This document shows, one piece after another, positions 1-59,501 of a stretch of 59,501 nucleotides of DNA. The stretch is taken from NCBI GenBank assembly GCA_019057375.1, contig DXJF01000094.1, forward strand, positions 1 through 59,501, written 5' to 3'. Source of the DNA: Candidatus Heimdallarchaeota archaeon. GTDB lineage: Archaea; Asgardarchaeota; Heimdallarchaeia; Heimdallarchaeales; Heimdallarchaeaceae. The position numbers and the translations under genes were made by a program. Within the stretch, counting starts at the first letter, position 1, and every line of letters begins with the position of its first letter. The notes beneath the pieces were generated by a model that was given only the letters and a program-made list of their open reading frames with translations, was not told the DNA's origin and did not search any database.

Positions 1-1
1 A

Positions 2-184
2 ACACTTAATCCGATTGATGCAAAAGAATATGTTTTTCGATTGAATCGAACAGCTCATAGGGAAGGCATAGAAAATTTTTATTTTGAGGTATCAGCGAAA
101 AGCTCCAAAGGTTTAACTCAAATGATAGATCAGTTAGCAGTTTCAATGGTTAAACATAGAAAATATACTGAAAGTAAGAAATAA
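2..184 (+). CDS. C-terminal end of a small Ras-like GTPase (partial, runs in from the window edge)
   Basis: Own translation of frame 2: ...ENFYFEVSAKSSKGLTQMIDQLA...ESKK*; ExSAK is the G5 motif of small GTPases. Not in the ORF track. Confidence 0.7.
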   Translation, partial: TLNPIDAKEYVFRLNRTAHREGIENFYFEVSAKSSKGLTQMIDQLAVSMVKHRKYTESKK

Positions 185-235
185 AGTCATCCTTACTAGG
201 AAAACTATAAAGGCACTATTTGTTTTTCTTATTTT

Positions 236-1381
236 GTGAATTTGAATTATATCCATCACATTCGAGAAGAATCTCCAACTATCGCAAAAAGAACCTTTCT
301 TAATCATGCAGCAAGAGGTCCTCTACATGGAAAAACTGCGGAAGCTATTCAACATTATACAAAATGTTGGGGAGAGTTTGATTTTGAAGAATCAAATCAG
401 AAGAAGAAAGATTCTAGAGTACAATTTAGTAAGTTGATTAATGCCTCTGAAGAAGAAATTTTATTCACTCCTGACGTCACAGCGGGGTCTAGGTTAGCAG
501 CAAATCTCATTAATTATGAAAAGGATAGTAACATTGTTTGTTACTGGAATGATTATGTTGCCCAAGTCTATCAGGCTCTTTTCTTGAAGAAGACTAAAGG
601 AATTGAATATCGTCCTATACCTGATAGAAAAAACAGGGTTCTTCCAGAGGAATTTGCTCAGAAAGTTGATAATAATACTAAACTCGTTTTACTTTCTCAT
701 GTTCAGTGGTTATCAGGATTTAAAGCCGATGTTAAGGAAATAGCTAAAATTACTCACGAAAATGATGCTTTGATAGTAGTAGATTCCATTCAATCTTCTG
801 GAGCAATGGTTGATGATGTGAAAAAGTGGGATATAGATTTCTTAACCTGTGGAACAGCTAAATGGCTATTAGGTCCTAATCAAGCTGGTTGGTTTTACAT
901 GAAAAAGAAACTAATAAATGAATTTGATCCTCCTTTTGCTAGTTATCAAGGAGTGGAATTGGATAATTACGATGAACCCTATTGGAACGTCAATGATATG
1001 GTGTACATGAAAGATATTTTCAGGTACATGGATGTTAATCCAAGTGATTTTCTTTATGCTGTGGCTAGCGGTGGAATGGACATAATCTTAGAATTTGGCA
1101 TTAAGAATGTTCAAAAAAGAATTTTACAGTTAACAGATTACCTGATTAATGAGCTACAACAATTAGGTGATTTTGAATTTGTGACACCATTAGAACTGGA
1201 ATATCGTTCGGGTGTAGTTAATGTTAGAGTTCCAAAAAATGTAGAAATAGCAAAGAAACTAAAAGAAGACAATATTATTGTTTCTAGCCGATATGGGGGA
1301 TTGAGAATTAGCCCTCATTTTTACAATAATGAGGAAGATATTGATAAACTAATTACAGGTCTGAAGAAACATCTTGCGTAA
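236..1381 (+). CDS. Class V PLP aminotransferase-fold enzyme
   Basis: NHAARGP, DSIQSSG and TCGTAKWLLGP (PLP lysine) motifs; no SufS/IscS catalytic Cys motif in the C-terminal domain. Confidence 0.85.
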   Translation: MNLNYIHHIREESPTIAKRTFLNHAARGPLHGKTAEAIQHYTKCWGEFDFEESNQKKKDSRVQFSKLINASEEEILFTPDVTAGSRLAANLINYEKDSNIVCYWNDYVAQVYQALFLKKTKGIEYRPIPDRKNRVLPEEFAQKVDNNTKLVLLSHVQWLSGFKADVKEIAKITHENDALIVVDSIQSSGAMVDDVKKWDIDFLTCGTAKWLLGPNQAGWFYMKKKLINEFDPPFASYQGVELDNYDEPYWNVNDMVYMKDIFRYMDVNPSDFLYAVASGGMDIILEFGIKNVQKRILQLTDYLINELQQLGDFEFVTPLELEYRSGVVNVRVPKNVEIAKKLKEDNIIVSSRYGGLRISPHFYNNEEDIDKLITGLKKHLA

Positions 1382-1489
1382 TTCTCCCAAGAACTTCTTT
1401 TTCTTATGTCACTCAAATAAAACTTTTAAACCCACTTGTAAAATCAAAGTGTAAAGTTTATTTTATATTCAATCCAAATAGGTGTAGAA

Positions 1490-4432
1490 ATGTTGAAAAA
1501 AAAGAAAAAAACAGAATCACCCGAAGAAGAAATTGTAATAATTCCTTGGCATAGTTATGAAACAAAAAAAGTTTTTGAGGAATTAGAAAGCGAAGAAACA
1601 GGACTTAGGGAAGATGAGATTATAGATAGGTTAGAGAAGTATGGGCATAATAAGCTAACTATAACTGAAAAATTCAAAGTTCTAAAAATGATCACTGAGC
1701 AATTTACAAGCTTCCTTGTGCTGCTCCTTATTGCAGCTGGTATTATTAGTATAGGATTCGGACTCAATAATTACATCCATGCACTTAACGATCCTGAAAT
1801 TGTTAATCCAACATTGTTGGAGCATGGAACGGAAATAATTGATGCAATAGCGATATTTGCAATAGTTATTTTGAATGCTGTAATAGGTTTTGTTCAAGAT
1901 TTTAGATCCAATCAAGCGTTGGAGAAATTGAAAGAATATTTTGAGCAAGATGTTGTTGTAATTAGGGGAGGAAAAGAACAAATTATTCACAGCAGTGATC
2001 TTGTTCCAGGAGATATGATTAATCTAGAAGTTGGAGACAAAATACCAGCAGACTGCAGATTAATAGAAGCTAATAGTTTCAAAATAGACGAGGCTCCATT
2101 AACAGGAGAAAGCAACCCAATCACTAAAAACTTGGAAATAGTTTCTGCAGATGCTAGACTCCATGATAGAAAGAATATGATATATTCAGGAACCACTAGT
2201 GTATATGGAAGAGCTAAAGCCATGGTTGTAGAAACTGGAATGAGAACAGAAATGGGTAAAATTGCTGAACTTACACAAGTAAAAGAAGAAATGACCCCAT
2301 TACAACAAGCTTTAGACAAACTTGGGAAAGTTCTAGGGATAATTATTCTAATAATATGTGCAATAGTTATGATTGTAAATTCAGCACTAGGAGAACCTCT
2401 TTTAGAAAGTTTCGAGGTTGCAATCGCACTAGCAATTTCAGCTGTACCAGAGGGGTTACCCGCAGCGATTGTAATTACTTTGGCAATTGGTGTATCAAAG
2501 ATGGCAAAGAGGAAAACAATTGTTTCAAGATTACCAGCAGTAGAAACATTAGGCTCAGTAGATTATATTTGCAGTGATAAAACAGGTACATTAACAAGAA
2601 ACGAAATGACTGTAAAAGAAGTATGGACGCTCCAAGGAAAAACAGAAATTGGAGGATCAGGTTATCTGTTAGAAGGAGAATTTATACAAGATGGAAAAAC
2701 AATAGATCCATTAGAAGAACCAGTTCTAAACCAGTTAATTGAAACAGTCTATCATTGTAATAACTCTGGGATTCTACGAAATGAAGGACATATTGATGTA
2801 AAAGGAGATCCAACAGAAGCAGCTTTGGTAGTTATGGGAGATAAAGCAGGATTTACAAAGGAAAAGCTGTACAAAAGAGATCACGAAATATTCTTTGATT
2901 CAGATAGAAAAAGAATGACAACTATTCATGAAAAAGATGGAAAATTGTTCGCTTATATGAAAGGAAGTCCACCTGTAGTTCTAACAAGATGTAATTCTGC
3001 TATGGGTAAAGGAAAGAACCCAAAGATGACTAAGGAACTAGAACAACAGATTCTTGACGCAAACCTAGCAATGTCTGAAAAAGCCTTGAGAGTACTAGCT
3101 GTAGCATACAGAGAAGTACCAAAAGGATATGACAAAGAAAAAGTCGATGATATAGAAGATGATATGATTTTCTTAGGACTTACAGGAATGATTGATCCAG
3201 CAAGACCAGAAGTGAAAGGAGCAATAGAAGAATGTAGGGTGGCTGGAATTACAACAGTAATGATAACTGGGGATCAGAAAGCAACAGCAATTGCAGTAGC
3301 GGAGGAAATAGGTATTCTGGAAACTGAGGAAGATCTAGTTGTAAGTGGAGATGAGTTTTCTTTAATGCCAGATGATGAACTGGAAGGAAAAATAGAGAAA
3401 ATAAAAGTTTACAGCAGAATGAGTCCAAAAGACAAATACAGAGTAGTAGAAACATTGCAGAAACTAGAGCATATAGTAGCATGCACTGGTGATGGAGTCA
3501 ATGACGCACCCGCGATCAAGAAAAGTGATATCGGTGTCGCTATGGGCATTACAGGCACTGATGTAACCAAAGAGGTTGCTGATATGGTCATCACAGATGA
3601 TGCTTTTCATACCATTGTCAGCGCTGTTGAAGAAGGCCGAAATATCTTTGAAAACATGAAAAAATTCATTCGTTACCTACTTAGTTGTAACTTTGATGAG
3701 ATTTTCGCTGTTCTTATTATCTTTTCAATTTGGCAAGAGATTCCCTTCCTTCCTTTACAGATTCTTTTCTTGAACCTGTTAACAGATGCTTTACCTGCTC
3801 TTGCTTTATCATTTGATCCATACGATCCTAGTTTAATGAAAAGACCTCCAAGAGGTAAGAAATCCTCTTTTGTTAAAGACATGTACGTCTTTGCTTCTGT
3901 AGCTGGTGTGGTGGCACTAGCTTGTTCTTTAGGTATTTTCCTTTGGGGCTATTTACATCTTGGTAGAGATCCAACCAGTGCTCATCATATTCTGTTCAGT
4001 GAATGGGCTGCTGCTGATGTCTTAGCTAATCCTGATCTTATCTTTGCTGAACAACTTAACCATTACATTGTAGCATATTCACAGATGATAGCTTTTGTTG
4101 CCACGCTCTCATTCGAATTGTGGTTCGTCTTCATCGCTCGGAATGACAACCAAACCTCATTGATAAGATCTAAACCATTCAAAAACAATTATTTAATTGG
4201 TGCAATATTGTTGTCTTGGTTCCTTCTTGTAGGAGGAGTGTTCTTACCTGCTACCCAAGCAATATTTACTGGATTTAAGTTGCACTATTATCCAATACCG
4301 GGGATAGATTGGGCCTATATCATGATATTCACATTAGGCTTCTGTTTATTTGCTGAAATGATGAGATATGTTTTCAGGACAACAACTTTCAAGAAAATGG
4401 TTTCAAGATTCGGTGCAGCTGATTTAGCTTAA
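1490..4432 (+). CDS. P-type cation-transporting ATPase (type II, Ca2+-like)
   Basis: TGES, PEGL, DKTGTLT (phosphorylated Asp), MITGD and GDGVNDAPA motifs, plus about 10 TM segments. Confidence 0.97.
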   Translation: MLKKKKKTESPEEEIVIIPWHSYETKKVFEELESEETGLREDEIIDRLEKYGHNKLTITEKFKVLKMITEQFTSFLVLLLIAAGIISIGFGLNNYIHALNDPEIVNPTLLEHGTEIIDAIAIFAIVILNAVIGFVQDFRSNQALEKLKEYFEQDVVVIRGGKEQIIHSSDLVPGDMINLEVGDKIPADCRLIEANSFKIDEAPLTGESNPITKNLEIVSADARLHDRKNMIYSGTTSVYGRAKAMVVETGMRTEMGKIAELTQVKEEMTPLQQALDKLGKVLGIIILIICAIVMIVNSALGEPLLESFEVAIALAISAVPEGLPAAIVITLAIGVSKMAKRKTIVSRLPAVETLGSVDYICSDKTGTLTRNEMTVKEVWTLQGKTEIGGSGYLLEGEFIQDGKTIDPLEEPVLNQLIETVYHCNNSGILRNEGHIDVKGDPTEAALVVMGDKAGFTKEKLYKRDHEIFFDSDRKRMTTIHEKDGKLFAYMKGSPPVVLTRCNSAMGKGKNPKMTKELEQQILDANLAMSEKALRVLAVAYREVPKGYDKEKVDDIEDDMIFLGLTGMIDPARPEVKGAIEECRVAGITTVMITGDQKATAIAVAEEIGILETEEDLVVSGDEFSLMPDDELEGKIEKIKVYSRMSPKDKYRVVETLQKLEHIVACTGDGVNDAPAIKKSDIGVAMGITGTDVTKEVADMVITDDAFHTIVSAVEEGRNIFENMKKFIRYLLSCNFDEIFAVLIIFSIWQEIPFLPLQILFLNLLTDALPALALSFDPYDPSLMKRPPRGKKSSFVKDMYVFASVAGVVALACSLGIFLWGYLHLGRDPTSAHHILFSEWAAADVLANPDLIFAEQLNHYIVAYSQMIAFVATLSFELWFVFIARNDNQTSLIRSKPFKNNYLIGAILLSWFLLVGGVFLPATQAIFTGFKLHYYPIPGIDWAYIMIFTLGFCLFAEMMRYVFRTTTFKKMVSRFGAADLA

Positions 4433-4470
4433 CCCTCTTCTTTTCTCCCTTTTTTCTTTCTTTTCTTTTA
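4433..4470 (+). terminator. Pyrimidine/oligo-T tract, likely archaeal terminator
   Basis: ccctcttcttttctccctttttttctttcttttctttt directly follows the ATPase stop codon. Confidence 0.5.
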
Positions 4471-4635
4471 ATTTTAATATGAATCAATTTTCATATTTCT
4501 CTGCTCTCACACTTTGATGCCACAATCTTTTTATTCATTTTTCTAGAATTAAACTCACTAGGTCATTATAGAAAGATTATAGCAAAACTTACCTAAGAAG
4601 GACATCTGTAGTAATCTAAAACTAGGTTATTAAAT

Positions 4636-5250
4636 ATGACAATTGATTTCAGAACTCTCCCGATCATTATACTGGCAGCTGGAGATTCTCAGCGAATGGG
4701 TATTCCAAAAGGACTTCTAGATTATCATGGAAAACCCTTTCTTAGTTATCAAATTGAGAGTCTGTTTGAAATAGGTTTTACTGATATTATAGTTGTTTCA
4801 GGAAAAGATACTACACTCTATCAAGAAAATATACCTGAGCTCAAAAAAACAACTATTATAGTGAACCCCCAACCTGAAAAGGGACCTTTTTCTTCGATAC
4901 AAAGTGGACTTTCAGGATTAGGTGATAAACATCAATCAGGTGTATTCATCTTACCTATTGATGTTCCCTGTCCAAGTAAAGAAGTTTGGGACCAATTAGC
5001 TGGAGAATTAAGTTCTTCTAATGCTAATGTATCTATTCCTGAATTCAACGGAAAAAGAGGTCATCCTGTTTTACTCTCTGATGAATTCAAAAAATATCTC
5101 CAGACTTGTAGTTCAGATTCACGTCTTGATTTTGAGATTCGCAAACAAAAAGAACTACAAAAAGCAAAGATTATATCTGTTAATGACAAAAATATCACAC
5201 TTAACCTCAACACACTTGAGGAATGGGAAGCATTTAAGGTGAAAAAATGA
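4636..5250 (+). CDS. mocA: Molybdenum cofactor cytidylyltransferase (MocA/YgfJ-like nucleotidyltransferase)
   Basis: ILAAGDSQRMGIPK nucleotidyltransferase motif, PIDVP and GHPVL; stop overlaps the start of the Mo-hydroxylase gene (ATGA). Confidence 0.85.
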   Translation: MTIDFRTLPIIILAAGDSQRMGIPKGLLDYHGKPFLSYQIESLFEIGFTDIIVVSGKDTTLYQENIPELKKTTIIVNPQPEKGPFSSIQSGLSGLGDKHQSGVFILPIDVPCPSKEVWDQLAGELSSSNANVSIPEFNGKRGHPVLLSDEFKKYLQTCSSDSRLDFEIRKQKELQKAKIISVNDKNITLNLNTLEEWEAFKVKK

Positions 5251-7880
5251 ATGTTACATTTACTCTCAATGGAAAAAAAGTAACTGCTGAGTACGAAGAA
5301 GGTATGAGTGTTCTTGATGTTCTCAGAGAAGTCTGTTTGATAAAAAGTTGTAAAGACGGATGTTCTGGACAAGGTTTTTGTGGTGCTTGTACTGTTCTAA
5401 TAAACGGTAAAGCTATGGTTTCTTGTAGACAAAAACCTGCATCTATTGAGGGAAAAGAAATTGTCACTGTTGAAGGTTTAGATTTAGTAGAGCAAGAAAT
5501 ACTATCAAAATCTTTAGTCAAAGAAGGAGCTGTTCAATGTGGTTTTTGCACTCCTGGGCTTTTGATAAGAATCAAGGGTTTCCTTGATCAACACCCAACT
5601 TCAACCAGAGAACAGAAAGCCAAAGCTATAACAGGAAATCTTTGTCGTTGTACAGGGTACCAGCGAATATTAGATGCAATGGAAACAGCTGAAGAAAATT
5701 GGCAAACAAAGAATCAGGATATTTCAGGTCCTCCTCGTAGAAACAAATTTTTTGGAGAACAATATGGTTTTGAGCGGGAATTTCAACCAAAAGAACATGG
5801 GGTTGGTAGCAGTACTCAGCGCTACCGCGGTGTAGATATGGCTCTAGGTAAGAAACCCTACATAGCTGATTTGGAAGTAGAGAATATGCTTCATGGAGCT
5901 TTGCTACTGAGTGAACATCCACGTGCAAAGGTCATAAATATAGATATTTCTCAAGCAAAATCAGCTTGTGGAGTTGTAAGGGTAATTACTGCAAAAGATG
6001 TTCCAGGTAAAAGAATGATAGGGTATATAATTCCTGATTGGCCAATATTTGTTGCAGAAGGCGAATCAACAAAATACGTAGGGGATGTTTTAGCTATGGT
6101 TGTTGCTGATTCAATGATTCATGCTAGGGCTGCTCTAGACAAAATAAAAGTTAAATATGAGGTTCTTGAACCAATAGACAATCCTGAGAAAGCATTGGCT
6201 AAAGATTCTATGAAAATACATGAGAAAGGAAATCTTTTAGGACATACTTTCTTTGGAAGAGGGAATGTTAATGAAGCATTAAACAATTCCAAGTATGTAA
6301 TAAAACAACAATTCAAAACACAACGCATTGAACATGCTTTTATGGAGGTTGAAAGCAGTCTTTCAATTCCAACAGCAACTGGTGTTCATGTATACAGTCA
6401 AGGACAAGGTGTACATGAAGATCAACGACAGATTGCTGAAGTATTAGGATTGAAGAATGAAGAAGTCATAGTAGAACTTGTCACCAACGGAGGAGCTTTT
6501 GGAGGAAAAGAAGATCTTTCATGCCAAGCTCAGACAGCTGTAGCTTCATTTTTACTAAAGAAACCTGTTAAGACTGTACTTACACGAGAACAATCCCTAC
6601 TTATTCATCCTAAACGTCATCCTATGATAATGAATTATGAAGTAGGTGCTAATGAAAATGGAAAACTTACAGCTGTTAGATTAAGACTCATCGCAGACTC
6701 TGGAGCTTATGCTTCAGTCGGAGCAAAAGTTGCTGAACGTGCAGCAGGACATTGTTGTGGCCCCTATTATGTTCCACATGTAGATATTGATGCGAAATCT
6801 GTATACACTAACAACCCTCCTTGTGGGGCGATGCGTGGATTTGGTGTTAATCAAACTTCTTTTGCAATTGAATCTTGCTTGAATATGATTGTTGAAAAAA
6901 TGAGGGGAGATGGAATTGAAATTGATGATTATGATATAAGAGAACGGAATATTCTCAGAGAAGGTCAAAGGTTTGCAACAGGACAAAAGATGACAAAAAC
7001 TGTTATTGGAATGCAAAAATGTCTTGATGCAGTAAAAGATGTTTATAAAAATTCAAAGGTTCCAACAGGTATAGCTTGTGGTATAAAAAATACAGGTATT
7101 GGCAATGGTCTTGAAGACACTGGAAGGGTGCTCATTAAAGTCCTTGAAGATGAACAGCTCGATATATTAACAGGTTTTACTGAAATGGGTCAAGGATTGT
7201 TTACAGTAATTACTCAAGTTGTTACTGAACTAACAGATATACCACCTGCACAAATGAATGTTAAGTCTATTAGTTATCCAACAACAAAATGTGGCATGAC
7301 TACTGCCTCAAGAGGTACTGCGCTGGATACTATGGCAGCTAAGATTGCTACAGAAAAACTTGCTTTAGCTCTTCAATCAAAGTCATTAAAAGATTTAACA
7401 GGTGAAGAATTCCATGGAGAATACATTACTAACTTCACTGTCAAACCAGGAACAAAAGTAGATAATCCTGTAACACACTTAGCATTTAGTTATGCAGTAC
7501 AAATGGCTTTTCTTGACGAAAAAGGTAATCTTAAGAAAATAATAGCAGCACATGATGTTGGAAAAGCAATTAACCCTATGGCATGCGCTGGTCAGTTTGA
7601 AGGGGGAGTTCATATGGGACTTGGACATACTCTCTCGGAAAGTTTTCCGACAACTAGAGGAGTACCAGATTCTTTGAGAATGAAGGATCTCCAAATAGTC
7701 AAAGCTAAAGATACTCCTGAGGTTGAAGTTATTTTAATTGAAGTGCCAGAAGAAATTGGAGGATTTGGTGCAAAAGGTGTTGGAGAGATAGGACTTGTTC
7801 CAACAGCTGGAGCAGTTGCAGGTGCTCTACACAAGTTAGATGGTAAAACTCGTTTTGAACTTCCAATAGCACGAAAATAA
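5247..7880 (+). CDS. Fused [2Fe-2S]/molybdopterin hydroxylase, selenium-dependent xanthine dehydrogenase (XdhAC/DOPDH) type
   Basis: CKDGCSGQGFCGAC, QCGFCTPG and CRCTGY Fe-S motifs fused to a Moco domain (GGAFGGKE, AMRGFG, EMGQG, KGVGEIG); no FAD domain. Selenium dependence is inferred from architecture only. Confidence 0.85.
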   Translation: MNVTFTLNGKKVTAEYEEGMSVLDVLREVCLIKSCKDGCSGQGFCGACTVLINGKAMVSCRQKPASIEGKEIVTVEGLDLVEQEILSKSLVKEGAVQCGFCTPGLLIRIKGFLDQHPTSTREQKAKAITGNLCRCTGYQRILDAMETAEENWQTKNQDISGPPRRNKFFGEQYGFEREFQPKEHGVGSSTQRYRGVDMALGKKPYIADLEVENMLHGALLLSEHPRAKVINIDISQAKSACGVVRVITAKDVPGKRMIGYIIPDWPIFVAEGESTKYVGDVLAMVVADSMIHARAALDKIKVKYEVLEPIDNPEKALAKDSMKIHEKGNLLGHTFFGRGNVNEALNNSKYVIKQQFKTQRIEHAFMEVESSLSIPTATGVHVYSQGQGVHEDQRQIAEVLGLKNEEVIVELVTNGGAFGGKEDLSCQAQTAVASFLLKKPVKTVLTREQSLLIHPKRHPMIMNYEVGANENGKLTAVRLRLIADSGAYASVGAKVAERAAGHCCGPYYVPHVDIDAKSVYTNNPPCGAMRGFGVNQTSFAIESCLNMIVEKMRGDGIEIDDYDIRERNILREGQRFATGQKMTKTVIGMQKCLDAVKDVYKNSKVPTGIACGIKNTGIGNGLEDTGRVLIKVLEDEQLDILTGFTEMGQGLFTVITQVVTELTDIPPAQMNVKSISYPTTKCGMTTASRGTALDTMAAKIATEKLALALQSKSLKDLTGEEFHGEYITNFTVKPGTKVDNPVTHLAFSYAVQMAFLDEKGNLKKIIAAHDVGKAINPMACAGQFEGGVHMGLGHTLSESFPTTRGVPDSLRMKDLQIVKAKDTPEVEVILIEVPEEIGGFGAKGVGEIGLVPTAGAVAGALHKLDGKTRFELPIARK

Positions 7881-7940
7881 TTGAAGATAATAAAAATGAA
7901 AGAAGAAATAATAAAAAAAGTTGAGAATAAAATCTTCAAT
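7880..7940. terminator. Intergenic element between convergent genes: 9-bp inverted repeat around an A-rich (T-rich on minus) tract
   Basis: attgaagat (7880-7888) is the reverse complement of atcttcaat (7932-7940). Confidence 0.4.
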
Positions 7941-7948
7941 GATAATTT

Positions 7949-8914
7949 TTAAGGAACAATTCTGGTTCCTGTTTCACCCTTTAAAGCCCTACCAATGTTT
8001 TCAGGACTAGTGATTAAAGCTTCTTTACCACCTTGTTCTAAAAATCCAACAATAGCTTTGATTTTTGGTTCCATAGATCCTTTTGCAAAATGAGTTCCTT
8101 CCTCTAGATACTTCTTTGCTTCAGCAACGGTAAGCTGATCCAAATCTATTTGATTAGGTTTACCGAAATTCAGGGCAACTTTTTCAACAGCGGTTGAAAT
8201 TAAAAGCATGTCTGCTTTTATTTTATTTGCTAGGAATGCAGATGCAAAATCTTTGTCAATTACTGCTGCAGTTCCCTTTACTCCTTGATCTGTCTCAATA
8301 ACTGGTATTCCTCCTCCACCTACAGTAATTGTGATTGTACCGGAATCGATTAGTGTTTTGATGGCTTCCAATTCCATAATTTCTACAGGTAATGGAGAAG
8401 GCACTACACGACGCCAACCTCGACCAGCATCTTCAACTACATTCCAACCTAATTCTTCTTTCCTTCGTTCCGCCTCTTCCCCTTCCATGAATGTACCAAT
8501 AGGTTTAGCAGGTGTCTGGAAAGCAGGATCATTTGAATCTACACGGACTTGTGTAATCACTGTCGTCACTGGTTTATCAATTCCTCTTTTTTTAAGCTCA
8601 TTTTGGATATTCTGCTGTAGGGAATAACCGATAGCGCCTTGACTGTCAGCACCGCAAACATCTAGGGGTAGTTCATGCATACCTTCCACCTTATGGGCAA
8701 TTTCACTTCGTCGTAAAATGAATCCAACCTGGGGTCCATTGCCATGTCCTATTGCAATATCCCAGCCAGCTTCAATCATATCTACTAGGTGAATTGCAGT
8801 TTCATGAGCAGCTTCATATTGATTTTGTACAGTTTGATGCTGCTTAGATTTGATGAGTGAGTTGCCTCCAATCGCAACAACCGCTACTTTTTTCTGTTCT
8901 GACATTCGTATCAC
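7949..8914 (-). CDS. arcC: Carbamate kinase (YqeA/ArcC); ATG at 8905 is the likely start
   Basis: VAIGGNSL, HGNGPQVG, KPIG, RRVVPSP, GGGGIPV, VIDKD and GSMEPK motifs. Confidence 0.97.
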   Translation of the reverse strand: MIRMSEQKKVAVVAIGGNSLIKSKQHQTVQNQYEAAHETAIHLVDMIEAGWDIAIGHGNGPQVGFILRRSEIAHKVEGMHELPLDVCGADSQGAIGYSLQQNIQNELKKRGIDKPVTTVITQVRVDSNDPAFQTPAKPIGTFMEGEEAERRKEELGWNVVEDAGRGWRRVVPSPLPVEIMELEAIKTLIDSGTITITVGGGGIPVIETDQGVKGTAAVIDKDFASAFLANKIKADMLLISTAVEKVALNFGKPNQIDLDQLTVAEAKKYLEEGTHFAKGSMEPKIKAIVGFLEQGGKEALITSPENIGRALKGETGTRIVP

Positions 8915-8938
8915 ATTCCTTATTTCATGTAGTTTAAA

Positions 8939-9335
8939 TTAATCACTAATATTTTTAGTGATTGTGATATATTTCGTTTTCTGATTAAGTGCATTAGATA
9001 TCAAATCTCCTATATCCTTTAATTCTTGATCCGAAAGCATTTCTTTTTTCTGAAAATCCTTAATCATTGATTATTACCTCCAAAATGTATCTTGATCAAA
9101 TTCTCTCTTCCAAATATGTTAATAGCATCTGCTTAAACATTTTTCCATGATACTGATCCTTCAATCTGTCTCCAATATATTGTTTAACAGCAATTCCAAT
9201 ATATTTTGTTCTATTATCTGTTTTTGGTGGTTCCCACGCAATAGCATATATATCTTCGCTATCTCCAAATCCTTCTTTCTCAGTTACTTCGTACCAATCA
9301 AAGGAACCTCTCCAGATAATTGTAAATTTCTTCAT
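8939..9335 (-). pseudogene. Fragmented GIY-YIG-like nuclease (79-aa ORF 9096-9335 plus 42-aa ORF 8939-9067)
   Basis: DIYAI-x11-KYIGIA-x5-DRL...H fits the GIY-YIG pattern. An alternative frame (ADAINIFGRENLIKIHFG) and a downstream mini-ORF (MIKDFQKKEMLSDQELKDI...) look like its continuation. Confidence 0.45.
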
Positions 9336-9704
9336 ACATTTGATTTTTTTTAATTTTCTTAAGATGTTGTAGCACCCTTTGAGTTTACAAATTATTTACA
9401 ATTGTATCAAGCCATGGTTTCTTTGAGTCTCGCAGGGTTTCTTAAATTATAATCGGAAACATATATGATGTTGCTAGATTTATAAAGGATGATTGTCATA
9501 CTAATATAGTAAAAAATTTATTACCAACAATCAAAATAAGTGATTAACTTATTAGGTTGAATGTATAATCTATAACCTGGACAATGTTATTAGATTAAAA
9601 TTCATCTCCCTATGGGAGTAACTGATTTGGACTGTAGTGGTTTTTTTTTACCAAATCGAAAACCAATCTTGCTTTTAAAAATAGTAAGGGAGGTGAACAA
9701 CAAA

Positions 9705-9857
9705 ATGAATAAAGTAAATAGGTCAAATGATGATAGATCTAACAGTATGAATTCTAATAATGCTGCATATCAAGCATCTATGAATAACAGATCTGATCAA
9801 CTAAATCCAAATAACGAGGAAAATCAGTCTTCAGAGGAAGCAGATGAAGAAGAATAA
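9705..9857 (+). CDS. Small Asn/Ser/acidic-rich protein (50 aa) with an internal NRS...NN repeat
   Basis: Strong SD agggaggtga at 9687-9696 before ATG 9705; MNKVNRSNDDRSNSMNSNNAAYQASMNNRSDQLNPNNEENQSSEEADEEE; followed by a T-tract. Confidence 0.65.
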   Translation: MNKVNRSNDDRSNSMNSNNAAYQASMNNRSDQLNPNNEENQSSEEADEEE

Positions 9858-10009
9858 AGCTATAGAAAGGATTTTTCTTTTTTTTCTTCTTTTACCTCAT
9901 ATGGTCAGGAAGGAAACTATCAAATGCCTGAACAAGACTTCTCTCTCTAAATTCTCTGATATGCTATATTAGATCATTTTCCTGTCTTGAAAGAAGTGTG
10001 TTCATTCTT

Positions 10010-10192
10010 TTAGAGAAGAGTGAATTTCTCTCTTTCTCTACAGAAAGCATTAGGACAAATAATGGGTTTAGAGGGAGGGTTCTCTTTATGAGAAAAGGTA
10101 ATCGTATCACCACAGTTCCCACAAGAATAAGAAGAGACAAACTTTGAAGATTGTTCTTCTTGTGAATCTATGAGGAGTTTCTCGTAGGACAT
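10010..10192 (-). CDS. Small zinc-finger-like protein (60 aa)
   Basis: From internal ATG 10192: CGNC...CPNAFC, a four-Cys pattern. Confidence 0.4.
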   Translation of the reverse strand: MSYEKLLIDSQEEQSSKFVSSYSCGNCGDTITFSHKENPPSKPIICPNAFCREREKFTLL

Positions 10193-10311
10193 GAGACAAA
10201 GAATACGATGTATTTGAGAGATAAAAGCATTTCTTGATTTTTGGTGTTTTATAATGTCGTTCAAGACAAAGTGCTGAAAGTAAAGTGTTCCAAGTAAGGA
10301 AATGATAAACC

Positions 10312-10509
10312 ATGGCGAAAATACACCATTACAGAGAAGGAAAGCTAGTAGTGGAAGAGGAGAAAGAAGAAGAGTATTCAGAATACAAACTAGACACAAT
10401 ATACATAGAATCGTTCAAGACGTTTTTTGCAACAATAGAAGAACAAACGACAGAATCAAGATGGATACCAAAGAAAGTGGTGTCGAAAGAATTAAAAATA
10501 ACGAAATAG
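10312..10509 (+). CDS. Hypothetical small acidic protein
   Basis: 65-aa ORF with purine-rich coding-like composition; no recognisable motif. Confidence 0.3.
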   Translation: MAKIHHYREGKLVVEEEKEEEYSEYKLDTIYIESFKTFFATIEEQTTESRWIPKKVVSKELKITK

Positions 10510-10650
10510 TACATCAAAGCATTGAAAGAGGGGAGATTAGAATGAGGGAAAAAAGAAAAGAAAACAAGTAAAATTAACAAATTATATGACAATAAACTTA
10601 TAACCAGATTAAAGATAAATTCAAAAAAGTTCTTTACTAGGTTCTAATTT

Positions 10651-10870
10651 ATGCGTAGTAGTGTTGGATAATAAACTTCAATCCATCTTCATACAAGATG
10701 GTAAAAGAAGAATGAAGAATGGTTCCTTGTTGTTGGATGGAAGGCCACAAAAAAAGAAAACAAAAATTATTATCGCAACTTTGGAATTGAAATAGCTTTC
10801 AGGTTAGTCAAGACTCTCCATATCTCTACCCCCTCTCGATACTCAGCAGTCCGTTTTTTATATCCCTACC
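10651..10870 (+). pseudogene. IS4-superfamily (ISH3-like) transposase remnant
   Basis: Own translation with in-frame stops: MRSSVG**TSIHLHTRW*KKNEEWFLVVGWKATKKENKNYYRNFGIEIAFRLVKTLHISTPSRYSAVRFLY. Y-x6-E-x6-K matches YREK spacing, with the Arg lost. Confidence 0.6.
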
Positions 10871-11156
10871 TCCGTTCTCATCGTTTTATAGAATGCTATG
10901 CTCCATTTATCTATCCTCTACCAATTCTTTACTACTTCCCTAATCTTCATTACCTTCTGTAAAACAGGTTCAATCACCTTTTATCAAATCTGTATATGTT
11001 TTCGGCATCTTCTAGAAGAAGGTGATACAGGTAGCACTCATTGAGGAAGTACTAAGTTGTAGATAAAGTTTAAATATGTAAATAAACCTCGTATAGGCAG
11101 TATACTGTTTGTAGAAAACAAAATTGAAAAACAGTATAGACGGAGGAAATTAAACT

Positions 11157-12290
11157 ATGAAAAAAAAACAATATAGATTAGCTTTTTTTGTTTTTTTTAC
11201 AATTGTATTTCTTAGTAGCACAATTCTCATTAAAGAAGTAAGAGCTACATCAACCACTATCCAGAAACCTACTAATGGTCAACAATTTAACAGTCTCTTA
11301 AATGGTGATTATATCACTTTCAAATTCATCATCGTTGGTTCATATCAATCATATAAAACATATATTGATGGACAGTTAGATTACTCTCTCCATCATGTAG
11401 GAGTAAATATTCAATATGATGCAAGGAACTTTATAGATAAGTACGGTAGAGGATTACATACTTTTACTGTTTCAGTTTCAGTCAGTGGGGGTCCTAGTCC
11501 TTTTAGCATAACTACTCAAAGTGTTGTTATGGATAGTGTATCATTCACAGTAGATCCACCCATGTGTCATTTCGTTGGTTTTGGATTTGATTTCGATGAT
11601 GAATATTCTTGGCAATATAGATGGAGAAGTAATATAGAACCATTTAGAGATATGCTTCTAAGCGATAGGGCGAAATACATCCCTGGTTATTTCGCTACTC
11701 ATTATGATTGGGACGATGATGATGTAATTAGTATATTAGATACTTTAGATACAAAAGAAAAACAAAAAGACATTGTAGTAGTTCTATTTTCCGCACATGG
11801 ACATGCTGTGCTTCCCCCACCAGATGCTGATGCGTGGACACATTCTCATACAACCACATGGTTTCATGAATTAGGGTGGACACCTTACTATAAGGGTGTT
11901 GCTGCTATCGAACTGAAAGGTTGGTTATTTGATTTAGAAACCGATAACTTAGTATATATTATGGATTGCTGCCATTCAGAAGGTTTTCTCTACGAAGGAC
12001 TAGATTTAACCAACAAAAAGCATGTGATGGTAGCTAGTGAGTGGGACGAATCTGCTTGGCATCAGCAAAAGAGTTATGATCCTAGTTGGTCACTAAGTGG
12101 TAGAATACTTTTTATGTCTAGTCCTTTTCTACGACATATGTGTATGGAGTTCTATTTTGATTGTTCTGATACAGACACAGCGTTTGATCATGCTTATAAT
12201 TGGATTATTACAAACCATCCAGAATGGGATCAACATCCAATGGATTTCAACGATTTGCAGACAGCGCTTTACTTATGTCACCCAACATAA
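11157..12290 (+). CDS. Secreted protein: N-terminal beta/Ig-like region plus clan CD (caspase/metacaspase-fold) peptidase domain
   Basis: Signal-peptide-like N-terminus; VVLFSAHG and YIMDCCHS His/Cys dyad motifs; SD ggagg upstream. Confidence 0.65.
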   Translation: MKKKQYRLAFFVFFTIVFLSSTILIKEVRATSTTIQKPTNGQQFNSLLNGDYITFKFIIVGSYQSYKTYIDGQLDYSLHHVGVNIQYDARNFIDKYGRGLHTFTVSVSVSGGPSPFSITTQSVVMDSVSFTVDPPMCHFVGFGFDFDDEYSWQYRWRSNIEPFRDMLLSDRAKYIPGYFATHYDWDDDDVISILDTLDTKEKQKDIVVVLFSAHGHAVLPPPDADAWTHSHTTTWFHELGWTPYYKGVAAIELKGWLFDLETDNLVYIMDCCHSEGFLYEGLDLTNKKHVMVASEWDESAWHQQKSYDPSWSLSGRILFMSSPFLRHMCMEFYFDCSDTDTAFDHAYNWIITNHPEWDQHPMDFNDLQTALYLCHPT

Positions 12291-12306
12291 ATAAGAAGGT
12301 TGAATA

Positions 12307-13356
12307 ATGAAAAAGAAAAGAACATCTCTCATTTGCTTGTTCTTGGTCTTACTTGTTTCTTTCTATGTTCCTAATATAAAACTAGTGAATAGTACAGATA
12401 TTCCATCTATTTACTCTTTAATTACGATAGAACTAAATGGATTGACAAAGGAGAATCTTACTGCTCAACTTTTAATTTTCAATGAAACCAGTCAAACTTA
12501 TGAAGAGAATGAAATATTAAAAGATGGAATTGTTGAGGATTTGAACTGGTTATCTCATCAAATCTCTGGTTTAGATGACATTTTAGTCCATAATTTTAAT
12601 GATACCGTGTTACCCGGTAAAGTAGACTTCTTGTTAGCAAATGTCTCTTATGAGGATAAAAGCGTGTATGAACAAATATCTAATATGATTAACTCTGATA
12701 ATAACCGTTGGTGGTACGTAGAGACAGTAGTTCCTTCAATTATCCCTGCAGATGGACCTATCTCTGGTTATGCTTTTGCAAATCAAGCGCCACTTGATCT
12801 CACAGAATTTTCGACATTTAATGAAAGCCACTCTACAGGTAATGTGACTATTTTAGACTTCCGATCAAAGGATGGGATTATAGCATCAATGTTCATAAAT
12901 GATGGAGAAAAATGGATAGAAAATAGCGAATTTCGTGAAATTCTTGTTTCTAGCCTTCTCTCACTAAAAAATATGATATTTGAAATTGATAATCTTAGCA
13001 TGACTTGGCCAGAATCAAATTGGGCTGAGGAAGGAGATTTGCCTCTTCTTAATCTTTCAGAACCACTAGTCTTTAATGAAACATATTCTTTTTATTCAGA
13101 ATGTTTTGATCTAGGAGTGATAGATATTAAAATCTATTATAAGTCTGGTCTCACTGAAGATGAAATGAAGATAGTTCATAAAATCTTTGACATGGCCATT
13201 GCAAATAATTGGTATGTTAATAATTTCATAGGGCTTGCTTATTGTGGTAATAATACTGACTTCCCATTTATAGTACTTGGTTTACCTACTCTTATTTTTG
13301 CTTTATTAATACTAAATAGGAAAAAAAAGAGAGTAAAAACTATTGAATTACAATAG
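12307..13356 (+). CDS. Exported protein with C-terminal membrane anchor, unknown function
   Basis: Signal-peptide-like N-terminus, acidic Asn-rich body, C-terminal TM helix followed by RKKKR; starts 16 nt after the peptidase gene. Confidence 0.75.
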   Translation: MKKKRTSLICLFLVLLVSFYVPNIKLVNSTDIPSIYSLITIELNGLTKENLTAQLLIFNETSQTYEENEILKDGIVEDLNWLSHQISGLDDILVHNFNDTVLPGKVDFLLANVSYEDKSVYEQISNMINSDNNRWWYVETVVPSIIPADGPISGYAFANQAPLDLTEFSTFNESHSTGNVTILDFRSKDGIIASMFINDGEKWIENSEFREILVSSLLSLKNMIFEIDNLSMTWPESNWAEEGDLPLLNLSEPLVFNETYSFYSECFDLGVIDIKIYYKSGLTEDEMKIVHKIFDMAIANNWYVNNFIGLAYCGNNTDFPFIVLGLPTLIFALLILNRKKKRVKTIELQ

Positions 13357-13426
13357 ATTTTTAGTATTATTCACCTTTTATTTTTTTTAATACGGGCATG
13401 TGCCAAAACTTGTTGGAGTGAAATAG

Positions 13427-13822
13427 AACTCACCTAAGAGGAAAAGTCACCCTAGTGGAAGCGGAAACAAATCCTTACGCAGTCGAGTGCATAAGTGGTG
13501 TTATCGTCTCTTTATCACTAAACTGAAGCACAAACTTACTCGTTATGGATTTGAATCCCATCGAGTGGTAGCAATTGGAGAAAGTTGGACCTCGAAACGA
13601 TGTTCAAGGTGTAATTCACTTAACACCACCCGTACAGGACAAGGACAGTTTAATTGCCATGATTGCAACTACGAACTGGATGCTGATATGAACGGGGCAA
13701 AGAACATAGGTAAAAGGTTGATCCAATATGCTTTGCAGCCAAAGCATGGTTATACCAAGATTCGAGATATACTAACTGATGAGTCCATCCGACATCACTG
13801 TTCAAGTGTCTCCAGCCTTTAG
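13427..13822 (+). pseudogene. tnpB: 5'-truncated IS200/IS605/IS607-type TnpB (RuvC C-terminal half and Zn ribbon)
   Basis: HKWCYRLFITKL, ESWTSKRCSRC, FNCHDC and DADMNGAKNIG; the frame is closed by a TAG at 13424-13426, so the RuvC-I/II region is missing. Confidence 0.85.
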
Positions 13823-14175
13823 GTCAATGGCTTAAAGATTCTGCAAAGAATGCATCGTCTCTTTAGATTCGATGTGCTAGGTCGAGAATCAGTCTTCTAA
13901 TTAGTTTGATAGGTTCGGTAATGAGACCCTTAAGCAAGAAATGATTCCTTTGAATAGATTTACAGCATTGTATGTTTTTGTTCCAGAAGACCAGTAACTG
14001 CTACACTATGAATTGATTATTTTTTCATTTTGTGCAATTATGATACTATGCCTACCCTTTATTACGCTGGTTTAGGAGGAGTCTTGAAAGGACCTTCTTA
14101 AAAACTGTCAAAGGTTTTTGGGGAGAGAATAACTCATGACTTTGCGTAGATGATATCTGTCCTTGACCTACTGCA
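13820..14175 (+). ncRNA. Putative structured RNA downstream of tnpB (omega/reRNA candidate)
   Basis: Hand-found helices: 13820-13827 with 14163-14170; attct-GCAA-agaat; 13852-13875; 13892-13898 with 13985-13991; a 13-bp stem at 14071-14102. Confidence 0.5.
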
Positions 14176-14342
14176 ATATCCGTGCTAATTGACGCTCTTT
14201 CTCCTTCCTTCCTTTTTTTCAATAGTGTTTTTCTACTTAGCAGATTTGTTGTAGATGTTACAGAAACGGTTGAAAATGGAATAATTGTATAGATATTGTA
14301 TTTTATAGATTAATAAAAAATATTTGAGGAGATTTGTATCCC

Positions 14343-15323
14343 CTAACGCATTGTCAGTGCCATAACAGCTTTTTGAGCGTGCATCCTATTTTCAGCCTGA
14401 TCAAATACCACTGATTGAGGTCCATCCATGACTTCACTTGTGACTTCTACATCTCGATCAGCGGGAAGCGGGTGCATGTAAATCGCATCCTTGTCAGCTA
14501 GAGCCATCTTCTTAGAATCAGTAATCCAATTCTTGTATCTATCTTGAATCTTCTTACCTTCAGTTGGATCCTGTGTTGTAAGTAGGGGTCCCCAAGACTT
14601 TGCGTAAACTATATCTGCGTCTTTGAAACCTTCTCCCATAGAGTCAACTACCTCAAATTTGGTGCCAAATTTATCAGCCTGTTCTCGAGCTTGTTTCATA
14701 ATCTCCGGCATCAACTTAAATTCAGGTGGATGTGCCAAGGTGACGTCCAGCCCAAAACGGGGCATCTGTAAAATTAAAGATTGCGGAACTGAAATTGGTT
14801 TGAGGTATGAGGAAGCATATGCCCACGAAACCACTATCTTCTTTCCTCTTAAATCTCTACCTTTTTTCTCAATGATAGTCATGATATCAGCTAAGCATTG
14901 GTGGGGATGGTAAATATCACACTGCATATTCAAAACTGGTGAACGGGAAGCTGATGCTACATTGTTTATGTACTTATTCCCAATTCCCCAATCGCAATGA
15001 CGAATAGCGATACCATCATAGTACCTTCCAAGGATTTCTCCTAGTTCTTTTTCAGTGTCTCCATGAGAAACCTGAGTTGTACGACTCTCCAAAAATGTGG
15101 CTTGTCCTCCCAGCTGAGCCATTCCTGACTCAAAAGAAGCTCGAGTGCGTGTGCTAGAAAAGAAAAATAACATACAAAGAGTCTTATCTAAAAGCAAAGC
15201 ATGATGTTCACCTAGAGCTCTTCGTTTCTTAAGATCCCAAGCTACATCTAAGATTGTCTCTACTTCTTCTTTTGTAAAATCAAGATCACCGATTAAATCG
15301 CGACCTCGTAAATCAGATTGCAT
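14343..15323 (-). CDS. ygeW: YgeW-family (knotted) carbamoyltransferase
   Basis: SSTRTR, HPHQ and HPLPADR; the segment SWAYASSYLKPISVPQSL...RFGLDVTLAHP...DADIVYAKSW matches YgeW rather than OTCase. Confidence 0.8.
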   Translation of the reverse strand: MQSDLRGRDLIGDLDFTKEEVETILDVAWDLKKRRALGEHHALLLDKTLCMLFFFSSTRTRASFESGMAQLGGQATFLESRTTQVSHGDTEKELGEILGRYYDGIAIRHCDWGIGNKYINNVASASRSPVLNMQCDIYHPHQCLADIMTIIEKKGRDLRGKKIVVSWAYASSYLKPISVPQSLILQMPRFGLDVTLAHPPEFKLMPEIMKQAREQADKFGTKFEVVDSMGEGFKDADIVYAKSWGPLLTTQDPTEGKKIQDRYKNWITDSKKMALADKDAIYMHPLPADRDVEVTSEVMDGPQSVVFDQAENRMHAQKAVMALTMR

Positions 15324-15332
15324 TGTGATCGA

Positions 15333-16286
15333 CTACTCCTCTGCGCCTAATACCAAAGCTATGAGTGCCATACGCATTACTACACCATAAAATCCTTCTT
15401 GCCAGTAACGTGCCCAACGTGTTTGATCTACATCAGGAGGAATGTCATCCATACGTGGTAAGGAGTGAAGTAAAATTGCATCGGATTTTGCTTTAGTTTC
15501 TAGTAGTTCTTTAGTGATTTGGAATTCGGGGGGTGTTAATGCAACATCACCATCTCTTTCATCACGTGATTTGGTGTAATCGGGTTGGACTACTGGTTCA
15601 ACTAGAATCACATCGGCATCAGCGATAACTTCACGAACATCACTAGCTTCAGTAAAGTTTAAGCTATTGCGTTTGAAATCTTCTTTATATTCTTCGGGCA
15701 TTGCCATATCTTCTGGTGCAACAAAAGTAATTGGACAGTCAAATTGAGTTAAAGCATGTCCAAGTGAATGCATTGTTCTCATTCTCATATCACCTACAGC
15801 TACCCATTTCAATCCATCAATTTTTCCTTTTTCACGAAGGACTGTATAGAGATCAGTAAGGATTTGAGTTGGATGTTCTCCCCAGCCGTCACCACCATTA
15901 ATAATGGGAACACTTACCCATTTAGCTGCTTCTTGCGGAGCACCCTTCTGGAAGTGTCGCATAACGATGACATCTCCGTAATTTTCGAGCATTTTGAAGG
16001 TATCCTTAATGGATTCCATATAAAAATCGCCTGCGCGAGTCATTTTAGCGTCAGAAAATCCTGTCACCTTTCCACCCAATCGAAGCATAGCTGATTCGTG
16101 GGCTAATCGAGTCCTTGTAGAAGGTTGGTAAAAAGCTGTAACCATTGTTTTCTCTTTCAATAGATCAACATTTTTCCTATTGCGAGCTATTGGTTCTAAT
16201 TTTTTAGCAACCTCAAAAATTCGTTCAAATTCGTGACGTTCAAAGTCTTTTAATGAAATTATGTCACGTCCTTTAAAACTTCTCAT
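15333..16286 (-). CDS. Aspartate-carbamoyltransferase-like paralogue with altered substrate pocket
   Basis: PSTRTR, INGGDG..EHPTQ, RTMHSL and HSLPR are present; the MTRxQxER and S..KGE aspartate-binding motifs are absent. Confidence 0.85.
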   Translation of the reverse strand: MRSFKGRDIISLKDFERHEFERIFEVAKKLEPIARNRKNVDLLKEKTMVTAFYQPSTRTRLAHESAMLRLGGKVTGFSDAKMTRAGDFYMESIKDTFKMLENYGDVIVMRHFQKGAPQEAAKWVSVPIINGGDGWGEHPTQILTDLYTVLREKGKIDGLKWVAVGDMRMRTMHSLGHALTQFDCPITFVAPEDMAMPEEYKEDFKRNSLNFTEASDVREVIADADVILVEPVVQPDYTKSRDERDGDVALTPPEFQITKELLETKAKSDAILLHSLPRMDDIPPDVDQTRWARYWQEGFYGVVMRMALIALVLGAEE

Positions 16287-16298
16287 AATAATTCTCCT

Positions 16299-16339
16299 TT
16301 ATTGTTTAGACTAGCTTCTTTGAGCTAATCTTATTGTTT
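16299..16339 (-). promoter_or_regulatory. Leader hairpin flanked by a direct repeat, upstream of the transcarbamylase operon
   Basis: Minus strand: aaacaataa-gattagct-caaaga-agctagtct-aaacaataa-aggag...ATG (9-bp stem with one G-U pair). Confidence 0.4.
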
Positions 16340-16508
16340 TGCCAATACTAATTTTTCTTTTTAAACCTTTTTTTATGCTACTTGAGCTGAACTTATAACT
16401 GCTCTCCTAACCAGCGGACAATATAAAAAAGAAAATTTCCAGTGATAAATTTAGTTTTAACAATCATAACATGTTATGAATCACATTGAACGACTCAAAG
16501 AGATCCTT

Positions 16509-17042
16509 TCAGGTTTCGATTACATCACCAACATATCTAAATTGTCCAGGCCAGAAAAAGAATGCTTTAGACCGATCATAATCTTTGGCTAAATGAGCAG
16601 CTACTACTTCACCAACAAACCACGTATGCGTCCCCCCTAGATCAAGAGTATGAACAACCTTACATTCTAGATTAACAGGACATTCTTTTATTAGATATGA
16701 ACTTATTTTTGAAGCTTTTACGGGTGTAAGACCTGTTGCTTTAAATTTATCTTCAACATCTCTACCGGAAATTTTTCCGATATACTTCACATCATCTATA
16801 AGTTCAGTTGTGGGGATATTTATAGAATAATCCTTTACTTCTTTTAATAGTTCAAATGAATATCTTTTGGGAACAATTCCAATCATAATTAAAGGAGGAT
16901 TATCAAATGAAACCATGCTAATTGCAGCTAGGGTTATAAGATTTTTACCAATACACCCTATAACAATAGGAAAACCTGGTAAGGATAAAATACCCTTCTT
17001 ACCTGAAATAATTTCTTTATCAGAATTGTCCATTTCATTCAT
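16509..17042 (-). CDS. Flavin reductase family protein (FMN-binding split barrel)
   Basis: VSFDNPPLIMIGI, IGKISGRDVEDKF, ECPVNLECKV and GTHTWFVGEV motifs. Confidence 0.9.
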   Translation of the reverse strand: MNEMDNSDKEIISGKKGILSLPGFPIVIGCIGKNLITLAAISMVSFDNPPLIMIGIVPKRYSFELLKEVKDYSINIPTTELIDDVKYIGKISGRDVEDKFKATGLTPVKASKISSYLIKECPVNLECKVVHTLDLGGTHTWFVGEVVAAHLAKDYDRSKAFFFWPGQFRYVGDVIET

Positions 17043-17148
17043 TATGAATCCTCTTCTTTTGTGTTAATAAGTATATTCTCAAAAAATATTTAGCTTATTT
17101 CTTTTCTAAAAAGAAAATATTAATATGAGAGTATGAAAGTATTAGTTC

Positions 17149-18480
17149 GTGAAAAAGGATTTCAGATATAGCATGAGCCTTGTAAATGGTTCTGTATACC
17201 GTAATGGAAAATTTTATCTCGAAGACATATATATATCTGATCAAAAAATTACTAAAATTGTTCCTTCTGGAAAAACCCTACTGTGCAAAAAAATTGTAGA
17301 CTGTACAAATAAACTAGTCCTCCCTGGTTTCATTGATCCACATGTTCATATCAATCTAGATTTGGGTGAATTCAAATCAAGTGATGATTATGAAAGTGCT
17401 TCAAAAGCTGCAGCATTCGGTGGAATTACTACTTTTATTGATTTTCTTGAACCAATTAATAATATTGATGAATTTGATAAGAAGCTAATCCAGAAGCATA
17501 AAGAAGCTGAGAATTCCTATATAGATTATTCTTTCCACACAACAGTTGGAAACTACAAAGATGATGTTGAAAGGCTCATTGAGAAAACACATGAAAATGG
17601 TATCCCTTCGATAAAACTATTTACCACTTATTCTGAATCAAATCGTAAAATATCACTTGCTAAACTTCAAGAGTTTCTAAGTAATTCTAGTAAAACAGAT
17701 ACTCTGATATTAATTCACGCAGAAAATGATGAGATCATACTCAATGCAAATGTAGAAGATACTGTGGAGAGTTATGAAAGTTCTAGACCTGCAATTGCTG
17801 AGATATCAGAGATAAAAAATATCGCTAAGATTGCAGCTGATTGTGAAGGAAAGCTCTATATCGTTCATGTCACATGTGGATCATCTATTGAATTTCTGAA
17901 AGAAAATTATCAAGAATTACTAGGCAAAAATATTTTCATAGAAAGTTGTCCTCAATATTTTCATCTAACAAAAGATCTGTTCAATCAAGAAAATGGTAAC
18001 ATTTTCCTTCTTGCTCCACCTTTACGTTCATCAGAAGAACAGAAGAAACTTAAGGATAATATCTCCTCAATACACTCTATAGGAACTGATCACTGTCCGT
18101 TTACTAAAGAAGAGAAAATGCGATACAAAGAAGCTAGCAAAATACCTAAAGGATTAGGTAGTTTGGAATTTAGTTTTTCACTGATGTATTATCTTTTTGG
18201 TAATGATATCATAGATAAATTTACTATAAATCCTGCAAAGATTCACAATCTTTATCCCAAGAAAGGAATAATCCAAGTTGGTTCTGATGCTGATTTCGTC
18301 ATATTTGATCCTGTAAAAACACAGATGATTGAACTAGGTCATTCCCAATCAGATTATAATCCATTTGAAAGTATGGTTACAAATGGAATGATAGAATCAA
18401 CAATTCTTCAAGGAAAATTCGTAGTTAAAAACAGGAAATTCGTTGGTGGAAAGAGAGGTCAATTTATTAAAAGAAAATAG
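17149..18480 (+). CDS. hyuA: Cyclic amidohydrolase (dihydropyrimidinase/hydantoinase, HyuA-like)
   Basis: PGFIDPHVH, AAAFGGITT, SIKLF (carboxylated Lys), IHAE, VHVT and GTDHCPF motifs. Confidence 0.85.
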   Translation: MKKDFRYSMSLVNGSVYRNGKFYLEDIYISDQKITKIVPSGKTLLCKKIVDCTNKLVLPGFIDPHVHINLDLGEFKSSDDYESASKAAAFGGITTFIDFLEPINNIDEFDKKLIQKHKEAENSYIDYSFHTTVGNYKDDVERLIEKTHENGIPSIKLFTTYSESNRKISLAKLQEFLSNSSKTDTLILIHAENDEIILNANVEDTVESYESSRPAIAEISEIKNIAKIAADCEGKLYIVHVTCGSSIEFLKENYQELLGKNIFIESCPQYFHLTKDLFNQENGNIFLLAPPLRSSEEQKKLKDNISSIHSIGTDHCPFTKEEKMRYKEASKIPKGLGSLEFSFSLMYYLFGNDIIDKFTINPAKIHNLYPKKGIIQVGSDADFVIFDPVKTQMIELGHSQSDYNPFESMVTNGMIESTILQGKFVVKNRKFVGGKRGQFIKRK

Positions 18481-18481
18481 T

Positions 18482-20148
18482 TTAACTACGATCTCTCAGT
18501 TTCTTCTTCTTTTTAAGTTTAAGAAGAACGGTTACAAAGATAATTGAAGATACTAATATCATAAAATTAAAATCTATCTTTTTTGGTATTTTACTTAAAG
18601 GAAAAGGGTCTGTAGATTTTGCACTTCCATCTATAAAATATGAGCCAGTCTCATTCCAATCTGACCAATAATTACCATTTTTTTTCTTTTCATCATACCA
18701 TACGTTTTTTTCTCCATCATCATATGCTTGACTGGTACCATTTGGATTATTATTTATGAAAATATTATGATGTATAATATTATTATGAGAATCGCTAGAT
18801 ATCATAATTCCATATTCTTCATTATCTTCTAAAAGATTGTAAGTAAAAAGACCAGAATTTGCTCTCCACAATCTAATGCCCCATCTATTTTCATTACAAT
18901 TGTTTTGAGTTAAAGAATTGTTAGACCCATTCGCCTCAATCCCATCATATCCATTGTTGCTACAAGTATTTTTAATCAGAGTACATCTAGAGGAACCTAG
19001 ATATACTCCATCATTGGAATTATCATTACAAATATTATTTGTTAGTTCTGTATCATTTGATCCGTACAATCCAATACCATTCCTGTTGTTAGAACAAATG
19101 TTATCATTCATTGTTGCTCCTACAGAAGAAACCAATCTGATACCATCACCACCATTATTTGAGCATTCATTTTCAGTTAGTGTCGTACCATTCGAAGTAT
19201 CCAGATCTATACCTCGTCTAGAATTATTGTTACAGAAATTATTTATTACTAAGGCATTTTCACACAATTTAACGTATAAACCTGTATAAGTGTTAGATAA
19301 TTTCTGGTTTTCAATGACTATTTCATTACAATTAATGAATATCAACTGACCATAGATGGGTTCTGAAAAAGTAGCTTCATTCTTATTGATATAATACCCT
19401 AATTGTTTGTCATTCACTAGATTATCTTGAATCGTATAAGAGGAGTATTCTTCAACTGTTTCTTCTTGAATAAATAATCCATCATTAAAGAATTGATTAC
19501 TAATCAGAGATGAATCAGAAGAAGCTTCCAAATCGATCCCGTAATAGTTATTACAAATAATGTTATTTGTTAAAGTCGCTCCAGGGGAAGAGCGAAGTAT
19601 AAAACCTACATTGTTTTTTCTACAATTATTATTCATCAAGACTGCATCAGAAGATAAGTGTAGACGGATACCTACATTATTGTTAATACAAGTGTTGTCA
19701 ATCACTGTTGCACTAGATGAAGAATACAAGGAAATACACACACCACCTGGGTAATCGCTGCTGCAACTGCAAAAATTATTAATAATTGAAGTTGTACCTT
19801 CAGCAACATCGTAAATGTAAATGCACTGCTGATGTGTAACTACATAACAATTACGAATAACGAAGTGTTTTGTTGTGCTTCTAATAGAAATCCCAAAATA
19901 ACTTGTTGTCGTTATATTATAATTTTCAATAATATATGGTTCTTCCTCAGATCCTGTTCCTGGAAATCCATAATTTGTAAAAGTTTCATCTTGTGCGATC
20001 ATTATTGATTCATGAGAGGTATAATTAATAGTTGACTCTTCATTTGAATGACGACTATTTTCAATAAGACAATTCGTTTGAGTTTGCATTATTCCAAATA
20101 GAAATATTAACAAACAACAATTGATAACACAATTAAACTTTTTTTCAC
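18482..20148 (-). CDS. Right-handed parallel beta-helix (NosD/pectin-lyase-like) surface protein with C-terminal anchor; frameshift in the signal peptide
   Basis: Repeated NNxCxxNxxGIxLxxS units, GFPGTGSEEEPYIIE, GNYWSD and a TM plus Lys tail. A GTG at 20148 in another frame supplies MKKSLIVLSIVV, so the ORF-track start at 20113 is probably not the true start. Confidence 0.85.
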
Positions 20149-20202
20149 TTATTACACTGATATGTAGGTGACTTAAACTATTATAAAACTTGTGAGAAAT
20201 GG

Positions 20203-21243
20203 TTAAGGCTTTATAACAGTTCTAAAATGAGCTTTAAAAGCTTTTAATTGTTTATACACTTCATTGATAGCTTCAGCATCAAGAGGAACTTCATTTGTAA
20301 CAACTTTGCTTAAATCTAATTTTCCCTGTTCAGCGAGATTTAACAGAAAAGGTAATTCAGATAATAAATGGTCTGAAACTCCAATAATCTCCTTTTCTCT
20401 ACCAATCGCATCATATGAGTTCATATTAAATTTGTCTATAGTGATTCCAACCAAACCTAATCTGCCAAATCTTGCTAGAGATCTCACCCCTTGATCCATT
20501 GTCACAGGCAAACCTATCAGCTCTAACGCTACGTCAACACCATTTTTGGAGGTAAATTCCATTATTTTTTCTACAGGGTCATCGTTTTTTGCATTAATGG
20601 GAATTGCTCCTATTTCTTTAGCAGTTTCAAGTTTGATTGAATCAATATCCACTGCAAAAATTTTTCCTGCACCAAATGCTTTAGCTAGTTGCAAAGCTGA
20701 TATTCCTAATCCTCCCATTCCAAAAATTGCAATAGTTTCTCCAGATTTGAATCTAGTTTTTCGGAGTGCATGGAGTGATGTTGCTGATGAACACATCATA
20801 ACTGAAGCATGTTCGTATGAAATTGAATCAGGTAGTTTGTAAATCCCTCTTGTAGGAACTGCTATATACTCTGCATATCCTCCATCAATATCCTTGCCAA
20901 TCATTTTACCTTGTATACAGAATTGTTCAGTTCCTTGAACACAGTATTTGCACTTTCCGCAAGTTATCATATAATTGAGACAAACTCTATCTCCCTTCTG
21001 AAAGTCAGTTACATGTTCTCCTACTTCTTCAATCTCTCCTGCAACCTCATGTCCCAAAGATATTGGGAGATGACCTACAGATGAAACACCATCTCGATAA
21101 TGAACATCAGAATGACAAATGCCAGCTGCTTTTATTCGAATTAATACTTCACCAGATTTAGGTTCTGGGGTAGGAACTTCTCGATTTTCTAAATCATTAT
21201 CTATTTCAATTAGTTGAACAGCTTTCATATCACTACTTTGCAC
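20203..21243 (-). CDS. Zn-dependent alcohol dehydrogenase family
   Basis: GICHSD, GHE, CGKCKYC...C and GMGGLG motifs. Confidence 0.93.
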   Translation of the reverse strand: MQSSDMKAVQLIEIDNDLENREVPTPEPKSGEVLIRIKAAGICHSDVHYRDGVSSVGHLPISLGHEVAGEIEEVGEHVTDFQKGDRVCLNYMITCGKCKYCVQGTEQFCIQGKMIGKDIDGGYAEYIAVPTRGIYKLPDSISYEHASVMMCSSATSLHALRKTRFKSGETIAIFGMGGLGISALQLAKAFGAGKIFAVDIDSIKLETAKEIGAIPINAKNDDPVEKIMEFTSKNGVDVALELIGLPVTMDQGVRSLARFGRLGLVGITIDKFNMNSYDAIGREKEIIGVSDHLLSELPFLLNLAEQGKLDLSKVVTNEVPLDAEAINEVYKQLKAFKAHFRTVIKP

Positions 21244-21374
21244 TTATCTTATTTAAACTGTTTTTGCACAACTTGATTTTTCATCTGAACATCTCTCCTC
21301 TATCAAATAACTAGTTTTATATTCAACCCAATAAAATAGATTATATCTAAAGAATTGAATTAGGTAGTTTAGTT

Positions 21375-22709
21375 TTGAACGAAACAACAAAAATGGGGTC
21401 TATTGAGCATCCAATAGCCTTGACTCAAGAGGAAAAAAATAAAATTCGTTCCTATCGTATGGATAATGCTGCAGTTCTCTTTAGTTTTGTATGTAATAAA
21501 CGTATAACCTGCCTTTTTCGTCTATCTGCAACTTTAACAGATCCAATTAATGTGAATCTCCTTCAGAAAGCACTTGATCGGATAATTGAAAGATTCCCTT
21601 ATTACAGAGTCAATCAGAGACCTGGACTGTTTTGGTTCTATTGGGAGACAAATTTAGGTATACCCAAAGTTATTGCTGATTCTAAATATACAAGTCAAGA
21701 GATGCCTATGAGGAAAAAGGGGATTTTCCCTTTTAGAATAAGGGCTTTTCAAAATAGAATAGCAGTAGAGTTCTATCATGGTTTAACTGACGGAACAGGG
21801 GGATTAACTTTTCTTAAGGCATTAGTTGCTGAATATCTAACTTTGAAAGGGATACAAACTGATGATTGGGGAGATATTCTTCAATATAGTCAGAAACCTC
21901 TCGATGAAGAATATGAAGATGCTTTCAAGAGATACTATCAACCTATGTATCCAAAACATAAACTGCTAGAAGTAGCTTTTCGTCTCCCACATAAACTAGA
22001 ACCACTGGGAATTTTCCACATGACTACAGGAATTTCTGATGTAAAAGAAGTACTGGCAAGATCAAAGGAACTGAATGTCACCTTAACTGAATATTTAAGT
22101 GCAGTATATATTGATGCACTTCAAGAAATCTATTATGAACTCCCAGAAAAAATGCAAAAGAAATTAGCTAAACCTATTAGAATGATGATTCCTGTCAACC
22201 TAAGAAGAATCTTTCCCTCAAAGACAATGAGGAATTTTAGTTTATTTATCACCCCAGGAATTGATCCTCGATTAGGTTTTTTTTCATTTGAGGAGATTTT
22301 AGAGACTGTGTATCATTATATGAGAGTTGAAGTAAACGACCGTCACATCAGTCAGCAAATCAGACGTAATGTAAGGGGGGAACTTCATCCTTTAATGAGG
22401 ATTACTCCTTTATTCATTAAGAGAATTGGTGGAAGATTTGTCTATTCTCGTATGGGTGAAAAACTCTATTCAGGTACTATTACCAATCTTGGACGAGTAA
22501 CTATGCCAGAAGCTTTTAGCAATGAAATTGAGAATATTCAATTCTTACCAGCACCTACTCCTTCAAACAAAGCTTCTTGTGCTGTAGCTAGTTTCAAGGA
22601 TAAACTGTATATTAACTTCGGAAGAGTAATAAAAGATTCAATTGTTGAAAGAAAATTCTTTAGAAAGCTTAAAAAACAAGGAATTTCCGTGAAAATTGAA
22701 ACCAACTAG
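21375..22709 (+). CDS. CoA-dependent acyltransferase (alcohol acetyltransferase/condensation fold)
   Basis: YHGLTDG (HxxxDG) catalytic motif; MDNAAVLF, PVNLRRIFPSKTMRNF and ITNLG segments. Confidence 0.8.
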   Translation: MNETTKMGSIEHPIALTQEEKNKIRSYRMDNAAVLFSFVCNKRITCLFRLSATLTDPINVNLLQKALDRIIERFPYYRVNQRPGLFWFYWETNLGIPKVIADSKYTSQEMPMRKKGIFPFRIRAFQNRIAVEFYHGLTDGTGGLTFLKALVAEYLTLKGIQTDDWGDILQYSQKPLDEEYEDAFKRYYQPMYPKHKLLEVAFRLPHKLEPLGIFHMTTGISDVKEVLARSKELNVTLTEYLSAVYIDALQEIYYELPEKMQKKLAKPIRMMIPVNLRRIFPSKTMRNFSLFITPGIDPRLGFFSFEEILETVYHYMRVEVNDRHISQQIRRNVRGELHPLMRITPLFIKRIGGRFVYSRMGEKLYSGTITNLGRVTMPEAFSNEIENIQFLPAPTPSNKASCAVASFKDKLYINFGRVIKDSIVERKFFRKLKKQGISVKIETN

Positions 22710-22711
22710 AT

Positions 22712-23461
22712 GTGAAAAAGATGCCTTATTGTAGCAAATGTGGAGTAGAAGTTGATATCGGGATTGAAAAATGCCCTCTATGTTCATTACCAATCCAACA
22801 ATTTCCTGATGAAGAACAAAAACAACCAAGTAAAAAGAAATATCCAGATGAACCTGTAGAACATCCTGCTAAAAGGATTCTTACACCTAAAGAAAAACGG
22901 ATTAGAGCTTGGGAAATAATTAGTGCGTCTATTATGATACCTCTCCTGATTGTCACATTTACTGATTTAATTATTGCAGAAACTATAAGCTGGGCAAGAT
23001 TTCCTATGATTGCTCTTATTCTAGTGTGGTTGTTATGTACATTTCCTCTAGTTTTTCCAACAAGACCAGTAATTATGATCATAGGCATAGCCATTTCTTT
23101 AATTGGTTTTCTAGTACTTGTAGATTACTTTGCTGACTGGGATATTGATTGGTTTTACAAATTAGCTTTACCAATTATAGCACTTGTTCTGTTTCTGTCA
23201 GTAGCTGTTGTTATTGTTTCAACAAAAGTTAAGAAAAAGGGAATGAACATTGCAGCTTTTATTCTCTTTGCTGCTGGTATACTCAATCTTGGCTTGGATT
23301 TAATAATAATGAGTACAATTCAGCATAAGGTCACTGTCACTTGGTCACTTTTTGTTCTGGTTCCAACTTTCATTATTGGTGGTTTCTTAATGTATATGCA
23401 TTATAGATTCACCAAAGATACCGATTTCAAAACAAAGATTAAAGCCAAATTTCAGATGTAA
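22712..23461 (+). CDS. Zn-ribbon plus 6-TM membrane protein (resembles DUF6320, the usual partner of the acyltransferase)
   Basis: YCSKCGVEV...CPLC N-terminus followed by hydrophobic helices; starts 2 nt after the acyltransferase stop. Confidence 0.75.
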   Translation: MKKMPYCSKCGVEVDIGIEKCPLCSLPIQQFPDEEQKQPSKKKYPDEPVEHPAKRILTPKEKRIRAWEIISASIMIPLLIVTFTDLIIAETISWARFPMIALILVWLLCTFPLVFPTRPVIMIIGIAISLIGFLVLVDYFADWDIDWFYKLALPIIALVLFLSVAVVIVSTKVKKKGMNIAAFILFAAGILNLGLDLIIMSTIQHKVTVTWSLFVLVPTFIIGGFLMYMHYRFTKDTDFKTKIKAKFQM

Positions 23462-23471
23462 AATCTATTAC

Positions 23472-24869
23472 TTATTTCCATTCATCTAGTGATTGTTCGA
23501 GGTATTTTACTCCCTCTTCTTCATGATTTTTCAGGCTTTTAATTAAATTTACTCCTTTGCTTACGCTTTCCTTTGTAAATACACCACCATAAATAAGTGG
23601 AAATAATTCTTGTAATTTTTCATAGATTTCTACGACTTCTAGATATTCTTTAACAGCTTTATCAAGTGCAGCTTGTTGTGATTGATTTCTATATGTGTTA
23701 CTGAGTTTCTTGAGATATATGACTACACTCTTCTTACTTGCTAGAAATGTTTGAATTAAATATGCATTACCAAAATATTTTGTTCCTTGATCAATTTCAT
23801 TTTCAAGTAAATATATCCATTTATCAAATGCACGTAAACCTGTAATATGTCCTTCTCTACCATACCTATTTACTTTTGATATAGAAACAGCTCTTCTGAT
23901 AGATTCTTTATAATCTACATCATTTATCTTTTCTTTTGAAACATCTATAAGAAATAATGCTCCAAGTGCACCATCTGCATTTATTTTGTTATATGGAATC
24001 TGATTCTCAAATCTGTCTTCTATTCTGCGAAAAGTACTCACAATATAATTTTCATCTTTATAGCCCTTAACTATCCCCCATTCAGGTACTGGAATTCCCC
24101 ATAGCACAACGGGTCTATCTTTATCAATTTCTCTTTTAGTCAGTTTTAGGAGTTTTTGTGCTCTTTCCTCGTCTTTAGCAGATAAAGGTTTTGTAGGGTC
24201 TGAGGGAAAAGTACCTATATCTGTATATCTTTGAAACACCCATCCTGAATTTGAGATAATCTCTAGAATGCTTTTTGTAAGAGTATGTCCACTTGGAGCT
24301 GTTACCCATAATCTATTTTGATCAATGATGGTTAGAAAACAAAGCCCAGTTAAACCCGCTAATTCATCAATCGTTATTTTAGATCCCAAAGCTTTCATAA
24401 TTCCAGAAATTGCCCCAAGTAGAGTTAAATTGTGTGGTATAAACTCTGGGTCACTTGAAACAAGTGTCACTTTAGAAGTAATGTTTTCTTCTAATCCATA
24501 ATCTAAAAAGAATCTTTTTTGTAGCGACTTAGCTATTTCTATTGTTCTTATTGATGATGAAGAGTATGTTTTCATTATGCTCTTAAGAATATCTCTTGCA
24601 TCTTGAGTTATCTCATACTCTCCTCTATCAATTTTGTTTATTAAACCATTATTTAATAGCACATTTAGATGATGTGCCAAAGCTGTTTTCTTCAGAGCTG
24701 TTTTTTCTTCCAAGAAGGAGAATTTCTTTTGACCATCTAGGAGGTGTGTAAGTATTATGATTCTCTTCTTATGCCCAAGACTATTGAGTAAATCAGCTAG
24801 ACTATCTAGGTTGTCAACAATCTCTTTTTGCAACTCTTCATTGTCTTCTTGATTATTCATATTTAACAT
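23472..24869 (-). CDS. ArsR-like winged-helix regulator fused to a large C-terminal domain (BtrH/papain-like, probably inactive)
   Basis: LGHKKRIIIL...FSFL...LAHHLNVLLNNGLI HTH; later RPVVLWGIPVPEWGIVKGY segment. Confidence 0.7.
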   Translation of the reverse strand: MLNMNNQEDNEELQKEIVDNLDSLADLLNSLGHKKRIIILTHLLDGQKKFSFLEEKTALKKTALAHHLNVLLNNGLINKIDRGEYEITQDARDILKSIMKTYSSSSIRTIEIAKSLQKRFFLDYGLEENITSKVTLVSSDPEFIPHNLTLLGAISGIMKALGSKITIDELAGLTGLCFLTIIDQNRLWVTAPSGHTLTKSILEIISNSGWVFQRYTDIGTFPSDPTKPLSAKDEERAQKLLKLTKREIDKDRPVVLWGIPVPEWGIVKGYKDENYIVSTFRRIEDRFENQIPYNKINADGALGALFLIDVSKEKINDVDYKESIRRAVSISKVNRYGREGHITGLRAFDKWIYLLENEIDQGTKYFGNAYLIQTFLASKKSVVIYLKKLSNTYRNQSQQAALDKAVKEYLEVVEIYEKLQELFPLIYGGVFTKESVSKGVNLIKSLKNHEEEGVKYLEQSLDEWK

Positions 24870-24910
24870 CTATGCTTTTTATATAGATAAAAGAATGTTG
24901 GCTCCCTATT

Positions 24911-26362
24911 TTATATTTTTTTGACCTTCTCCTTCCAATTAAATTCATCAATTGAGATATTTTTCTCTTCTTGTCTTTTTGCTATCCTGTTAGAGATAAC
25001 ATCTATTTTATCAATATTTGATTTCTTTCTTTCTATTTCTTTCTTTTGAAGCTTTATTAAATTTTCATCTTGATTGTTATACCTAAGGACCATACAAGAA
25101 GCTATATACTCTTTTACTTTGAAATTACTTATATTCAATCTCCCTTTGAAAATATAGTTTACAATAGCTATTTGTAGAACTAAACCAAATACTACAGAAA
25201 CGATAACTAGAAAATTGATTTCTAGTTCCAGAAATATCAACAAAGAATGGAATATTCCATAGAAACTTGATATCAAGGATGATGGAACGAAGACAAAAAG
25301 CAGAAAGAAGTTTACTAAACTGGTTTTTAGAATTAATCCTTTCTTCACTAAAAGATCAACTATTATCATATTGAATAAATATATCAAAAATGAAACTGTA
25401 AATGCCATTGTAGTGAAAGTCATTACATAGTTAGAAACTAAATAGAAGTAAACATTAAGAGAAGCTAGGATTCCAATTACTATAGCAGTAACCCCAATCT
25501 TTCCTATTTTTACTTCTCTTGTTTTCCTTTGTAGCATCTTTCTAGTAATCTGATAACTTTCATATTTCTCTTCAGATGACTCACGCTCATCAATTGATAT
25601 TCTTGCTTTCACAGGAGTTACTGTTTTCCTTTCTCTGAAGGTTTTTTTCCTCTTTATAATTTTGAGACCAATTCTTTTTCCTTTGACCAAAAAACTTCTG
25701 ATTATTAGAATATCATAAATGATTTTGAAACTTATTATGATGATTAGTACTGATTCAATGACACCATCAAATATGAAGATGATATTAGTTAGAATAAAAT
25801 CATTAACGAGTGAAGCCATCCCCCCTAGAATAGCTGTTAGTATGTAAAATCCTCCATAAAGTAGATATAGAAACCCACCAATTGGAAGATTTGATCGAAC
25901 TCTAATTTTCATGAAAGCCTTGTAAAGATAGTAGAAACCAAGAATTCTGGCAATAATTATTGTGAATCCGACAAAGCTTGATACCATTGGCCAACCCATT
26001 AGTACAAGATTGAGAAGAACTGTTAAAGCATAACAAAGTAACCACCAAGATGCTTGTCCAGCATTTTTTCTTGGCATTTCAACAAAGGCTGTTTCAGATA
26101 ATTTTCTAAAACCTATTGCTATAGGTACTAAGCAAGATACAGTAAACCCAAAAAGTAAGTACCCCAGAACCGGTTGAGTATATGACCATCCTTTAAAATA
26201 TTCGTCTGTGAAATTTAATAATCCTGAAACGAGAAACAACAAACATCCACTTATAATCATTATTGATAAACGGTTAACTTTCTGTTGGAAAGAACTATCC
26301 TCTCTCTTAGAGATTTTCATTACTGATTCAATCATTCCTATATTTTCTATCTGTGTCATCAT
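24911..26362 (-). CDS. Polytopic membrane protein, unknown function
   Basis: Two hydrophobic helix blocks separated by a charged linker. Confidence 0.75.
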   Translation of the reverse strand: MMTQIENIGMIESVMKISKREDSSFQQKVNRLSIMIISGCLLFLVSGLLNFTDEYFKGWSYTQPVLGYLLFGFTVSCLVPIAIGFRKLSETAFVEMPRKNAGQASWWLLCYALTVLLNLVLMGWPMVSSFVGFTIIIARILGFYYLYKAFMKIRVRSNLPIGGFLYLLYGGFYILTAILGGMASLVNDFILTNIIFIFDGVIESVLIIIISFKIIYDILIIRSFLVKGKRIGLKIIKRKKTFRERKTVTPVKARISIDERESSEEKYESYQITRKMLQRKTREVKIGKIGVTAIVIGILASLNVYFYLVSNYVMTFTTMAFTVSFLIYLFNMIIVDLLVKKGLILKTSLVNFFLLFVFVPSSLISSFYGIFHSLLIFLELEINFLVIVSVVFGLVLQIAIVNYIFKGRLNISNFKVKEYIASCMVLRYNNQDENLIKLQKKEIERKKSNIDKIDVISNRIAKRQEEKNISIDEFNWKEKVKKI

Positions 26363-26417
26363 CTAGAGCTCAACACTATGCACTTATAAATAATTCTAAT
26401 GTGATTGAACAAATGAC

Positions 26418-26645
26418 CTAAAAAAACTGAATATTTCTTTTGTTTTGGTCATCTAGTAAATAACGTATGGTTTGATATCTACAACAATAAGGGAAAATTA
26501 CTTCAACATATTGGCAATTGGAGATAGAGCTGTTTCCTGCAAAGTTTCCTGCAACAATGACATAGTAGTAGAAGCCTTCAGAGGGTAAAGTATCGATATA
26601 GTCACTGGAAGAAACAGTAGTAGTAGGTACGAGGTCTTCAATTAA
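26418..26645 (-). pseudogene. Start-less fragment of a fibronectin-III-like surface-protein domain
   Basis: Own translation: LIEDLVPTTTVSSSDYIDTLPSEGFYYYVIVAGNFAGNSSISNCQYVEV; in-frame stop upstream and no start codon. Confidence 0.6.
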
Positions 26646-26681
26646 CTTTCTCCTTTAACCACCAAGAAAGACAAAATTCAT

Positions 26682-27998
26682 ATGAAAGTAAAGCATTGTA
26701 AAACTATGAAAGCAATAATCAATGTTAAAATATATGATTATGAGACCTATATAGAAAACGGTTTTTGCATTTATGGTAAGGAAATCATCGAATCTGGTGA
26801 CATGCAAGATTTTCCTGATTTTGATGGTGAAATCATTGATGGAAAAAACAAGATTCTTCTTCCTGGTTTCATTAATTTTCACACCCATATCTATTCTACA
26901 CTTGTTCGAGGAGCTTCCATTCCTTTTAATCCCAAGAGTTTCAGAGACATTTTAGAACAACTTTGGTGGAAGTTTGATAGTAAGTTAGATAATACCTCTA
27001 CTTTTCATAGTGCTCTCGTTTATGGTTTAGAATCATTGAAAAGTGGTGTAACTTCATTAATAGACCATCATGCAAGTGGAATAGACCTTATTGGTAGTCT
27101 TGAGGCTCTGAAGAAAGCAATTGTTGATAAGCTCGGTATGCGTGGAATTTTCTGTTTTGAAACCAGTGATCGGTTTAATATTGATGAGTGCATTGAAGAA
27201 AACCTTGCTGGACTGAAATATGATTCTTTTGACGCCAAAGGAATGTTTGGCTTGCACGCTTCGATGAGTCTTTCAGAAGAAACTCTTGATAAAGTATCAA
27301 GGGTTCTGGATGGAGCTCCTATCCATGTTCATGTTGCTGAAAGTATAGAAGATGAAGATGATTCTCTAGAAAGATACAAAACAAGAGTTATTGATCGATA
27401 TCTGAAGTATGGGCTTTTGAACAAGGATTCTATTCTCGCTCACTGTGTTCATATTGACGAAGATGAAGCTAAATACATACGTCAAAACAAAGCTGTCATT
27501 GCACTCAACCCAACATCCAATATGAATAATGCAGTAGGTGCTTTCAACATTGACATCTTTCGAGATAACAATATCCAGATACTCATTGGTAATGATGGTC
27601 TAGGAACTAATATCGCAAAGGAATGGACTTATTTCTTCTTTGCAGGTAAAGCTGGAATCAAAGATGCAGCAGGAATTGGTTTTGATGAGTTGCTCAACTA
27701 CATTAATGACTCTTATGAATACTTTGGACGTCAACTAGGTATTAAAATTGGAAAAATCAAGCAGGGGTATGTAGCTGATTTTGTTCTCGTTCCTTATCTC
27801 AATCCTACAGATATGGATAGAAATAACGCTTTTGGTCATGTTTTCTTTGGATTGTTTGAAAATTTCAAACCTTCATGTGTAATAGTTAAAGGAAAAACCC
27901 TTATCCAAAATTACAAGAGCATTTTTGATGAGGAAAAATTATATAAGGACGCTCATATGGCATCTAAAGCCTTATGGGAAAGGTTAGGTGATGCTTAA
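26682..27998 (+). CDS. ssnA: SsnA-like amidohydrolase (likely start ATG 26706)
   Basis: PGFINFHTHIYSTLVRG, ILEQLWWKFD, GVTSLIDHHAS, FETSDR, GLHAS, HVAES and GNDG motifs. Confidence 0.9.
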   Translation: MKVKHCKTMKAIINVKIYDYETYIENGFCIYGKEIIESGDMQDFPDFDGEIIDGKNKILLPGFINFHTHIYSTLVRGASIPFNPKSFRDILEQLWWKFDSKLDNTSTFHSALVYGLESLKSGVTSLIDHHASGIDLIGSLEALKKAIVDKLGMRGIFCFETSDRFNIDECIEENLAGLKYDSFDAKGMFGLHASMSLSEETLDKVSRVLDGAPIHVHVAESIEDEDDSLERYKTRVIDRYLKYGLLNKDSILAHCVHIDEDEAKYIRQNKAVIALNPTSNMNNAVGAFNIDIFRDNNIQILIGNDGLGTNIAKEWTYFFFAGKAGIKDAAGIGFDELLNYINDSYEYFGRQLGIKIGKIKQGYVADFVLVPYLNPTDMDRNNAFGHVFFGLFENFKPSCVIVKGKTLIQNYKSIFDEEKLYKDAHMASKALWERLGDA

Positions 27999-29072
27999 AT
28001 GGATCTTTCAGTTAATTTACTAGGCTTGCATTTCGAAAATCCTCTGGGGCCAGCAGCAGGACCTATTGTTGAAGGTCTTGAAAATATGCAGTTTTTCAAT
28101 AATAATTTGTGTGGTTATAATGTCGCAAAGACAATTTCAGTTGAAGGAGCAATAGTTCCGAAACCTTGTATTGCAGGAACAACTACAACTATTTACAATT
28201 GTGAACTATGGTCTGAACTGCACTCAGATGAATGGATAAATGAAATTCTTCCTACAATTCACAAAGAGAAGAAAAAACCAATAGTCATAAGTGCAGGTTA
28301 TCAAGAAGAAGATTTTAGATATCTAATTCCAAAACTTGATCCTTATGCAGATATGTTTGAGATTTCAACTCACTATGTGAAAGAAAATCTTGCTGGTATA
28401 GTCAAGAGTATTCGAGAAAATACTGACAAACCGGTTTTTATGAAACTCAGTCCTCATGTAGATGATTTTCTAGGATTTGTTAAAACAGTGATTGATGCTG
28501 GAGCAACAGGGATTGTTGCCATAAATTCGTTGGGACCAGGAACTGCGATAGATTTGAAAAACCGCTCAGTTCTTCTAGCAGAGCAAATATGGATGAGTGG
28601 TCCTTCTATCAAGCCTATTGCAATTCATAGAATTTATAACATTAGGAAAGCGTATCCAGATATTCCAATTATCGGTGTAGGAGGAATAGGAAAGGCTGAA
28701 GATGTTATTGAATTCATACTTGCAGGAGCAGATTTAGTACAAATGCTCTCCTCAGCTCTGATCAAAGGAAGACGATTATATGATAAAATAATAAAGGACC
28801 TCCCAAAAGCACTTGAAAAGTATGGTTTTTCCTCAATTGAAGAGATTAGGGAAGTTAGAAGGAGCACTGTTTTCAAAGAAGTAGATACAGCTGTAGATAA
28901 CTATCCATCCTTTAACGAAAGATGTAACATGTGTATGCTATGTGTTCGTATCTGTCCAGCTGGAGCTTTAACTGCAGAAGAAACCATAATCGTAGATAAA
29001 GAGAAATGTATCCACTGTGGTTTATGTGAATCTCGATGTCCACAGGATGCAATATATGGAGTGCTTAGATGA
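27999..29072 (+). CDS. Dihydroorotate/dihydropyrimidine-dehydrogenase-like FMN enzyme with C-terminal 2x[4Fe-4S] (PreA-like)
   Basis: NPLGPAAGP, KPVFMKLSP, AINS, MSGPSIKP and IIGVGGI; CNMCMLCVRICP and CIHCGLCESRCP ferredoxin motifs. Confidence 0.9.
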   Translation: MDLSVNLLGLHFENPLGPAAGPIVEGLENMQFFNNNLCGYNVAKTISVEGAIVPKPCIAGTTTTIYNCELWSELHSDEWINEILPTIHKEKKKPIVISAGYQEEDFRYLIPKLDPYADMFEISTHYVKENLAGIVKSIRENTDKPVFMKLSPHVDDFLGFVKTVIDAGATGIVAINSLGPGTAIDLKNRSVLLAEQIWMSGPSIKPIAIHRIYNIRKAYPDIPIIGVGGIGKAEDVIEFILAGADLVQMLSSALIKGRRLYDKIIKDLPKALEKYGFSSIEEIREVRRSTVFKEVDTAVDNYPSFNERCNMCMLCVRICPAGALTAEETIIVDKEKCIHCGLCESRCPQDAIYGVLR

Positions 29073-29190
29073 GCAATTACATATAGAGATGTATTAGTTG
29101 TAAGAAAGAATTTGATTCTAAACCCAATCTCTATTGCTGTAAATATTAATGCTATAATGTAAGTGTGCCTTGAAGAATATAAAATTATGA
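29069..29190 (+). pseudogene. Degenerate duplicate of the 5' end of the thrC-like gene at 30290
   Basis: 61/72 nt identical to 30290-30361 by manual codon alignment; contains in-frame stops; its ATG overlaps the preA-like stop (ATGA). Confidence 0.85.
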
Positions 29191-29227
29191 TTTGAGGAAG
29201 AACAGTTTGTCTAAAGCTATTCTAAGT

Positions 29228-30160
29228 TCATTTTTCTTTCTTTGCAGTCCAGAAAAGATGATTCATGTAACTTTCTATTTCTAATAATCCTTTCTTTTTC
29301 ATTCTATCAAGCATTATTTTGATTTCTTCCTTGTTTAGGTCAGGGAAAAGAGTCATTATTTGGTCTTCCCTTAAAGGATGTCTTTTTGTTATACTCAATA
29401 TCTGATCTTCTGGTGATGCATCTCTATCCACGCTTTCAATAAGTAGGTTCTCAAAATGAGCTATACTTTCAGCGTTGAGATTTCTTTGAGCTTCGGCTAA
29501 GACTTCATTAGTTGGGATTTCTACCCAAGATTCAGCGGGAGGACGGATTGGCACATTAATGAATGTTTTGTCGACTTTCAACTCATCAAGAATCTCTTTT
29601 ATTGCTAATGTAGTCTCCTTTGAATCATTTTTATCTTTAACTAGCATTACTTCCATCCAAATTTGATTAGAAAATTCTTCTCGAAATTTCCTCATTCCCT
29701 CTATAATTGATTCTAGTTTCAGATCTTTATGAGGGCGATTTATTATTCGAAACATTCTTTCTTCCACTGCATCTAATGTTGGTAAAACCACATCTGATAA
29801 GAGTAACTCCTTTCTCACTTCTTGATCGTAGAGAAGAGCTCCGTTAGTAATAACAGCAATAGGAATATTTGTGAATTTCTTAATTTCTTTTATCAGTTCC
29901 CCTAAACCCAAGTAAAGAGTGGGTTCACCGTCTCCAACAATTGTGATATAATCTATTACGTGTTCTTTCTCAAGTGCTTTTTTAACTTCTTGAGCAATAT
30001 TTTGTACTGGAAAATACATCTTTCTATCGTTTGTTAAAGCAGATGTTTTTCCTAATTGACAATAAATACAAGAATAATTACATGTTTTAGGAGGAATTGG
30101 ACTAATACCGAGCGATCTTCCTAATCTTCGTGAAGGTACAGGTCCAAATACATATTTCAT
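29228..30160 (-). CDS. Radical SAM protein (COG0731-like)
   Basis: FGPVPSRRLGRSLG, CNYSCIYC, GDGEPTL and ITNG motifs. Confidence 0.92.
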   Translation of the reverse strand: MKYVFGPVPSRRLGRSLGISPIPPKTCNYSCIYCQLGKTSALTNDRKMYFPVQNIAQEVKKALEKEHVIDYITIVGDGEPTLYLGLGELIKEIKKFTNIPIAVITNGALLYDQEVRKELLLSDVVLPTLDAVEERMFRIINRPHKDLKLESIIEGMRKFREEFSNQIWMEVMLVKDKNDSKETTLAIKEILDELKVDKTFINVPIRPPAESWVEIPTNEVLAEAQRNLNAESIAHFENLLIESVDRDASPEDQILSITKRHPLREDQIMTLFPDLNKEEIKIMLDRMKKKGLLEIESYMNHLFWTAKKEK

Positions 30161-30289
30161 TTCGATTAGTTATACTCTTTTAAACTATTCAAGTTTTTGG
30201 AAAATACACCAAGAAAAGGAGAATCGGATTTAATTCAACGAAAATTCTTAAGAAATGAACACTTCTTATTAGCATAACGGTGTTCTTGA

Positions 30290-31501
30290 ATGAGCAATCA
30301 CATATTGAAATGTATAACTTGTAAGAAAGAATTTGATCCAAAACCCGGTCTCTATTATTGTGAAGATTGTGGTCAGATTATGGGTACCTTGGAAGTAATC
30401 TACGATTATGAGTCCATAAAAGAAAAATCAGTTGTAAAGGAAAGAAATTTCGATATGAAAGCTTCCATGTATCAATTTAGTTTTCTTCTACCAACTGAAT
30501 CAAAAAGTATGTTCGATGAATATGTAGGAGGTACTCCATTGTATAAATTCGACCTTCTTGGAATCAAGGATGTTCTTGTAAAATACGATGGTTCCAACCC
30601 CTCTAGTTCATACAAAGACAGAGCAAGTTCTATAGCTATTAATAGAGCTCTTGATGAAGGAAATGATACTATCTTCTGTGCTTCAACTGGTAATGCAGCA
30701 TCATCTCTTGCAATGCTAAATGCTCATACTAAAATGAAAACATACATCTTTGTTCCATCAGCTATTCCCGATGGGAAACGAGCTCAACTTGAAATATCGG
30801 GGGCAGAAGTTATGGCAGTGGAAGGAACTTATGATGAAGTTTATGATTTGTCTCTGGAATTAGGTTTAAAGAAAGGGTGGTACTGTAGAAGTGCTGCAAT
30901 TAATCCATATTTGTTGGAAGGAAAAAAGACCGGAGCATTTGAAATAATAATTCAAAACGATTTCAAAATACCTGATTATGTTCTTATTGGTGTAGGAGAC
31001 GGAACAGTAATTAGCTCTCTTTACAAAGGATTTTGGGAATTCAAAGAAATTGGTCTGACAGATAAGATTCCCCGTATTATTGGTGTTCAAGCAGAAGGTA
31101 TACCTACGATAAAGAAAGTATTTGATAAAGGGAAACCATATACACCTATAACAATCAAAGGTAAAACTATCGCTGATAGTATCTCTGTTGGCAAGCCACG
31201 TGATGTCATTAAAGCTTGTACCTATATTGAAGCAGGCAATGGTTATTTCATCACTCTTACAGATGAAGAAATTCTAGATGCCATAGTAGAATTAGGTAAA
31301 GAAACTGGCTTATTCGCAGAACCAGCTGGAGTAGTACCTTATGGTGGGCTGAAAAAACTTATTTATGAAGAAAAGATAACCGAATCAGATACCGTTTGTC
31401 TTGTCATCACTGGTAATGGTCTTAAAGATGTTAGTGCAGTTGAAGGTTTGATAAGCACAGAATCTTTATCAATTATGGATTTAGAAAAAAGGTTTGAATG
31501 A
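30290..31501 (+). CDS. Threonine-synthase-like fold-type II PLP enzyme
   Basis: CITC/CEDC N-terminal Zn motif, NPSSSYKDR (PLP Lys), STGNAASSLA, GVGDG, EPAG and TGNGLKD. Confidence 0.88.
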   Translation: MSNHILKCITCKKEFDPKPGLYYCEDCGQIMGTLEVIYDYESIKEKSVVKERNFDMKASMYQFSFLLPTESKSMFDEYVGGTPLYKFDLLGIKDVLVKYDGSNPSSSYKDRASSIAINRALDEGNDTIFCASTGNAASSLAMLNAHTKMKTYIFVPSAIPDGKRAQLEISGAEVMAVEGTYDEVYDLSLELGLKKGWYCRSAAINPYLLEGKKTGAFEIIIQNDFKIPDYVLIGVGDGTVISSLYKGFWEFKEIGLTDKIPRIIGVQAEGIPTIKKVFDKGKPYTPITIKGKTIADSISVGKPRDVIKACTYIEAGNGYFITLTDEEILDAIVELGKETGLFAEPAGVVPYGGLKKLIYEEKITESDTVCLVITGNGLKDVSAVEGLISTESLSIMDLEKRFE

Positions 31502-32871
31502 TGAAATTTATTCTTAACCAAGAAATAGTAAAAATAGATGAACCATTAGGTAATTCTACACTTGATTTCTTACGAAATAAAGGTATGAAAGGAGTTAAGG
31601 AAGCCTGTCATGAAGGGGAGTGTGGAGTGTGTATGGTGCTTCTTGGAGAGTTAAAGGATAAAAATGTTGAATATAAAGCTGTTACATCTTGTATTCTCCC
31701 TCTAGGTGAAATTGTTGGCAAACATGTTGTAACAATTGAAGGCTTAAATCAAGAAGACTTGAGTCCCATTCAACAAGCATTAATAGATGAAGGAGCAAGT
31801 CAGTGTGGCTTTTGTACACCAGGATTCGTCGTTAGTTTGACTGGTTTTTTCCTAAATGAAAAACTTGAGAAAAAAGATATTCTAACATCTATTGAAGGGA
31901 ATTTATGTCGATGTGGAGCGTATGCTTCAATTATAAGATCTGCAGAAAAGTTAGCAAAGGAAATCTCTGTTGAGGATGAAAAATCAAAAGAAAGAATCCA
32001 AAAACTCATTGAAGAGCGTATATTGCCAGCTTATTTTTCAGATATACCAAATCAGCTAGATAAACTAAAAGAATCGAGTAGTACAAAACTGCTAAAAGAA
32101 GGGACTATTGTTGCAGGAGCAACAGATTTACTAGTTCAGAAGGAAAGTCTATCTGATCCAATCTTTATATCAGAAAAAGAGCTTTCTGGAATACATTTAG
32201 ATGGAAATTACATCTATATTGGTGCAACGACATCAATGGAAGATATACGTATTTCAGAAGAGCTAAATGCTCTTTTCAATACTAAACAAGACATATCTCT
32301 AGTTTCAGCTTTTCCTATTAGATTGCAAGCTACTTTAGGAGGAAATCTTGTTAATGCTTCTCCTATTGGAGATCTTATTATCTATTTTCTTGCTCTAGAT
32401 GCAGAAATAAGTCTTAAGAATGAAAGAGATGGGAGAATTATCAAACTTAGAGATTTCTATAAAGATTATAAAATAATGGATATTGAGAAGGGGGAGATAA
32501 TTGAGTGGCTTAGAATCAATAATAAAAAGCGGTTATTTAACTTTGAAAAAGTAGCGAGAAGGAAATATATGGACATAGCTAGTGTCAACAGCGCTATTTC
32601 ATTTGATTTAAATGATGATAAAATACAAAACGCTCATTTATCTGCTGGAGGAGTAGCTCCTGTTCCTAAGTATCTGGAAAAAACTTCTAATTATCTTGGG
32701 AACAAGAAGATCTCGGAAGAAATTATAAAAGAAGCTGTAAAAATTGCTGATTCTGAGGTTAGTCCAATAGATGATGTTCGAGGATCAGCTCGTTACAAGA
32801 GATTACTCCTTAGACAGTTAATTTATGCTCATTTCTTAACACTATTTCCTGATTTGGAGGTATCACTATGA
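31498..32871 (+). CDS. xdhA: Xanthine dehydrogenase small subunit (2Fe-2S plus FAD)
   Basis: ACHEGECGVC, QCGFCTPG, LCRCGAY, AGATDL, TLGGNLVNASPIGD and DDVRGSARY motifs. Confidence 0.93.
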   Translation: MMKFILNQEIVKIDEPLGNSTLDFLRNKGMKGVKEACHEGECGVCMVLLGELKDKNVEYKAVTSCILPLGEIVGKHVVTIEGLNQEDLSPIQQALIDEGASQCGFCTPGFVVSLTGFFLNEKLEKKDILTSIEGNLCRCGAYASIIRSAEKLAKEISVEDEKSKERIQKLIEERILPAYFSDIPNQLDKLKESSSTKLLKEGTIVAGATDLLVQKESLSDPIFISEKELSGIHLDGNYIYIGATTSMEDIRISEELNALFNTKQDISLVSAFPIRLQATLGGNLVNASPIGDLIIYFLALDAEISLKNERDGRIIKLRDFYKDYKIMDIEKGEIIEWLRINNKKRLFNFEKVARRKYMDIASVNSAISFDLNDDKIQNAHLSAGGVAPVPKYLEKTSNYLGNKKISEEIIKEAVKIADSEVSPIDDVRGSARYKRLLLRQLIYAHFLTLFPDLEVSL

Positions 32872-35108
32872 AGGATCTAATTTCTCCCCACACTCGTGGT
32901 GAATCGATCTATATTGATGATATACCTGAACCAGTTAATCTATTATATGCTGTTGTCTTTACATCAAATATACCACACGGAAAAATCATCTCCCTTGATA
33001 TAACGAAAGCGGAGAACAGTGAAGGTGTTTGTAAAGTTCTTATCGCCAAAGATATTCCAGGAGAAAATCAAATAGGACGTCTTATTCAGGATGAAGAACT
33101 CCTTGCAGAGAAAGAAGTTGATTTTATAGGGCAACCAATTGCAGTAGTTTTAGCTGAAACAAAAGAGCAAGCTAAACAAGCAATTAAGTTAATTAACATA
33201 GAATATGAACAACTTCCAGCTGTATTCGACTCTCGTGAAGCAGCAAGAAAAGGATTACTGATTTCTTCTTCACGCACCTTAACGATTGGAGATATTGAAT
33301 CAACTTGGGGAAAATGTGCAACAGTTATCGAAGGAATAGCTGAGTCAGGGGGTCAAGAACATGTATATCTTGAAACACAAGCTTCGCTAGTTATACCAGA
33401 TGAAAATGGCAGAATAATCATTTATTCTAGTACTCAAGCACCTACAACAGTTCAAAGTACAACCTCAAAAATTCTGGGGTGTGATATGAACTTAATTGAG
33501 GTTGATGTGAAACGACTAGGCGGAGCTTTTGGTGGAAAAGAAGACCAGGCTACACCATGGGCTGCTATTTGTGCACTCGGAGTTTACCATACAGATCGAC
33601 CAGTAAAGCTAGTTCTTACTAGACGTGAAGATATTATTATGACGGGTAAACGTCATCCCTATTCAACTGATTATAAGATAGGTTTAGATGAAGAAGGTAA
33701 AATACTTGCTTTTTCTGCTGAATTTTATCAAAATTCAGGAGCTGCTGCTGACCTTTCGACAGCTGTTCTTGGTCGAACTCTTTTTCATGCAACTAATGCT
33801 TATTATATTCCAAATGTCCGAGTGACCGGTTATCCGTGTAAAACGAATATTGTTCCTTTCACTGCTTTCAGGGGGTTTGGTGGTCCTCAAGGAATGTTTG
33901 TTATAGAGTGTGCTGTTGCACATGCTGCTGAAGTAATTGGTATTCCTTTGTCAGTTTTACAAGAGAAAAACTTGCTTCAGGAAGGAGATCAATTTCATTA
34001 CGGTCAACAAGTTGAGAATTGTAACGCAAAACGAAGTTTTACTCAAGTTGTTAAAGATACTAATTTTGAAAAAAGAAAACAGGAGATAGAAGATTTTAAT
34101 ACAAATAATCGATTTACAAAAAAAGGTATTTCCCTAATGCCTATCTGTTTTGGAATTTCATTCACTGCTTCTTTTCTTAATCAAGCTGGAGCACTTGTTA
34201 ATGTTTACAAGGATGGGAGTGTTAGTATAAGTACAGGCGCAATTGAAATGGGTCAAGGGGTTAACATTAAAATCAGACAAATCGCTGCAAAAACCCTCTC
34301 AATTAAACCTGAAAGGATTCGGATAGAAAGTACAAGTACTAGCAGAATTATTAACACTTCACCAACTGCTGCAAGTACTGGGACTGACCTTAATGGAAAA
34401 GCAGTAGAGATAGCATGCAACAAAATAATTGATCGATTGAAAAATTCTGCATCAGAAAAATTAGGCTCAGATGCTGTTTCAATAGAAGATGAGTATGTTT
34501 ATCAAGACGGAAAACGAACTGAGATTTCTTGGAAAAAACTTGTCAATTTAGCTTATTTGAAAAGGGTTAATCTTTCCGCTCAAGCTTTTTATGCGACACC
34601 TAGACTTCATTTCGATTATGAAAAGGAGAAAGGAAGACCTTTTGCTTACCATGCTTATGGAACAGCTGTTACAGAAGTAACAGTTGATTGCTTAAGAGGG
34701 ACATACACTATTGACAAAGTTCAAATGGTACACGATGCAGGAAAAAGTCTTAACTATCTTGTAGATTTAGGACAGGCTGAAGGAGGATTAATTCAAGGAA
34801 TCGGCTGGTTAACTGTAGAAGAATTAGTCTTTGACAAAGGAAAAAACTTTACAGATTCCTTATCAACATATAAAATACCTAACCTTTATTTCACTCCTAA
34901 GATTGAAGTTACTTTTCTAGAAGATGCTGAAAATCCAGAAGCTGTTTTGAAATCAAAAGCTATCGGAGAACCCCCCTTCATGTATGGAATAGGTACTTAC
35001 TTAGCTTTAAAAAATGCAGCTCAGGCTTTCAGAAAAGATAAAGAATGGAAATATTCAGCACCTCTTACACCTGAGAAGTTACTTTTGTTCTTATATGGTA
35101 TGAATTGA
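32868..35108 (+). CDS. xdhB: Xanthine dehydrogenase molybdopterin-binding subunit
   Basis: GGAFGGKED, GRTLFH, TAFRGFGGPQG, IEMGQG, TAASTGTDLNG and KAIGEPP motifs. Confidence 0.93.
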   Translation: MKDLISPHTRGESIYIDDIPEPVNLLYAVVFTSNIPHGKIISLDITKAENSEGVCKVLIAKDIPGENQIGRLIQDEELLAEKEVDFIGQPIAVVLAETKEQAKQAIKLINIEYEQLPAVFDSREAARKGLLISSSRTLTIGDIESTWGKCATVIEGIAESGGQEHVYLETQASLVIPDENGRIIIYSSTQAPTTVQSTTSKILGCDMNLIEVDVKRLGGAFGGKEDQATPWAAICALGVYHTDRPVKLVLTRREDIIMTGKRHPYSTDYKIGLDEEGKILAFSAEFYQNSGAAADLSTAVLGRTLFHATNAYYIPNVRVTGYPCKTNIVPFTAFRGFGGPQGMFVIECAVAHAAEVIGIPLSVLQEKNLLQEGDQFHYGQQVENCNAKRSFTQVVKDTNFEKRKQEIEDFNTNNRFTKKGISLMPICFGISFTASFLNQAGALVNVYKDGSVSISTGAIEMGQGVNIKIRQIAAKTLSIKPERIRIESTSTSRIINTSPTAASTGTDLNGKAVEIACNKIIDRLKNSASEKLGSDAVSIEDEYVYQDGKRTEISWKKLVNLAYLKRVNLSAQAFYATPRLHFDYEKEKGRPFAYHAYGTAVTEVTVDCLRGTYTIDKVQMVHDAGKSLNYLVDLGQAEGGLIQGIGWLTVEELVFDKGKNFTDSLSTYKIPNLYFTPKIEVTFLEDAENPEAVLKSKAIGEPPFMYGIGTYLALKNAAQAFRKDKEWKYSAPLTPEKLLLFLYGMN

Positions 35109-35138
35109 AAGAAAAATAAAATCAAGAGAGATGCTAGT

Positions 35139-36104
35139 ATGAACGAAGAACATTTCTGGAAAAAAATTTTGAAAGAAATTGAGATGGGTAATCCTTCTGT
35201 AGTAGTTACCATAATAAATCGAGAAGGATCTGCACCAAATATTCCTGGTGCAAAAATGTTTGTAAACCTTAACAGTATTGGAGGTACTGTGGGAGGAGGA
35301 GTGTCTGAACATCGTTTGCTGGAACTTGCTAAGAACCTTCTTGATGAAAAGAATTTTTCAGTTGAAACAGTACATATGGAGCATAACGAAACAGCAGGCG
35401 ATGACCGATCAGGAATGATTTGCTCAGGTTCACAAACTTTTGCCCTTGTTCCATTAAGTAGAAATGATAAGCTTACTGTTGAAATGATAATTGAAGCTTA
35501 TACTGAAGCAAAACCTGGTGTTCTTTCAATTTCTAATAAAGGTATAAGTGCAGATTTTGGTGATATTTTAACTCATGATAAAGTTTATTCTGGAGATAAA
35601 CATTCTTGGTCATATCAGGAAAATATAGGTGTTCAAGACAAGCTTTTCATAATTGGAGGAGGACATGTGTCTCTCGCATTATCAAGTATAATAGCGACTC
35701 TTGGTTTTCATATTACAGTATTAGATGATAGAAAAGAAGTACCAACTATGACTGATAATACCAGCGCTCATGTGAAAAAAGTTATTTCTTACAAAGACAT
35801 TTCTACTATCATTCCTGAGGGAGACAACATTTATGTTGCAATTATGACCTTCGGACATAAATCAGATGAGCTAGTATTAGAAAGCATTATTTCAAAAAAG
35901 TGTAAATACATCGGAATGATGGCAAGTGCAGCTAAAAAGCAACAGATTTTTTCAAATCTTGAAGAAAAAGGAATTTCAAAGGATTCCCTAAAGAAAATTC
36001 ACTCTCCAATTGGAATAAGTATCAATAGCAACACTCCAGAGGAAATAGCCATTAGCATAACAGCTGAGCTAATTCAAGTTAAGAATTCAAATACGTTTAA
36101 CTAA
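35139..36104 (+). CDS. xdhC: XdhC/CoxI Moco-insertion chaperone
   Basis: GSAPNIPGAKM, GTVGGG, ICSG, IIGGGHVS, YIGMM and SPIGISINSNTPEEIAISI motifs. Confidence 0.92.
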   Translation: MNEEHFWKKILKEIEMGNPSVVVTIINREGSAPNIPGAKMFVNLNSIGGTVGGGVSEHRLLELAKNLLDEKNFSVETVHMEHNETAGDDRSGMICSGSQTFALVPLSRNDKLTVEMIIEAYTEAKPGVLSISNKGISADFGDILTHDKVYSGDKHSWSYQENIGVQDKLFIIGGGHVSLALSSIIATLGFHITVLDDRKEVPTMTDNTSAHVKKVISYKDISTIIPEGDNIYVAIMTFGHKSDELVLESIISKKCKYIGMMASAAKKQQIFSNLEEKGISKDSLKKIHSPIGISINSNTPEEIAISITAELIQVKNSNTFN

Positions 36105-36303
36105 TTGGAGAATTACTCAAGTTCAGTGTAAAAATATTTCTCAATTGTAAGTTTCAGCCCTCGATTCTATTGTTTGCTTACGATTCAATTTTTTTCTCAA
36201 CCTTTTTTCTCTTTTTAAATCTTTTGTGGCAACGTTTATTTTTTTCTAGTAATCTTTAAAAATAACTTATTCATTTTACATATGATTATTAAAGGTGTAA
36301 GAA

Positions 36304-36447
36304 ATGGCAACTCTCACATTACCTTTTATGACCGTCTTTGTAACTGCCCTAATTGTTGCAGTAGCTTTAGCTATTTTAGTTGTATTTGCTAGAACATTAA
36401 GAGACACTAAATCCAATGTCGACTCTTCGTATGAAACATCAAAATAA
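36304..36447 (+). CDS. Single-pass membrane microprotein (47 aa)
   Basis: Own translation: MATLTLPFMTVFVTALIVAVALAILVVFARTLRDTKSNVDSSYETSK; aaggtg SD upstream. Confidence 0.55.
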   Translation: MATLTLPFMTVFVTALIVAVALAILVVFARTLRDTKSNVDSSYETSK

Positions 36448-36544
36448 ACAGTATACTTGAACAGTATTTTATCATTCATCTCAGTTATATTTTAAAATAT
36501 TAGAAGAAAATGAGTTTCTTTTTTTTAAAAATTAATCTTTAGAG

Positions 36545-37105
36545 TTACAGACCCATCTGGAAGTAGATTCTGTCAATTAACCTTTCGAATGCAGAACTAA
36601 CATTTTGTCCTGTCTTAGCTGATGCTTCCACATATTCTACTTTTATTCCTCCCCATTCAGAGAGTACTTGTGCATAGGTCAATGCAGAGGTTTTGTTTAC
36701 CTGTACCTCTTCTGGAAGCTCTCCTCGCAGATCGCTTTTATTTCCTATAATCACCAATGGTATGAGCTTATTATCATTGTACTTGATCATCTCATTAATC
36801 CAGAAATCGATATTTGTAAAAGTATTTGGACGGGTTACGTCAAAAACAACCATAGCTCCGTAAGTGTTTGCATAATAAGCTCCTCTTACTTCAGAAAACC
36901 TAGGTTGCCCTGCTAAATCCCAAATTTGCAGACTGACAATATAATCCTCATATGGAACCTGCTTAACGCTGAAGTCAGCCCCAATTGTCATTAGATAATT
37001 TTCTCGAAAGCTTTTTCCTAGATAATTTCTCCTTAAGCTTGTTTTACCTACGGCTCCATCACCAATTAGTACTACTTTGAAAATTCTTCCTAGGTCTCCC
37101 GACAT
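36545..37105 (-). CDS. Rab-like small GTPase (Asgard eukaryotic signature protein)
   Basis: GDGAVGKT (G1), TIGADF (G2), WDLAGQ (G3), NKSD (G4) and SAK (G5); no C-terminal prenylation Cys. Confidence 0.93.
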   Translation of the reverse strand: MSGDLGRIFKVVLIGDGAVGKTSLRRNYLGKSFRENYLMTIGADFSVKQVPYEDYIVSLQIWDLAGQPRFSEVRGAYYANTYGAMVVFDVTRPNTFTNIDFWINEMIKYNDNKLIPLVIIGNKSDLRGELPEEVQVNKTSALTYAQVLSEWGGIKVEYVEASAKTGQNVSSAFERLIDRIYFQMGL

Positions 37106-37289
37106 TTGAGATTCTACCTCATTATATTTTGATATAATTTAAATCTTCTTATGTTTCAAGTTTGCATAGTTGTAGTAGAGTAATGTCTATACACAATCAT
37201 ATGTTCTTTTACTATTTATTTTTTCTGGATATATTTTTTTATTTTTGCTACAAACCAGCCTTTAAAAGTTTTCTAGATTATCTTCTCTT

Positions 37290-37772
37290 GTGATTAAAAT
37301 GCAATTAGGTGATATTGTTCCTGATTTTACTCTAAAAGATCAAAATAATGAAGATTTCAATCTTTATGATATTAAAGATAAGCTTGTTTTACTATCTTTC
37401 CATCCTCTTGCTTGGACTGGAGTTTGTGCTAAACAAATGCAGTCACTTGAATCTTCTAAATCTGAATTTGATGATTTGAACGTTACAGCTGTTGGAGTTA
37501 GTGTTGATACTATTCCCTCTAAGAAAGCTTGGGCTGAGAATCTTGGTATTAAAGATACACCACTCCTTGCAGATTTTTGGCCCCATGGTGCTTTAGCTAA
37601 ATCTTTAGGTTTTTTTAATGAAGATAAAGGTGTTTCCAATCGAGTTAATGTTCTTGTTGGAAAAAACAAGGAAATAGTTTTTATGAAGATTTATGAAATG
37701 TCTACAGTACCTAACTTTGATGAGATAACAAGTTTCATCAAAAAAGAACGTAAAAAAGGAAGAGAATTATAA
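37290..37772 (+). CDS. Peroxiredoxin (AhpE-like)
   Basis: FHPLAWTGVC peroxidatic motif; LADFWPHG. Confidence 0.9.
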   Translation: MIKMQLGDIVPDFTLKDQNNEDFNLYDIKDKLVLLSFHPLAWTGVCAKQMQSLESSKSEFDDLNVTAVGVSVDTIPSKKAWAENLGIKDTPLLADFWPHGALAKSLGFFNEDKGVSNRVNVLVGKNKEIVFMKIYEMSTVPNFDEITSFIKKERKKGREL

Positions 37773-37786
37773 TAAAGGTGAATTAA

Positions 37787-38251
37787 ATGTTAAATGAAGG
37801 TGAAAAAGCCCCCCTATTTTGTTTACCAAACGATAAGAATGAGAATATTTGTTTGGACCAATTCAAAGATAAATGGGTAGTTATCTATTTTTATCCTAGA
37901 GACAATACTCCAGGATGTACTACTGAAGCTTGCGATTTTAGTGCTAATATTGCTGATTTTGTTGATATTGATGCCGTTGTGATTGGAATCAGCCCTGATT
38001 CTCCTGAAAGGCATGCAAAATTTATAGCTAAACATGACTTGAAACACATTCTATTGAGCGATGAAGATCATAAGATTCTAGAGCTTTATGATGCATGGAG
38101 AAAGAAACTGATGTATGGAAAAGAACTCTTTGGAGTTATTCGAAGTACCTATCTCATTAATCCTCAAGGAGTTATAGCTAAGGTTTGGCCCAAAGTTAAG
38201 GTTAAAGGTCATGTTAATGAAGTCAGAGAAGTTCTCAAATCTTTGAAATAG
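37787..38251 (+). CDS. bcp: Peroxiredoxin BCP/PrxQ
   Basis: FYPRDNTPGCTTEAC motif. Confidence 0.93.
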   Translation: MLNEGEKAPLFCLPNDKNENICLDQFKDKWVVIYFYPRDNTPGCTTEACDFSANIADFVDIDAVVIGISPDSPERHAKFIAKHDLKHILLSDEDHKILELYDAWRKKLMYGKELFGVIRSTYLINPQGVIAKVWPKVKVKGHVNEVREVLKSLK

Positions 38252-38255
38252 GTCT

Positions 38256-38816
38256 GTGAAAATAATGGAGTTGAAACAAGTTATTGAAGAAAGACAAGCT
38301 TTGAGAGCTTTCCAACCTGTTGAAATAACAGATGATTTTGTTAAGGATATAGCCTATCTGGCCTCTAGAGCACCATCCTGTGGCAATAAGCAGCCTTGGA
38401 GATTTGTCTTTGTTAAAGATAAAACTGTTTTATCTGATCTACATGAAGCTCTTACTGGAGGTAATTATTGGGCTAAAGAAGCTTCAATGATAATAGCTGT
38501 TCATTCTCATCCTGATATGGGATGCTTAATCGGTCCTAGAGAATATTATCTCTTTGGGACAGGAATGGCTACCGCTCACTTAATGCTTTCAATTGTTGAC
38601 AAAGGTCTGGTAGCTCATGCTATGGCTGGCTTTAAAGAAGGTTTAGCCAAAGAAATTCTTAAAATTCCTGAAGAACATAGACTGATTGCATTACTTGCTA
38701 TTGGTAAAAAAAGTGATGATTTAAGTAAACTAGGAGAAAAACATCAAGAAGATGAAATAACCAGATCTTCAAGGAATCCATTTGAAGATTTTGCTCATAT
38801 TGACCGATATGAGTAA
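38256..38816 (+). CDS. Nitroreductase family protein
   Basis: RQALRAF and APSCGNKQPWRF motifs. Confidence 0.9.
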   Translation: MKIMELKQVIEERQALRAFQPVEITDDFVKDIAYLASRAPSCGNKQPWRFVFVKDKTVLSDLHEALTGGNYWAKEASMIIAVHSHPDMGCLIGPREYYLFGTGMATAHLMLSIVDKGLVAHAMAGFKEGLAKEILKIPEEHRLIALLAIGKKSDDLSKLGEKHQEDEITRSSRNPFEDFAHIDRYE

Positions 38817-38880
38817 ATTACTTTCTTTTAAAGTGACTAGGATTAGCCATAATCTTTTAAGAAGAAATACTTAATTAATA

Positions 38881-39750
38881 TTGTTATTTATGGAACCTAC
38901 TAGCAACAAAAAGACATTAAATGATATTAAAAATATTATTTCCAAAACATCTAAGGATGTGTCATATTTTATTCTTATACAGGTAATTTTAGGTTTGATC
39001 CTAACAATATTATTTGCAATAGCATATTATTTATTCTTTGCTGGTGATGTTTCTTCAATAGTTTCAAATTTCATAACTATTGATGTTTATTCACTTGTAG
39101 CAGGAATAGCTTTAATGTTTTTATATACTAGTTTTGGTTTCAAAGTACTTGCTTCTTTGACTATAATATTTTCACTTCTATATTTTGCAATAAATATTTT
39201 GTTATTTTCTTTAATTTTCAGGTTGAGTAGAAGCTTCAAACAACTTGAAGCAGAAGAAAAGACTCTGATACAAGCTTCAAAAATACAGAAATGGTTTATC
39301 GTTTATTTATCTCTTTCATCATTAGCATTCTTTCTCCCAAGTTTTGGTTGGATTATAGCTATCATGATTGCAAATGCTGTATTGAATATTAGTTTCTACA
39401 ATTTTCATGTAATCTTGAGCCGTTATGGACTCAAACCAACTGTCTTGAAGAATTCAGCTTATCACTTACTTGCTGGAAGTTTCATTACTATTGTTTTTGC
39501 ATTATTACTTTTCATTGATATTTTTTATCTTCCAGGAATGATAGTCGGATATATTTTCTATTACTTCGCGTTCAACAACATGAAGAATCACATTTTATTC
39601 GTTTCACCAGTAATGAGAGACACTCCTCCTCCCCCTTCAATACCAGCGCCTAGCGCTCCTCCTCCAAGACCAGTAATCAGTTCAAATGGGAAAATAGAAG
39701 TTGCCAAAGTTCCTTCCCCTCCAGCTTCTGATTATGATGAAGACAAGTAA
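38881..39750 (+). CDS. Polytopic membrane protein with Pro-rich C-terminal tail
   Basis: About 7 hydrophobic helices, then TPPPPSIPAPSAPPPRP...VPSPPAS. Confidence 0.75.
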   Translation: MLFMEPTSNKKTLNDIKNIISKTSKDVSYFILIQVILGLILTILFAIAYYLFFAGDVSSIVSNFITIDVYSLVAGIALMFLYTSFGFKVLASLTIIFSLLYFAINILLFSLIFRLSRSFKQLEAEEKTLIQASKIQKWFIVYLSLSSLAFFLPSFGWIIAIMIANAVLNISFYNFHVILSRYGLKPTVLKNSAYHLLAGSFITIVFALLLFIDIFYLPGMIVGYIFYYFAFNNMKNHILFVSPVMRDTPPPPSIPAPSAPPPRPVISSNGKIEVAKVPSPPASDYDEDK

Positions 39751-39775
39751 TAGGGAATCTAACAATCTTTCTGAA

Positions 39776-41371
39776 TCATTTGTTTTTTCTAATCCTTTTC
39801 TTCTTTCTTAGATAAAACACCAGAACTGCGACTCCAATAAGTACAACTAAACTTGGAATACCAACAGATAAACCTATTTTCAAGGCTTTTCTGTTGAGGT
39901 TATTAAAAATAATTGAACCTGTGGAACTAAACCTTTCTGATTCATTTGAGAGATGTCCAGCTTCATCAGCTACAACTAATGTAATGTTATGACTACCAGT
40001 TGTGATGTCATCAACTGAATATTGAATTTGAGCTGATTGCCAAAACTGTGGGAAGACAATTTGGCCTGTCTCTACGGTTACATCATCAATGTTAATGTAA
40101 TAGGTTCCATTGAAGTTTGTTTTTGATCTGAAATTGTACCAGTAATCCCATTCTAAGTAAGTAGAATTAACATCTTCGATAAATTGAGGTTCAGAAACGA
40201 TAGGGGCAAATCGTAATCTTTCCATACGATAAATACCAAAAACCTCATCTTCGATTTTAGGAAATGAAAGCTCCCAAACAATTTCTTGTTCCCTATTAAC
40301 CTCAACTAATCTTGCTCCAAGATCTGTATCAATGTGACTTGTTGTTCCAAAAACACCTAACATATTTTTATTGGGCAAAATGTCACAATCTCCCCACCAA
40401 CCACTAAAATAATCTTGAGGTGATGTCCATTCCCAAGAAACATTGGCTGTCATTTTATCCTCGTCTATAGTTATCTCTAATAATCTGGAGCGAAGATTAT
40501 CAGCGACTGTTTGATTATGTTGATCATTATCGAAATATATGAACTTGTTATCACTGATTTTCTCTAGTGCGTGTCCATGATAAAACATGATTTCCTGTTG
40601 ATTTCCATAAATATCGTATAAGGTGAAATTTCCATATTCTCCCAACCCCCATTCTATTTCACCTGTTTTATGATCTATTTTATAGAAAGTATTCAGATTC
40701 CGAGAGTTAAGATAAACTGAATCTTCCTTTTCATCATAAAAAATTGAGTTGAAGTGAGTAATGTCTCTAAGCTCTGACTCCATATCTTCAAAGGGACACC
40801 ATTGAGATTCATTTACGAAATCGATAGTATCTACTTCCCAAACGAGATTTCCATCTGGAGTGTATTCGTGAATCTGATCATAGAGATAATCTTCTCCCCC
40901 GATATTAATGACGTAAGCTTTTAGAACAAAATAAGTATCGTTTGCATAATTTCTTTCTACATCATGATGACCTGAAAAACTAAAATTCGTTGTTACATTT
41001 GTTTCAATATTCCAAAGTTTTGCATGTCCAAGTTCTGCATAAAGAATAGTGGTAGAATTTATGAATTCAGCTGCATTATCTGCTAAAACTCCTTCTATTG
41101 TCATCTCTCGCTCAAAGTAGATTTTGGCATCTAAATCTGTGATAAACATTGTTCGGTTTATTATTTCCCACCCCGAAGTGCTGTGTCTTTCCACAACAAA
41201 TAAATTGAATCCTTCAAAACGATCTAAACCAACATTATTGAGAACAATACATTCAAACAATTCATCTGAAAAAATATCTGAGTTTAAAAATCTATAATTT
41301 GGGACAAAGTTTAAAGAAAAGATTAGAATTAGAAAAAGTGCCCTAGATTTGATAGATGGAATGAGGAGCAT
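39776..41371 (-). CDS. Aryl-sulfate sulfotransferase-like beta-propeller, membrane anchored
   Basis: HHDVE, THFNSI, LNSRN, FYHGHA and FDND motifs; C-terminal TM plus Lys/Arg tail. Confidence 0.8.
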   Translation of the reverse strand: MLLIPSIKSRALFLILIFSLNFVPNYRFLNSDIFSDELFECIVLNNVGLDRFEGFNLFVVERHSTSGWEIINRTMFITDLDAKIYFEREMTIEGVLADNAAEFINSTTILYAELGHAKLWNIETNVTTNFSFSGHHDVERNYANDTYFVLKAYVINIGGEDYLYDQIHEYTPDGNLVWEVDTIDFVNESQWCPFEDMESELRDITHFNSIFYDEKEDSVYLNSRNLNTFYKIDHKTGEIEWGLGEYGNFTLYDIYGNQQEIMFYHGHALEKISDNKFIYFDNDQHNQTVADNLRSRLLEITIDEDKMTANVSWEWTSPQDYFSGWWGDCDILPNKNMLGVFGTTSHIDTDLGARLVEVNREQEIVWELSFPKIEDEVFGIYRMERLRFAPIVSEPQFIEDVNSTYLEWDYWYNFRSKTNFNGTYYINIDDVTVETGQIVFPQFWQSAQIQYSVDDITTGSHNITLVVADEAGHLSNESERFSSTGSIIFNNLNRKALKIGLSVGIPSLVVLIGVAVLVFYLRKKKRIRKNK

Positions 41372-41526
41372 TATTAATTCTTCCGTATTTTAAGAGTTAA
41401 ATAGTTTTCTTAGTGTCTGTACTTTATGTTTTTATCAAATATCTGCTTTGTTTTAATGAAGTAACAAATAGTTCAGAACCTAAGAATTTTTGTTCTTTGG
41501 ATACTATTTAAAGTGAAAATTCTATC

Positions 41527-43629
41527 TTGTACTTGAAGAAAATGTCTAAGGCAAATCATCTAATAAATGAACAAAGTCCATATTTACTTCAGCACGCTTA
41601 CAATCCTGTAGACTGGTATCCCTGGGGAGAAGAAGCATTCAATAAAGCTGTCAAAGAGGATAAGCCAATTTTTCTTTCCGTAGGTTACTCTACTTGCCAC
41701 TGGTGCCATGTAATGGAACATGAATCTTTTGAAGACCAAGAAGTAGCTAAAATTCTAAATGATAATTATATTTCAATTAAAGTAGATAGAGAAGAACGTC
41801 CGGATATTGACAGTATCTATATGACCGTAACTCAAATGATGACAGGTAGAGGAGGTTGGCCAATGACCATCATCATGACTCCTGAGAAGAAGCCATTTTT
41901 TGCTGGAACATACATTCCCAAAATCAGTAGATTTGGCATGACGGGTTTGATTGATTTGCTTAATCAGATTGTTGAGATTTGGAAATCAAAAAGAAAAGAT
42001 ATTCTCAAAACAGCTGAAGAAATAACAACTCATCTTCATGAATCAACATTTTTATCTCAATCTGACTATAATGGTGATGAATTACTCATCCGTGGATTTG
42101 ATGAGTTAGATAATAGATTTGATGAAATATTAGGGGGATTTGGTTCTCAACCAAAGTTTCCCTCACCTCATAATCTTCTCTTTCTTCTTAGATATTGGAA
42201 AAGATTCAATGATCCTATAGCATTACAAATGGTTGAAACAACATTACAGAAGATGAGATTAGGCGGAATATTTGATCATGTTGGTTTTGGCTTCCACCGA
42301 TATTCAACAGATAGACATTGGTTAGTTCCGCATTTTGAGAAAATGTTATACGATCAAGCAATGTTGACATTAGCCTACACTGAAGCTTATCAGATTACAA
42401 AAAAGGAAGAATATAAACAAACTATAGAAGAAATTCTGGAATATGTTATGAGAGATATGACTTCTCAAGAGGGTGGTTTTTATTCAGCAGAAGATGCAGA
42501 TAATGAAGGAGAAGAGGGTAAATTCTATATCTGGTCACATCAAGAGATAACAGAAATGCTTGATGATAAGGAAGCAGAGTTAGCCATCCGTATATTTAAT
42601 ATATCACATTCTGGTAACTTTCTAGATGAAGCATCTCAGCAGAAATCTTCCTCAAATATTCCCCATTTGAAGAAACACATTATTGAATTTAGTGAGGAAC
42701 TGAAACTAGAAGGAAAGGAACTGAAAGAATCAATTGAACACATTCGTCAAAAAATCTTTGATGAAAGAAAGAAAAGAATACATCCATTAAAGGATGACAA
42801 AATCCTAACTGACTGGAATGGTTTGATGATAGCTGCTTTTTCAAAAGCATCTCAAGTTCTAGGAGAAAAAAAATACCAGAAAGTAGCAGAAAAAGCTGTA
42901 GGCTTCATTTTCAGTAAATTATATCAGAAGGATGGAAGACTACTACATAGATATAGAAATGGACAATCTGTTATTTCAGCTAATTTAGATGATTATGCTT
43001 TTATGATCTGGGGATTGCTTGAACTTTATGAAACTAGCTATAATCCTGAGTATCTGAAAAAAGCAATTAATCTAAATGAAATTCTCCTCAAGCACTTCTG
43101 GGATGAAGATACTGGTGCTTTCTTTTTTACAACTGATGACGGTGAAGAACTTCTAGTTAGGGAAAAAAATGTCTATGATGGGGCTATACCATCAGGAAAT
43201 TCAGTTTCAATGTATAATCTGTTAAGACTATCCAAGATAACATCAGAAGTAAGTTTAGAGAAAAAAGCTGATGAACTACTGAAAACTTTCGCTAATCAAA
43301 TAAATAAGATACCGTCAGCTTTTACTTTTATTCTCACAGCTCTTGATTTCGCTATAGGACCTTCAGTTGAGATTATAATTGTAGCAAATAAAGGAGATAG
43401 TTCAGTCAAAGCGTTTCTGGAGAAACTAAAAGATCAATATGCTCCAAACAAAGTAGTTATTCTAAAATATCTAGAAGATGACTCACTGCTAGAGAATATA
43501 GAAATCTTAAAGGAATACAAGCTTGTAAATAATAAAGTAACAGCATATGTGTGCAAAGATTTTGTTTGTAAGCAACCTACAAACGATCCAGAAATAATGA
43601 TTAAGGAATTGACTAGCAATGAGAATTAA
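41527..43629 (+). CDS. YyaL/SPATA20-like thioredoxin-domain glycosidase-fold protein
   Basis: [41 protein letters not shown] and DDKILTDWN motifs. Confidence 0.93.
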
Positions 43630-44629
43630 GCTTGATCTATCAAGTTTTGAACAATTTTGGCATATAGTTGGAATTTTAGAAAGTTCTTCTAATCCTTCAG
43701 AAGATGATTGGAACAAATTATTCGATACACCAGGTTATAGTGCACTTATTGCTTCAGAATTTAATAAGGACTTTTTCAAACAAAGTTTTATTGCAGCTTT
43801 TGACCCTGAAAAAGAAGAAACATTAGAAAAGATGCTAGAGGGTAAAACAAGCCGATATCTCAAATATTATTCCCAAGTAAAAAAAGATAAGAAAACATAT
43901 GAAAAAAATGTAAAGCTAATTGAGGAAAAATGGAAGAAACTCCATGAAAGTATCTATGCAAGAGCTTCTGCTTTTTTACCTTATGGGGAATTAGAGGAAA
44001 ATCCTACTGTCTCAATTCTTATTTTTGATACAGATGCAAGAGGTTATGAAACTATAGTAATAGATGCAATATTTGCTAATAGATTAGAAGATTTTGTTTC
44101 ACTAGCTGCTCATGAAGTTCATCATTTCTATCGAAATCAAATGCTAGAGTATGATAAAGAGGATATAGAAGAAGAAGACAAGGATTTGATCTGGGTAATT
44201 AATCAAATTCATGCAGAAGGAATTGCTGACCACATTGACAAGGGCCTTTTTATTTATGGAGGCATTGAAACAGCTTTTCCTAAAGCATATGTGAAATATT
44301 TCAAAGAATCTGTTAAACGTGCCCCTGAAATAATAAAAGAAATCAATGTTGTTATTGAAAATTTTATAAGTAATAAGTTAACAAATAAGGAATTAGGTCT
44401 AGAAATCAAGAAAATTGTTCCCCTTGCTGGTCATCCTTTAGGATATTATATGGCAAATATAGTAATAAAGAATGCACATTTTGATGAGCTGATTAGAACT
44501 GTAGGTAATCCCTTTAAATTCTATGAACTATACAATAAAGCTGCTAAACTGGATAGAGAAAAATTATCTTTGTTCTCAGATATTTCCTTAGGTTTAATTG
44601 AAGAATTAGAGAAAAAATACGTTAAATAG
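43619..44629 (+). CDS. Putative Zn-dependent metalloprotease (resembles DUF5700)
   Basis: AHEVHH (HExxH) with downstream EGIAD; overlaps the upstream gene. Confidence 0.7.
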
Positions 44630-44696
44630 ATGAATATTTCTTCGCTGGAAAATCTAACAAGGATACTTAAAAAAGTATTCATGCCTATTCCATTTC

Positions 44697-45185
44697 TTAT
44701 ATCAATTCCTGAACTGCTCGTTTAGTTTGAGATAGTAGCAAAATGAGATATAAAATTCCTCCAATAGCTAGGAAATATCTTCCTAAATATGCTATAAACA
44801 AGAGATAAAGCTGCCAACCTCCTAAGGGTGGGAACAAGAATATCACAAAGAATAGAAGATATACTACAGCTGCAAGAAGTGCTGTAACATTTAGGAAACT
44901 TCTGTCAAAGGATTTTATTATTGAAGCAACAATTGCTACAATTATGTAAACACTTACAAGAACTATCGAGATGATCATAGAAAGTTTGTAATTAAACAAT
45001 GGATTAAGATCAAATGTATCTGGATTTAAAGCTACACTAATTGGATTAACAAACATTACGTCTCTAACTACAACAAAATGATCTAGAATAATTGGGAATA
45101 CTAGATTTATCAGAAAGAATAACAAATGCATTTGAGATATTTTACTTTTTGGAATCCCAACTATATCTTCATCTTTAATTTCCAT
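44697..45185 (-). CDS. Small membrane protein (about 4 TM)
   Basis: Hydrophobic 162-aa ORF, co-oriented with the aminotransferase gene. Confidence 0.65.
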   Translation of the reverse strand: MEIKDEDIVGIPKSKISQMHLLFFLINLVFPIILDHFVVVRDVMFVNPISVALNPDTFDLNPLFNYKLSMIISIVLVSVYIIVAIVASIIKSFDRSFLNVTALLAAVVYLLFFVIFLFPPLGGWQLYLLFIAYLGRYFLAIGGILYLILLLSQTKRAVQELI

Positions 45186-45238
45186 AAGGTTCCGTATACT
45201 GAAACCAAGATAAATATTTCGTAATCCTTGTTCTTGAA

Positions 45239-46465
45239 TTATATATTAGTTAGTCTTTTTTCAATTCTTAATAGAGCATCTTTAATCGTTTCAAGTTTGT
45301 GAGAAAATGAGAATCTAACATACTTAGATCCATCAGATTCCTTTCTTCCTGTTGTTTCGTAAAAACTTGAACCTGGAACTGTAGCTACTCCTTCATCTTT
45401 AACTAGAAAGTCAGCGAACTCTAAATCATTCATTCCAAAACTTGAAATGTCTGCAAGAAGATAGTACGCTCCCTTAGGTTCCATTACTCCAAATCCTAGT
45501 TTGCGGAGACCATTAACTATTTCATCTCGGTTCTTCTGATAACGGTTTTTGAGTGACTCAAAATAGTCTTGTTGTAAATTATATGCTTTCAAGGCTGCAA
45601 ATTGCATAATGGTGGGAGCACAAATTGTCAGATAATCATGAACCTTCCTTATTCCTGTCATTAATTCTTTTTCTGCAGCAACATATCCAACTCTCCATCC
45701 AGTGATAGAGAATGTTTTACTATAGCCAGAAATAGTAATTGTTCTCTCGAACATGTTATTTAGACTTGCAGGACTGATATGAACAACATCATCATAGATA
45801 ATGTGCTCATAGATTTCATCAGTAATAGCTATGAGATTATTATCATTACAGATGTCACTAAGAAAGCTCAATTCTTCTTTTGAAAAAACTCTTCCTGAAG
45901 GATTGTGAGGTGTATTTATAATAACAGCTTTTGTCTTATCACCAATTTTATTCTTGAAATTCTCCTCATCAATACTAAAATCTTTCTCAGACAGCTTCAC
46001 AAAAATAGGTTTTCCATCAGCTATATATGCGATAGGAACATAGTTCTCATACCATGGTTCTAATACAAGTATCTCATCTAATGGATTAAGTAGAGAGAGA
46101 ATGCTACTAGCGATTGCTTCACTTGCACCACAAGTAATAGTTATTTCATCTTCTGGATTATATTGGATTTTATTGTAGGATTCATATTTACTAGCAATTT
46201 TTTCTCTAAGATCATTTCTGCCATAGGTAACTGTATATTGATGTTCATTGTGATTAATTGCTTCTGTAATCCCTTCTGTGAGTTCTTCTGGAGGAGAATA
46301 ATCTGGCATCCCTTGAGAAAGATTAATAGCATTGTATTCATTTGCCTTTCGAGTCATTTCTCTAATAACTGACTCTTGAAAATAGGAAAGTCTATCAGCT
46401 AGATGAGTCATCAAATAATTGCTAAATTCACTGCTTATTATTTTTTCTGAAAAAAAGCTAATCAT
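45239..46465 (-). CDS. Class I/II PLP aminotransferase (likely start near 46411)
   Basis: AINLSQGMPD, NTPHNPSG, DEIYE and SKTFSITGWRVG motifs. Confidence 0.93.
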   Translation of the reverse strand: MISFFSEKIISSEFSNYLMTHLADRLSYFQESVIREMTRKANEYNAINLSQGMPDYSPPEELTEGITEAINHNEHQYTVTYGRNDLREKIASKYESYNKIQYNPEDEITITCGASEAIASSILSLLNPLDEILVLEPWYENYVPIAYIADGKPIFVKLSEKDFSIDEENFKNKIGDKTKAVIINTPHNPSGRVFSKEELSFLSDICNDNNLIAITDEIYEHIIYDDVVHISPASLNNMFERTITISGYSKTFSITGWRVGYVAAEKELMTGIRKVHDYLTICAPTIMQFAALKAYNLQQDYFESLKNRYQKNRDEIVNGLRKLGFGVMEPKGAYYLLADISSFGMNDLEFADFLVKDEGVATVPGSSFYETTGRKESDGSKYVRFSFSHKLETIKDALLRIEKRLTNI

Positions 46466-47387
46466 CCACTGTGAAAAACTGTGTTTTTCTAATATTGATT
46501 AAACCAAGCATAGACATATCTTCTATCATTTCAATGAAATGGAGAAAATTCATTGCTGATTCTGCTTTGAAGAAAATATCTAGAAGTGTCTTATATTGGT
46601 TGCCTATGCAATATGTAAGAAGTTTCTCATAAGATTCGAAATCTGTTCCCTTTCTTTCGCTTTGTATTTTTGGCCATTGTCTTCTAAAAGTTGCATAAGA
46701 TTTCAAAGACGCTATTGGAAAGGAGCTTTTAGCATGGAGGATCATATCCAACTCAATGATACTCTCTCCTGTAGGGGGTTCAGAAATTTTAGGGTCAAGA
46801 TAAAGAATCATGAAAGAAAGCATTTCTTCATCTAGTAAAACTATAGCCTCCAATATAGAAGCTAATTGTTTCAACCAATCTTCAGCAACGTTAATATCGA
46901 TATTCTTAGATATTTTTGTTTCAATATCTATAAAATCTAAATCGGAAGTTACTTTAAGCAAATTTCCATCTCCTTTTTCTTTAAGTTGAAAATGGGTTTG
47001 CCTCAACCTGTCAACGATTTTTAAGGATTTAAGATTCTTATATTTGTAACTCTTTTCAGGTTCGATTTTGGCTATTTTAAAGTCAACTTTTTTAGGAACA
47101 GGTATTTGCATTGCAGAGATTTCTTGAGTTGATATATCATCTCCAACTCTAACAGGTACTTGTGATCTTACAACCATGTTCTTATCTACATAGATAATGT
47201 TAGCATTTAATCTGTCATCTGCACAAGCATGAATATCAACATATTCGACGTATCCTTTCTCATCAACTGAGTGATGTAATGATGGTAAAACATAGAGGAT
47301 TCTTTTAGATTTACAGATGTTGCACTCGTAATCTATTTTACGTCGTCCAGTTTTAATGCTCAATCTTAAGACCTCTACAATGCTCAA
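46458..47387 (-). CDS. Hypothetical protein with N-terminal CxxC and probable C-terminal winged helix
   Basis: 309-aa ORF; ECNIC...HAC near the N-terminus; no family recognised. Confidence 0.65.
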   Translation of the reverse strand: MSIVEVLRLSIKTGRRKIDYECNICKSKRILYVLPSLHHSVDEKGYVEYVDIHACADDRLNANIIYVDKNMVVRSQVPVRVGDDISTQEISAMQIPVPKKVDFKIAKIEPEKSYKYKNLKSLKIVDRLRQTHFQLKEKGDGNLLKVTSDLDFIDIETKISKNIDINVAEDWLKQLASILEAIVLLDEEMLSFMILYLDPKISEPPTGESIIELDMILHAKSSFPIASLKSYATFRRQWPKIQSERKGTDFESYEKLLTYCIGNQYKTLLDIFFKAESAMNFLHFIEMIEDMSMLGLINIRKTQFFTVDD

Positions 47388-47493
47388 TAGTGAGTAATAC
47401 AGTATGCCATATATATTTTTCTTTATTTAGATGCTAAACCGATAAAATTTAAAACTGAACAAATATGCAAAAATCTTTTATTCGATGAAATAA

Positions 47494-48105
47494 TTGCTTT
47501 TTTGTATGGATGTTGGAACATTTTTCCTTTTAGTATGGTATGGTCTAGTTTTTGGAGCTCCTATTTATGCTTGTAATTCTTTCGCTAGTCTTAGTAAATT
47601 CATTCCTTTCCTCGGTGTCCCTGTAGATGGAGGGAAAAACTGGAAAGATGGAAGAAGGATTTTTGGAGATCATAAGACTTGGAGAGGGATTATCTTTGGA
47701 ATTATCTTTGGAACTGTAACAGGTGTTGTTGTTTGGTACTTGTGCTACATTAAATGGGACGTCTTTGTTCTAGCTGATAAGTACACTACTTCCTTTTCGC
47801 CAACAAAATCTGCTTATCCGGTGTTTCCTTGGTACATAGGCTTTTTCATGAGTATTGGTGATCACTTTGCAGATTTGTTAGGGTCATTTATTAAAAGAAG
47901 GATAAATATTCCGTCAGGAGGAGCTTTGCCACTATATGATCAAGGATCTTGGATGGTTACTGGTCTTCTATTTGCTTTACCCTTTGTATGGGGAGTAAGC
48001 CACTTATGGTTTTATGTCATAGCTTTGATAATTTTGACACCAGCTTTGCACTTCGTAACAAATATTGCTGCATACTTCCTGAAGTTAAAAGATGTTTGGT
48101 ACTGA
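47494..48105 (+). CDS. carS: CDP-archaeol synthase (likely start ATG 47506)
   Basis: PVDGGKNWKDGRRIFGDHKTWRG, GDHFADLLGSFIKRR, LYDQ and HFVTN..AYFLKLKDVWY motifs. Confidence 0.92.
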   Translation: MLFCMDVGTFFLLVWYGLVFGAPIYACNSFASLSKFIPFLGVPVDGGKNWKDGRRIFGDHKTWRGIIFGIIFGTVTGVVVWYLCYIKWDVFVLADKYTTSFSPTKSAYPVFPWYIGFFMSIGDHFADLLGSFIKRRINIPSGGALPLYDQGSWMVTGLLFALPFVWGVSHLWFYVIALIILTPALHFVTNIAAYFLKLKDVWY

Positions 48106-48190
48106 ATTACCAACTTTTTTATATGCTGCATCGAAACTATTTTATCCGGTGTAAGAATATAACACTATTGTACTAAAGTGATTGTAAATT

Positions 48191-49270
48191 ATGAATCCTG
48201 AAGAGAATGTTACCTTAATTCAAGAAACGTTTGATATCATTTTCCAAAACAGTATGGATATGATATATTTAGTAGATACAGAAGGGATAATTCACGATGC
48301 TAATATCCAAGCTTGTAGATATCTAGGCAAAACTATTCAAGATATAAAAAATACTGAATTAAAGAAATTCATTAAGGAAAAGGGAGGTTTTCAAGAGCTA
48401 TTAAAAGATACTAAAGAACAAGGAAGTAAATTTAAACGATTGAATTTCATAACAGAAAACAAAATTGAAATCCCCTTTCATATTTCATCAAGTCTATTGA
48501 AATCACTTGAGCAAAATTTCATTGTCTTAATGTGTAGAGATATCACTGACATAATAGATTCAGCAATGCAGAGAAAATTCCTCTTTGAGCTATTTCAACA
48601 CGATTTATTAAATAATCTCCATGCAGAATTAGGCTATATAGATTTCTTTCGACGAATCTTTAACAAAGAAGAAGTTGCTCAAGAGACAGTGGAACAATTG
48701 CTCAACAAGATGAGAGATATTACAATCAGATCTATTTATCTCATTCAAAATGCTAACATCAATCTCCTTTTACAAGAGGAAAGACCTTTATCGAATCAGA
48801 AAATAGCAGATGTCATCAATCATGCTATAAGATATCTCAACAATTTCTTTGCTAAGCAGATTAGGACAGAAGTAACCCATATGGAAGATCTTGTGGTTCT
48901 AGGGGATGAATATTTACACAGAATAATTGTTAACCTTATAGTCAGAATGATTGAGTATACTGACGATAAGGTAGAAGTGGAAATTTATGTAACTAAACCA
49001 AGGCAGGATAGGATTAATATCAAGTTACATTTTGAGGGAATATCTTTATCACATGATGCTAAATCTGAAATTCTGGAAATAGCGGACCTTGATACAAAGA
49101 AGTTGGATGTTGCAGTCACACAGAGTATGCTAGAACGATATGGTTTAACTCTTAAGATAGAAAGTGTCAAACGTTTAGGAGAAACAGTTGGAACTAGAAT
49201 GAATATAACTTTTCCTAATATTGAATGGGAAAAAATAGATGCTGAAGAAAAACAAAAGAAGAAAAAGTAA
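48191..49270 (+). CDS. PAS-domain sensor with degenerate histidine-kinase module
   Basis: PAS (SMDMIYLVD..G.I..AN), H-box HDLLNNL and an eroded HATPase domain. Confidence 0.75.
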   Translation: MNPEENVTLIQETFDIIFQNSMDMIYLVDTEGIIHDANIQACRYLGKTIQDIKNTELKKFIKEKGGFQELLKDTKEQGSKFKRLNFITENKIEIPFHISSSLLKSLEQNFIVLMCRDITDIIDSAMQRKFLFELFQHDLLNNLHAELGYIDFFRRIFNKEEVAQETVEQLLNKMRDITIRSIYLIQNANINLLLQEERPLSNQKIADVINHAIRYLNNFFAKQIRTEVTHMEDLVVLGDEYLHRIIVNLIVRMIEYTDDKVEVEIYVTKPRQDRINIKLHFEGISLSHDAKSEILEIADLDTKKLDVAVTQSMLERYGLTLKIESVKRLGETVGTRMNITFPNIEWEKIDAEEKQKKKK

Positions 49271-49283
49271 TTCTCACAAGTAT

Positions 49284-50339
49284 CTATGTTTTTTTGCTTT
49301 TTATTTTCTTAATACTATAGGGAACTAAAAATTTCAAAGTTTCAAGTAAGAAATATAGACCATATACATATGTGAAGAAGACAGCTAGCATAGGACCAAA
49401 AGATGCACTTGAGTACATTCCTTCAAACAACTCACCAATTTTGATTAAGGGATAAGTTAGAATGTATGCAGGATTTATCCCATGTTCAACTGTATAGGGT
49501 GAGGATATACCGTTATAGAGAAAACCTGTACGTTTAGCTTTCAATTCATCGAAGATAGCTTGTTCAGTGAATTCAGAAGTATTAAGTGTAGTATAGGCGT
49601 ATACAGGCTCAGGGTTGTGCATATCTGTTCCTGTTATCATCCCTAAACCGTTATCAAGACAGAAATAATATGACTCATTATCAAAAGTTTCATAATTTAT
49701 TATCTCTATATAATCTATCCCCCAGTCTCTGAACTGTTCACTTGTTGGATGATTTCGACAATAGTCCATTGACCAAGGAATATGATTTATCTGTATGATT
49801 CCTCCAAGGTTGTGAGTATTAGTTATTAGCTCTTGAATTTCCAAATCGGTTGGTGTATATGCGTAGCTGCTAAAAGTTAACAATTCCTCATAATCTTCTG
49901 CAGTGGTATCAGGGGGAAGAATAATGTTCAAGTGGCATCTATCAGTTGTCCATTCCATTCCTATTAAGACTTTTATCGAGTCATTGAATTCGTTTCGAGC
50001 AATCTCTCTTATTTCTTCTATTCCATCGAATGTATTATGATCTGTCAATACCATAGCATTGAATCCCATTGCTAAATGCCATAGTATGTTTTGTCTAGGT
50101 GAAAGACTTCCATCTGAGTAATATGTATGGGAATGTCCATCAAATAGAATATTCCACTCAGTTTTATTATAATTGGGACTATATGAGAAATCATCCCAAT
50201 CTGAATCTGTATATTTGAACTTACTAGGTGTCTTAATCGTCAGAGAAATAGATATTGCTATTATCCCCCAAAAAATAATATTTAGTATAGCAAACCGAAT
50301 TGCTAGTTTCTTCCAGTACTTCCAATTCATAAAAATCAA
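49284..50339 (-). CDS. Membrane-anchored PHP-family metallohydrolase
   Basis: DGHSHTYYSDG, TDHN, GMEWT, NHIP and GTDMH motifs; TM helices at both ends. Confidence 0.85.
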   Translation of the reverse strand: MIFMNWKYWKKLAIRFAILNIIFWGIIAISISLTIKTPSKFKYTDSDWDDFSYSPNYNKTEWNILFDGHSHTYYSDGSLSPRQNILWHLAMGFNAMVLTDHNTFDGIEEIREIARNEFNDSIKVLIGMEWTTDRCHLNIILPPDTTAEDYEELLTFSSYAYTPTDLEIQELITNTHNLGGIIQINHIPWSMDYCRNHPTSEQFRDWGIDYIEIINYETFDNESYYFCLDNGLGMITGTDMHNPEPVYAYTTLNTSEFTEQAIFDELKAKRTGFLYNGISSPYTVEHGINPAYILTYPLIKIGELFEGMYSSASFGPMLAVFFTYVYGLYFLLETLKFLVPYSIKKIKSKKT

Positions 50340-50591
50340 CCAGTCTTGTTTCTTTGAATTTGATTTAAGTTATTTTTAAACCTTGAGAAAAGCTTCCAGT
50401 AGAAACAAACCCACTCCCTTCTCAATAAGAACCCTATCTGAAAAGATAGTTTATGAGAAGGTAGTCTACAAAAGATGTAAGGCAACAGATAAAGAAAAGA
50501 AATTTGTTTAAAATCATTCACTAAGTTTCTAAAATCTGAAAAAAAACAAAAGAAACAAAACTTAATAGTATTAAAAGACATATTTAGCGTT

Positions 50592-50921
50592 GTGACTACT
50601 GAAGAAGAACAAAAGGAGAAACTAGAAATTAAACCTTCTAGCAAAATCAGCTTCTTAATCATTGTTGCTATAGCATTAGGAGTTGATATATCTGCACTTG
50701 TATCAAACTACGCAAGTCGTAACTTGATATTTATACTCGTCCCATTAGGTTTCTTTTTTACATTAGTAATGACTATCATAGCAATTTACTTAAAAAGAAC
50801 TAAAAAGAAAACAGATTTCATGGTTTTTGTTCTATTAGTAATTATTGCGGGAGTAGTAATAACGGCTGTAACATTAGTATTTTCAATTTTACTTTTGATT
50901 TTCATCATCGGTCATATGTAA
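50592..50921 (+). CDS. Small 3-TM membrane protein
   Basis: Charged N-terminus, then three hydrophobic helices. Confidence 0.65.
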   Translation: MTTEEEQKEKLEIKPSSKISFLIIVAIALGVDISALVSNYASRNLIFILVPLGFFFTLVMTIIAIYLKRTKKKTDFMVFVLLVIIAGVVITAVTLVFSILLLIFIIGHM

Positions 50922-51134
50922 ATAAGCAATTGAAAACAGAGAAATTACAAGATTAGCAATTACATAAATTAAATAGATTTGTCGTTCAGCTTCTGTTTAT
51001 ATAGTAATAGCAACATAATAAAAATTTGTTAAAACCAAGATAAATTTACATAACTAAACTAGATATGTTTTTAAGAGATACATTAAAACTTATTTTCAGT
51101 AAATTAACGAGATTACCTCATTAAACTATTAGAT

Positions 51135-51836
51135 GTGAAATGTATGAGTAAGAGATTTAATATAGATTTCAAAAACATGAACTTCGTCAAAGTTTTCTAT
51201 GGTGTAATATTAATTGGAGCCTTTGTTACAATTATGTTACTTAGTTTTCGAGGTTCTCCAGAAGAACTAATAACCAATATACTAATAGAATCAGATGATG
51301 ATTTTGCCAAATATGATTTAGCTGGAGAAGGCACTGCTCTTAGTCCGTACAGTATAGATGGCTTAACTCTCGATTCAGGTGTAGATAAAGGTATTGTGAT
51401 TAAAAACACCTCCAAATACTTCAATATTAGCGGTTGCAATATTTCTAACACTAATGTTGTCGGTATTCTTCTTGAAAATGTAACTCAAGGAACAGGTTTA
51501 ATTCAAGATAATATTTTTATTAACACTACAGTTGCTATTCAGATCATAGAAACAATAAATTGTACAATTAATAATAATCAATTCAGTTTAGGTCATGATT
51601 ATAGTATTGTTCTAAGTACTACAGCTACTGATATATCTGTATATTCTAATGATTTCATAGATAATAATGTAGGAGGAGGAACTCAAACAATCGATAATGG
51701 AAATTCGAATAGTTGGTACAATATAGTAACAACTAGTGGCAATTTCTGGTCTGATTTGGGGACAAATTCAACCTACATCATAGATGGTACTGCTGGTTCA
51801 ATTGATCTTCATCCTCTTGCGAATCCTATCTTCTAA
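51135..51836 (+). CDS. Short parallel beta-helix (NosD-like) membrane-anchored protein
   Basis: GEGTALSPYSIDG, GNFWSD and IDG.AGSID.HPL motifs shared with the 18482 protein. Confidence 0.85.
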   Translation: MKCMSKRFNIDFKNMNFVKVFYGVILIGAFVTIMLLSFRGSPEELITNILIESDDDFAKYDLAGEGTALSPYSIDGLTLDSGVDKGIVIKNTSKYFNISGCNISNTNVVGILLENVTQGTGLIQDNIFINTTVAIQIIETINCTINNNQFSLGHDYSIVLSTTATDISVYSNDFIDNNVGGGTQTIDNGNSNSWYNIVTTSGNFWSDLGTNSTYIIDGTAGSIDLHPLANPIF

Positions 51837-51959
51837 TTTCCTCTTTTCTTTTTATTCTGTTTTTCATTAGATTTGGACAAAACTTTTCTACATCCAAAAT
51901 TTACAGTCTCAAACGATAGTTTTATAAAATCCTTTCACAGAAAAATCACTAGCTTGAAA

Positions 51960-51977
51960 TTTTGGACGCATCCAAAA
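51960..51977. promoter_or_regulatory. Palindromic operator upstream of feoAB (metal-repressor-box candidate)
   Basis: TTTTGGA-CGCA-TCCAAAA, a perfect 7-bp inverted repeat 30 nt upstream of feoA; further half-sites tttggac (51872) and catccaaaa (51891). Confidence 0.55.
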
Positions 51978-52006
51978 ATTTTCTTTCAAAAAAATGAGGT
52001 ATTGCT

Positions 52007-52231
52007 TTGTCGCAAAATGATTCCTTGATTAATATGCCCGAAAATGCTGTAGTGACCGTCAAAGCAATCAAAGCGGGATTCAAAGCTATTCGTTTCTTAG
52101 CTGATCTTGGAATTCATGAGGGAGAAAAAATCCGAATAGTTAAAAATGACATAGGTCCAGTAATAGTAGACGTTAAAGGAACTCGTGTCGCTATAGGAAG
52201 AGGATTAGCTGGAAAAATAGAAGTCTCATAG
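52007..52231 (+). CDS. feoA: Ferrous iron transport protein A
   Basis: RFLADLGI..GEKI...GPVIVDVKGTRVAIGRG (SH3-like FeoA); adjacent to feoB. Confidence 0.93.
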   Translation: MSQNDSLINMPENAVVTVKAIKAGFKAIRFLADLGIHEGEKIRIVKNDIGPVIVDVKGTRVAIGRGLAGKIEVS

Positions 52232-52233
52232 GT

Positions 52234-54426
52234 TTGAGTATTATGCCTAAACAATGTCCTCATTGTGGAAAGAAGAACCGTTTTCATAGACACAGAAGAG
52301 ACTATCGAAAATTCAAGAAGGGGTTAGTTTTTTCCGAAAGACTCTCCAAGCCACAAAAGAGAACCAAAAAACAACAAATATTTAATGGTCATTCTATTGA
52401 GCATAAAATAGCTTTTCTTGGGAATCCTAATGTTGGCAAATCTTCACTTTTTAATGTATTAACTGGTTCTCATCAACATATAGGAAACTGGCCTGGTAAA
52501 ACTGTAGAACGAAAAGAAGGACACTTTATTCTTTCTGATGAATATTTCTCTTTAGTTGATCTACCAGGAGCTTATTCTCTCTCAGCTCGTTCTGAAGAAG
52601 AGGTTATTACTCGAAATTTTATTGTTGAGGAAAAACCTGATCTTGTTTGTGTAATAGCAGATGTAACTCGTTTAGAAAGAACTTTGTTTATAGCACTTCA
52701 AGCAATGGAGCTCACAGAAAATGTTGCAATTATCATAAATATGAAGGATTTAGCAGAAAAAGATTGTCTAGATTTAGATGTCGGTATCCTTGAGGAAAAA
52801 CTAAGCATTCCTATTCTCTATGTTTGTGCATATGAAGATGAAAGCATCATAAGAATAAAGAAATTTATCTATGATTCTTTACACACCACGAAATATACCT
52901 TTAACCCTGCAATGATAGTGTATTCTCGAAAAATTGAGTATATGATAAAGAATATTTCTAATCAAATTGAAGATAGGAAATTACTAAGCGAATATCCCAC
53001 ACGATGGGTAGCATTTAGAATTCTTGAAGGTGATCAAATTGTTAAAGATGAACTAGCTAAAGAATATGACTTAGCTGATATTGAAAACAAGATTGAGAAA
53101 CTAGCCAAAGAAGAGCAATTCGACCCAGCAGTTGAAATCTCTAAGAGAAAATATAATGCTTTACATCATATGGTATATTCTGCTCTTTCTGGATTTGAAG
53201 ATTTCAAAGAGACTACAAGTGATAAAATAGATAAAGCTCTTCTACATAAGTTCTGGGGATATCTAATCCTTACTGCTATTTTTGCAGCATTTTTCTTAAT
53301 AACCTTTTACGCTTCATCACCAATAATCACTGGAATTGATTGGATATTTGTACAATTTTCTTCTTGGGTATTAACATCCCTAGAGAGTATTAACAGTCCT
53401 GCTTTTCTTAACAGTTTATTAGTTAATGGAGTAATTGCAGGTATTGCAGCTGTTTTATTGTTCTTACCAATAATTTTCATTTTCTATGCTCTAATAGCAA
53501 TACTAGAAGATTCAGGCTATCTGGCACGATCTGCTTATTTGATGGATAAAGTAATGGGGAAATTTGGAATGCAAGGTTCAGCTTTTCTTAGTCTCATCAT
53601 GGGTTTTGGTTGCAATGTAGCTGGAGTGATGGCTACTAGAACTATTAAGAACAAAAGAGAAAGAACAACGATGATTATTGCTAATTCATTCATTCCATGT
53701 GCTGCAAGACTAGGGGTGATTGCATTTCTAACTGGGATATTCTTTCAACCTTGGCTAGCAGCAATTATCATGCTTCTGTTGTATGGAGTTAGCATTTTGT
53801 TGGTTCTGTTAACTGGTCTCATATTCAGATTGTTCTATGAACGTGATGATCCACTTCCTTTAATTCTTGAACTTCCTGAATACCGTCGCCCAAGATTTAG
53901 AAGTGTAATGAATCTTACTTGGGAAAGAACTGGAATTTTTCTAAAAAAAGCAGGTACATTCATCTTTGTCGCTTCCTTAGTAATCTGGTTCCTTAGTAAT
54001 GTTCCTTATGTTAAACCAACAGAGAATACTGTTTTACTTTATGTTGGAATGAGTCCTGTGATAGTTACTAAAATTTCCATAGCTGAATTCCTTGGAAGGG
54101 GACTAGAAGCAATGACAATTCCACTCTTTGGATTTGATTGGAAGATGGTTGTACCATTAATATTCGGTATTCCAGCAAAAGAAGTAATTATATCAGCTTT
54201 GAGTATTCTTTATCCAGGAGGAATAACAAAAGTATTATGGACCATACCCCAAGTTATATCCTTCTTGTTGTTCCAACTAACTTATGCTCCTTGTTTTGCA
54301 ACTATTGCTGTAATAAAATCTGAAACTAAAAGTTGGAAACTAACTGCAATTGGTTTCTTCTATCCTTTGATTGTTACGTCGATTTTAACAGTAATCGTAT
54401 TTCAAATATTTTCAGCAATTATGTAG
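52234..54426 (+). CDS. feoB: Ferrous iron transport protein B (likely start ATG 52243)
   Basis: GNPNVGKS, GNWPGKTVE, DLPGAYSL, GFGCNV, PCAARL and YAPCFAT motifs. Confidence 0.97.
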   Translation: MSIMPKQCPHCGKKNRFHRHRRDYRKFKKGLVFSERLSKPQKRTKKQQIFNGHSIEHKIAFLGNPNVGKSSLFNVLTGSHQHIGNWPGKTVERKEGHFILSDEYFSLVDLPGAYSLSARSEEEVITRNFIVEEKPDLVCVIADVTRLERTLFIALQAMELTENVAIIINMKDLAEKDCLDLDVGILEEKLSIPILYVCAYEDESIIRIKKFIYDSLHTTKYTFNPAMIVYSRKIEYMIKNISNQIEDRKLLSEYPTRWVAFRILEGDQIVKDELAKEYDLADIENKIEKLAKEEQFDPAVEISKRKYNALHHMVYSALSGFEDFKETTSDKIDKALLHKFWGYLILTAIFAAFFLITFYASSPIITGIDWIFVQFSSWVLTSLESINSPAFLNSLLVNGVIAGIAAVLLFLPIIFIFYALIAILEDSGYLARSAYLMDKVMGKFGMQGSAFLSLIMGFGCNVAGVMATRTIKNKRERTTMIIANSFIPCAARLGVIAFLTGIFFQPWLAAIIMLLLYGVSILLVLLTGLIFRLFYERDDPLPLILELPEYRRPRFRSVMNLTWERTGIFLKKAGTFIFVASLVIWFLSNVPYVKPTENTVLLYVGMSPVIVTKISIAEFLGRGLEAMTIPLFGFDWKMVVPLIFGIPAKEVIISALSILYPGGITKVLWTIPQVISFLLFQLTYAPCFATIAVIKSETKSWKLTAIGFFYPLIVTSILTVIVFQIFSAIM

Positions 54427-54436
54427 GAAGAATATA

Positions 54437-54610
54437 ATGAACACAAAAAACACAACTCTTGAAAAAGTCTCCTTCTGGTTAAGGTTAAGAAGACGAGTAG
54501 TAAGATTTTTTTTGCCCCAAGGTAGTTGTACTGGTTCATGTAATGATTGTGCTGCTTGCCCTTGGATAGATAGAGAGAAATATTCTTTTGAAATAAAAAA
54601 AAGAGAATGA
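54437..54610 (+). CDS. FeoB-associated Cys-rich microprotein (57 aa)
   Basis: Own translation: MNTKNTTLEKVSFWLRLRRRVVRFFLPQGSCTGSCNDCAACPWIDREKYSFEIKKRE; starts 10 nt after the feoB stop. Confidence 0.7.
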   Translation: MNTKNTTLEKVSFWLRLRRRVVRFFLPQGSCTGSCNDCAACPWIDREKYSFEIKKRE

Positions 54611-54719
54611 ACAAAACCAATGAATTATTCTATGTACCGAATATTCTACCTGATTCATGAGTTTTTACTATCTTTTGTTTAAACAAAAATATTAAATGGA
54701 ATGAGTTTTTGCTGAAATC

Positions 54720-55055
54720 ATGCATAAAGTATTCATGATTTTGAGTAGTGCTGATGAAATTGTTCACCGTGAGCTTAGTTTCCCATATGCTTATAATTCA
54801 AAGAAGCAGGGTTGGATGGATCAAGTTAGAGTTATTCTCTGGGGACCAACAGAAAAAATAGCTGCTGAAAATAGAGACTTTCAAGAACAAATTCGTCTAC
54901 TTATGGATGCTAAAGTAGAAGTTATTGCTTGTAAAGCTTGTAGTGACAATTTTGGGGTGAGTGAAGAGTTAGAGAAGATTGGTATTAATGTTCAATATGT
55001 AGGAACATTAGTAACTGAAATGCTGAAAGATGGTTGGTATCAACTCACTTTCTGA
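54720..55055 (+). CDS. DsrE-family protein
   Basis: VILWGP and ACKACSD motifs. Confidence 0.85.
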   Translation: MHKVFMILSSADEIVHRELSFPYAYNSKKQGWMDQVRVILWGPTEKIAAENRDFQEQIRLLMDAKVEVIACKACSDNFGVSEELEKIGINVQYVGTLVTEMLKDGWYQLTF

Positions 55056-55058
55056 TTT

Positions 55059-55703
55059 TCAGTCGTAGAGGTGACCATGTAGGATAGCTCCAGTTGAAGT
55101 TGTATAGACTCCTTTTTGAATCCAATCTTCAATCAATTTTAATGATGTCTCCTCGTCAATCCCTTCTATTGCATCAATTACCAAATAGATTTCTAGATCT
55201 CCAAAATTTAGGAACCCTTCAATTGCTGTTCGTACGCAGAAATCTATTGCAACTCCATAAATTATTACTTTCTTTGGTTTAATTATACCTATTAAAGGCA
55301 TTAAATTGGGGTTTGAAAAAGCACTTAATTCTGTTTTTCTAAACATGATAGGACCTTTGGCTTCTAAAGCTTCAACTAATTTTTTTTCAGGATATGTAAC
55401 AGGGTCTATCCAGTTAGTCAAATCTGATCTGGTTTCAATTATCTTTTCTTGACCTGGATCATTTTGCATGCAGTGTGGTGGAAAAGTTTCAGAAAAATCA
55501 GGATTATCTTTGTCTATTTCAGGATCTGTATCTGAATGAAAATCAACTGATCCAAGAATTCTAATATTGTTTAATCTTGCATATTGGGTGAGTTTTTCCA
55601 AGTTTTCTTTGAGATTTTCTGCGCCTTGAACGTAAAGCTTCCCATCTTGTTCCATAAAATCTCTCTGAGTGTCTACATCCCAAAATATGATTTCCATTGA
55701 CAT
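55059..55703 (-). CDS. pncA: Isochorismatase/nicotinamidase family cysteine hydrolase
   Basis: DVDTQRDF, DFH, PPHC, FRK and GVAIDFCV motifs. Confidence 0.85.
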   Translation of the reverse strand: MSMEIIFWDVDTQRDFMEQDGKLYVQGAENLKENLEKLTQYARLNNIRILGSVDFHSDTDPEIDKDNPDFSETFPPHCMQNDPGQEKIIETRSDLTNWIDPVTYPEKKLVEALEAKGPIMFRKTELSAFSNPNLMPLIGIIKPKKVIIYGVAIDFCVRTAIEGFLNFGDLEIYLVIDAIEGIDEETSLKLIEDWIQKGVYTTSTGAILHGHLYD

Positions 55704-55765
55704 TTAAATCAACTTTAACTATTTATTTGGTCATTTAAAAAGGTTCTATATGATTAGTTTATCTT

Positions 55766-56416
55766 CTATTCCTTTCTTAATCCTCTGATATTCGGCTTTA
55801 ATTCAGCAAATGGTATAGCTCCTTGTCTAACAATTCTTGGAGGTTTTGATGAAATGTCTACAATTGTTGAAGACTGACCAATATCTACTTTTCCTCCATC
55901 AATAATGTATGGAATTTTGCCGTTGAAGTAATTTAAAACTTCTTTAGCTTTAGTTGCACTTGGTTCTTCTGATATATTGGCACTAGTTGTAGCTAAAGGT
56001 GTATGTGTGATGTTAATTAACTCTTGTACGATTAAGTTATCTGGAAAACGAACTCCTACAGTACTTTGTCCAGAAGTTACAATGTCATTTACTGTTGCAT
56101 TCTTTTCAACTATTATTGTTAAAGCTCCTGGCCAGAACTTTTCAGCAAGAGTGAAAAACAAAGGTTTAATATTTTTTGCTAAATCATATACTTGTTCAAC
56201 ACTTGATATTAATACATTAACAGGTTTATTTGTTGGTCGTCCTTTTATTTTATACAATTCCTTAACCGCTTCCTCATTGAAAACATCGCATCCCATTCCA
56301 TAGATTGTATCTGTTGGAAAAGCAACAATTTGACCATCAGAAATAGCATTAGCTACATCTCTGATTTTGTTCATGTTTAATTGATCAATATTTACAGTAA
56401 AAACTTCTGTTTCCAT
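55766..56416 (-). CDS. tsaC: L-threonylcarbamoyladenylate synthase (single YrdC domain)
   Basis: FPTDTIYG, KGRP.NKP, WPGALT and TTSANIS motifs; no Sua5 C-terminal domain. Confidence 0.93.
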   Translation of the reverse strand: METEVFTVNIDQLNMNKIRDVANAISDGQIVAFPTDTIYGMGCDVFNEEAVKELYKIKGRPTNKPVNVLISSVEQVYDLAKNIKPLFFTLAEKFWPGALTIIVEKNATVNDIVTSGQSTVGVRFPDNLIVQELINITHTPLATTSANISEEPSATKAKEVLNYFNGKIPYIIDGGKVDIGQSSTIVDISSKPPRIVRQGAIPFAELKPNIRGLRKE

Positions 56417-56515
56417 GTTTAATCACATTAGGTTATGTGTTTACATTTATTCTATTCTCCTTAAGTATTTTCCTTACTTTTGATTCACAAAAAAATTTAA
56501 CATCTTGTAAAGTAA

Positions 56516-57301
56516 ATGTATTTGAAGAAAATGGCCAAAGATCATCAAAAAACAATATTAATTGCAGCTCCAGGAAGTGGAATTGGAAAAATTGTAACTG
56601 AAAAACTAGTTAAGGATTACTTTCGAGTAATAGGTATAGGAGGTAAGAACAGCAAAGAATTTGTTGAAATTCTTAATCAAAATGGTTATTCTATAGACTT
56701 TGTAGAGTGTGATTACACATCTGAAAGTAGTGTTATTGAAGCTTTTAATGAGGTTAAAATTCTTGTTCCAAAAATCGACGGGTTAATCATTTTCGTTGGA
56801 AGAAGTTTGATTAGTAAACCAATTGAAGATGTAAGTTACAGTGACTTTAGAAATGTGTTAGCTGTTAATCTAGATTCAACTTTTCTAATAGGTAAAGAGG
56901 GTTATATGTGGATGCAAGAGCAAGATGGAGGAAATATACTCTTCTTTGGATCAACCACGGGATTAAGACCTTCTAAAGAGAAAATGCCTTATGGTGTTGC
57001 AAAAGCTGCTGTTCACAACTTGACCTTATCGTTTGCTCAAGAAGGCGCAGAACATAAGATTATCACAAATGCAATTGCTCCAGGATATGTTATGACTGGC
57101 AGACATATTGATGAGCTCAAAAATAAAGCTCTAGAATCTGGTGATTCATATGATAATATTTTACTTAAGATTGAAAATAAGAATCCTATGAAACAATCAC
57201 TAAAACCTGAAGAAGTATACCCTCTCATCAAATTACTCTTAACTACAGATCATATTCAGGGGCAGGTTATTAGAATAGATTCCGGTCAGGTTTTGGGCTA
57301 A
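56516..57301 (+). CDS. Short-chain dehydrogenase/reductase
   Basis: AAPGSGIG, YGVAK and NAIAPG motifs. Confidence 0.88.
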   Translation: MYLKKMAKDHQKTILIAAPGSGIGKIVTEKLVKDYFRVIGIGGKNSKEFVEILNQNGYSIDFVECDYTSESSVIEAFNEVKILVPKIDGLIIFVGRSLISKPIEDVSYSDFRNVLAVNLDSTFLIGKEGYMWMQEQDGGNILFFGSTTGLRPSKEKMPYGVAKAAVHNLTLSFAQEGAEHKIITNAIAPGYVMTGRHIDELKNKALESGDSYDNILLKIENKNPMKQSLKPEEVYPLIKLLLTTDHIQGQVIRIDSGQVLG

Positions 57302-57304
57302 AAC

Positions 57305-58213
57305 CTAACGCTTGTACTTCTTTGGTTTCTCCCCACAAACAGGACAAGCTAAACCATATCTGAAGAATGTATCATGGTCTTTTTGACATTCTAGGATATC
57401 CTCTTTGGAGATTTTTGCTAGAGATTCTGTGATCCGTTCTTCATATTCCTCTCTATTAAGCCATTCACCTCTTCTCATTAGTTCGGTATAAGGAACGAAG
57501 ACTAAATATGTAAAAGAAACAGGTAAAATTCCTCTTTCTTCGTCTTCATCACTATAACTACCTATGTAATCTTCAAGAAGAGTAACAATTTGATTTAGAA
57601 TCTTCTCCATATCTTCTTGAGTAAATTTGTATAAAACTCCTGGAGTTACAATATTATTGCGCAACCTAGTAGGGTTCATCCAATCAACATACCAATCCTT
57701 AGATTCTTCAACTTCGTTTGTTACGAGTACTCTATCTTTGTGTAATAAAGCTGCATAATGGGATAGTATTCCTCGAATTTTAAGTAAATTGAAGAAAGTA
57801 AACTTCCTATGAGGTGCCCTGAATCCTTCATGATGAAGTTCACTCAGAATTTGTTTGAATTCATCGTAATAGATTCTTGGTATATTGTATACTTTTTGTT
57901 TAACTCTTCTTCCTTTCTCATTATAAATGATCAATTCATCTGTTTCGAGTAAGTTAAATTCCTCAGATTGAAGAATTTTGAGATTATGATAAACAGAGCT
58001 AAGGTGCATATTTAAGCTAGAAGCAATGTCAGATGCTGTAATCCCTAAAATGGACTTTCCATCTAAACTTTCATATTTTCTGTTTGAGAACTCTGCATCA
58101 AGGATTATGGACCAGACATCTATAGCTGTTGAATATCTTCTGTCTTGGGCTATCTTGAATATCTGCTCTAGATAGATTGTTCCAGTTGATATTGAGTTCT
58201 CTTCGTTTTCCAT
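57305..58213 (-). CDS. Hypothetical winged-helix protein with C-terminal Zn-finger-like motif
   Basis: ITASDIASSLNMHLSSVYHNLKIL HTH; C-terminal CQKDH...CPVC. Confidence 0.7.
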   Translation of the reverse strand: MENEENSISTGTIYLEQIFKIAQDRRYSTAIDVWSIILDAEFSNRKYESLDGKSILGITASDIASSLNMHLSSVYHNLKILQSEEFNLLETDELIIYNEKGRRVKQKVYNIPRIYYDEFKQILSELHHEGFRAPHRKFTFFNLLKIRGILSHYAALLHKDRVLVTNEVEESKDWYVDWMNPTRLRNNIVTPGVLYKFTQEDMEKILNQIVTLLEDYIGSYSDEDEERGILPVSFTYLVFVPYTELMRRGEWLNREEYEERITESLAKISKEDILECQKDHDTFFRYGLACPVCGEKPKKYKR

Positions 58214-58342
58214 TTTATTTCTTTCCTTATTTCGAAGTATACAGCTTCATTATTAACAGCTAGTCTATTTATTTTATGTTGATACCCTTATTAAATTTGC
58301 TTCAAAATGTTTTTTATCCTTAATTTCAAGTTTATTTAATTG

Positions 58343-58486
58343 TTAATTCTCAATCAACCCTTCTTTGATGTCTTCCCTTGGTTCTTTCGCAGTATACTTG
58401 AACATCCAAAAGACTATGCAAGAAAGTACAACACTCACAATAAGAAATACCATTGTACCTAGGACAGCATTTAAGACATTAAGCAT
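58343..58486 (-). CDS. Single-pass membrane microprotein (47 aa)
   Basis: Own translation: MLNVLNAVLGTMVFLIVSVVLSCIVFWMFKYTAKEPREDIKEGLIEN. Confidence 0.5.
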   Translation of the reverse strand: MLNVLNAVLGTMVFLIVSVVLSCIVFWMFKYTAKEPREDIKEGLIEN

Positions 58487-58603
58487 TTTACTTCAAGCAA
58501 CCAAAGTATTAGTTGTTTATATCTGTTATGTAGTTCATTAATGATTCGTGTTTCTTGGAAACTTTAAATAGGGCTCCTTTATAGTACTCATATAAGTGAT
58601 TAA

Positions 58604-59501
58604 ATGAGATTTCCTTGTGAGTTTATTGCATCAACATTTTTACCAAGTTTAAGAATTAGAGTGGCACATGAATTGAGAGATAAAGGATTATCTCAAAACA
58701 AAATAGCAGAAATTTTAGGAGTTAAACAACCCGTAATTGTCTCCTACTTACAAAAGGATATTGCAGAAATAGGAGATAAAAGAGTCAACCCTCATCTAGA
58801 GACTCTTTCATTAGCTGTTTCGGATATGCTCTTTTCAAAGCAGTCACTAGATTATATAATGAGAACAATTTGTACGAAGTGCAAATCTCTAAGGATTAGT
58901 GGTCCTATTTGCTCTATTCATAAGCAGATGCTACCAGAAATCAATAATATACAGAATTGCAACATATGTTATGGATTTGATACTCTTCCAACTATTGCCT
59001 CAAGATCAATAATTATTCAGAATCTAAATGATATTCTAGAAGAAATGAAAAGTGTTAAAGACTTATATCAATGGATACCTGAAATCGGAGCTCAATTAGC
59101 TCACTGTGAAAACGATGCTACTGATTTGGATGATGTAGCTAGCTTTCCAGGAAGAATAGTTAAAGTGAAAGAACAGATTACAAATGTTAGTCCTCCTGAG
59201 TTCGGGTGTTCTAAAACTTCATCGCTTTTACTCCTTTGGATGAAAAAACATCGTCCAGCTATTCAATGGATTCTGAGTGTTAAAACTAAAGATGAACTAA
59301 AAGAAATCTTTCTTACAAAGAAGATTAAATTCATTGAAACAGAACATCTGGATATTGAAAAAAAGCAAGTTCTTTCAGAAATAGAAAAAACCAATAGAAT
59401 AATAGATGTGCAAGTTTTAATTGATAAAGCAAGTCCAGGCTTTGAATCAATTTCATATTTGTTTGCTCAAGACAAGAAGGAATTAATTGACCTTATTAGC
59501 A
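58604..59501 (+). CDS. thiR: ThiR-like regulator: HTH plus thiamine-phosphate-synthase (ThiN) domain; partial at the window end
   Basis: Own translation: MRFPCE...LPSLR...GLSQNKIAEILGVKQPVIVSYL...CTKC...CSIH...CNIC...WIPEIGAQLA...DVASFPGRIV; open to the window end. Confidence 0.8.
   Translation, partial: MRFPCEFIASTFLPSLRIRVAHELRDKGLSQNKIAEILGVKQPVIVSYLQKDIAEIGDKRVNPHLETLSLAVSDMLFSKQSLDYIMRTICTKCKSLRISGPICSIHKQMLPEINNIQNCNICYGFDTLPTIASRSIIIQNLNDILEEMKSVKDLYQWIPEIGAQLAHCENDATDLDDVASFPGRIVKVKEQITNVSPPEFGCSKTSSLLLLWMKKHRPAIQWILSVKTKDELKEIFLTKKIKFIETEHLDIEKKQVLSEIEKTNRIIDVQVLIDKASPGFESISYLFAQDKKELIDLIS

Follow-up and report, generated by a model that had tools for sequence, protein, structure and literature searches.

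Reductive urate catabolism in Escherichia coli and Clostridium sporogenes uses XdhD or XdhAC, YgfK, SsnA, HyuA, YgeW, YqeA, YgeY and YgeX (10.1101/2025.04.24.650524, Liu et al. 2025; PMC12507026). In the UacX/UacY variant of C. difficile, UacX replaces YgfK (Li et al. 2025, PMC12507026), and a hydrolase replaces YgeW and carbamate kinase, so that no ATP is conserved. A 'dehydrogenase X1' next to ssnA, hyuA and ygeW had already been noted in 2013 (PMC4016543), in the work that described the pseudo-ATCases (Barba et al. 2013). Subgroup 1 of these is the ureidoglycine carbamoyltransferase of Rubrobacter, encoded next to carbamate kinase and shown to phosphorolyse allantoate; subgroup 2, from Nocardioides, lies beside a ygeW homologue, xdhABC and hyuA; subgroup 3 comes from marine bacteria. 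That study came before the reductive pathway was described and assigned pseudo-ATCases no part in it.

We analysed a window of 59,501 nucleotides (the whole stretch of DNA under study) from a Candidatus Heimdallarchaeota archaeon, which comes from marine sediment rather than the gut. All genes named in the initial annotation were confirmed at the positions it gave them. The features are as follows.

4636-5250, + strand: MocA-like molybdenum-cofactor cytidylyltransferase (PF12804 at 1.5e-33; TIGR03310, 112 bits, below cut-off)
5247-7880, + strand: fused 2Fe-2S and Moco hydroxylase without FAD domain, EF2570/TIGR03311 type, here SeXDH (TIGR03311, 874 bits, above the cut-off of 830)
7949-8914, - strand: carbamate kinase (CK), YqeA-like (TIGR00746, 384 bits, above the cut-off of 358)
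8915-14342: 5.4-kb insertion between CK and CT_B, with a TnpB C-terminal fragment at 13487-13822
14343-15323, - strand: CT_B, a short OTC/YgeW-like transcarbamylase of 326 aa
15333-16286, - strand: ATCase paralogue ('pseudo-ATCase')
16509-17042, - strand: flavin reductase-like protein (PF01613 at 4.7e-25)
17149-18480, + strand: hydantoinase/dihydropyrimidinase-like amidohydrolase, Hyd (TIGR02033, 304 bits, below the cut-off of 393)
26682-27998, + strand: SsnA-like aminohydrolase (best family NF005540 SsnA, 345 bits, below the cut-off of 444)
27999-29072, + strand: UacX-type DHODH/PreA/PydA-like FMN barrel with two 4Fe-4S motifs (PF01180 and Fer4)
29228-30160, - strand: radical-SAM (rSAM) gene, inserted
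30290-31501, + strand: ThrC-like fold-type-II PLP enzyme
31498-36104, + strand: XdhA (2Fe-2S and FAD; TIGR02963, 314 bits, below cut-off), XdhB (Moco; TIGR02965, 814 bits, just below the cut-off of 849) and the XdhC maturation factor

SsnA, Hyd, CT_B, XdhA and XdhB fall below their NCBIfam equivalog cut-offs, XdhC domains are detected in the window, and identities to the E. coli pathway enzymes are 24-52%. No purine permease was found in the window. Peroxiredoxin genes lie just 3' of xdh, at 37290-38251.

The tight junctions behind the partial translational coupling first described are confirmed: three show 4-nt overlaps (MocA/SeXDH, ThrC-like/XdhA and XdhA/XdhB), and the UacX-type gene begins at the nucleotide after the ssnA stop. 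The genes do lie within 32 kb, as claimed, but they do not form one operon: the region is split by the 5.4-kb insertion, by a block of about 8 kb at 18482-26362 whose genes are unrelated, and by the rSAM gene. Within the 5.4-kb insertion Pfam (PF07282) matches the TnpB fragment only; ORFs 11157-12290 and 12307-13356 were assigned to no family, and a search for clear terminal repeats found none. CK and CT_B are directly adjacent, without this insertion, in genome G023 (locus L084). The rSAM gene occurs only in the closest relatives (L033, L038, L083), and near it, at 29058-29147, is a decayed 90-nt duplicate of the 5' end of the ThrC-like gene, forming a direct repeat with 30279-30368 (81% identity).

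Taken overall, the gene logic matches that of the E. coli and C. sporogenes pathway: the window has SsnA, a fused FeS-Moco hydroxylase with MocA, a hydantoinase, a YgeW-like transcarbamylase with CK, and a separate xanthine dehydrogenase (XDH) to feed them. Unlike those clusters, the present one lacks YgfK, YgeY, YgeX, YgfM, SelD, YqeB and YqeC. The SsnA-like gene is the pathway marker; its product shows 30% identity with E. coli SsnA, and 48-50% with SsnA of Thermosipho, Bacillota and Clostridium clusters. About 20 Heimdallarchaeota species share the synteny of SsnA, UacX, ThrC-like and XdhABC. In the closed Ca. Heimdallarchaeum genomes, MocA-SeXDH-YgeY-CT-Hyd-SsnA-UacX-ThrC-like-XdhABC takes up 18 kb. 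The Heimdall cluster resembles those of Thermosipho (gene order YgeY-CT-Hyd-SsnA-x-UacX) and Clostridia. The proposal of a 2,8-dioxopurine-type cluster in an Asgard archaeon is thus upheld by synteny, and we regard the assignment of the locus to reductive urate/purine catabolism as well supported from gene content. The cluster is best read as a variant of the known pathway, with predicted enzyme activities; in the literature searched, where the pathway has so far been described only in bacteria, it would be the first archaeal instance.

XdhABC appears to be a canonical xanthine dehydrogenase, which would supply the pathway with urate made from hypoxanthine and xanthine. For the Heimdallarchaeial Xdh of cultured relatives, production of urate as an antioxidant for aerotolerance has been proposed (Imachi et al. 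preprint 10.1101/2025.02.26.640444), and the downstream peroxiredoxin genes would suit such a role, the neighbouring genes then being unrelated salvage functions. We consider this highly improbable here: in about 20 species xdhABC is co-oriented and overlapping with the ThrC-like gene behind ssnA-uacX, and a full downstream urate-consuming gene set is present.

The fused FeS-Moco hydroxylase is proposed, by elimination, as the urate 6-dehydroxylase (the DOPDH role). It aligns with E. coli XdhD over the full length at only 24% identity, and sequence does not reveal its regiochemistry; C. difficile 'XdhD' is equally far from the E. coli protein (25.6%). L040 and L080 have kept MocA and SeXDH as a pair. 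The 'Se-type' label given to this enzyme reflects homology only, and selenium dependence is doubtful, because a search for SelD, YqeB and YqeC found none of them. Hyd is 32% identical to E. coli HyuA and adjoins SsnA in L039-L041 and L044. In L038 and L083, too, the flavin reductase-like gene lies beside those for the ATCase paralogue and Hyd; its product is a possible electron-transfer partner.

The initial annotation had three genes occupying the places of YgfK, YgeY and YgeX. An HMM check of the whole genome located no canonical ygfK, ygeY or ygeX in the 3.47-Mb MAG (89% complete). All three proposed substitutes are paralogues additional to the housekeeping pyrBI (on contig C57), argF and thrC, which lie at other loci; across genomes the substitutes are found together with ssnA. 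The proposed replacement of YgfK by the PreA-like enzyme is not new, being the published UacX of C. difficile. As there, a DHODH/PydA-like FMN and 4Fe-4S reductase adjoins SsnA, and the Mo enzyme lacks a FAD subunit, pointing to ferredoxin as reductant; the UacX-type protein probably takes the YgfK role, driven by ferredoxin. SsnA-UacX adjacency recurs in C. thermopalmarium (L046, 53% identity) and in about 20 Heimdall loci.

The claim that the ThrC-like enzyme stands in for YgeX fared well. The gene is present in 25 of the 26 SsnA-positive genomes and in 1 of the 57 SsnA-negative ones, and YgeX is absent from all 83 Heimdallarchaeia. Its product retains the PLP lysine; the Arg of NPxR(L/V)EG, which both the genome's own ThrC and that of B. 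subtilis have, is replaced by L, T or M in 11/11 members of the ThrC-like clade. This pattern supports a 2,3-diaminopropionate ammonia-lyase equivalent. The lyase could instead be a CysK-like PLP protein (486 aa), whose gene belongs to the clusters of Ca. Heimdallarchaeum, Bacillota (L045), Izemoplasmatales (L088) and Anaerolineae (L092) and has a copy in this genome on C88, or some other enzyme. The ThrC-like protein, as first gene of the xdh operon in Heimdall and Thermosipho, might then directly eliminate urea or carbamate from 3-ureidoalanine, act on the D-isomer only or serve Xdh cofactor maturation. This is doubtful: the CysK-like protein occurs in 58 of the 83 Heimdallarchaeia, some of them from families that lack SsnA, and so is not pathway-specific, whereas the ThrC-like gene tracks SsnA almost perfectly and in Anaerolineae comes after CK in the transcarbamylase operon, with no xdh nearby. 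Since ThrC-like genes also occur in Thermosipho, Bacillota, Izemoplasmatales and Anaerolineae clusters, they are not archaeal-specific. The distinct architecture first proposed therefore holds as a variant, not as one specific to archaea, the ThrC-like gene and the ATCase module being bacterial too.

At the YgeY step the original claim of a one-gene replacement gives way to a swap of gene pairs. Among 26 related, hence not independent, SsnA-positive genomes of family f1, eight have YgeY with CT_A (a YgeW-like transcarbamylase), 13 the ATCase paralogue, five neither and none both; all genomes of the ATCase-paralogue type are incomplete MAGs (72-92%). YgeY is thus not missing across the lineage: the eight genomes whose cluster holds canonical YgeY include the two closed ones of Ca. 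Heimdallarchaeum. CT_B was detected in 11 of the 13 ATCase-paralogue genomes, and both pairs sit in the same slot, between SeXDH/CK and Hyd. Genome G009 has intact YgeY-CT_A together with a CT_B bearing an in-frame stop and STHTR for STRTR, and an ATCase paralogue cut after about 100 aa. The distribution supports a pair-for-pair swap, [YgeY + CT_A] against [ATCase paralogue + CT_B], the two never both intact in f1, where YgeY with CT_A would be the ancestral state. The exclusion fails outside f1: G049 and three Anaerolineae carry the ATCase paralogue and a YgeY-family protein, not within one operon.

CT_B is a short relative of YgeW and fails the YgeW HMM cut-offs (203-210 against 453-500 bits), so the original 'YgeW' label does not hold; it is under all NCBIfam cut-offs (OTC, 253 bits). 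Its identity to E. coli YgeW is 35%, against 28% to the genome's own ArgF, and its closer grouping is with YgeW and CT_A, not with ArgF/ArgI. It retains STRTR and HPxQ, and shares with YgeW a K(S/N)W motif where OTC has DxWxSMG. CK is 52% identical to E. coli YqeA. The ATCase paralogue retains the carbamoyl-phosphate site and the alpha-carboxylate Arg167 and has lost the Lys84 loop and the TR229xQ231 motif, with HPLP changed to HSLP; these pocket changes are conserved in 5 orthologues, and HMMER and MAFFT disagree on the alignment around residues 229-231. Like the pseudo-ATCases of 2013 it has STRT, HPTQ and HSLP without the RxQ aspartate motif, and lies near a YgeW-like gene, CK, xdh and a hydantoinase, the genuine pyrB being elsewhere. 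With a shift of two residues, its VQP would match the 'VxP' of subgroup 3.

In G023 and in three Anaerolineae genomes, the genes for the ATCase paralogue, CT_B and CK lie side by side. Identity of the module to the Anaerolineae operon is 66-79%, and it therefore probably came from these bacteria. Its Anaerolineae neighbours are 8-oxoguanine deaminase, adenine deaminase, a Bmp/PnrA nucleoside ABC transporter and a ThrC-like gene, a purine rather than a pyrimidine setting. That setting speaks against a rival reading, in which the module serves another ureido compound and is merely co-located with urate genes. Candidates are allantoate, which the Rubrobacter enzyme phosphorolyses (PMC4016543), N-carbamoyl-aspartate (orotate), beta-ureidopropionate (uracil) and N-carbamoyl amino acids (other hydantoins); UacX and Hyd are homologous to pyrimidine-pathway enzymes, and G049 has PALP487-amidohydrolase-ATCase paralogue without any SsnA match. 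An unrecognised hydrolase would then take the second ureido group, such as the ArgE/DapE-type M20 deacylase on contig C141, which scores 200 bits against the YgeY model; the module-bearing Anaerolineae likewise have YgeY-family proteins elsewhere. We judge this quite unlikely: in f1 the module fills the exact YgeY + CT_A slot and decays where that pair is present, loss of the Asp beta-carboxylate ligands argues against carbamoyl-aspartate, and the C141 gene adjoins TldD, without pathway neighbours.

The explanation we prefer, and consider somewhat probable as a whole, is a Heimdallarchaeal reductive urate pathway with two phosphorolyses and a ThrC-like lyase. We infer every substrate and the ATP yield from the observed gene content, synteny, and phyletic and residue patterns. 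XdhAB would convert hypoxanthine and xanthine to urate, the fused FeS-Moco enzyme would remove its 6-oxo group, UacX and SsnA would dearomatise and open the pyrimidine ring, and Hyd, in the HyuA role, would convert the ureidomethyl-hydantoin to 2,3-diureidopropionate. In this genus both ureido groups would be removed by phosphorolysis, one by CT_B and the other by the ATCase paralogue with its rebuilt second-substrate pocket, replacing the YgeY hydrolase. The ThrC-like enzyme would convert diaminopropionate to pyruvate and ammonia.

As in the arginine deiminase pathway (catabolic OTC and CK), ureido phosphorolysis would yield carbamoyl phosphate for substrate-level ATP synthesis; unlike there, two different transcarbamylases would act in series, and CT_B lacks the DxxxSMG and HCLP ornithine motifs of OTC. 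With two transcarbamylases and CK, the window departs from the known pathway in the direction opposite to C. difficile. CK would use the two carbamoyl phosphates for ATP synthesis, raising the yield per urate from 1 to as many as 2 ATP. If this is true, a second transcarbamylase in place of a hydrolase step could give the organism a second ATP per purine.

All genes named in the initial annotation are present in the window, where ORF listing and Pfam/NCBIfam scans place them as follows:

4636-5250: MocA-like gene
5247-7880: fused 2Fe-2S/Moco hydroxylase without FAD domain (SeXDH); TIGR03311, 874 bits, over cut-off
7949-8914: carbamate kinase (CK), over its NCBIfam cut-off
14343-15323: first of two neighbouring transcarbamylases, short and YgeW-like (CT_B)
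15333-16286: second transcarbamylase, the ATCase paralogue
between the ATCase paralogue and Hyd genes: flavin reductase
17149-18480: hydantoinase-like amidohydrolase (Hyd)
26682-27998: SsnA-like enzyme
from 1 nt past the ssnA stop: DHODH/PreA-like protein with two 4Fe-4S motifs (UacX)
30290-31501: ThrC-like PLP enzyme, overlapping xdhA
ending at 36104: xdhA, xdhB and xdhC

SsnA, Hyd, XdhA, XdhB and the ‘YgeW’ (CT_B) fall under their curated equivalog cut-offs. The pathway genes span 32 kb and are not a single operon, being broken at three points. First, a 5.4-kb insertion (8915-14342) parts CK from the transcarbamylases, which are directly adjacent to it in the relative G023. Within this insertion are ∼2.2 kb in which no ORF exceeds 129 aa, a pair of ORFs outside any known family (one of 377 aa and one of 349 aa, the latter with a 31% identical paralogue on contig C49 of the same genome) and a C-terminal piece of TnpB (111 aa); a search for terminal repeats gave no clear ones, and tblastn found no remnants of YgeY or its partner transcarbamylase in the 8.9–14.3 kb gap. 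Second, unrelated genes fill ∼8 kb at 18.5–26.4 kb. Third, an inverted radical-SAM gene (29228-30160), present only in the closest relatives, has come to lie between the PreA-like and ThrC-like genes; a 90-nt direct repeat of 81% identity (29058-29147 and 30279-30368) flanks it, and the first copy, left by the insertion, duplicates the 5′ end of the ThrC-like gene in decayed form. Directly after xdhC comes a Ras-family small GTPase (36545-37105), and beyond it lie two genes for peroxiredoxins (AhpC/TSA) and one for a nitroreductase (37290-38816). No purine permease was found at 38.8–59.5 kb.

The window makes up contig C44 in a 3.47-Mb MAG that is 89% complete, and the claimed absence of YgfK, YgeY and YgeX holds across it: none reaches its HMM cut-off genome-wide, and tblastn with the E. 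coli proteins agrees. The best scores in this genome were 143–146 bits against a cut-off of 321 for the M20 hydrolase YgeY, and 49 bits against 532 for the diaminopropionate ammonia-lyase YgeX; for YgfK there was nothing over cut-off. A 1121-aa ORF on contig C158 matches YgfK in its GltD-like part only (267 bits against 835) and was taken as an unrelated glutamate-synthase-type protein. Housekeeping pyrB-pyrI, argF and thrC lie on other contigs with far higher family scores, so that the ATCase-like, OTC-like and ThrC-like genes of the window are additional, divergent paralogues.

The marker of the pathway is the SsnA-family aminohydrolase. The best NCBIfam family for the window protein is SsnA, at 345 bits, short of the cut-off of 444. 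Identity of the protein is 30% to E. coli SsnA and 48–50% to the SsnA proteins in Thermosipho, Bacillota and Clostridium clusters. Its closer relatives (66–93% identity) come from ∼25 Heimdallarchaeota MAGs and the closed genomes of Ca. Heimdallarchaeum endolithica and Ca. H. aukensis, while the nearest bacterial ones, from Thermosipho, a Bacillota MAG and Clostridium thermopalmarium, are ∼50% identical. SsnA-positive genomes make up about 26 of the 31 in one Heimdallarchaeial family (here f1), closed genomes among them, and the order SsnA-UacX-ThrC-like-XdhA-XdhB-XdhC is kept in ∼20 of the Heimdallarchaeota SsnA loci. The downstream Ras-family GTPase, the closed genomes and the uniformly low GC all speak against contamination by bacterial DNA. 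Ca. Heimdallarchaeum has a compact cluster, MocA-SeXDH-YgeY-CT-(CysK-like)-Hyd-SsnA-UacX-ThrC-like-XdhABC, in which YgeY scores 630 bits against the cut-off of 321, and the Thermosipho order is YgeY-CT-Hyd-SsnA-x-UacX, where x is a 425-aa ORF of no NCBIfam family (L044, 11289-12566).

A dearomatising reductase does stand beside SsnA, as a UacX-type protein (PF01180 with two 4Fe-4S motifs). The proposed replacement of YgfK by a PreA-like enzyme is no novelty: it is the UacX variant of C. difficile, described and assayed by Li et al. (PMC12507026); Barba et al. (2013; PMC4016543) had also seen the UacX-type dehydrogenase family beside hyuA, ygeW, ygeY, ssnA and xdh. The architecture of SeXDH fits an FeS-Moco hydroxylase, with TIGR03311 over cut-off and only 24% identity to E. 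coli XdhD, too low to align Glu606 of the latter safely; we propose it as a putative urate to 2,8-dioxopurine reductase, with a regiochemistry that sequence does not reveal.

All six Heimdallarchaeaceae genomes searched for SelD, namely that of the window and five relatives (G006, G007, G002, G023 and G028, two of them closed), carry the TIGR03311 ‘selenium-dependent’ hydroxylase, and none has a SelD over cut-off. In the genome of the window, the E. coli YqeB query matches XdhC only and E. coli YqeC has zero matches. Given these absences, the enzyme is ‘selenium-type’ by homology only, and the pathway here seems to run without the selenium machinery possessed by all bacterial carriers examined so far.

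The ThrC-like enzyme had been assigned to the YgeX slot, and its distribution supports this: within the class it tracks ssnA, being present in 25 of the 26 genomes with SsnA and in one of the 57 without. YgeX was found in 0 of 83 Heimdallarchaeia. YgeX is also missing from five bacterial genomes with a ThrC-like gene in the cluster. Relatives of 43–62% identity, from Thermosipho, a Bacillota MAG, an Izemoplasmatales MAG and Anaerolineae, are located in or beside urate or xdh clusters. The window protein passes TIGR00260 (190 bits against 167; the genuine thrC, on contig C116, scores 568). The PLP lysine is kept in 11 of 11 members of its clade, and in the same 11 the Arg of the NPxR(L/V)EG motif, present in the ThrC of the same genome and in that of B. 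subtilis (6CGQ), is replaced by L, T or M, which sets the clade apart from ThrC. From work on T. thermophilus ThrC, we take this Arg to be the ligand of the substrate phosphate. The assignment would give a role to an orphan family, the ‘threonine synthases’ beside xdh.

A second candidate for the YgeX role is the CysK-like protein PALP487 (486 aa, with an N-terminal extension), encoded in the same genome at G000:C88:19651-21108 (L077 7649-9109, minus strand), where it adjoins a HemL-like class-III aminotransferase gene. It lies within the urate cluster at Ca. Heimdallarchaeum, Bacillota, Izemoplasmatales and Anaerolineae loci. We ranked it under the ThrC-like enzyme, since 58 of the 83 Heimdallarchaeia carry it irrespective of SsnA, SsnA-negative families included.

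For the YgeY slot, the ATCase paralogue had been proposed, and the census of the 26 SsnA-positive f1 genomes upholds this in part: in that family the paralogue and YgeY are mutually exclusive, as members of two exchanged pairs. YgeY together with its transcarbamylase CT_A, which is 44–48% identical to CT_B, is found in eight genomes; the ATCase paralogue in 13, with a window-type CT_B in 11 of these; neither pair in five; and both in none. The pairs occupy the same site, between SeXDH/CK and the hydantoinase. A genome of the same genus, G009 (L078, G009:C107 1885-8997), has been caught mid-replacement: YgeY-CT_A is intact, CT_B is a pseudogene with an in-frame stop at codon 39 and STRTR changed to STHTR, and the ATCase paralogue is cut off past ∼100 residues. 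This is the strongest evidence that both pairs share one job, and the swap provides a testable hypothesis on which ureido group is cleaved first.

Outside f1 the exclusion breaks down: G049 and three Anaerolineae genomes encode a YgeY-family protein as well as an ATCase paralogue somewhere in the genome. At G049:C9:614214-634448 a CysK-like gene, an amidohydrolase and an ATCase paralogue (65% identity) lie in a row, with a YgeY-like gene 14 kb off. Families f5 and f7, of which this G049 region and the loci L081 and L082 are examples, include 24 genomes with YgeY-family proteins over cut-off, none with an SsnA match. The pattern suggests another hydantoin or ureido-acid pathway.

The ATCase paralogue passes TIGR00670 (261 bits against 237; the genuine pyrBI is on contig C57, 347 bits), and pyrI is absent near it. 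It keeps STRTR, Arg105, His134/Gln137, Arg167 and the Leu267-Pro-Arg region. In all five orthologues the Lys84 loop is replaced (…GKKGE… by …AGDFYME…), as is the TR229xQ231 motif, on whose new residues HMMER and MAFFT differ; HSLP stands where HPLP is expected. Orthologues as distant as 65% identity show this same pattern, and the marks of PyrB (ligands Lys84, Arg229 and Gln231, with PyrI or a pyr context) are lacking. Compared at the family level with Table 1 of PMC4016543, the protein bears the hallmarks of the pseudo-ATCases in Barba et al.: STRT and HPTQ kept, H[ST]LP, RxQ lost, a genuine ATCase elsewhere and a purine/hydantoin context. One pseudo-ATCase subgroup phosphorolyses allantoate, beside a carbamate kinase, and another adjoins a ygeW homologue, xdhABC and hyuA in Nocardioides (PMC4016543). 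Judged from residues alone, the loss of Lys84 and Arg229 and the acidic residues would suit a substrate with an amine or ureido side chain, not a carboxylate, and might fit alpha-ureido cleavage of 3-amino-2-ureidopropionate. This would offer a role for another orphan family, the pseudo-ATCases beside ygeW.

CT_B, at 326 aa against about 390 aa for YgeW, scores 203–210 bits against cut-offs of 453–500 for the YgeW knotted-carbamoyltransferase families TIGR03316 and NF005538, and so falls outside YgeW proper. CT_A, CT_B and YgeW have in common a K(S/N)W motif in place of the DxWxSMG of OTC, and both CT_A and CT_B group with YgeW, not with ArgF/ArgI. The carbamate kinase is over both its cut-offs (TIGR00746, 384 bits against 358; NF009007, 410 against 266).

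In G023 the genes of the ATCase paralogue, CT_B and CK run together as a single co-oriented block, and three Anaerolineae genomes also have them in one block, with identities to the Anaerolineae proteins of 77–79, 75–76 and 66–72%, respectively. Neighbours of the Anaerolineae module are a GntR regulator, 8-oxoguanine deaminase, adenine deaminase, a Bmp/PnrA-type nucleoside ABC transporter and a ThrC-like gene. In the Anaerolineales locus L091 (G089:C80 1193-14846) they make up a purine block on one strand, in the order 8-oxoguanine deaminase, adenine deaminase, GntR, ATCase paralogue, CT_B, CK, Bmp/PnrA transporter, ThrC-like; urate is the product of 8-oxoguanine deaminase. In a maximum-likelihood tree, the ATCase paralogues of the genus fall within Chloroflexota sequences as a single clade with 100/100 support. 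The highest GC in the window (0.40–0.415 against a mean of 0.337) is that of CK, CT_B and the ATCase paralogue, consistent with foreign origin. The simplest reading is that the module was transferred from Anaerolineae.

In the pathway that we propose, XdhAB would make urate, which the fused Mo enzyme would reduce; UacX and SsnA would open the six-membered ring and the hydantoinase the five-membered one; CT_B and the pseudo-ATCase would phosphorolyse one ureido group each, letting CK make up to two ATP; and the ThrC-like enzyme would release pyruvate and ammonia. We advance tentatively, as a possibility somewhat short of probable, a selenium-independent reductive urate pathway of Asgard archaea and marine Anaerolineae in which both ureido groups of 2,3-diureidopropionate become carbamoyl phosphate, through two dedicated transcarbamylases that each take one nitrogen, a YgeW-like enzyme and a pseudo-ATCase. 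The cluster would be a novel form of an established pathway in which a family already known, the pseudo-ATCases, takes a putative new role.

Elucidated in 2025, the reductive urate pathway is said to occur in anaerobic bacteria only (PMC12990295). It is regarded as bacterial in the pathway papers and in one commentary; those papers colour gene neighbourhoods by Pfam family, which merges ThrC-like proteins with YgeX and both transcarbamylases with YgeW. Full-text searches for purine or urate degradation in Asgard archaea or Heimdallarchaeia gave only one relevant paper, a preprint (10.1101/2025.02.26.640444) that reads the Heimdallarchaeial Xdh as a producer of antioxidant urate. Within the literature searched, the present cluster is the first putative archaeal instance of the pathway, and its distribution would extend the pathway to archaea and marine sediment. 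As an antioxidant maker, the Heimdallarchaeial Xdh figures in an argument on aerotolerance and eukaryote origins; our results suggest that it belongs to a catabolic pathway instead. If the proposal is true, the substrate-level ATP yield per purine would be doubled, the ATCase-paralogue module would be horizontally exchangeable with the YgeY-based one, a natural system would be at hand to settle which ureido group goes first, and purine fermentation would truly provide Heimdallarchaeaceae with energy in anoxic sediment.

What the first reader, a model, noticed from the sequence alone, without database searches (positions are those of the whole stretch)
14343..16286. Tandem transcarbamylases: an ATCase paralogue with a rebuilt pocket may phosphorolyse a second ureido group
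The 317-aa protein keeps the carbamoyl-phosphate site (STRT, HPTQ, HSLPR) and the Arg167-equivalent in RTMHSL that binds the alpha-carboxylate in E. coli ATCase. It lacks the Lys84 loop (AGDFYMES instead of S..KGE) and Arg229, which binds the beta-carboxylate (LVEPVVQP instead of MTRxQ), so aspartate is an unlikely substrate. It lies 9 nt from a YgeW-type gene, originally upstream of carbamate kinase, with no pyrI. The pathway intermediate 2,3-diureidopropionate has two carbamoyl groups; bacteria remove one with YgeW and hydrolyse the other. Two transcarbamylases could capture both as carbamoyl phosphate, giving two ATP per purine instead of one. I know of no description of this activity.
Basis: partly seen in the sequence, partly recalled or inferred. 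Interest (0 to 1): 0.8.

Follow-up and report, generated by a model that had tools for sequence, protein, structure and literature searches.

The report
Second carbamoyltransferase in archaeal urate breakdown
A Heimdall-group archaeon carries, inside a bacterial-type oxygen-free uric-acid breakdown cluster, an aspartate-carbamoyltransferase look-alike that cannot bind aspartate and probably converts a second urea-like group into carbamoyl phosphate and ATP, a reaction nobody has yet measured.

Summary
Window 15333-16286(-) encodes a 317-aa ATCase-like protein (TC1). It keeps every carbamoyl-phosphate residue and Arg167 but has lost Lys84, Arg229 and Gln231. Nine nt downstream lies a compact YgeW-type enzyme (TC2, 14343-15323). 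The genome has a normal pyrB-pyrI and an argF elsewhere.

TC1 is not a new family. It is the "HSLP" pseudo-ATCase that Barba et al. (2013) found next to a ygeW homologue in Nocardioides. They assigned it no function.

TC1-TC2-carbamate kinase is a fixed trio in 80 Heimdallarchaeota and Chloroflexota loci. It reached the archaea from Anaerolineales.

The predicted anticorrelation with ygeY is only partly true. In 401 evenly sampled Anaerolineae, 56 of 82 TC1 carriers still have YgeY, sometimes directly upstream of TC1. Without TC1, 118 of 124 TC2 carriers keep YgeY, and 25 of the 31 TC2 carriers that lack YgeY have TC1. YgeY is below cut-off in the window's genome and its 27 sampled closest relatives.

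The best reading (about 0.55) is that TC1 phosphorolyses the ureido group that YgeY otherwise hydrolyses, giving up to two ATP per purine. This is unproven biochemically.

This scan has reached the same idea on other DNA several times.

The parts
15333..16286 (-). TC1: pseudo-ATCase (HSLP type), 317 aa. Predicted catabolic carbamoyltransferase for an alpha-ureido acid.
   Evidence: TIGR00670 scores 260.9 bits (cut-off 236.95), but NF002032 scores 226 against a cut-off of 263. The carbamoyl-phosphate residues and R167 are kept. K84, R229 and Q231 are lost.
14343..15323 (-). TC2: compact YgeW-type (knotted-type) carbamoyltransferase, 326 aa.
   Evidence: It is 35% identical to E. coli YgeW and has the proline-rich loop SWAYASSYLKPISVPQ. 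Q98, Q160, S200, K203 and K270 are kept. It scores below every NCBIfam cut-off.
7949..8914 (-). Carbamate kinase, the third member of the conserved TC1-TC2-CK trio.
   Evidence: NF009007 410 bits; TIGR00746 384 bits, cut-off 358. One search shows it next to TC2 in nearly all related loci long enough to show it.
8915..14342 (.). About 5.4 kb inserted between TC2 and CK. It holds two ORFs with no family match and a TnpB C-terminal fragment at 13487-13822.
   Evidence: The TC2-CK gap is about 9 nt in L038, about 0.55 kb in L022 and about 1.3 kb in L023.
16509..17042 (-). Flavin reductase-like protein upstream of TC1.
   Evidence: PF01613, 88.9 bits. It is found in the same place in L038, L045 and L046.
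17149..18480 (+). HyuA-like cyclic amidohydrolase (hydantoinase/dihydropyrimidinase type), divergent from TC1.
   Evidence: TIGR02033 304 bits, below the cut-off of 393. It has the same position in all Heimdall loci.
5247..7880 (+). XdhD-like selenium-dependent molybdenum hydroxylase.
   Evidence: TIGR03311 874 bits, cut-off 830.
4636..5250 (+). MocA/YgfJ-like cofactor nucleotidyltransferase.
26682..27998 (+). SsnA-like aminohydrolase.
   Evidence: NF005540 345 bits, below the cut-off of 444.
27999..29072 (+). UacX/PydA-like reductase with a DHO_dh barrel and 2x[4Fe-4S].
30290..31501 (+). Threonine-synthase-like PLP enzyme, a candidate replacement for YgeX.
   Evidence: Homologues follow CK in many Chloroflexota loci. 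YgeX was found in only 1 of 50 TC1-bearing genomes.
31498..36104 (+). Conventional xanthine dehydrogenase: FeS/FAD subunit, Mo subunit and XdhC.

Best explanation
TC1 is a catabolic carbamoyltransferase of the lower part of the reductive (2,8-dioxopurine) uric-acid pathway.

The upstream enzymes are XdhD-like, UacX-like, SsnA-like and HyuA-like. Together they would turn urate into 2,3-diureidopropanoate. TC2, the YgeW equivalent, phosphorolyses one ureido group. TC1 phosphorolyses the other, the one that YgeY hydrolyses in E. coli. Carbamate kinase then converts both carbamoyl phosphates into ATP.

TC1 descends from ATCase. It keeps the alpha-carboxylate ligand Arg167 and has lost the beta-carboxylate ligands. 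Its most likely substrate is therefore an N-carbamoyl-alpha-amino acid, that is the 2-ureido group of 3-amino-2-ureidopropanoate or of diureidopropanoate itself.

Shown here:
- the residue pattern of TC1;
- the conserved TC1-TC2-CK trio;
- the purine-catabolic context;
- the absence of a YgeY scoring above cut-off in this lineage;
- the statistical link between TC1 and loss of YgeY.

Inferred: the substrate, the regiochemistry, the direction of the reaction and the ATP yield.
For: 1. Active site. All carbamoyl-phosphate ligands and R167 are invariant in 81 family members. K84, R229, Q231, E50 and R234 are replaced.

2. TC1 is not the housekeeping enzyme. A canonical pyrB-pyrI and an argF lie on other contigs.

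3. Synteny. TC1-TC2-CK runs in the same order and on the same strand in essentially all of 80 related loci that are long enough to show it.

4. Pathway context. The window holds XdhD-, SsnA-, UacX-, HyuA- and XDH-like genes. Of 50 TC1-bearing genomes, 49 have an SsnA-type hit and 48 a hydantoinase-type hit.

5. YgeY.
- The own genome's best match scores 143 bits against a cut-off of 321.5 and is an ArgE/DapE-type protein.
- None of the 27 genomes sampled from the TC1 clade that contains the window has a hit above cut-off.
- Among 401 evenly drawn Anaerolineae, 118 of 124 TC2+/TC1- genomes have YgeY against 56 of 82 TC1+ genomes (Fisher odds ratio 0.11, p = 2.6e-7, not corrected for phylogeny).
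- 25 of the 31 TC2+ genomes without YgeY carry TC1.
- On a TC1 tree the YgeY state changes at least 12 times from a YgeY-present root.

6. Operon series.
- GntR-YgeY-TC2-CK where TC1 is absent; YgeY-TC2 in 5 of 5 examined, CK seen in 4 and GntR in 1.
- Ade-GntR-YgeY-TC1-TC2-CK, with TC1 inserted between YgeY and TC2 (3 of 3).
- GntR-TC1-TC2-CK, and the Heimdall form.

7. Chemistry known from the literature. YgeW plus YqeA make ATP from diureidopropanoate, and YgeY hydrolyses the remaining ureido group (bioRxiv 10.1101/2025.04.24.650524, 10.1101/2025.05.19.654654; PMC12990295).
Against: - No activity has been measured for any member of this subfamily.
- Two thirds of TC1-bearing Anaerolineae keep YgeY, in the operons examined in the same operon. 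TC1 did not arise as a replacement, and a co-expressed hydrolase would compete with it.
- The TC1/YgeY association is not corrected for phylogeny. The genomes are MAGs of unknown completeness, and the own genome is 89% complete.
- The own genome has unlinked CN-hydrolases and Amidohydro_3 proteins that could hydrolyse a ureido group.
- The SsnA- and HyuA-like proteins of the window score below the curated cut-offs. The upstream pathway in the archaeon is therefore assigned at family level only.
- If YgeW makes albizziin, as Li et al. report, the remaining group is a 3-ureido group. That fits an ATCase-type pocket less well.
Confidence: 0.55

Rival explanations
1. TC1 phosphorolyses a different ureido compound that enters the same operon's metabolism. 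Candidates are allantoate or ureidoglycine (as UGTCase does), ureidomethyl-hydantoin before ring opening, or another N-carbamoyl amino acid from purine or nucleoside breakdown. On this reading YgeY and TC1 are not alternatives for one step.
For: - YgeY, TC1 and TC2 coexist in one operon in the genomes examined.
- The related pseudo-ATCase Rxyl_2847 acts on allantoate/ureidoglycine (PMC4016543).
- Chloroflexota clusters also hold 8-oxoguanine deaminase, adenine deaminase, a cytosine-deaminase-like protein and a nucleoside-type ABC transporter.
Against: - No uricase, allantoinase or allantoicase lies in these clusters.
- TC1 differs from UGTCase in the 80s loop, the 240s loop and the HxLP motif.
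- The reductive pathway offers only two carbamoyl units per purine.
- YgeY is missing almost only where TC1 is present, which argues for overlapping function.
Confidence: 0.2
2. TC1 and TC2 act in parallel rather than in sequence. Each removes the same kind of ureido group, but from different regio- or stereoisomers. One example is the products of the two ring-opening routes, ureidomethyl-hydantoin against 5-ureido-dihydrouracil. Another is the D against the L forms. A hydrolase would still be needed for the last ureido group.
For: - SsnA and HyuA are reported to handle two isomeric intermediates (10.1101/2025.05.19.654654).
- The two 2025 studies disagree on which ureido group YgeW removes (PMC12990295).
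- Many TC1 genomes keep YgeY.
Against: - Both ring-opening routes converge on the same diureidopropanoate.
- The genomes of the window's clade have no YgeY above cut-off and no carbamoylase-type M20 enzyme was found in the own genome, so something must remove the second group.
- TC1 and TC2 come from the two most distant branches of the family, with different pocket architectures.
Confidence: 0.1
3. TC1 is a non-catalytic or regulatory partner of TC2, for example a hetero-oligomer scaffold, and not an enzyme with its own substrate.
For: - The two genes are tightly coupled, 9 nt apart in the window.
- TC2 lacks the extra N- and C-terminal helices of E. coli YgeW.
- Pseudo-enzyme partners are known in pyrimidine biosynthesis complexes (general knowledge).
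Against: - Every carbamoyl-phosphate ligand and the HxLP cis-proline motif are invariant.
- TC2-type enzymes work without TC1 in 124 of 201 sampled genomes.
- The degree of conservation, 148 of 317 positions invariant, fits an active site under selection.
Confidence: 0.06
4. TC1 is a genuine second aspartate carbamoyltransferase, as automatic annotation says.
For: TIGR00670 scores 260.9 bits, above its cut-off of 236.95. Public records name its homologues aspartate carbamoyltransferase.
Against: - The RxQxER motif and Lys84, which define aspartate binding, are absent (PMC4581275).
- NF002032 scores below its cut-off.
- A canonical pyrB-pyrI exists elsewhere.
- The context is catabolic, with carbamate kinase.
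Confidence: 0.02

Closest known systems
Nocardioides sp. JS614 pseudo-ATCase A1SH59 ('ATC_III_HSLP', Barba et al. 2013, PMC4016543)
   Same: - It shares the signature blocks read in the paper's supplementary alignment: AFYQPSTRTR, MTRAG.FYQES, GDMRMRTMHS, IYMEPVVQ.DYT and LHSLPRM.
- It has the same neighbourhood: adjacent to a ygeW homologue, then xdhABC and hyuA.
- It is likewise a paralogue of a genuine pyrB.
   Different: - No function was proposed for that subgroup, and only one organism was known.
- Here the family is shown to be common. It occurs in 82 of 401 sampled Anaerolineae and in Heimdallarchaeota, tied to carbamate kinase and linked to loss of YgeY.
- I could not compute percent identity because the sequence is held only as paper text.
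Ureidoglycine carbamoyltransferase (UGTCase, Rubrobacter xylanophilus Rxyl_2847/Q1AS69)
   Same: - It is an ATCase-branch paralogue with an intact carbamoyl-phosphate site and no RxQ motif.
- It lies next to a carbamate kinase in a purine-degradation cluster.
- It removes one of two ureido groups of a diureido acid (allantoate) by phosphorolysis.
   Different: - UGTCase keeps an ATCase-like 80s loop with Lys (SSSAAKEES), has LPGCSAP in the 240s loop and HTLP. TC1 has TRAGDFY.ES, EPVVQPD and HSLP.
- UGTCase belongs to the oxidative (uricase/allantoinase) route. TC1 sits with XdhD, SsnA and HyuA of the reductive route.
E. coli / Clostridium sporogenes YgeW-YgeY-YqeA module of the reductive urate (2,8-dioxopurine) pathway
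   Same: - The task is the same: removing the two ureido groups of 2,3-diureidopropanoate, with carbamate kinase making ATP.
- TC2 is the YgeW counterpart, and the upstream enzymes are of the same families.
   Different: - E. coli uses one phosphorolysis and one hydrolysis (YgeY), then YgeX.
- The window has two carbamoyltransferases, no YgeY or YgeX above cut-off, a UacX-type reductase instead of YgfK, and a ThrC-like PLP enzyme.
Aspartate carbamoyltransferase catalytic chain (PyrB; closest solved structure Pyrococcus abyssi 1ML4)
   Same: - Same fold and the same carbamoyl-phosphate site.
- 36.6% identity to E. coli PyrB. Best PDB match by sequence is 1ML4, E = 5e-72.
   Different: The aspartate ligands K84, R229 and Q231 and the domain-closure pair E50/R234 are replaced. 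There is no PyrI partner and the context is catabolic.

Membership tests
Aspartate carbamoyltransferase (PyrB) | Carbamoyl-phosphate site: SxRT, R105, HPxQ, HxLP | tested here: met
   STRT, R in VMRHF, HPTQ and HSLP (P266 changed to S).
Aspartate carbamoyltransferase (PyrB) | RxQxER motif of the 240s loop (R229, Q231) that binds the aspartate beta-carboxylate (PMC4581275) | tested here: not met
   the aligned residues are P-V-V-Q-P-D. This is invariant in the family.
Aspartate carbamoyltransferase (PyrB) | 80s loop with Ser80/Lys84 from the neighbouring chain | tested here: not met
   TRAGDFY(M/Q)ES replaces S..KKGE.
Aspartate carbamoyltransferase (PyrB) | Curated HMM cut-offs | tested here: inconclusive
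   TIGR00670 scores 260.9, above 236.95. NF002032 scores 226.2, below 263. The genome's true PyrB scores 346.6 and 305.4.
Pseudo-ATCase, Nocardioides/HSLP subgroup (Barba 2013) | HSLP in place of HPLP, and loss of RxQ | tested here: met
   Note that the rows of the paper's Table 1 and its subgroup numbers do not line up. I went by the labels of the supplementary tree and by the alignment.
Pseudo-ATCase, Nocardioides/HSLP subgroup (Barba 2013) | Gene adjacent to a ygeW homologue, with xdh and hyuA nearby | tested here: met
Pseudo-ATCase, Nocardioides/HSLP subgroup (Barba 2013) | Monophyly with A1SH59 in a tree | not tested
   The A1SH59 sequence is available only as text in the paper's supplement. 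The shared signature blocks were read by eye.
Ureidoglycine carbamoyltransferase (UGTCase) | H(T/S)LP motif | tested here: met
   HSLP.
Ureidoglycine carbamoyltransferase (UGTCase) | 80s loop Ser/Lys, 240s loop G-x-[SC], and a uricase/allantoinase context | tested here: not met
   No uricase or allantoinase equivalog is in the window.
YgeW (YTCase), for the neighbour TC2 | Proline-rich (knot) loop and proposed substrate residues Q98, Q160, S200, K203, K270 | tested here: met
   D124 is Cys in TC2.
YgeW (YTCase), for the neighbour TC2 | Extra N- and C-terminal helices, long 240s loop, and the curated HMM cut-off | tested here: not met
   (326 aa against 396 aa, with gaps at these places). (210 bits against 453; 203 against 500).
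Catabolic transcarbamylase working with carbamate kinase | Phosphorolysis of a ureido compound and ATP formation | not testable with these tools
   Only the conserved gene linkage with carbamate kinase could be shown.

The most novel reading that the evidence does not exclude
TC1 is a 2,3-diaminopropanoate N-alpha-carbamoyltransferase working in reverse, an activity not yet in the enzyme catalogue. Together with the YgeW-type TC2 it turns both ureido groups of diureidopropanoate into carbamoyl phosphate. That doubles the substrate-level ATP yield of anaerobic urate fermentation. Its ATCase ancestry would also favour the Liu et al. order of ureido cleavage (3-ureido first, 2-ureido second). Heimdall archaea acquired this energy module from Anaerolineales.
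Probability: 0.45. Interest if true: 0.7.

Novelty: new variant of a known kind. Interest (0 to 1): 0.6.

Why it matters
The reductive urate pathway was solved only in 2025, and two points are still open. One is which ureido group is cleaved first. The other is how much energy the pathway yields.

A second carbamoyltransferase derived from ATCase, whose presence makes the hydrolase YgeY dispensable, would show that some anaerobes conserve both carbamoyl groups as ATP. It would also give a direct enzymological handle on the regiochemistry.

There is a practical side. Hundreds of public records call this protein aspartate carbamoyltransferase, which inflates pyrimidine-biosynthesis calls in Chloroflexota and Asgard MAGs.

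The cluster also shows that a pathway described as restricted to bacteria is present in Heimdall-group archaea. Its ATP-yielding cassette is 90-93% identical in protein sequence to Anaerolineales versions, which points to recent cross-domain transfer.

Tried and rejected
- I asked whether TC1 is the only pyrB. It is not: pyrB-pyrI is on C57 and argF on C65.

- I tested strict TC1/YgeY anticorrelation. It fails: 12 of 50 and then 56 of 82 TC1 genomes have YgeY. This was replaced by the weaker finding that YgeY loss is nearly confined to TC1 carriers.

- I considered a beta-alanine (pyrimidine-catabolic) transcarbamylase. This is unlikely. That substrate keeps only the carboxylate equivalent to aspartate's beta-carboxylate, whose ligands are the ones lost, whereas the alpha-carboxylate ligand R167 is kept.

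- I looked at whether the wider 'AGD-loop' pseudo-ATCases at 43-52% identity share the context. They do not: there is no carbamate kinase or YgeW-type neighbour. The function inferred here applies only to the HSLP/EPVVQPD subfamily.

- Cluster look-up of representative proteins gave no organism names.

- One look-up by exact protein found nothing.

- My first tree of the even sample picked wrong reading frames for some rows. I redid it by choosing frames by similarity.

- The careful IQ-TREE search did not finish, so the quick tree was used.

- I did not run structure prediction. The tools return no coordinates, so the pocket could not have been inspected.
Full report
**What is there**

On the minus strand of the window lie two tightly coupled genes:
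- TC1 at 15333-16286, 317 aa.
- TC2 at 14343-15323, 326 aa, 9 nt downstream of TC1.

Both carry the two Pfam domains of the aspartate/ornithine carbamoyltransferase family.

TC1 scores just above the older TIGRFAM ATCase cut-off (260.9 against 236.95). It scores below the NF002032 cut-off (226 against 263). TC2 is below every curated cut-off: OTCase 253 of 306, AOTCase 247 of 288, YgeW 210 of 453.

The genome is 3.47 Mb in 159 contigs, 89% complete and 33% G+C. It holds four members of the family. The other two are a canonical pyrB followed by pyrI on contig C57 and an argF on C65. TC1 is therefore a paralogue and not the housekeeping ATCase.

**Checking the residue claims**

I aligned TC1 with E. 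coli PyrB, with the genome's own PyrB and with about 45 relatives.

| | Residues (E. coli numbering) |
|---|---|
| Kept | S52, T53, R54, T55, R105, H134, Q137, R167, L267 |
| Changed | K84 to an aromatic residue in the loop TRAGDFY(M/Q)ES; R229 to P; Q231 to V; E50 to Q; R234 to D; P266 to S |

By the criteria of Shi et al. (PMC4581275) the RxQxER motif and Lys84 are what define aspartate recognition. Both are gone, so TC1 is not filed as an ATCase.

The family is under strong constraint. 148 of 317 positions are invariant in 81 sequences, including all of the motifs above. This argues for a working active site.

TC2 is 35% identical to E. coli YgeW. It keeps the proline-rich knot loop and the proposed substrate residues Q98, Q160, S200, K203 and K270. 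It lacks the terminal helices and the long 240s insert of YgeW.

**Context in the window**

| Coordinates | Gene |
|---|---|
| 4636-5250 | MocA-like |
| 5247-7880 | XdhD-like selenium-dependent hydroxylase (874 bits, above cut-off) |
| 7949-8914 (-) | carbamate kinase |
| 16509-17042 (-) | flavin reductase |
| 17149-18480 | HyuA-like hydantoinase |
| 26682-27998 | SsnA-like aminohydrolase |
| 27999-29072 | PydA/UacX-like reductase |
| 30290-31501 | threonine-synthase-like PLP enzyme |
| 31498-36104 | conventional xanthine dehydrogenase with XdhC |

This is the gene set of the reductive, or 2,8-dioxopurine, uric-acid pathway described in 2025. That pathway runs through these steps:
1. XdhD reduces urate.
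2. YgfK or UacX reduces the ring.
3. SsnA and HyuA open the two rings, giving 2,3-diureidopropanoate.
4. YgeW removes one ureido group as carbamoyl phosphate.
5. YgeY hydrolyses the other ureido group.
6. YgeX deaminates diaminopropanoate to pyruvate.
7. YqeA makes ATP from the carbamoyl phosphate.

The own genome has no YgeY, YgeX or YgfK above cut-off. The best YgeY-like hit is an unlinked ArgE/DapE-type protein.

One caveat applies. The SsnA- and HyuA-like proteins of the window score below their curated cut-offs, so the upstream steps are assigned at family level.

**What is already known about this protein**

Barba et al. (2013, PMC4016543) described 'pseudo-ATCases'. One subgroup, then known only from Nocardioides sp. 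JS614, lies next to a ygeW homologue, xdhABC and hyuA. No function was proposed for it.

In the paper's supplementary alignment that protein, A1SH59, is labelled ATC_III_HSLP. It shows the same signature blocks as TC1: the TRAG.FYQES loop, GDMRMRTMHS, MEPVVQ.DYT and LHSLPRM. TC1 is thus a member of that described but uncharacterised subgroup.

The one characterised pseudo-ATCase is the ureidoglycine carbamoyltransferase Rxyl_2847. It differs from TC1 in the 80s loop (Lys kept), in the 240s loop and in its HTLP motif.

I found no paper assigning a role to the HSLP subgroup in the reductive pathway. No member has a solved structure. The best PDB match by sequence is the Pyrococcus abyssi ATCase.

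More distant pseudo-ATCases with a similar 80s loop (43-52% identity) sit in unrelated, kinase-free contexts. The inference below therefore applies only to this subfamily.

**Distribution and origin**

- Homologues at 75-98% identity occur in Heimdallarchaeota MAGs and, far more widely, in Chloroflexota (Anaerolineales, Caldilineae).
- In 80 loci the order TC1-TC2-CK is essentially invariant.
- The Heimdall loci read ADH, HyuA(-), [flavin reductase], TC1, TC2, CK, XdhD(-), MocA(-).
- The window differs by about 5.4 kb inserted between TC2 and CK. The insert holds two ORFs without family matches and a TnpB fragment.
- In a quick maximum-likelihood tree the Heimdall sequences nest deep inside Anaerolineales, in a clade of 37 sequences with SH-aLRT support of 100.
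- TC1, TC2 and CK have 40-41.5% G+C and mostly CGN arginine codons. The genome has 33% G+C and its neighbouring genes favour AGR. The bacterial homologues have 47-63% G+C.

The cassette was therefore imported from Chloroflexota into the archaea.

**Testing the YgeY prediction**

*Fifty TC1-bearing genomes*:

| Marker | Genomes with it |
|---|---|
| SsnA-type hit | 49 |
| Hydantoinase-type hit | 48 |
| YgeX | 1 |
| YgeY above cut-off | 12 |

None of the 27 genomes sampled from the window's clade has YgeY above cut-off.

*An even sample of 401 Anaerolineae-class genomes*:

| Group | Count |
|---|---|
| TC1 present | 82 |
| TC2-type enzyme present | 201 |
| YgeY present (E <= 1e-90; 304 above the curated cut-off) | 306 |
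| TC1 carriers that also have YgeY | 56 of 82 |
| TC2 carriers without TC1 that have YgeY | 118 of 124 |
| TC2 carriers lacking YgeY that have TC1 | 25 of 31 |

Strict anticorrelation therefore fails. The weaker pattern is strong, with an odds ratio of 0.11 and p = 2.6e-7, not corrected for phylogeny. One unpublished genome, G390, is counted among the 118. Without it the figure is 117 of 123.

On a tree of 78 TC1 sequences the inferred root state is 'YgeY present'. The state changes at least 12 times, against a mean of 22 and a minimum of 16 with shuffled labels. The losses are thus clustered but repeated.

*Operon maps* give a series:
- Type I, no TC1: (GntR)-YgeY-TC2-CK (YgeY-TC2 in 5 of 5 examined; CK seen in 4, GntR in 1).
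- Type II: Ade-GntR-YgeY-TC1-TC2-CK, with TC1 exactly between YgeY and TC2 (3 of 3).
- Type III: GntR-TC1-TC2-CK in the window's clade, and the Heimdall arrangement.

**Interpretation**

TC2 is the ordinary YgeW counterpart of this bacterial class and works with YgeY in most genomes. TC1 is an add-on. Once it is present, YgeY is often missing. The simplest account is that TC1 can do by phosphorolysis what YgeY does by hydrolysis. In lineages without YgeY, including this archaeon, both carbamoyl groups would then pass through carbamate kinase.

TC1 keeps the alpha-carboxylate ligand of ATCase and has lost the two cationic ligands of the beta-carboxylate. The family also shows conserved acidic residues nearby: Glu in VEP and Asp in AGD and QPD. 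I therefore favour an N-carbamoyl-alpha-amino acid with a neutral or cationic side chain. That means the 2-ureido group of 3-amino-2-ureidopropanoate, or of diureidopropanoate. This fits the order proposed by Liu et al. (YgeW removes the 3-ureido group, YgeY the 2-ureido group) better than that of Li et al. It is inference from family logic, not a result.

**Weak points**

- No biochemistry exists for this subfamily.
- TC1 coexists with YgeY in one operon in two thirds of carriers. Its original role may therefore be different or only partly overlapping.
- The genomes are MAGs of unknown completeness.
- The own genome has unlinked CN-hydrolases and Amidohydro_3 proteins that could supply a hydrolytic route. 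No hydantoinase-type carbamoylase was found.

**Earlier notes of this scan**

Earlier notes of this scan reached the two-transcarbamylase idea on other genomes several times. They are not independent evidence.
- the even-sample contingency table;
- the repeated-loss pattern on the TC1 tree;
- the three-stage operon series;
- the finding that coexistence with YgeY is the commoner state.

**Verdict**

The protein is a known but uncharacterised kind, and the predicted activity is new.

Noticed in passing
window 30290-31501; L017:12090-13319; L104:13708-14964: A threonine-synthase-like PLP enzyme travels with TC1-TC2-CK in many Chloroflexota loci and is in the window's cluster. The known terminal enzyme YgeX was found in only 1 of 50 TC1-bearing genomes. 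A second, CysK-like PLP enzyme of 459-486 aa is also linked in the Chloroflexota loci examined. The end of the pathway may differ from that of E. coli.
   Followed up: partly
window 14343-16286 and 7949-8914, against L028-L057: TC1 is 85-93% identical in protein sequence between Heimdallarchaeota and Anaerolineales; TC2 and CK are 80-92% identical in most of these loci. The three genes have higher G+C and CGN arginine codons in the archaeon. This points to recent cross-domain transfer of an ATP-yielding cassette. The flanking HyuA and XdhD genes are not shared with the bacterial loci.
   Followed up: partly
window 8915-14342: About 5.4 kb is inserted between TC2 and the carbamate kinase. It holds two ORFs (11157-12290 and 12307-13356) with no Pfam or NCBIfam match and a TnpB C-terminal fragment (13487-13822). 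Related Heimdall MAGs have gaps of about 9 nt, 0.55 kb and 1.3 kb at the same junction, so this spot takes insertions repeatedly.
   Followed up: partly
window 36545-37105: A Ras-family small GTPase (PF00071, 153 bits) lies on the same contig. This fits an Asgard (Heimdall-group) host and argues against the cluster being a mis-binned bacterial contig.
   Followed up: no
L020:1184-1555 and 2852-3298; L104:11068-11448: Small genes of the '23S rRNA intervening sequence protein' family (PF05635) are inserted between TC1 and TC2, and between TC2 and CK, in some Anaerolineae operons.
   Followed up: no
L047, L068: Near-identical TC1-TC2-CK cassettes sit in MAGs labelled Nitrosomonadaceae and Sulfomarinibacteraceae (Acidobacteriota). 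Either the cassette has been transferred further or the contigs were mis-binned.
   Followed up: no
PMC4016543, Table 1 against supplementary files 5-8: The motif rows of the paper's Table 1 do not line up with the subgroup numbers used in its text. By the supplementary tree labels and alignment, the marine group is HPLA, the UGTCase group is H[TS]LP with G-x-[SC], and Nocardioides is HSLP with P-V-V.
   Followed up: yes
G000:C143:4825-8134: A CN-hydrolase gene and an Amidohydro_3 gene lie close together on another contig of the own genome. This is a possible unlinked hydrolytic route for ureido compounds.
   Followed up: no
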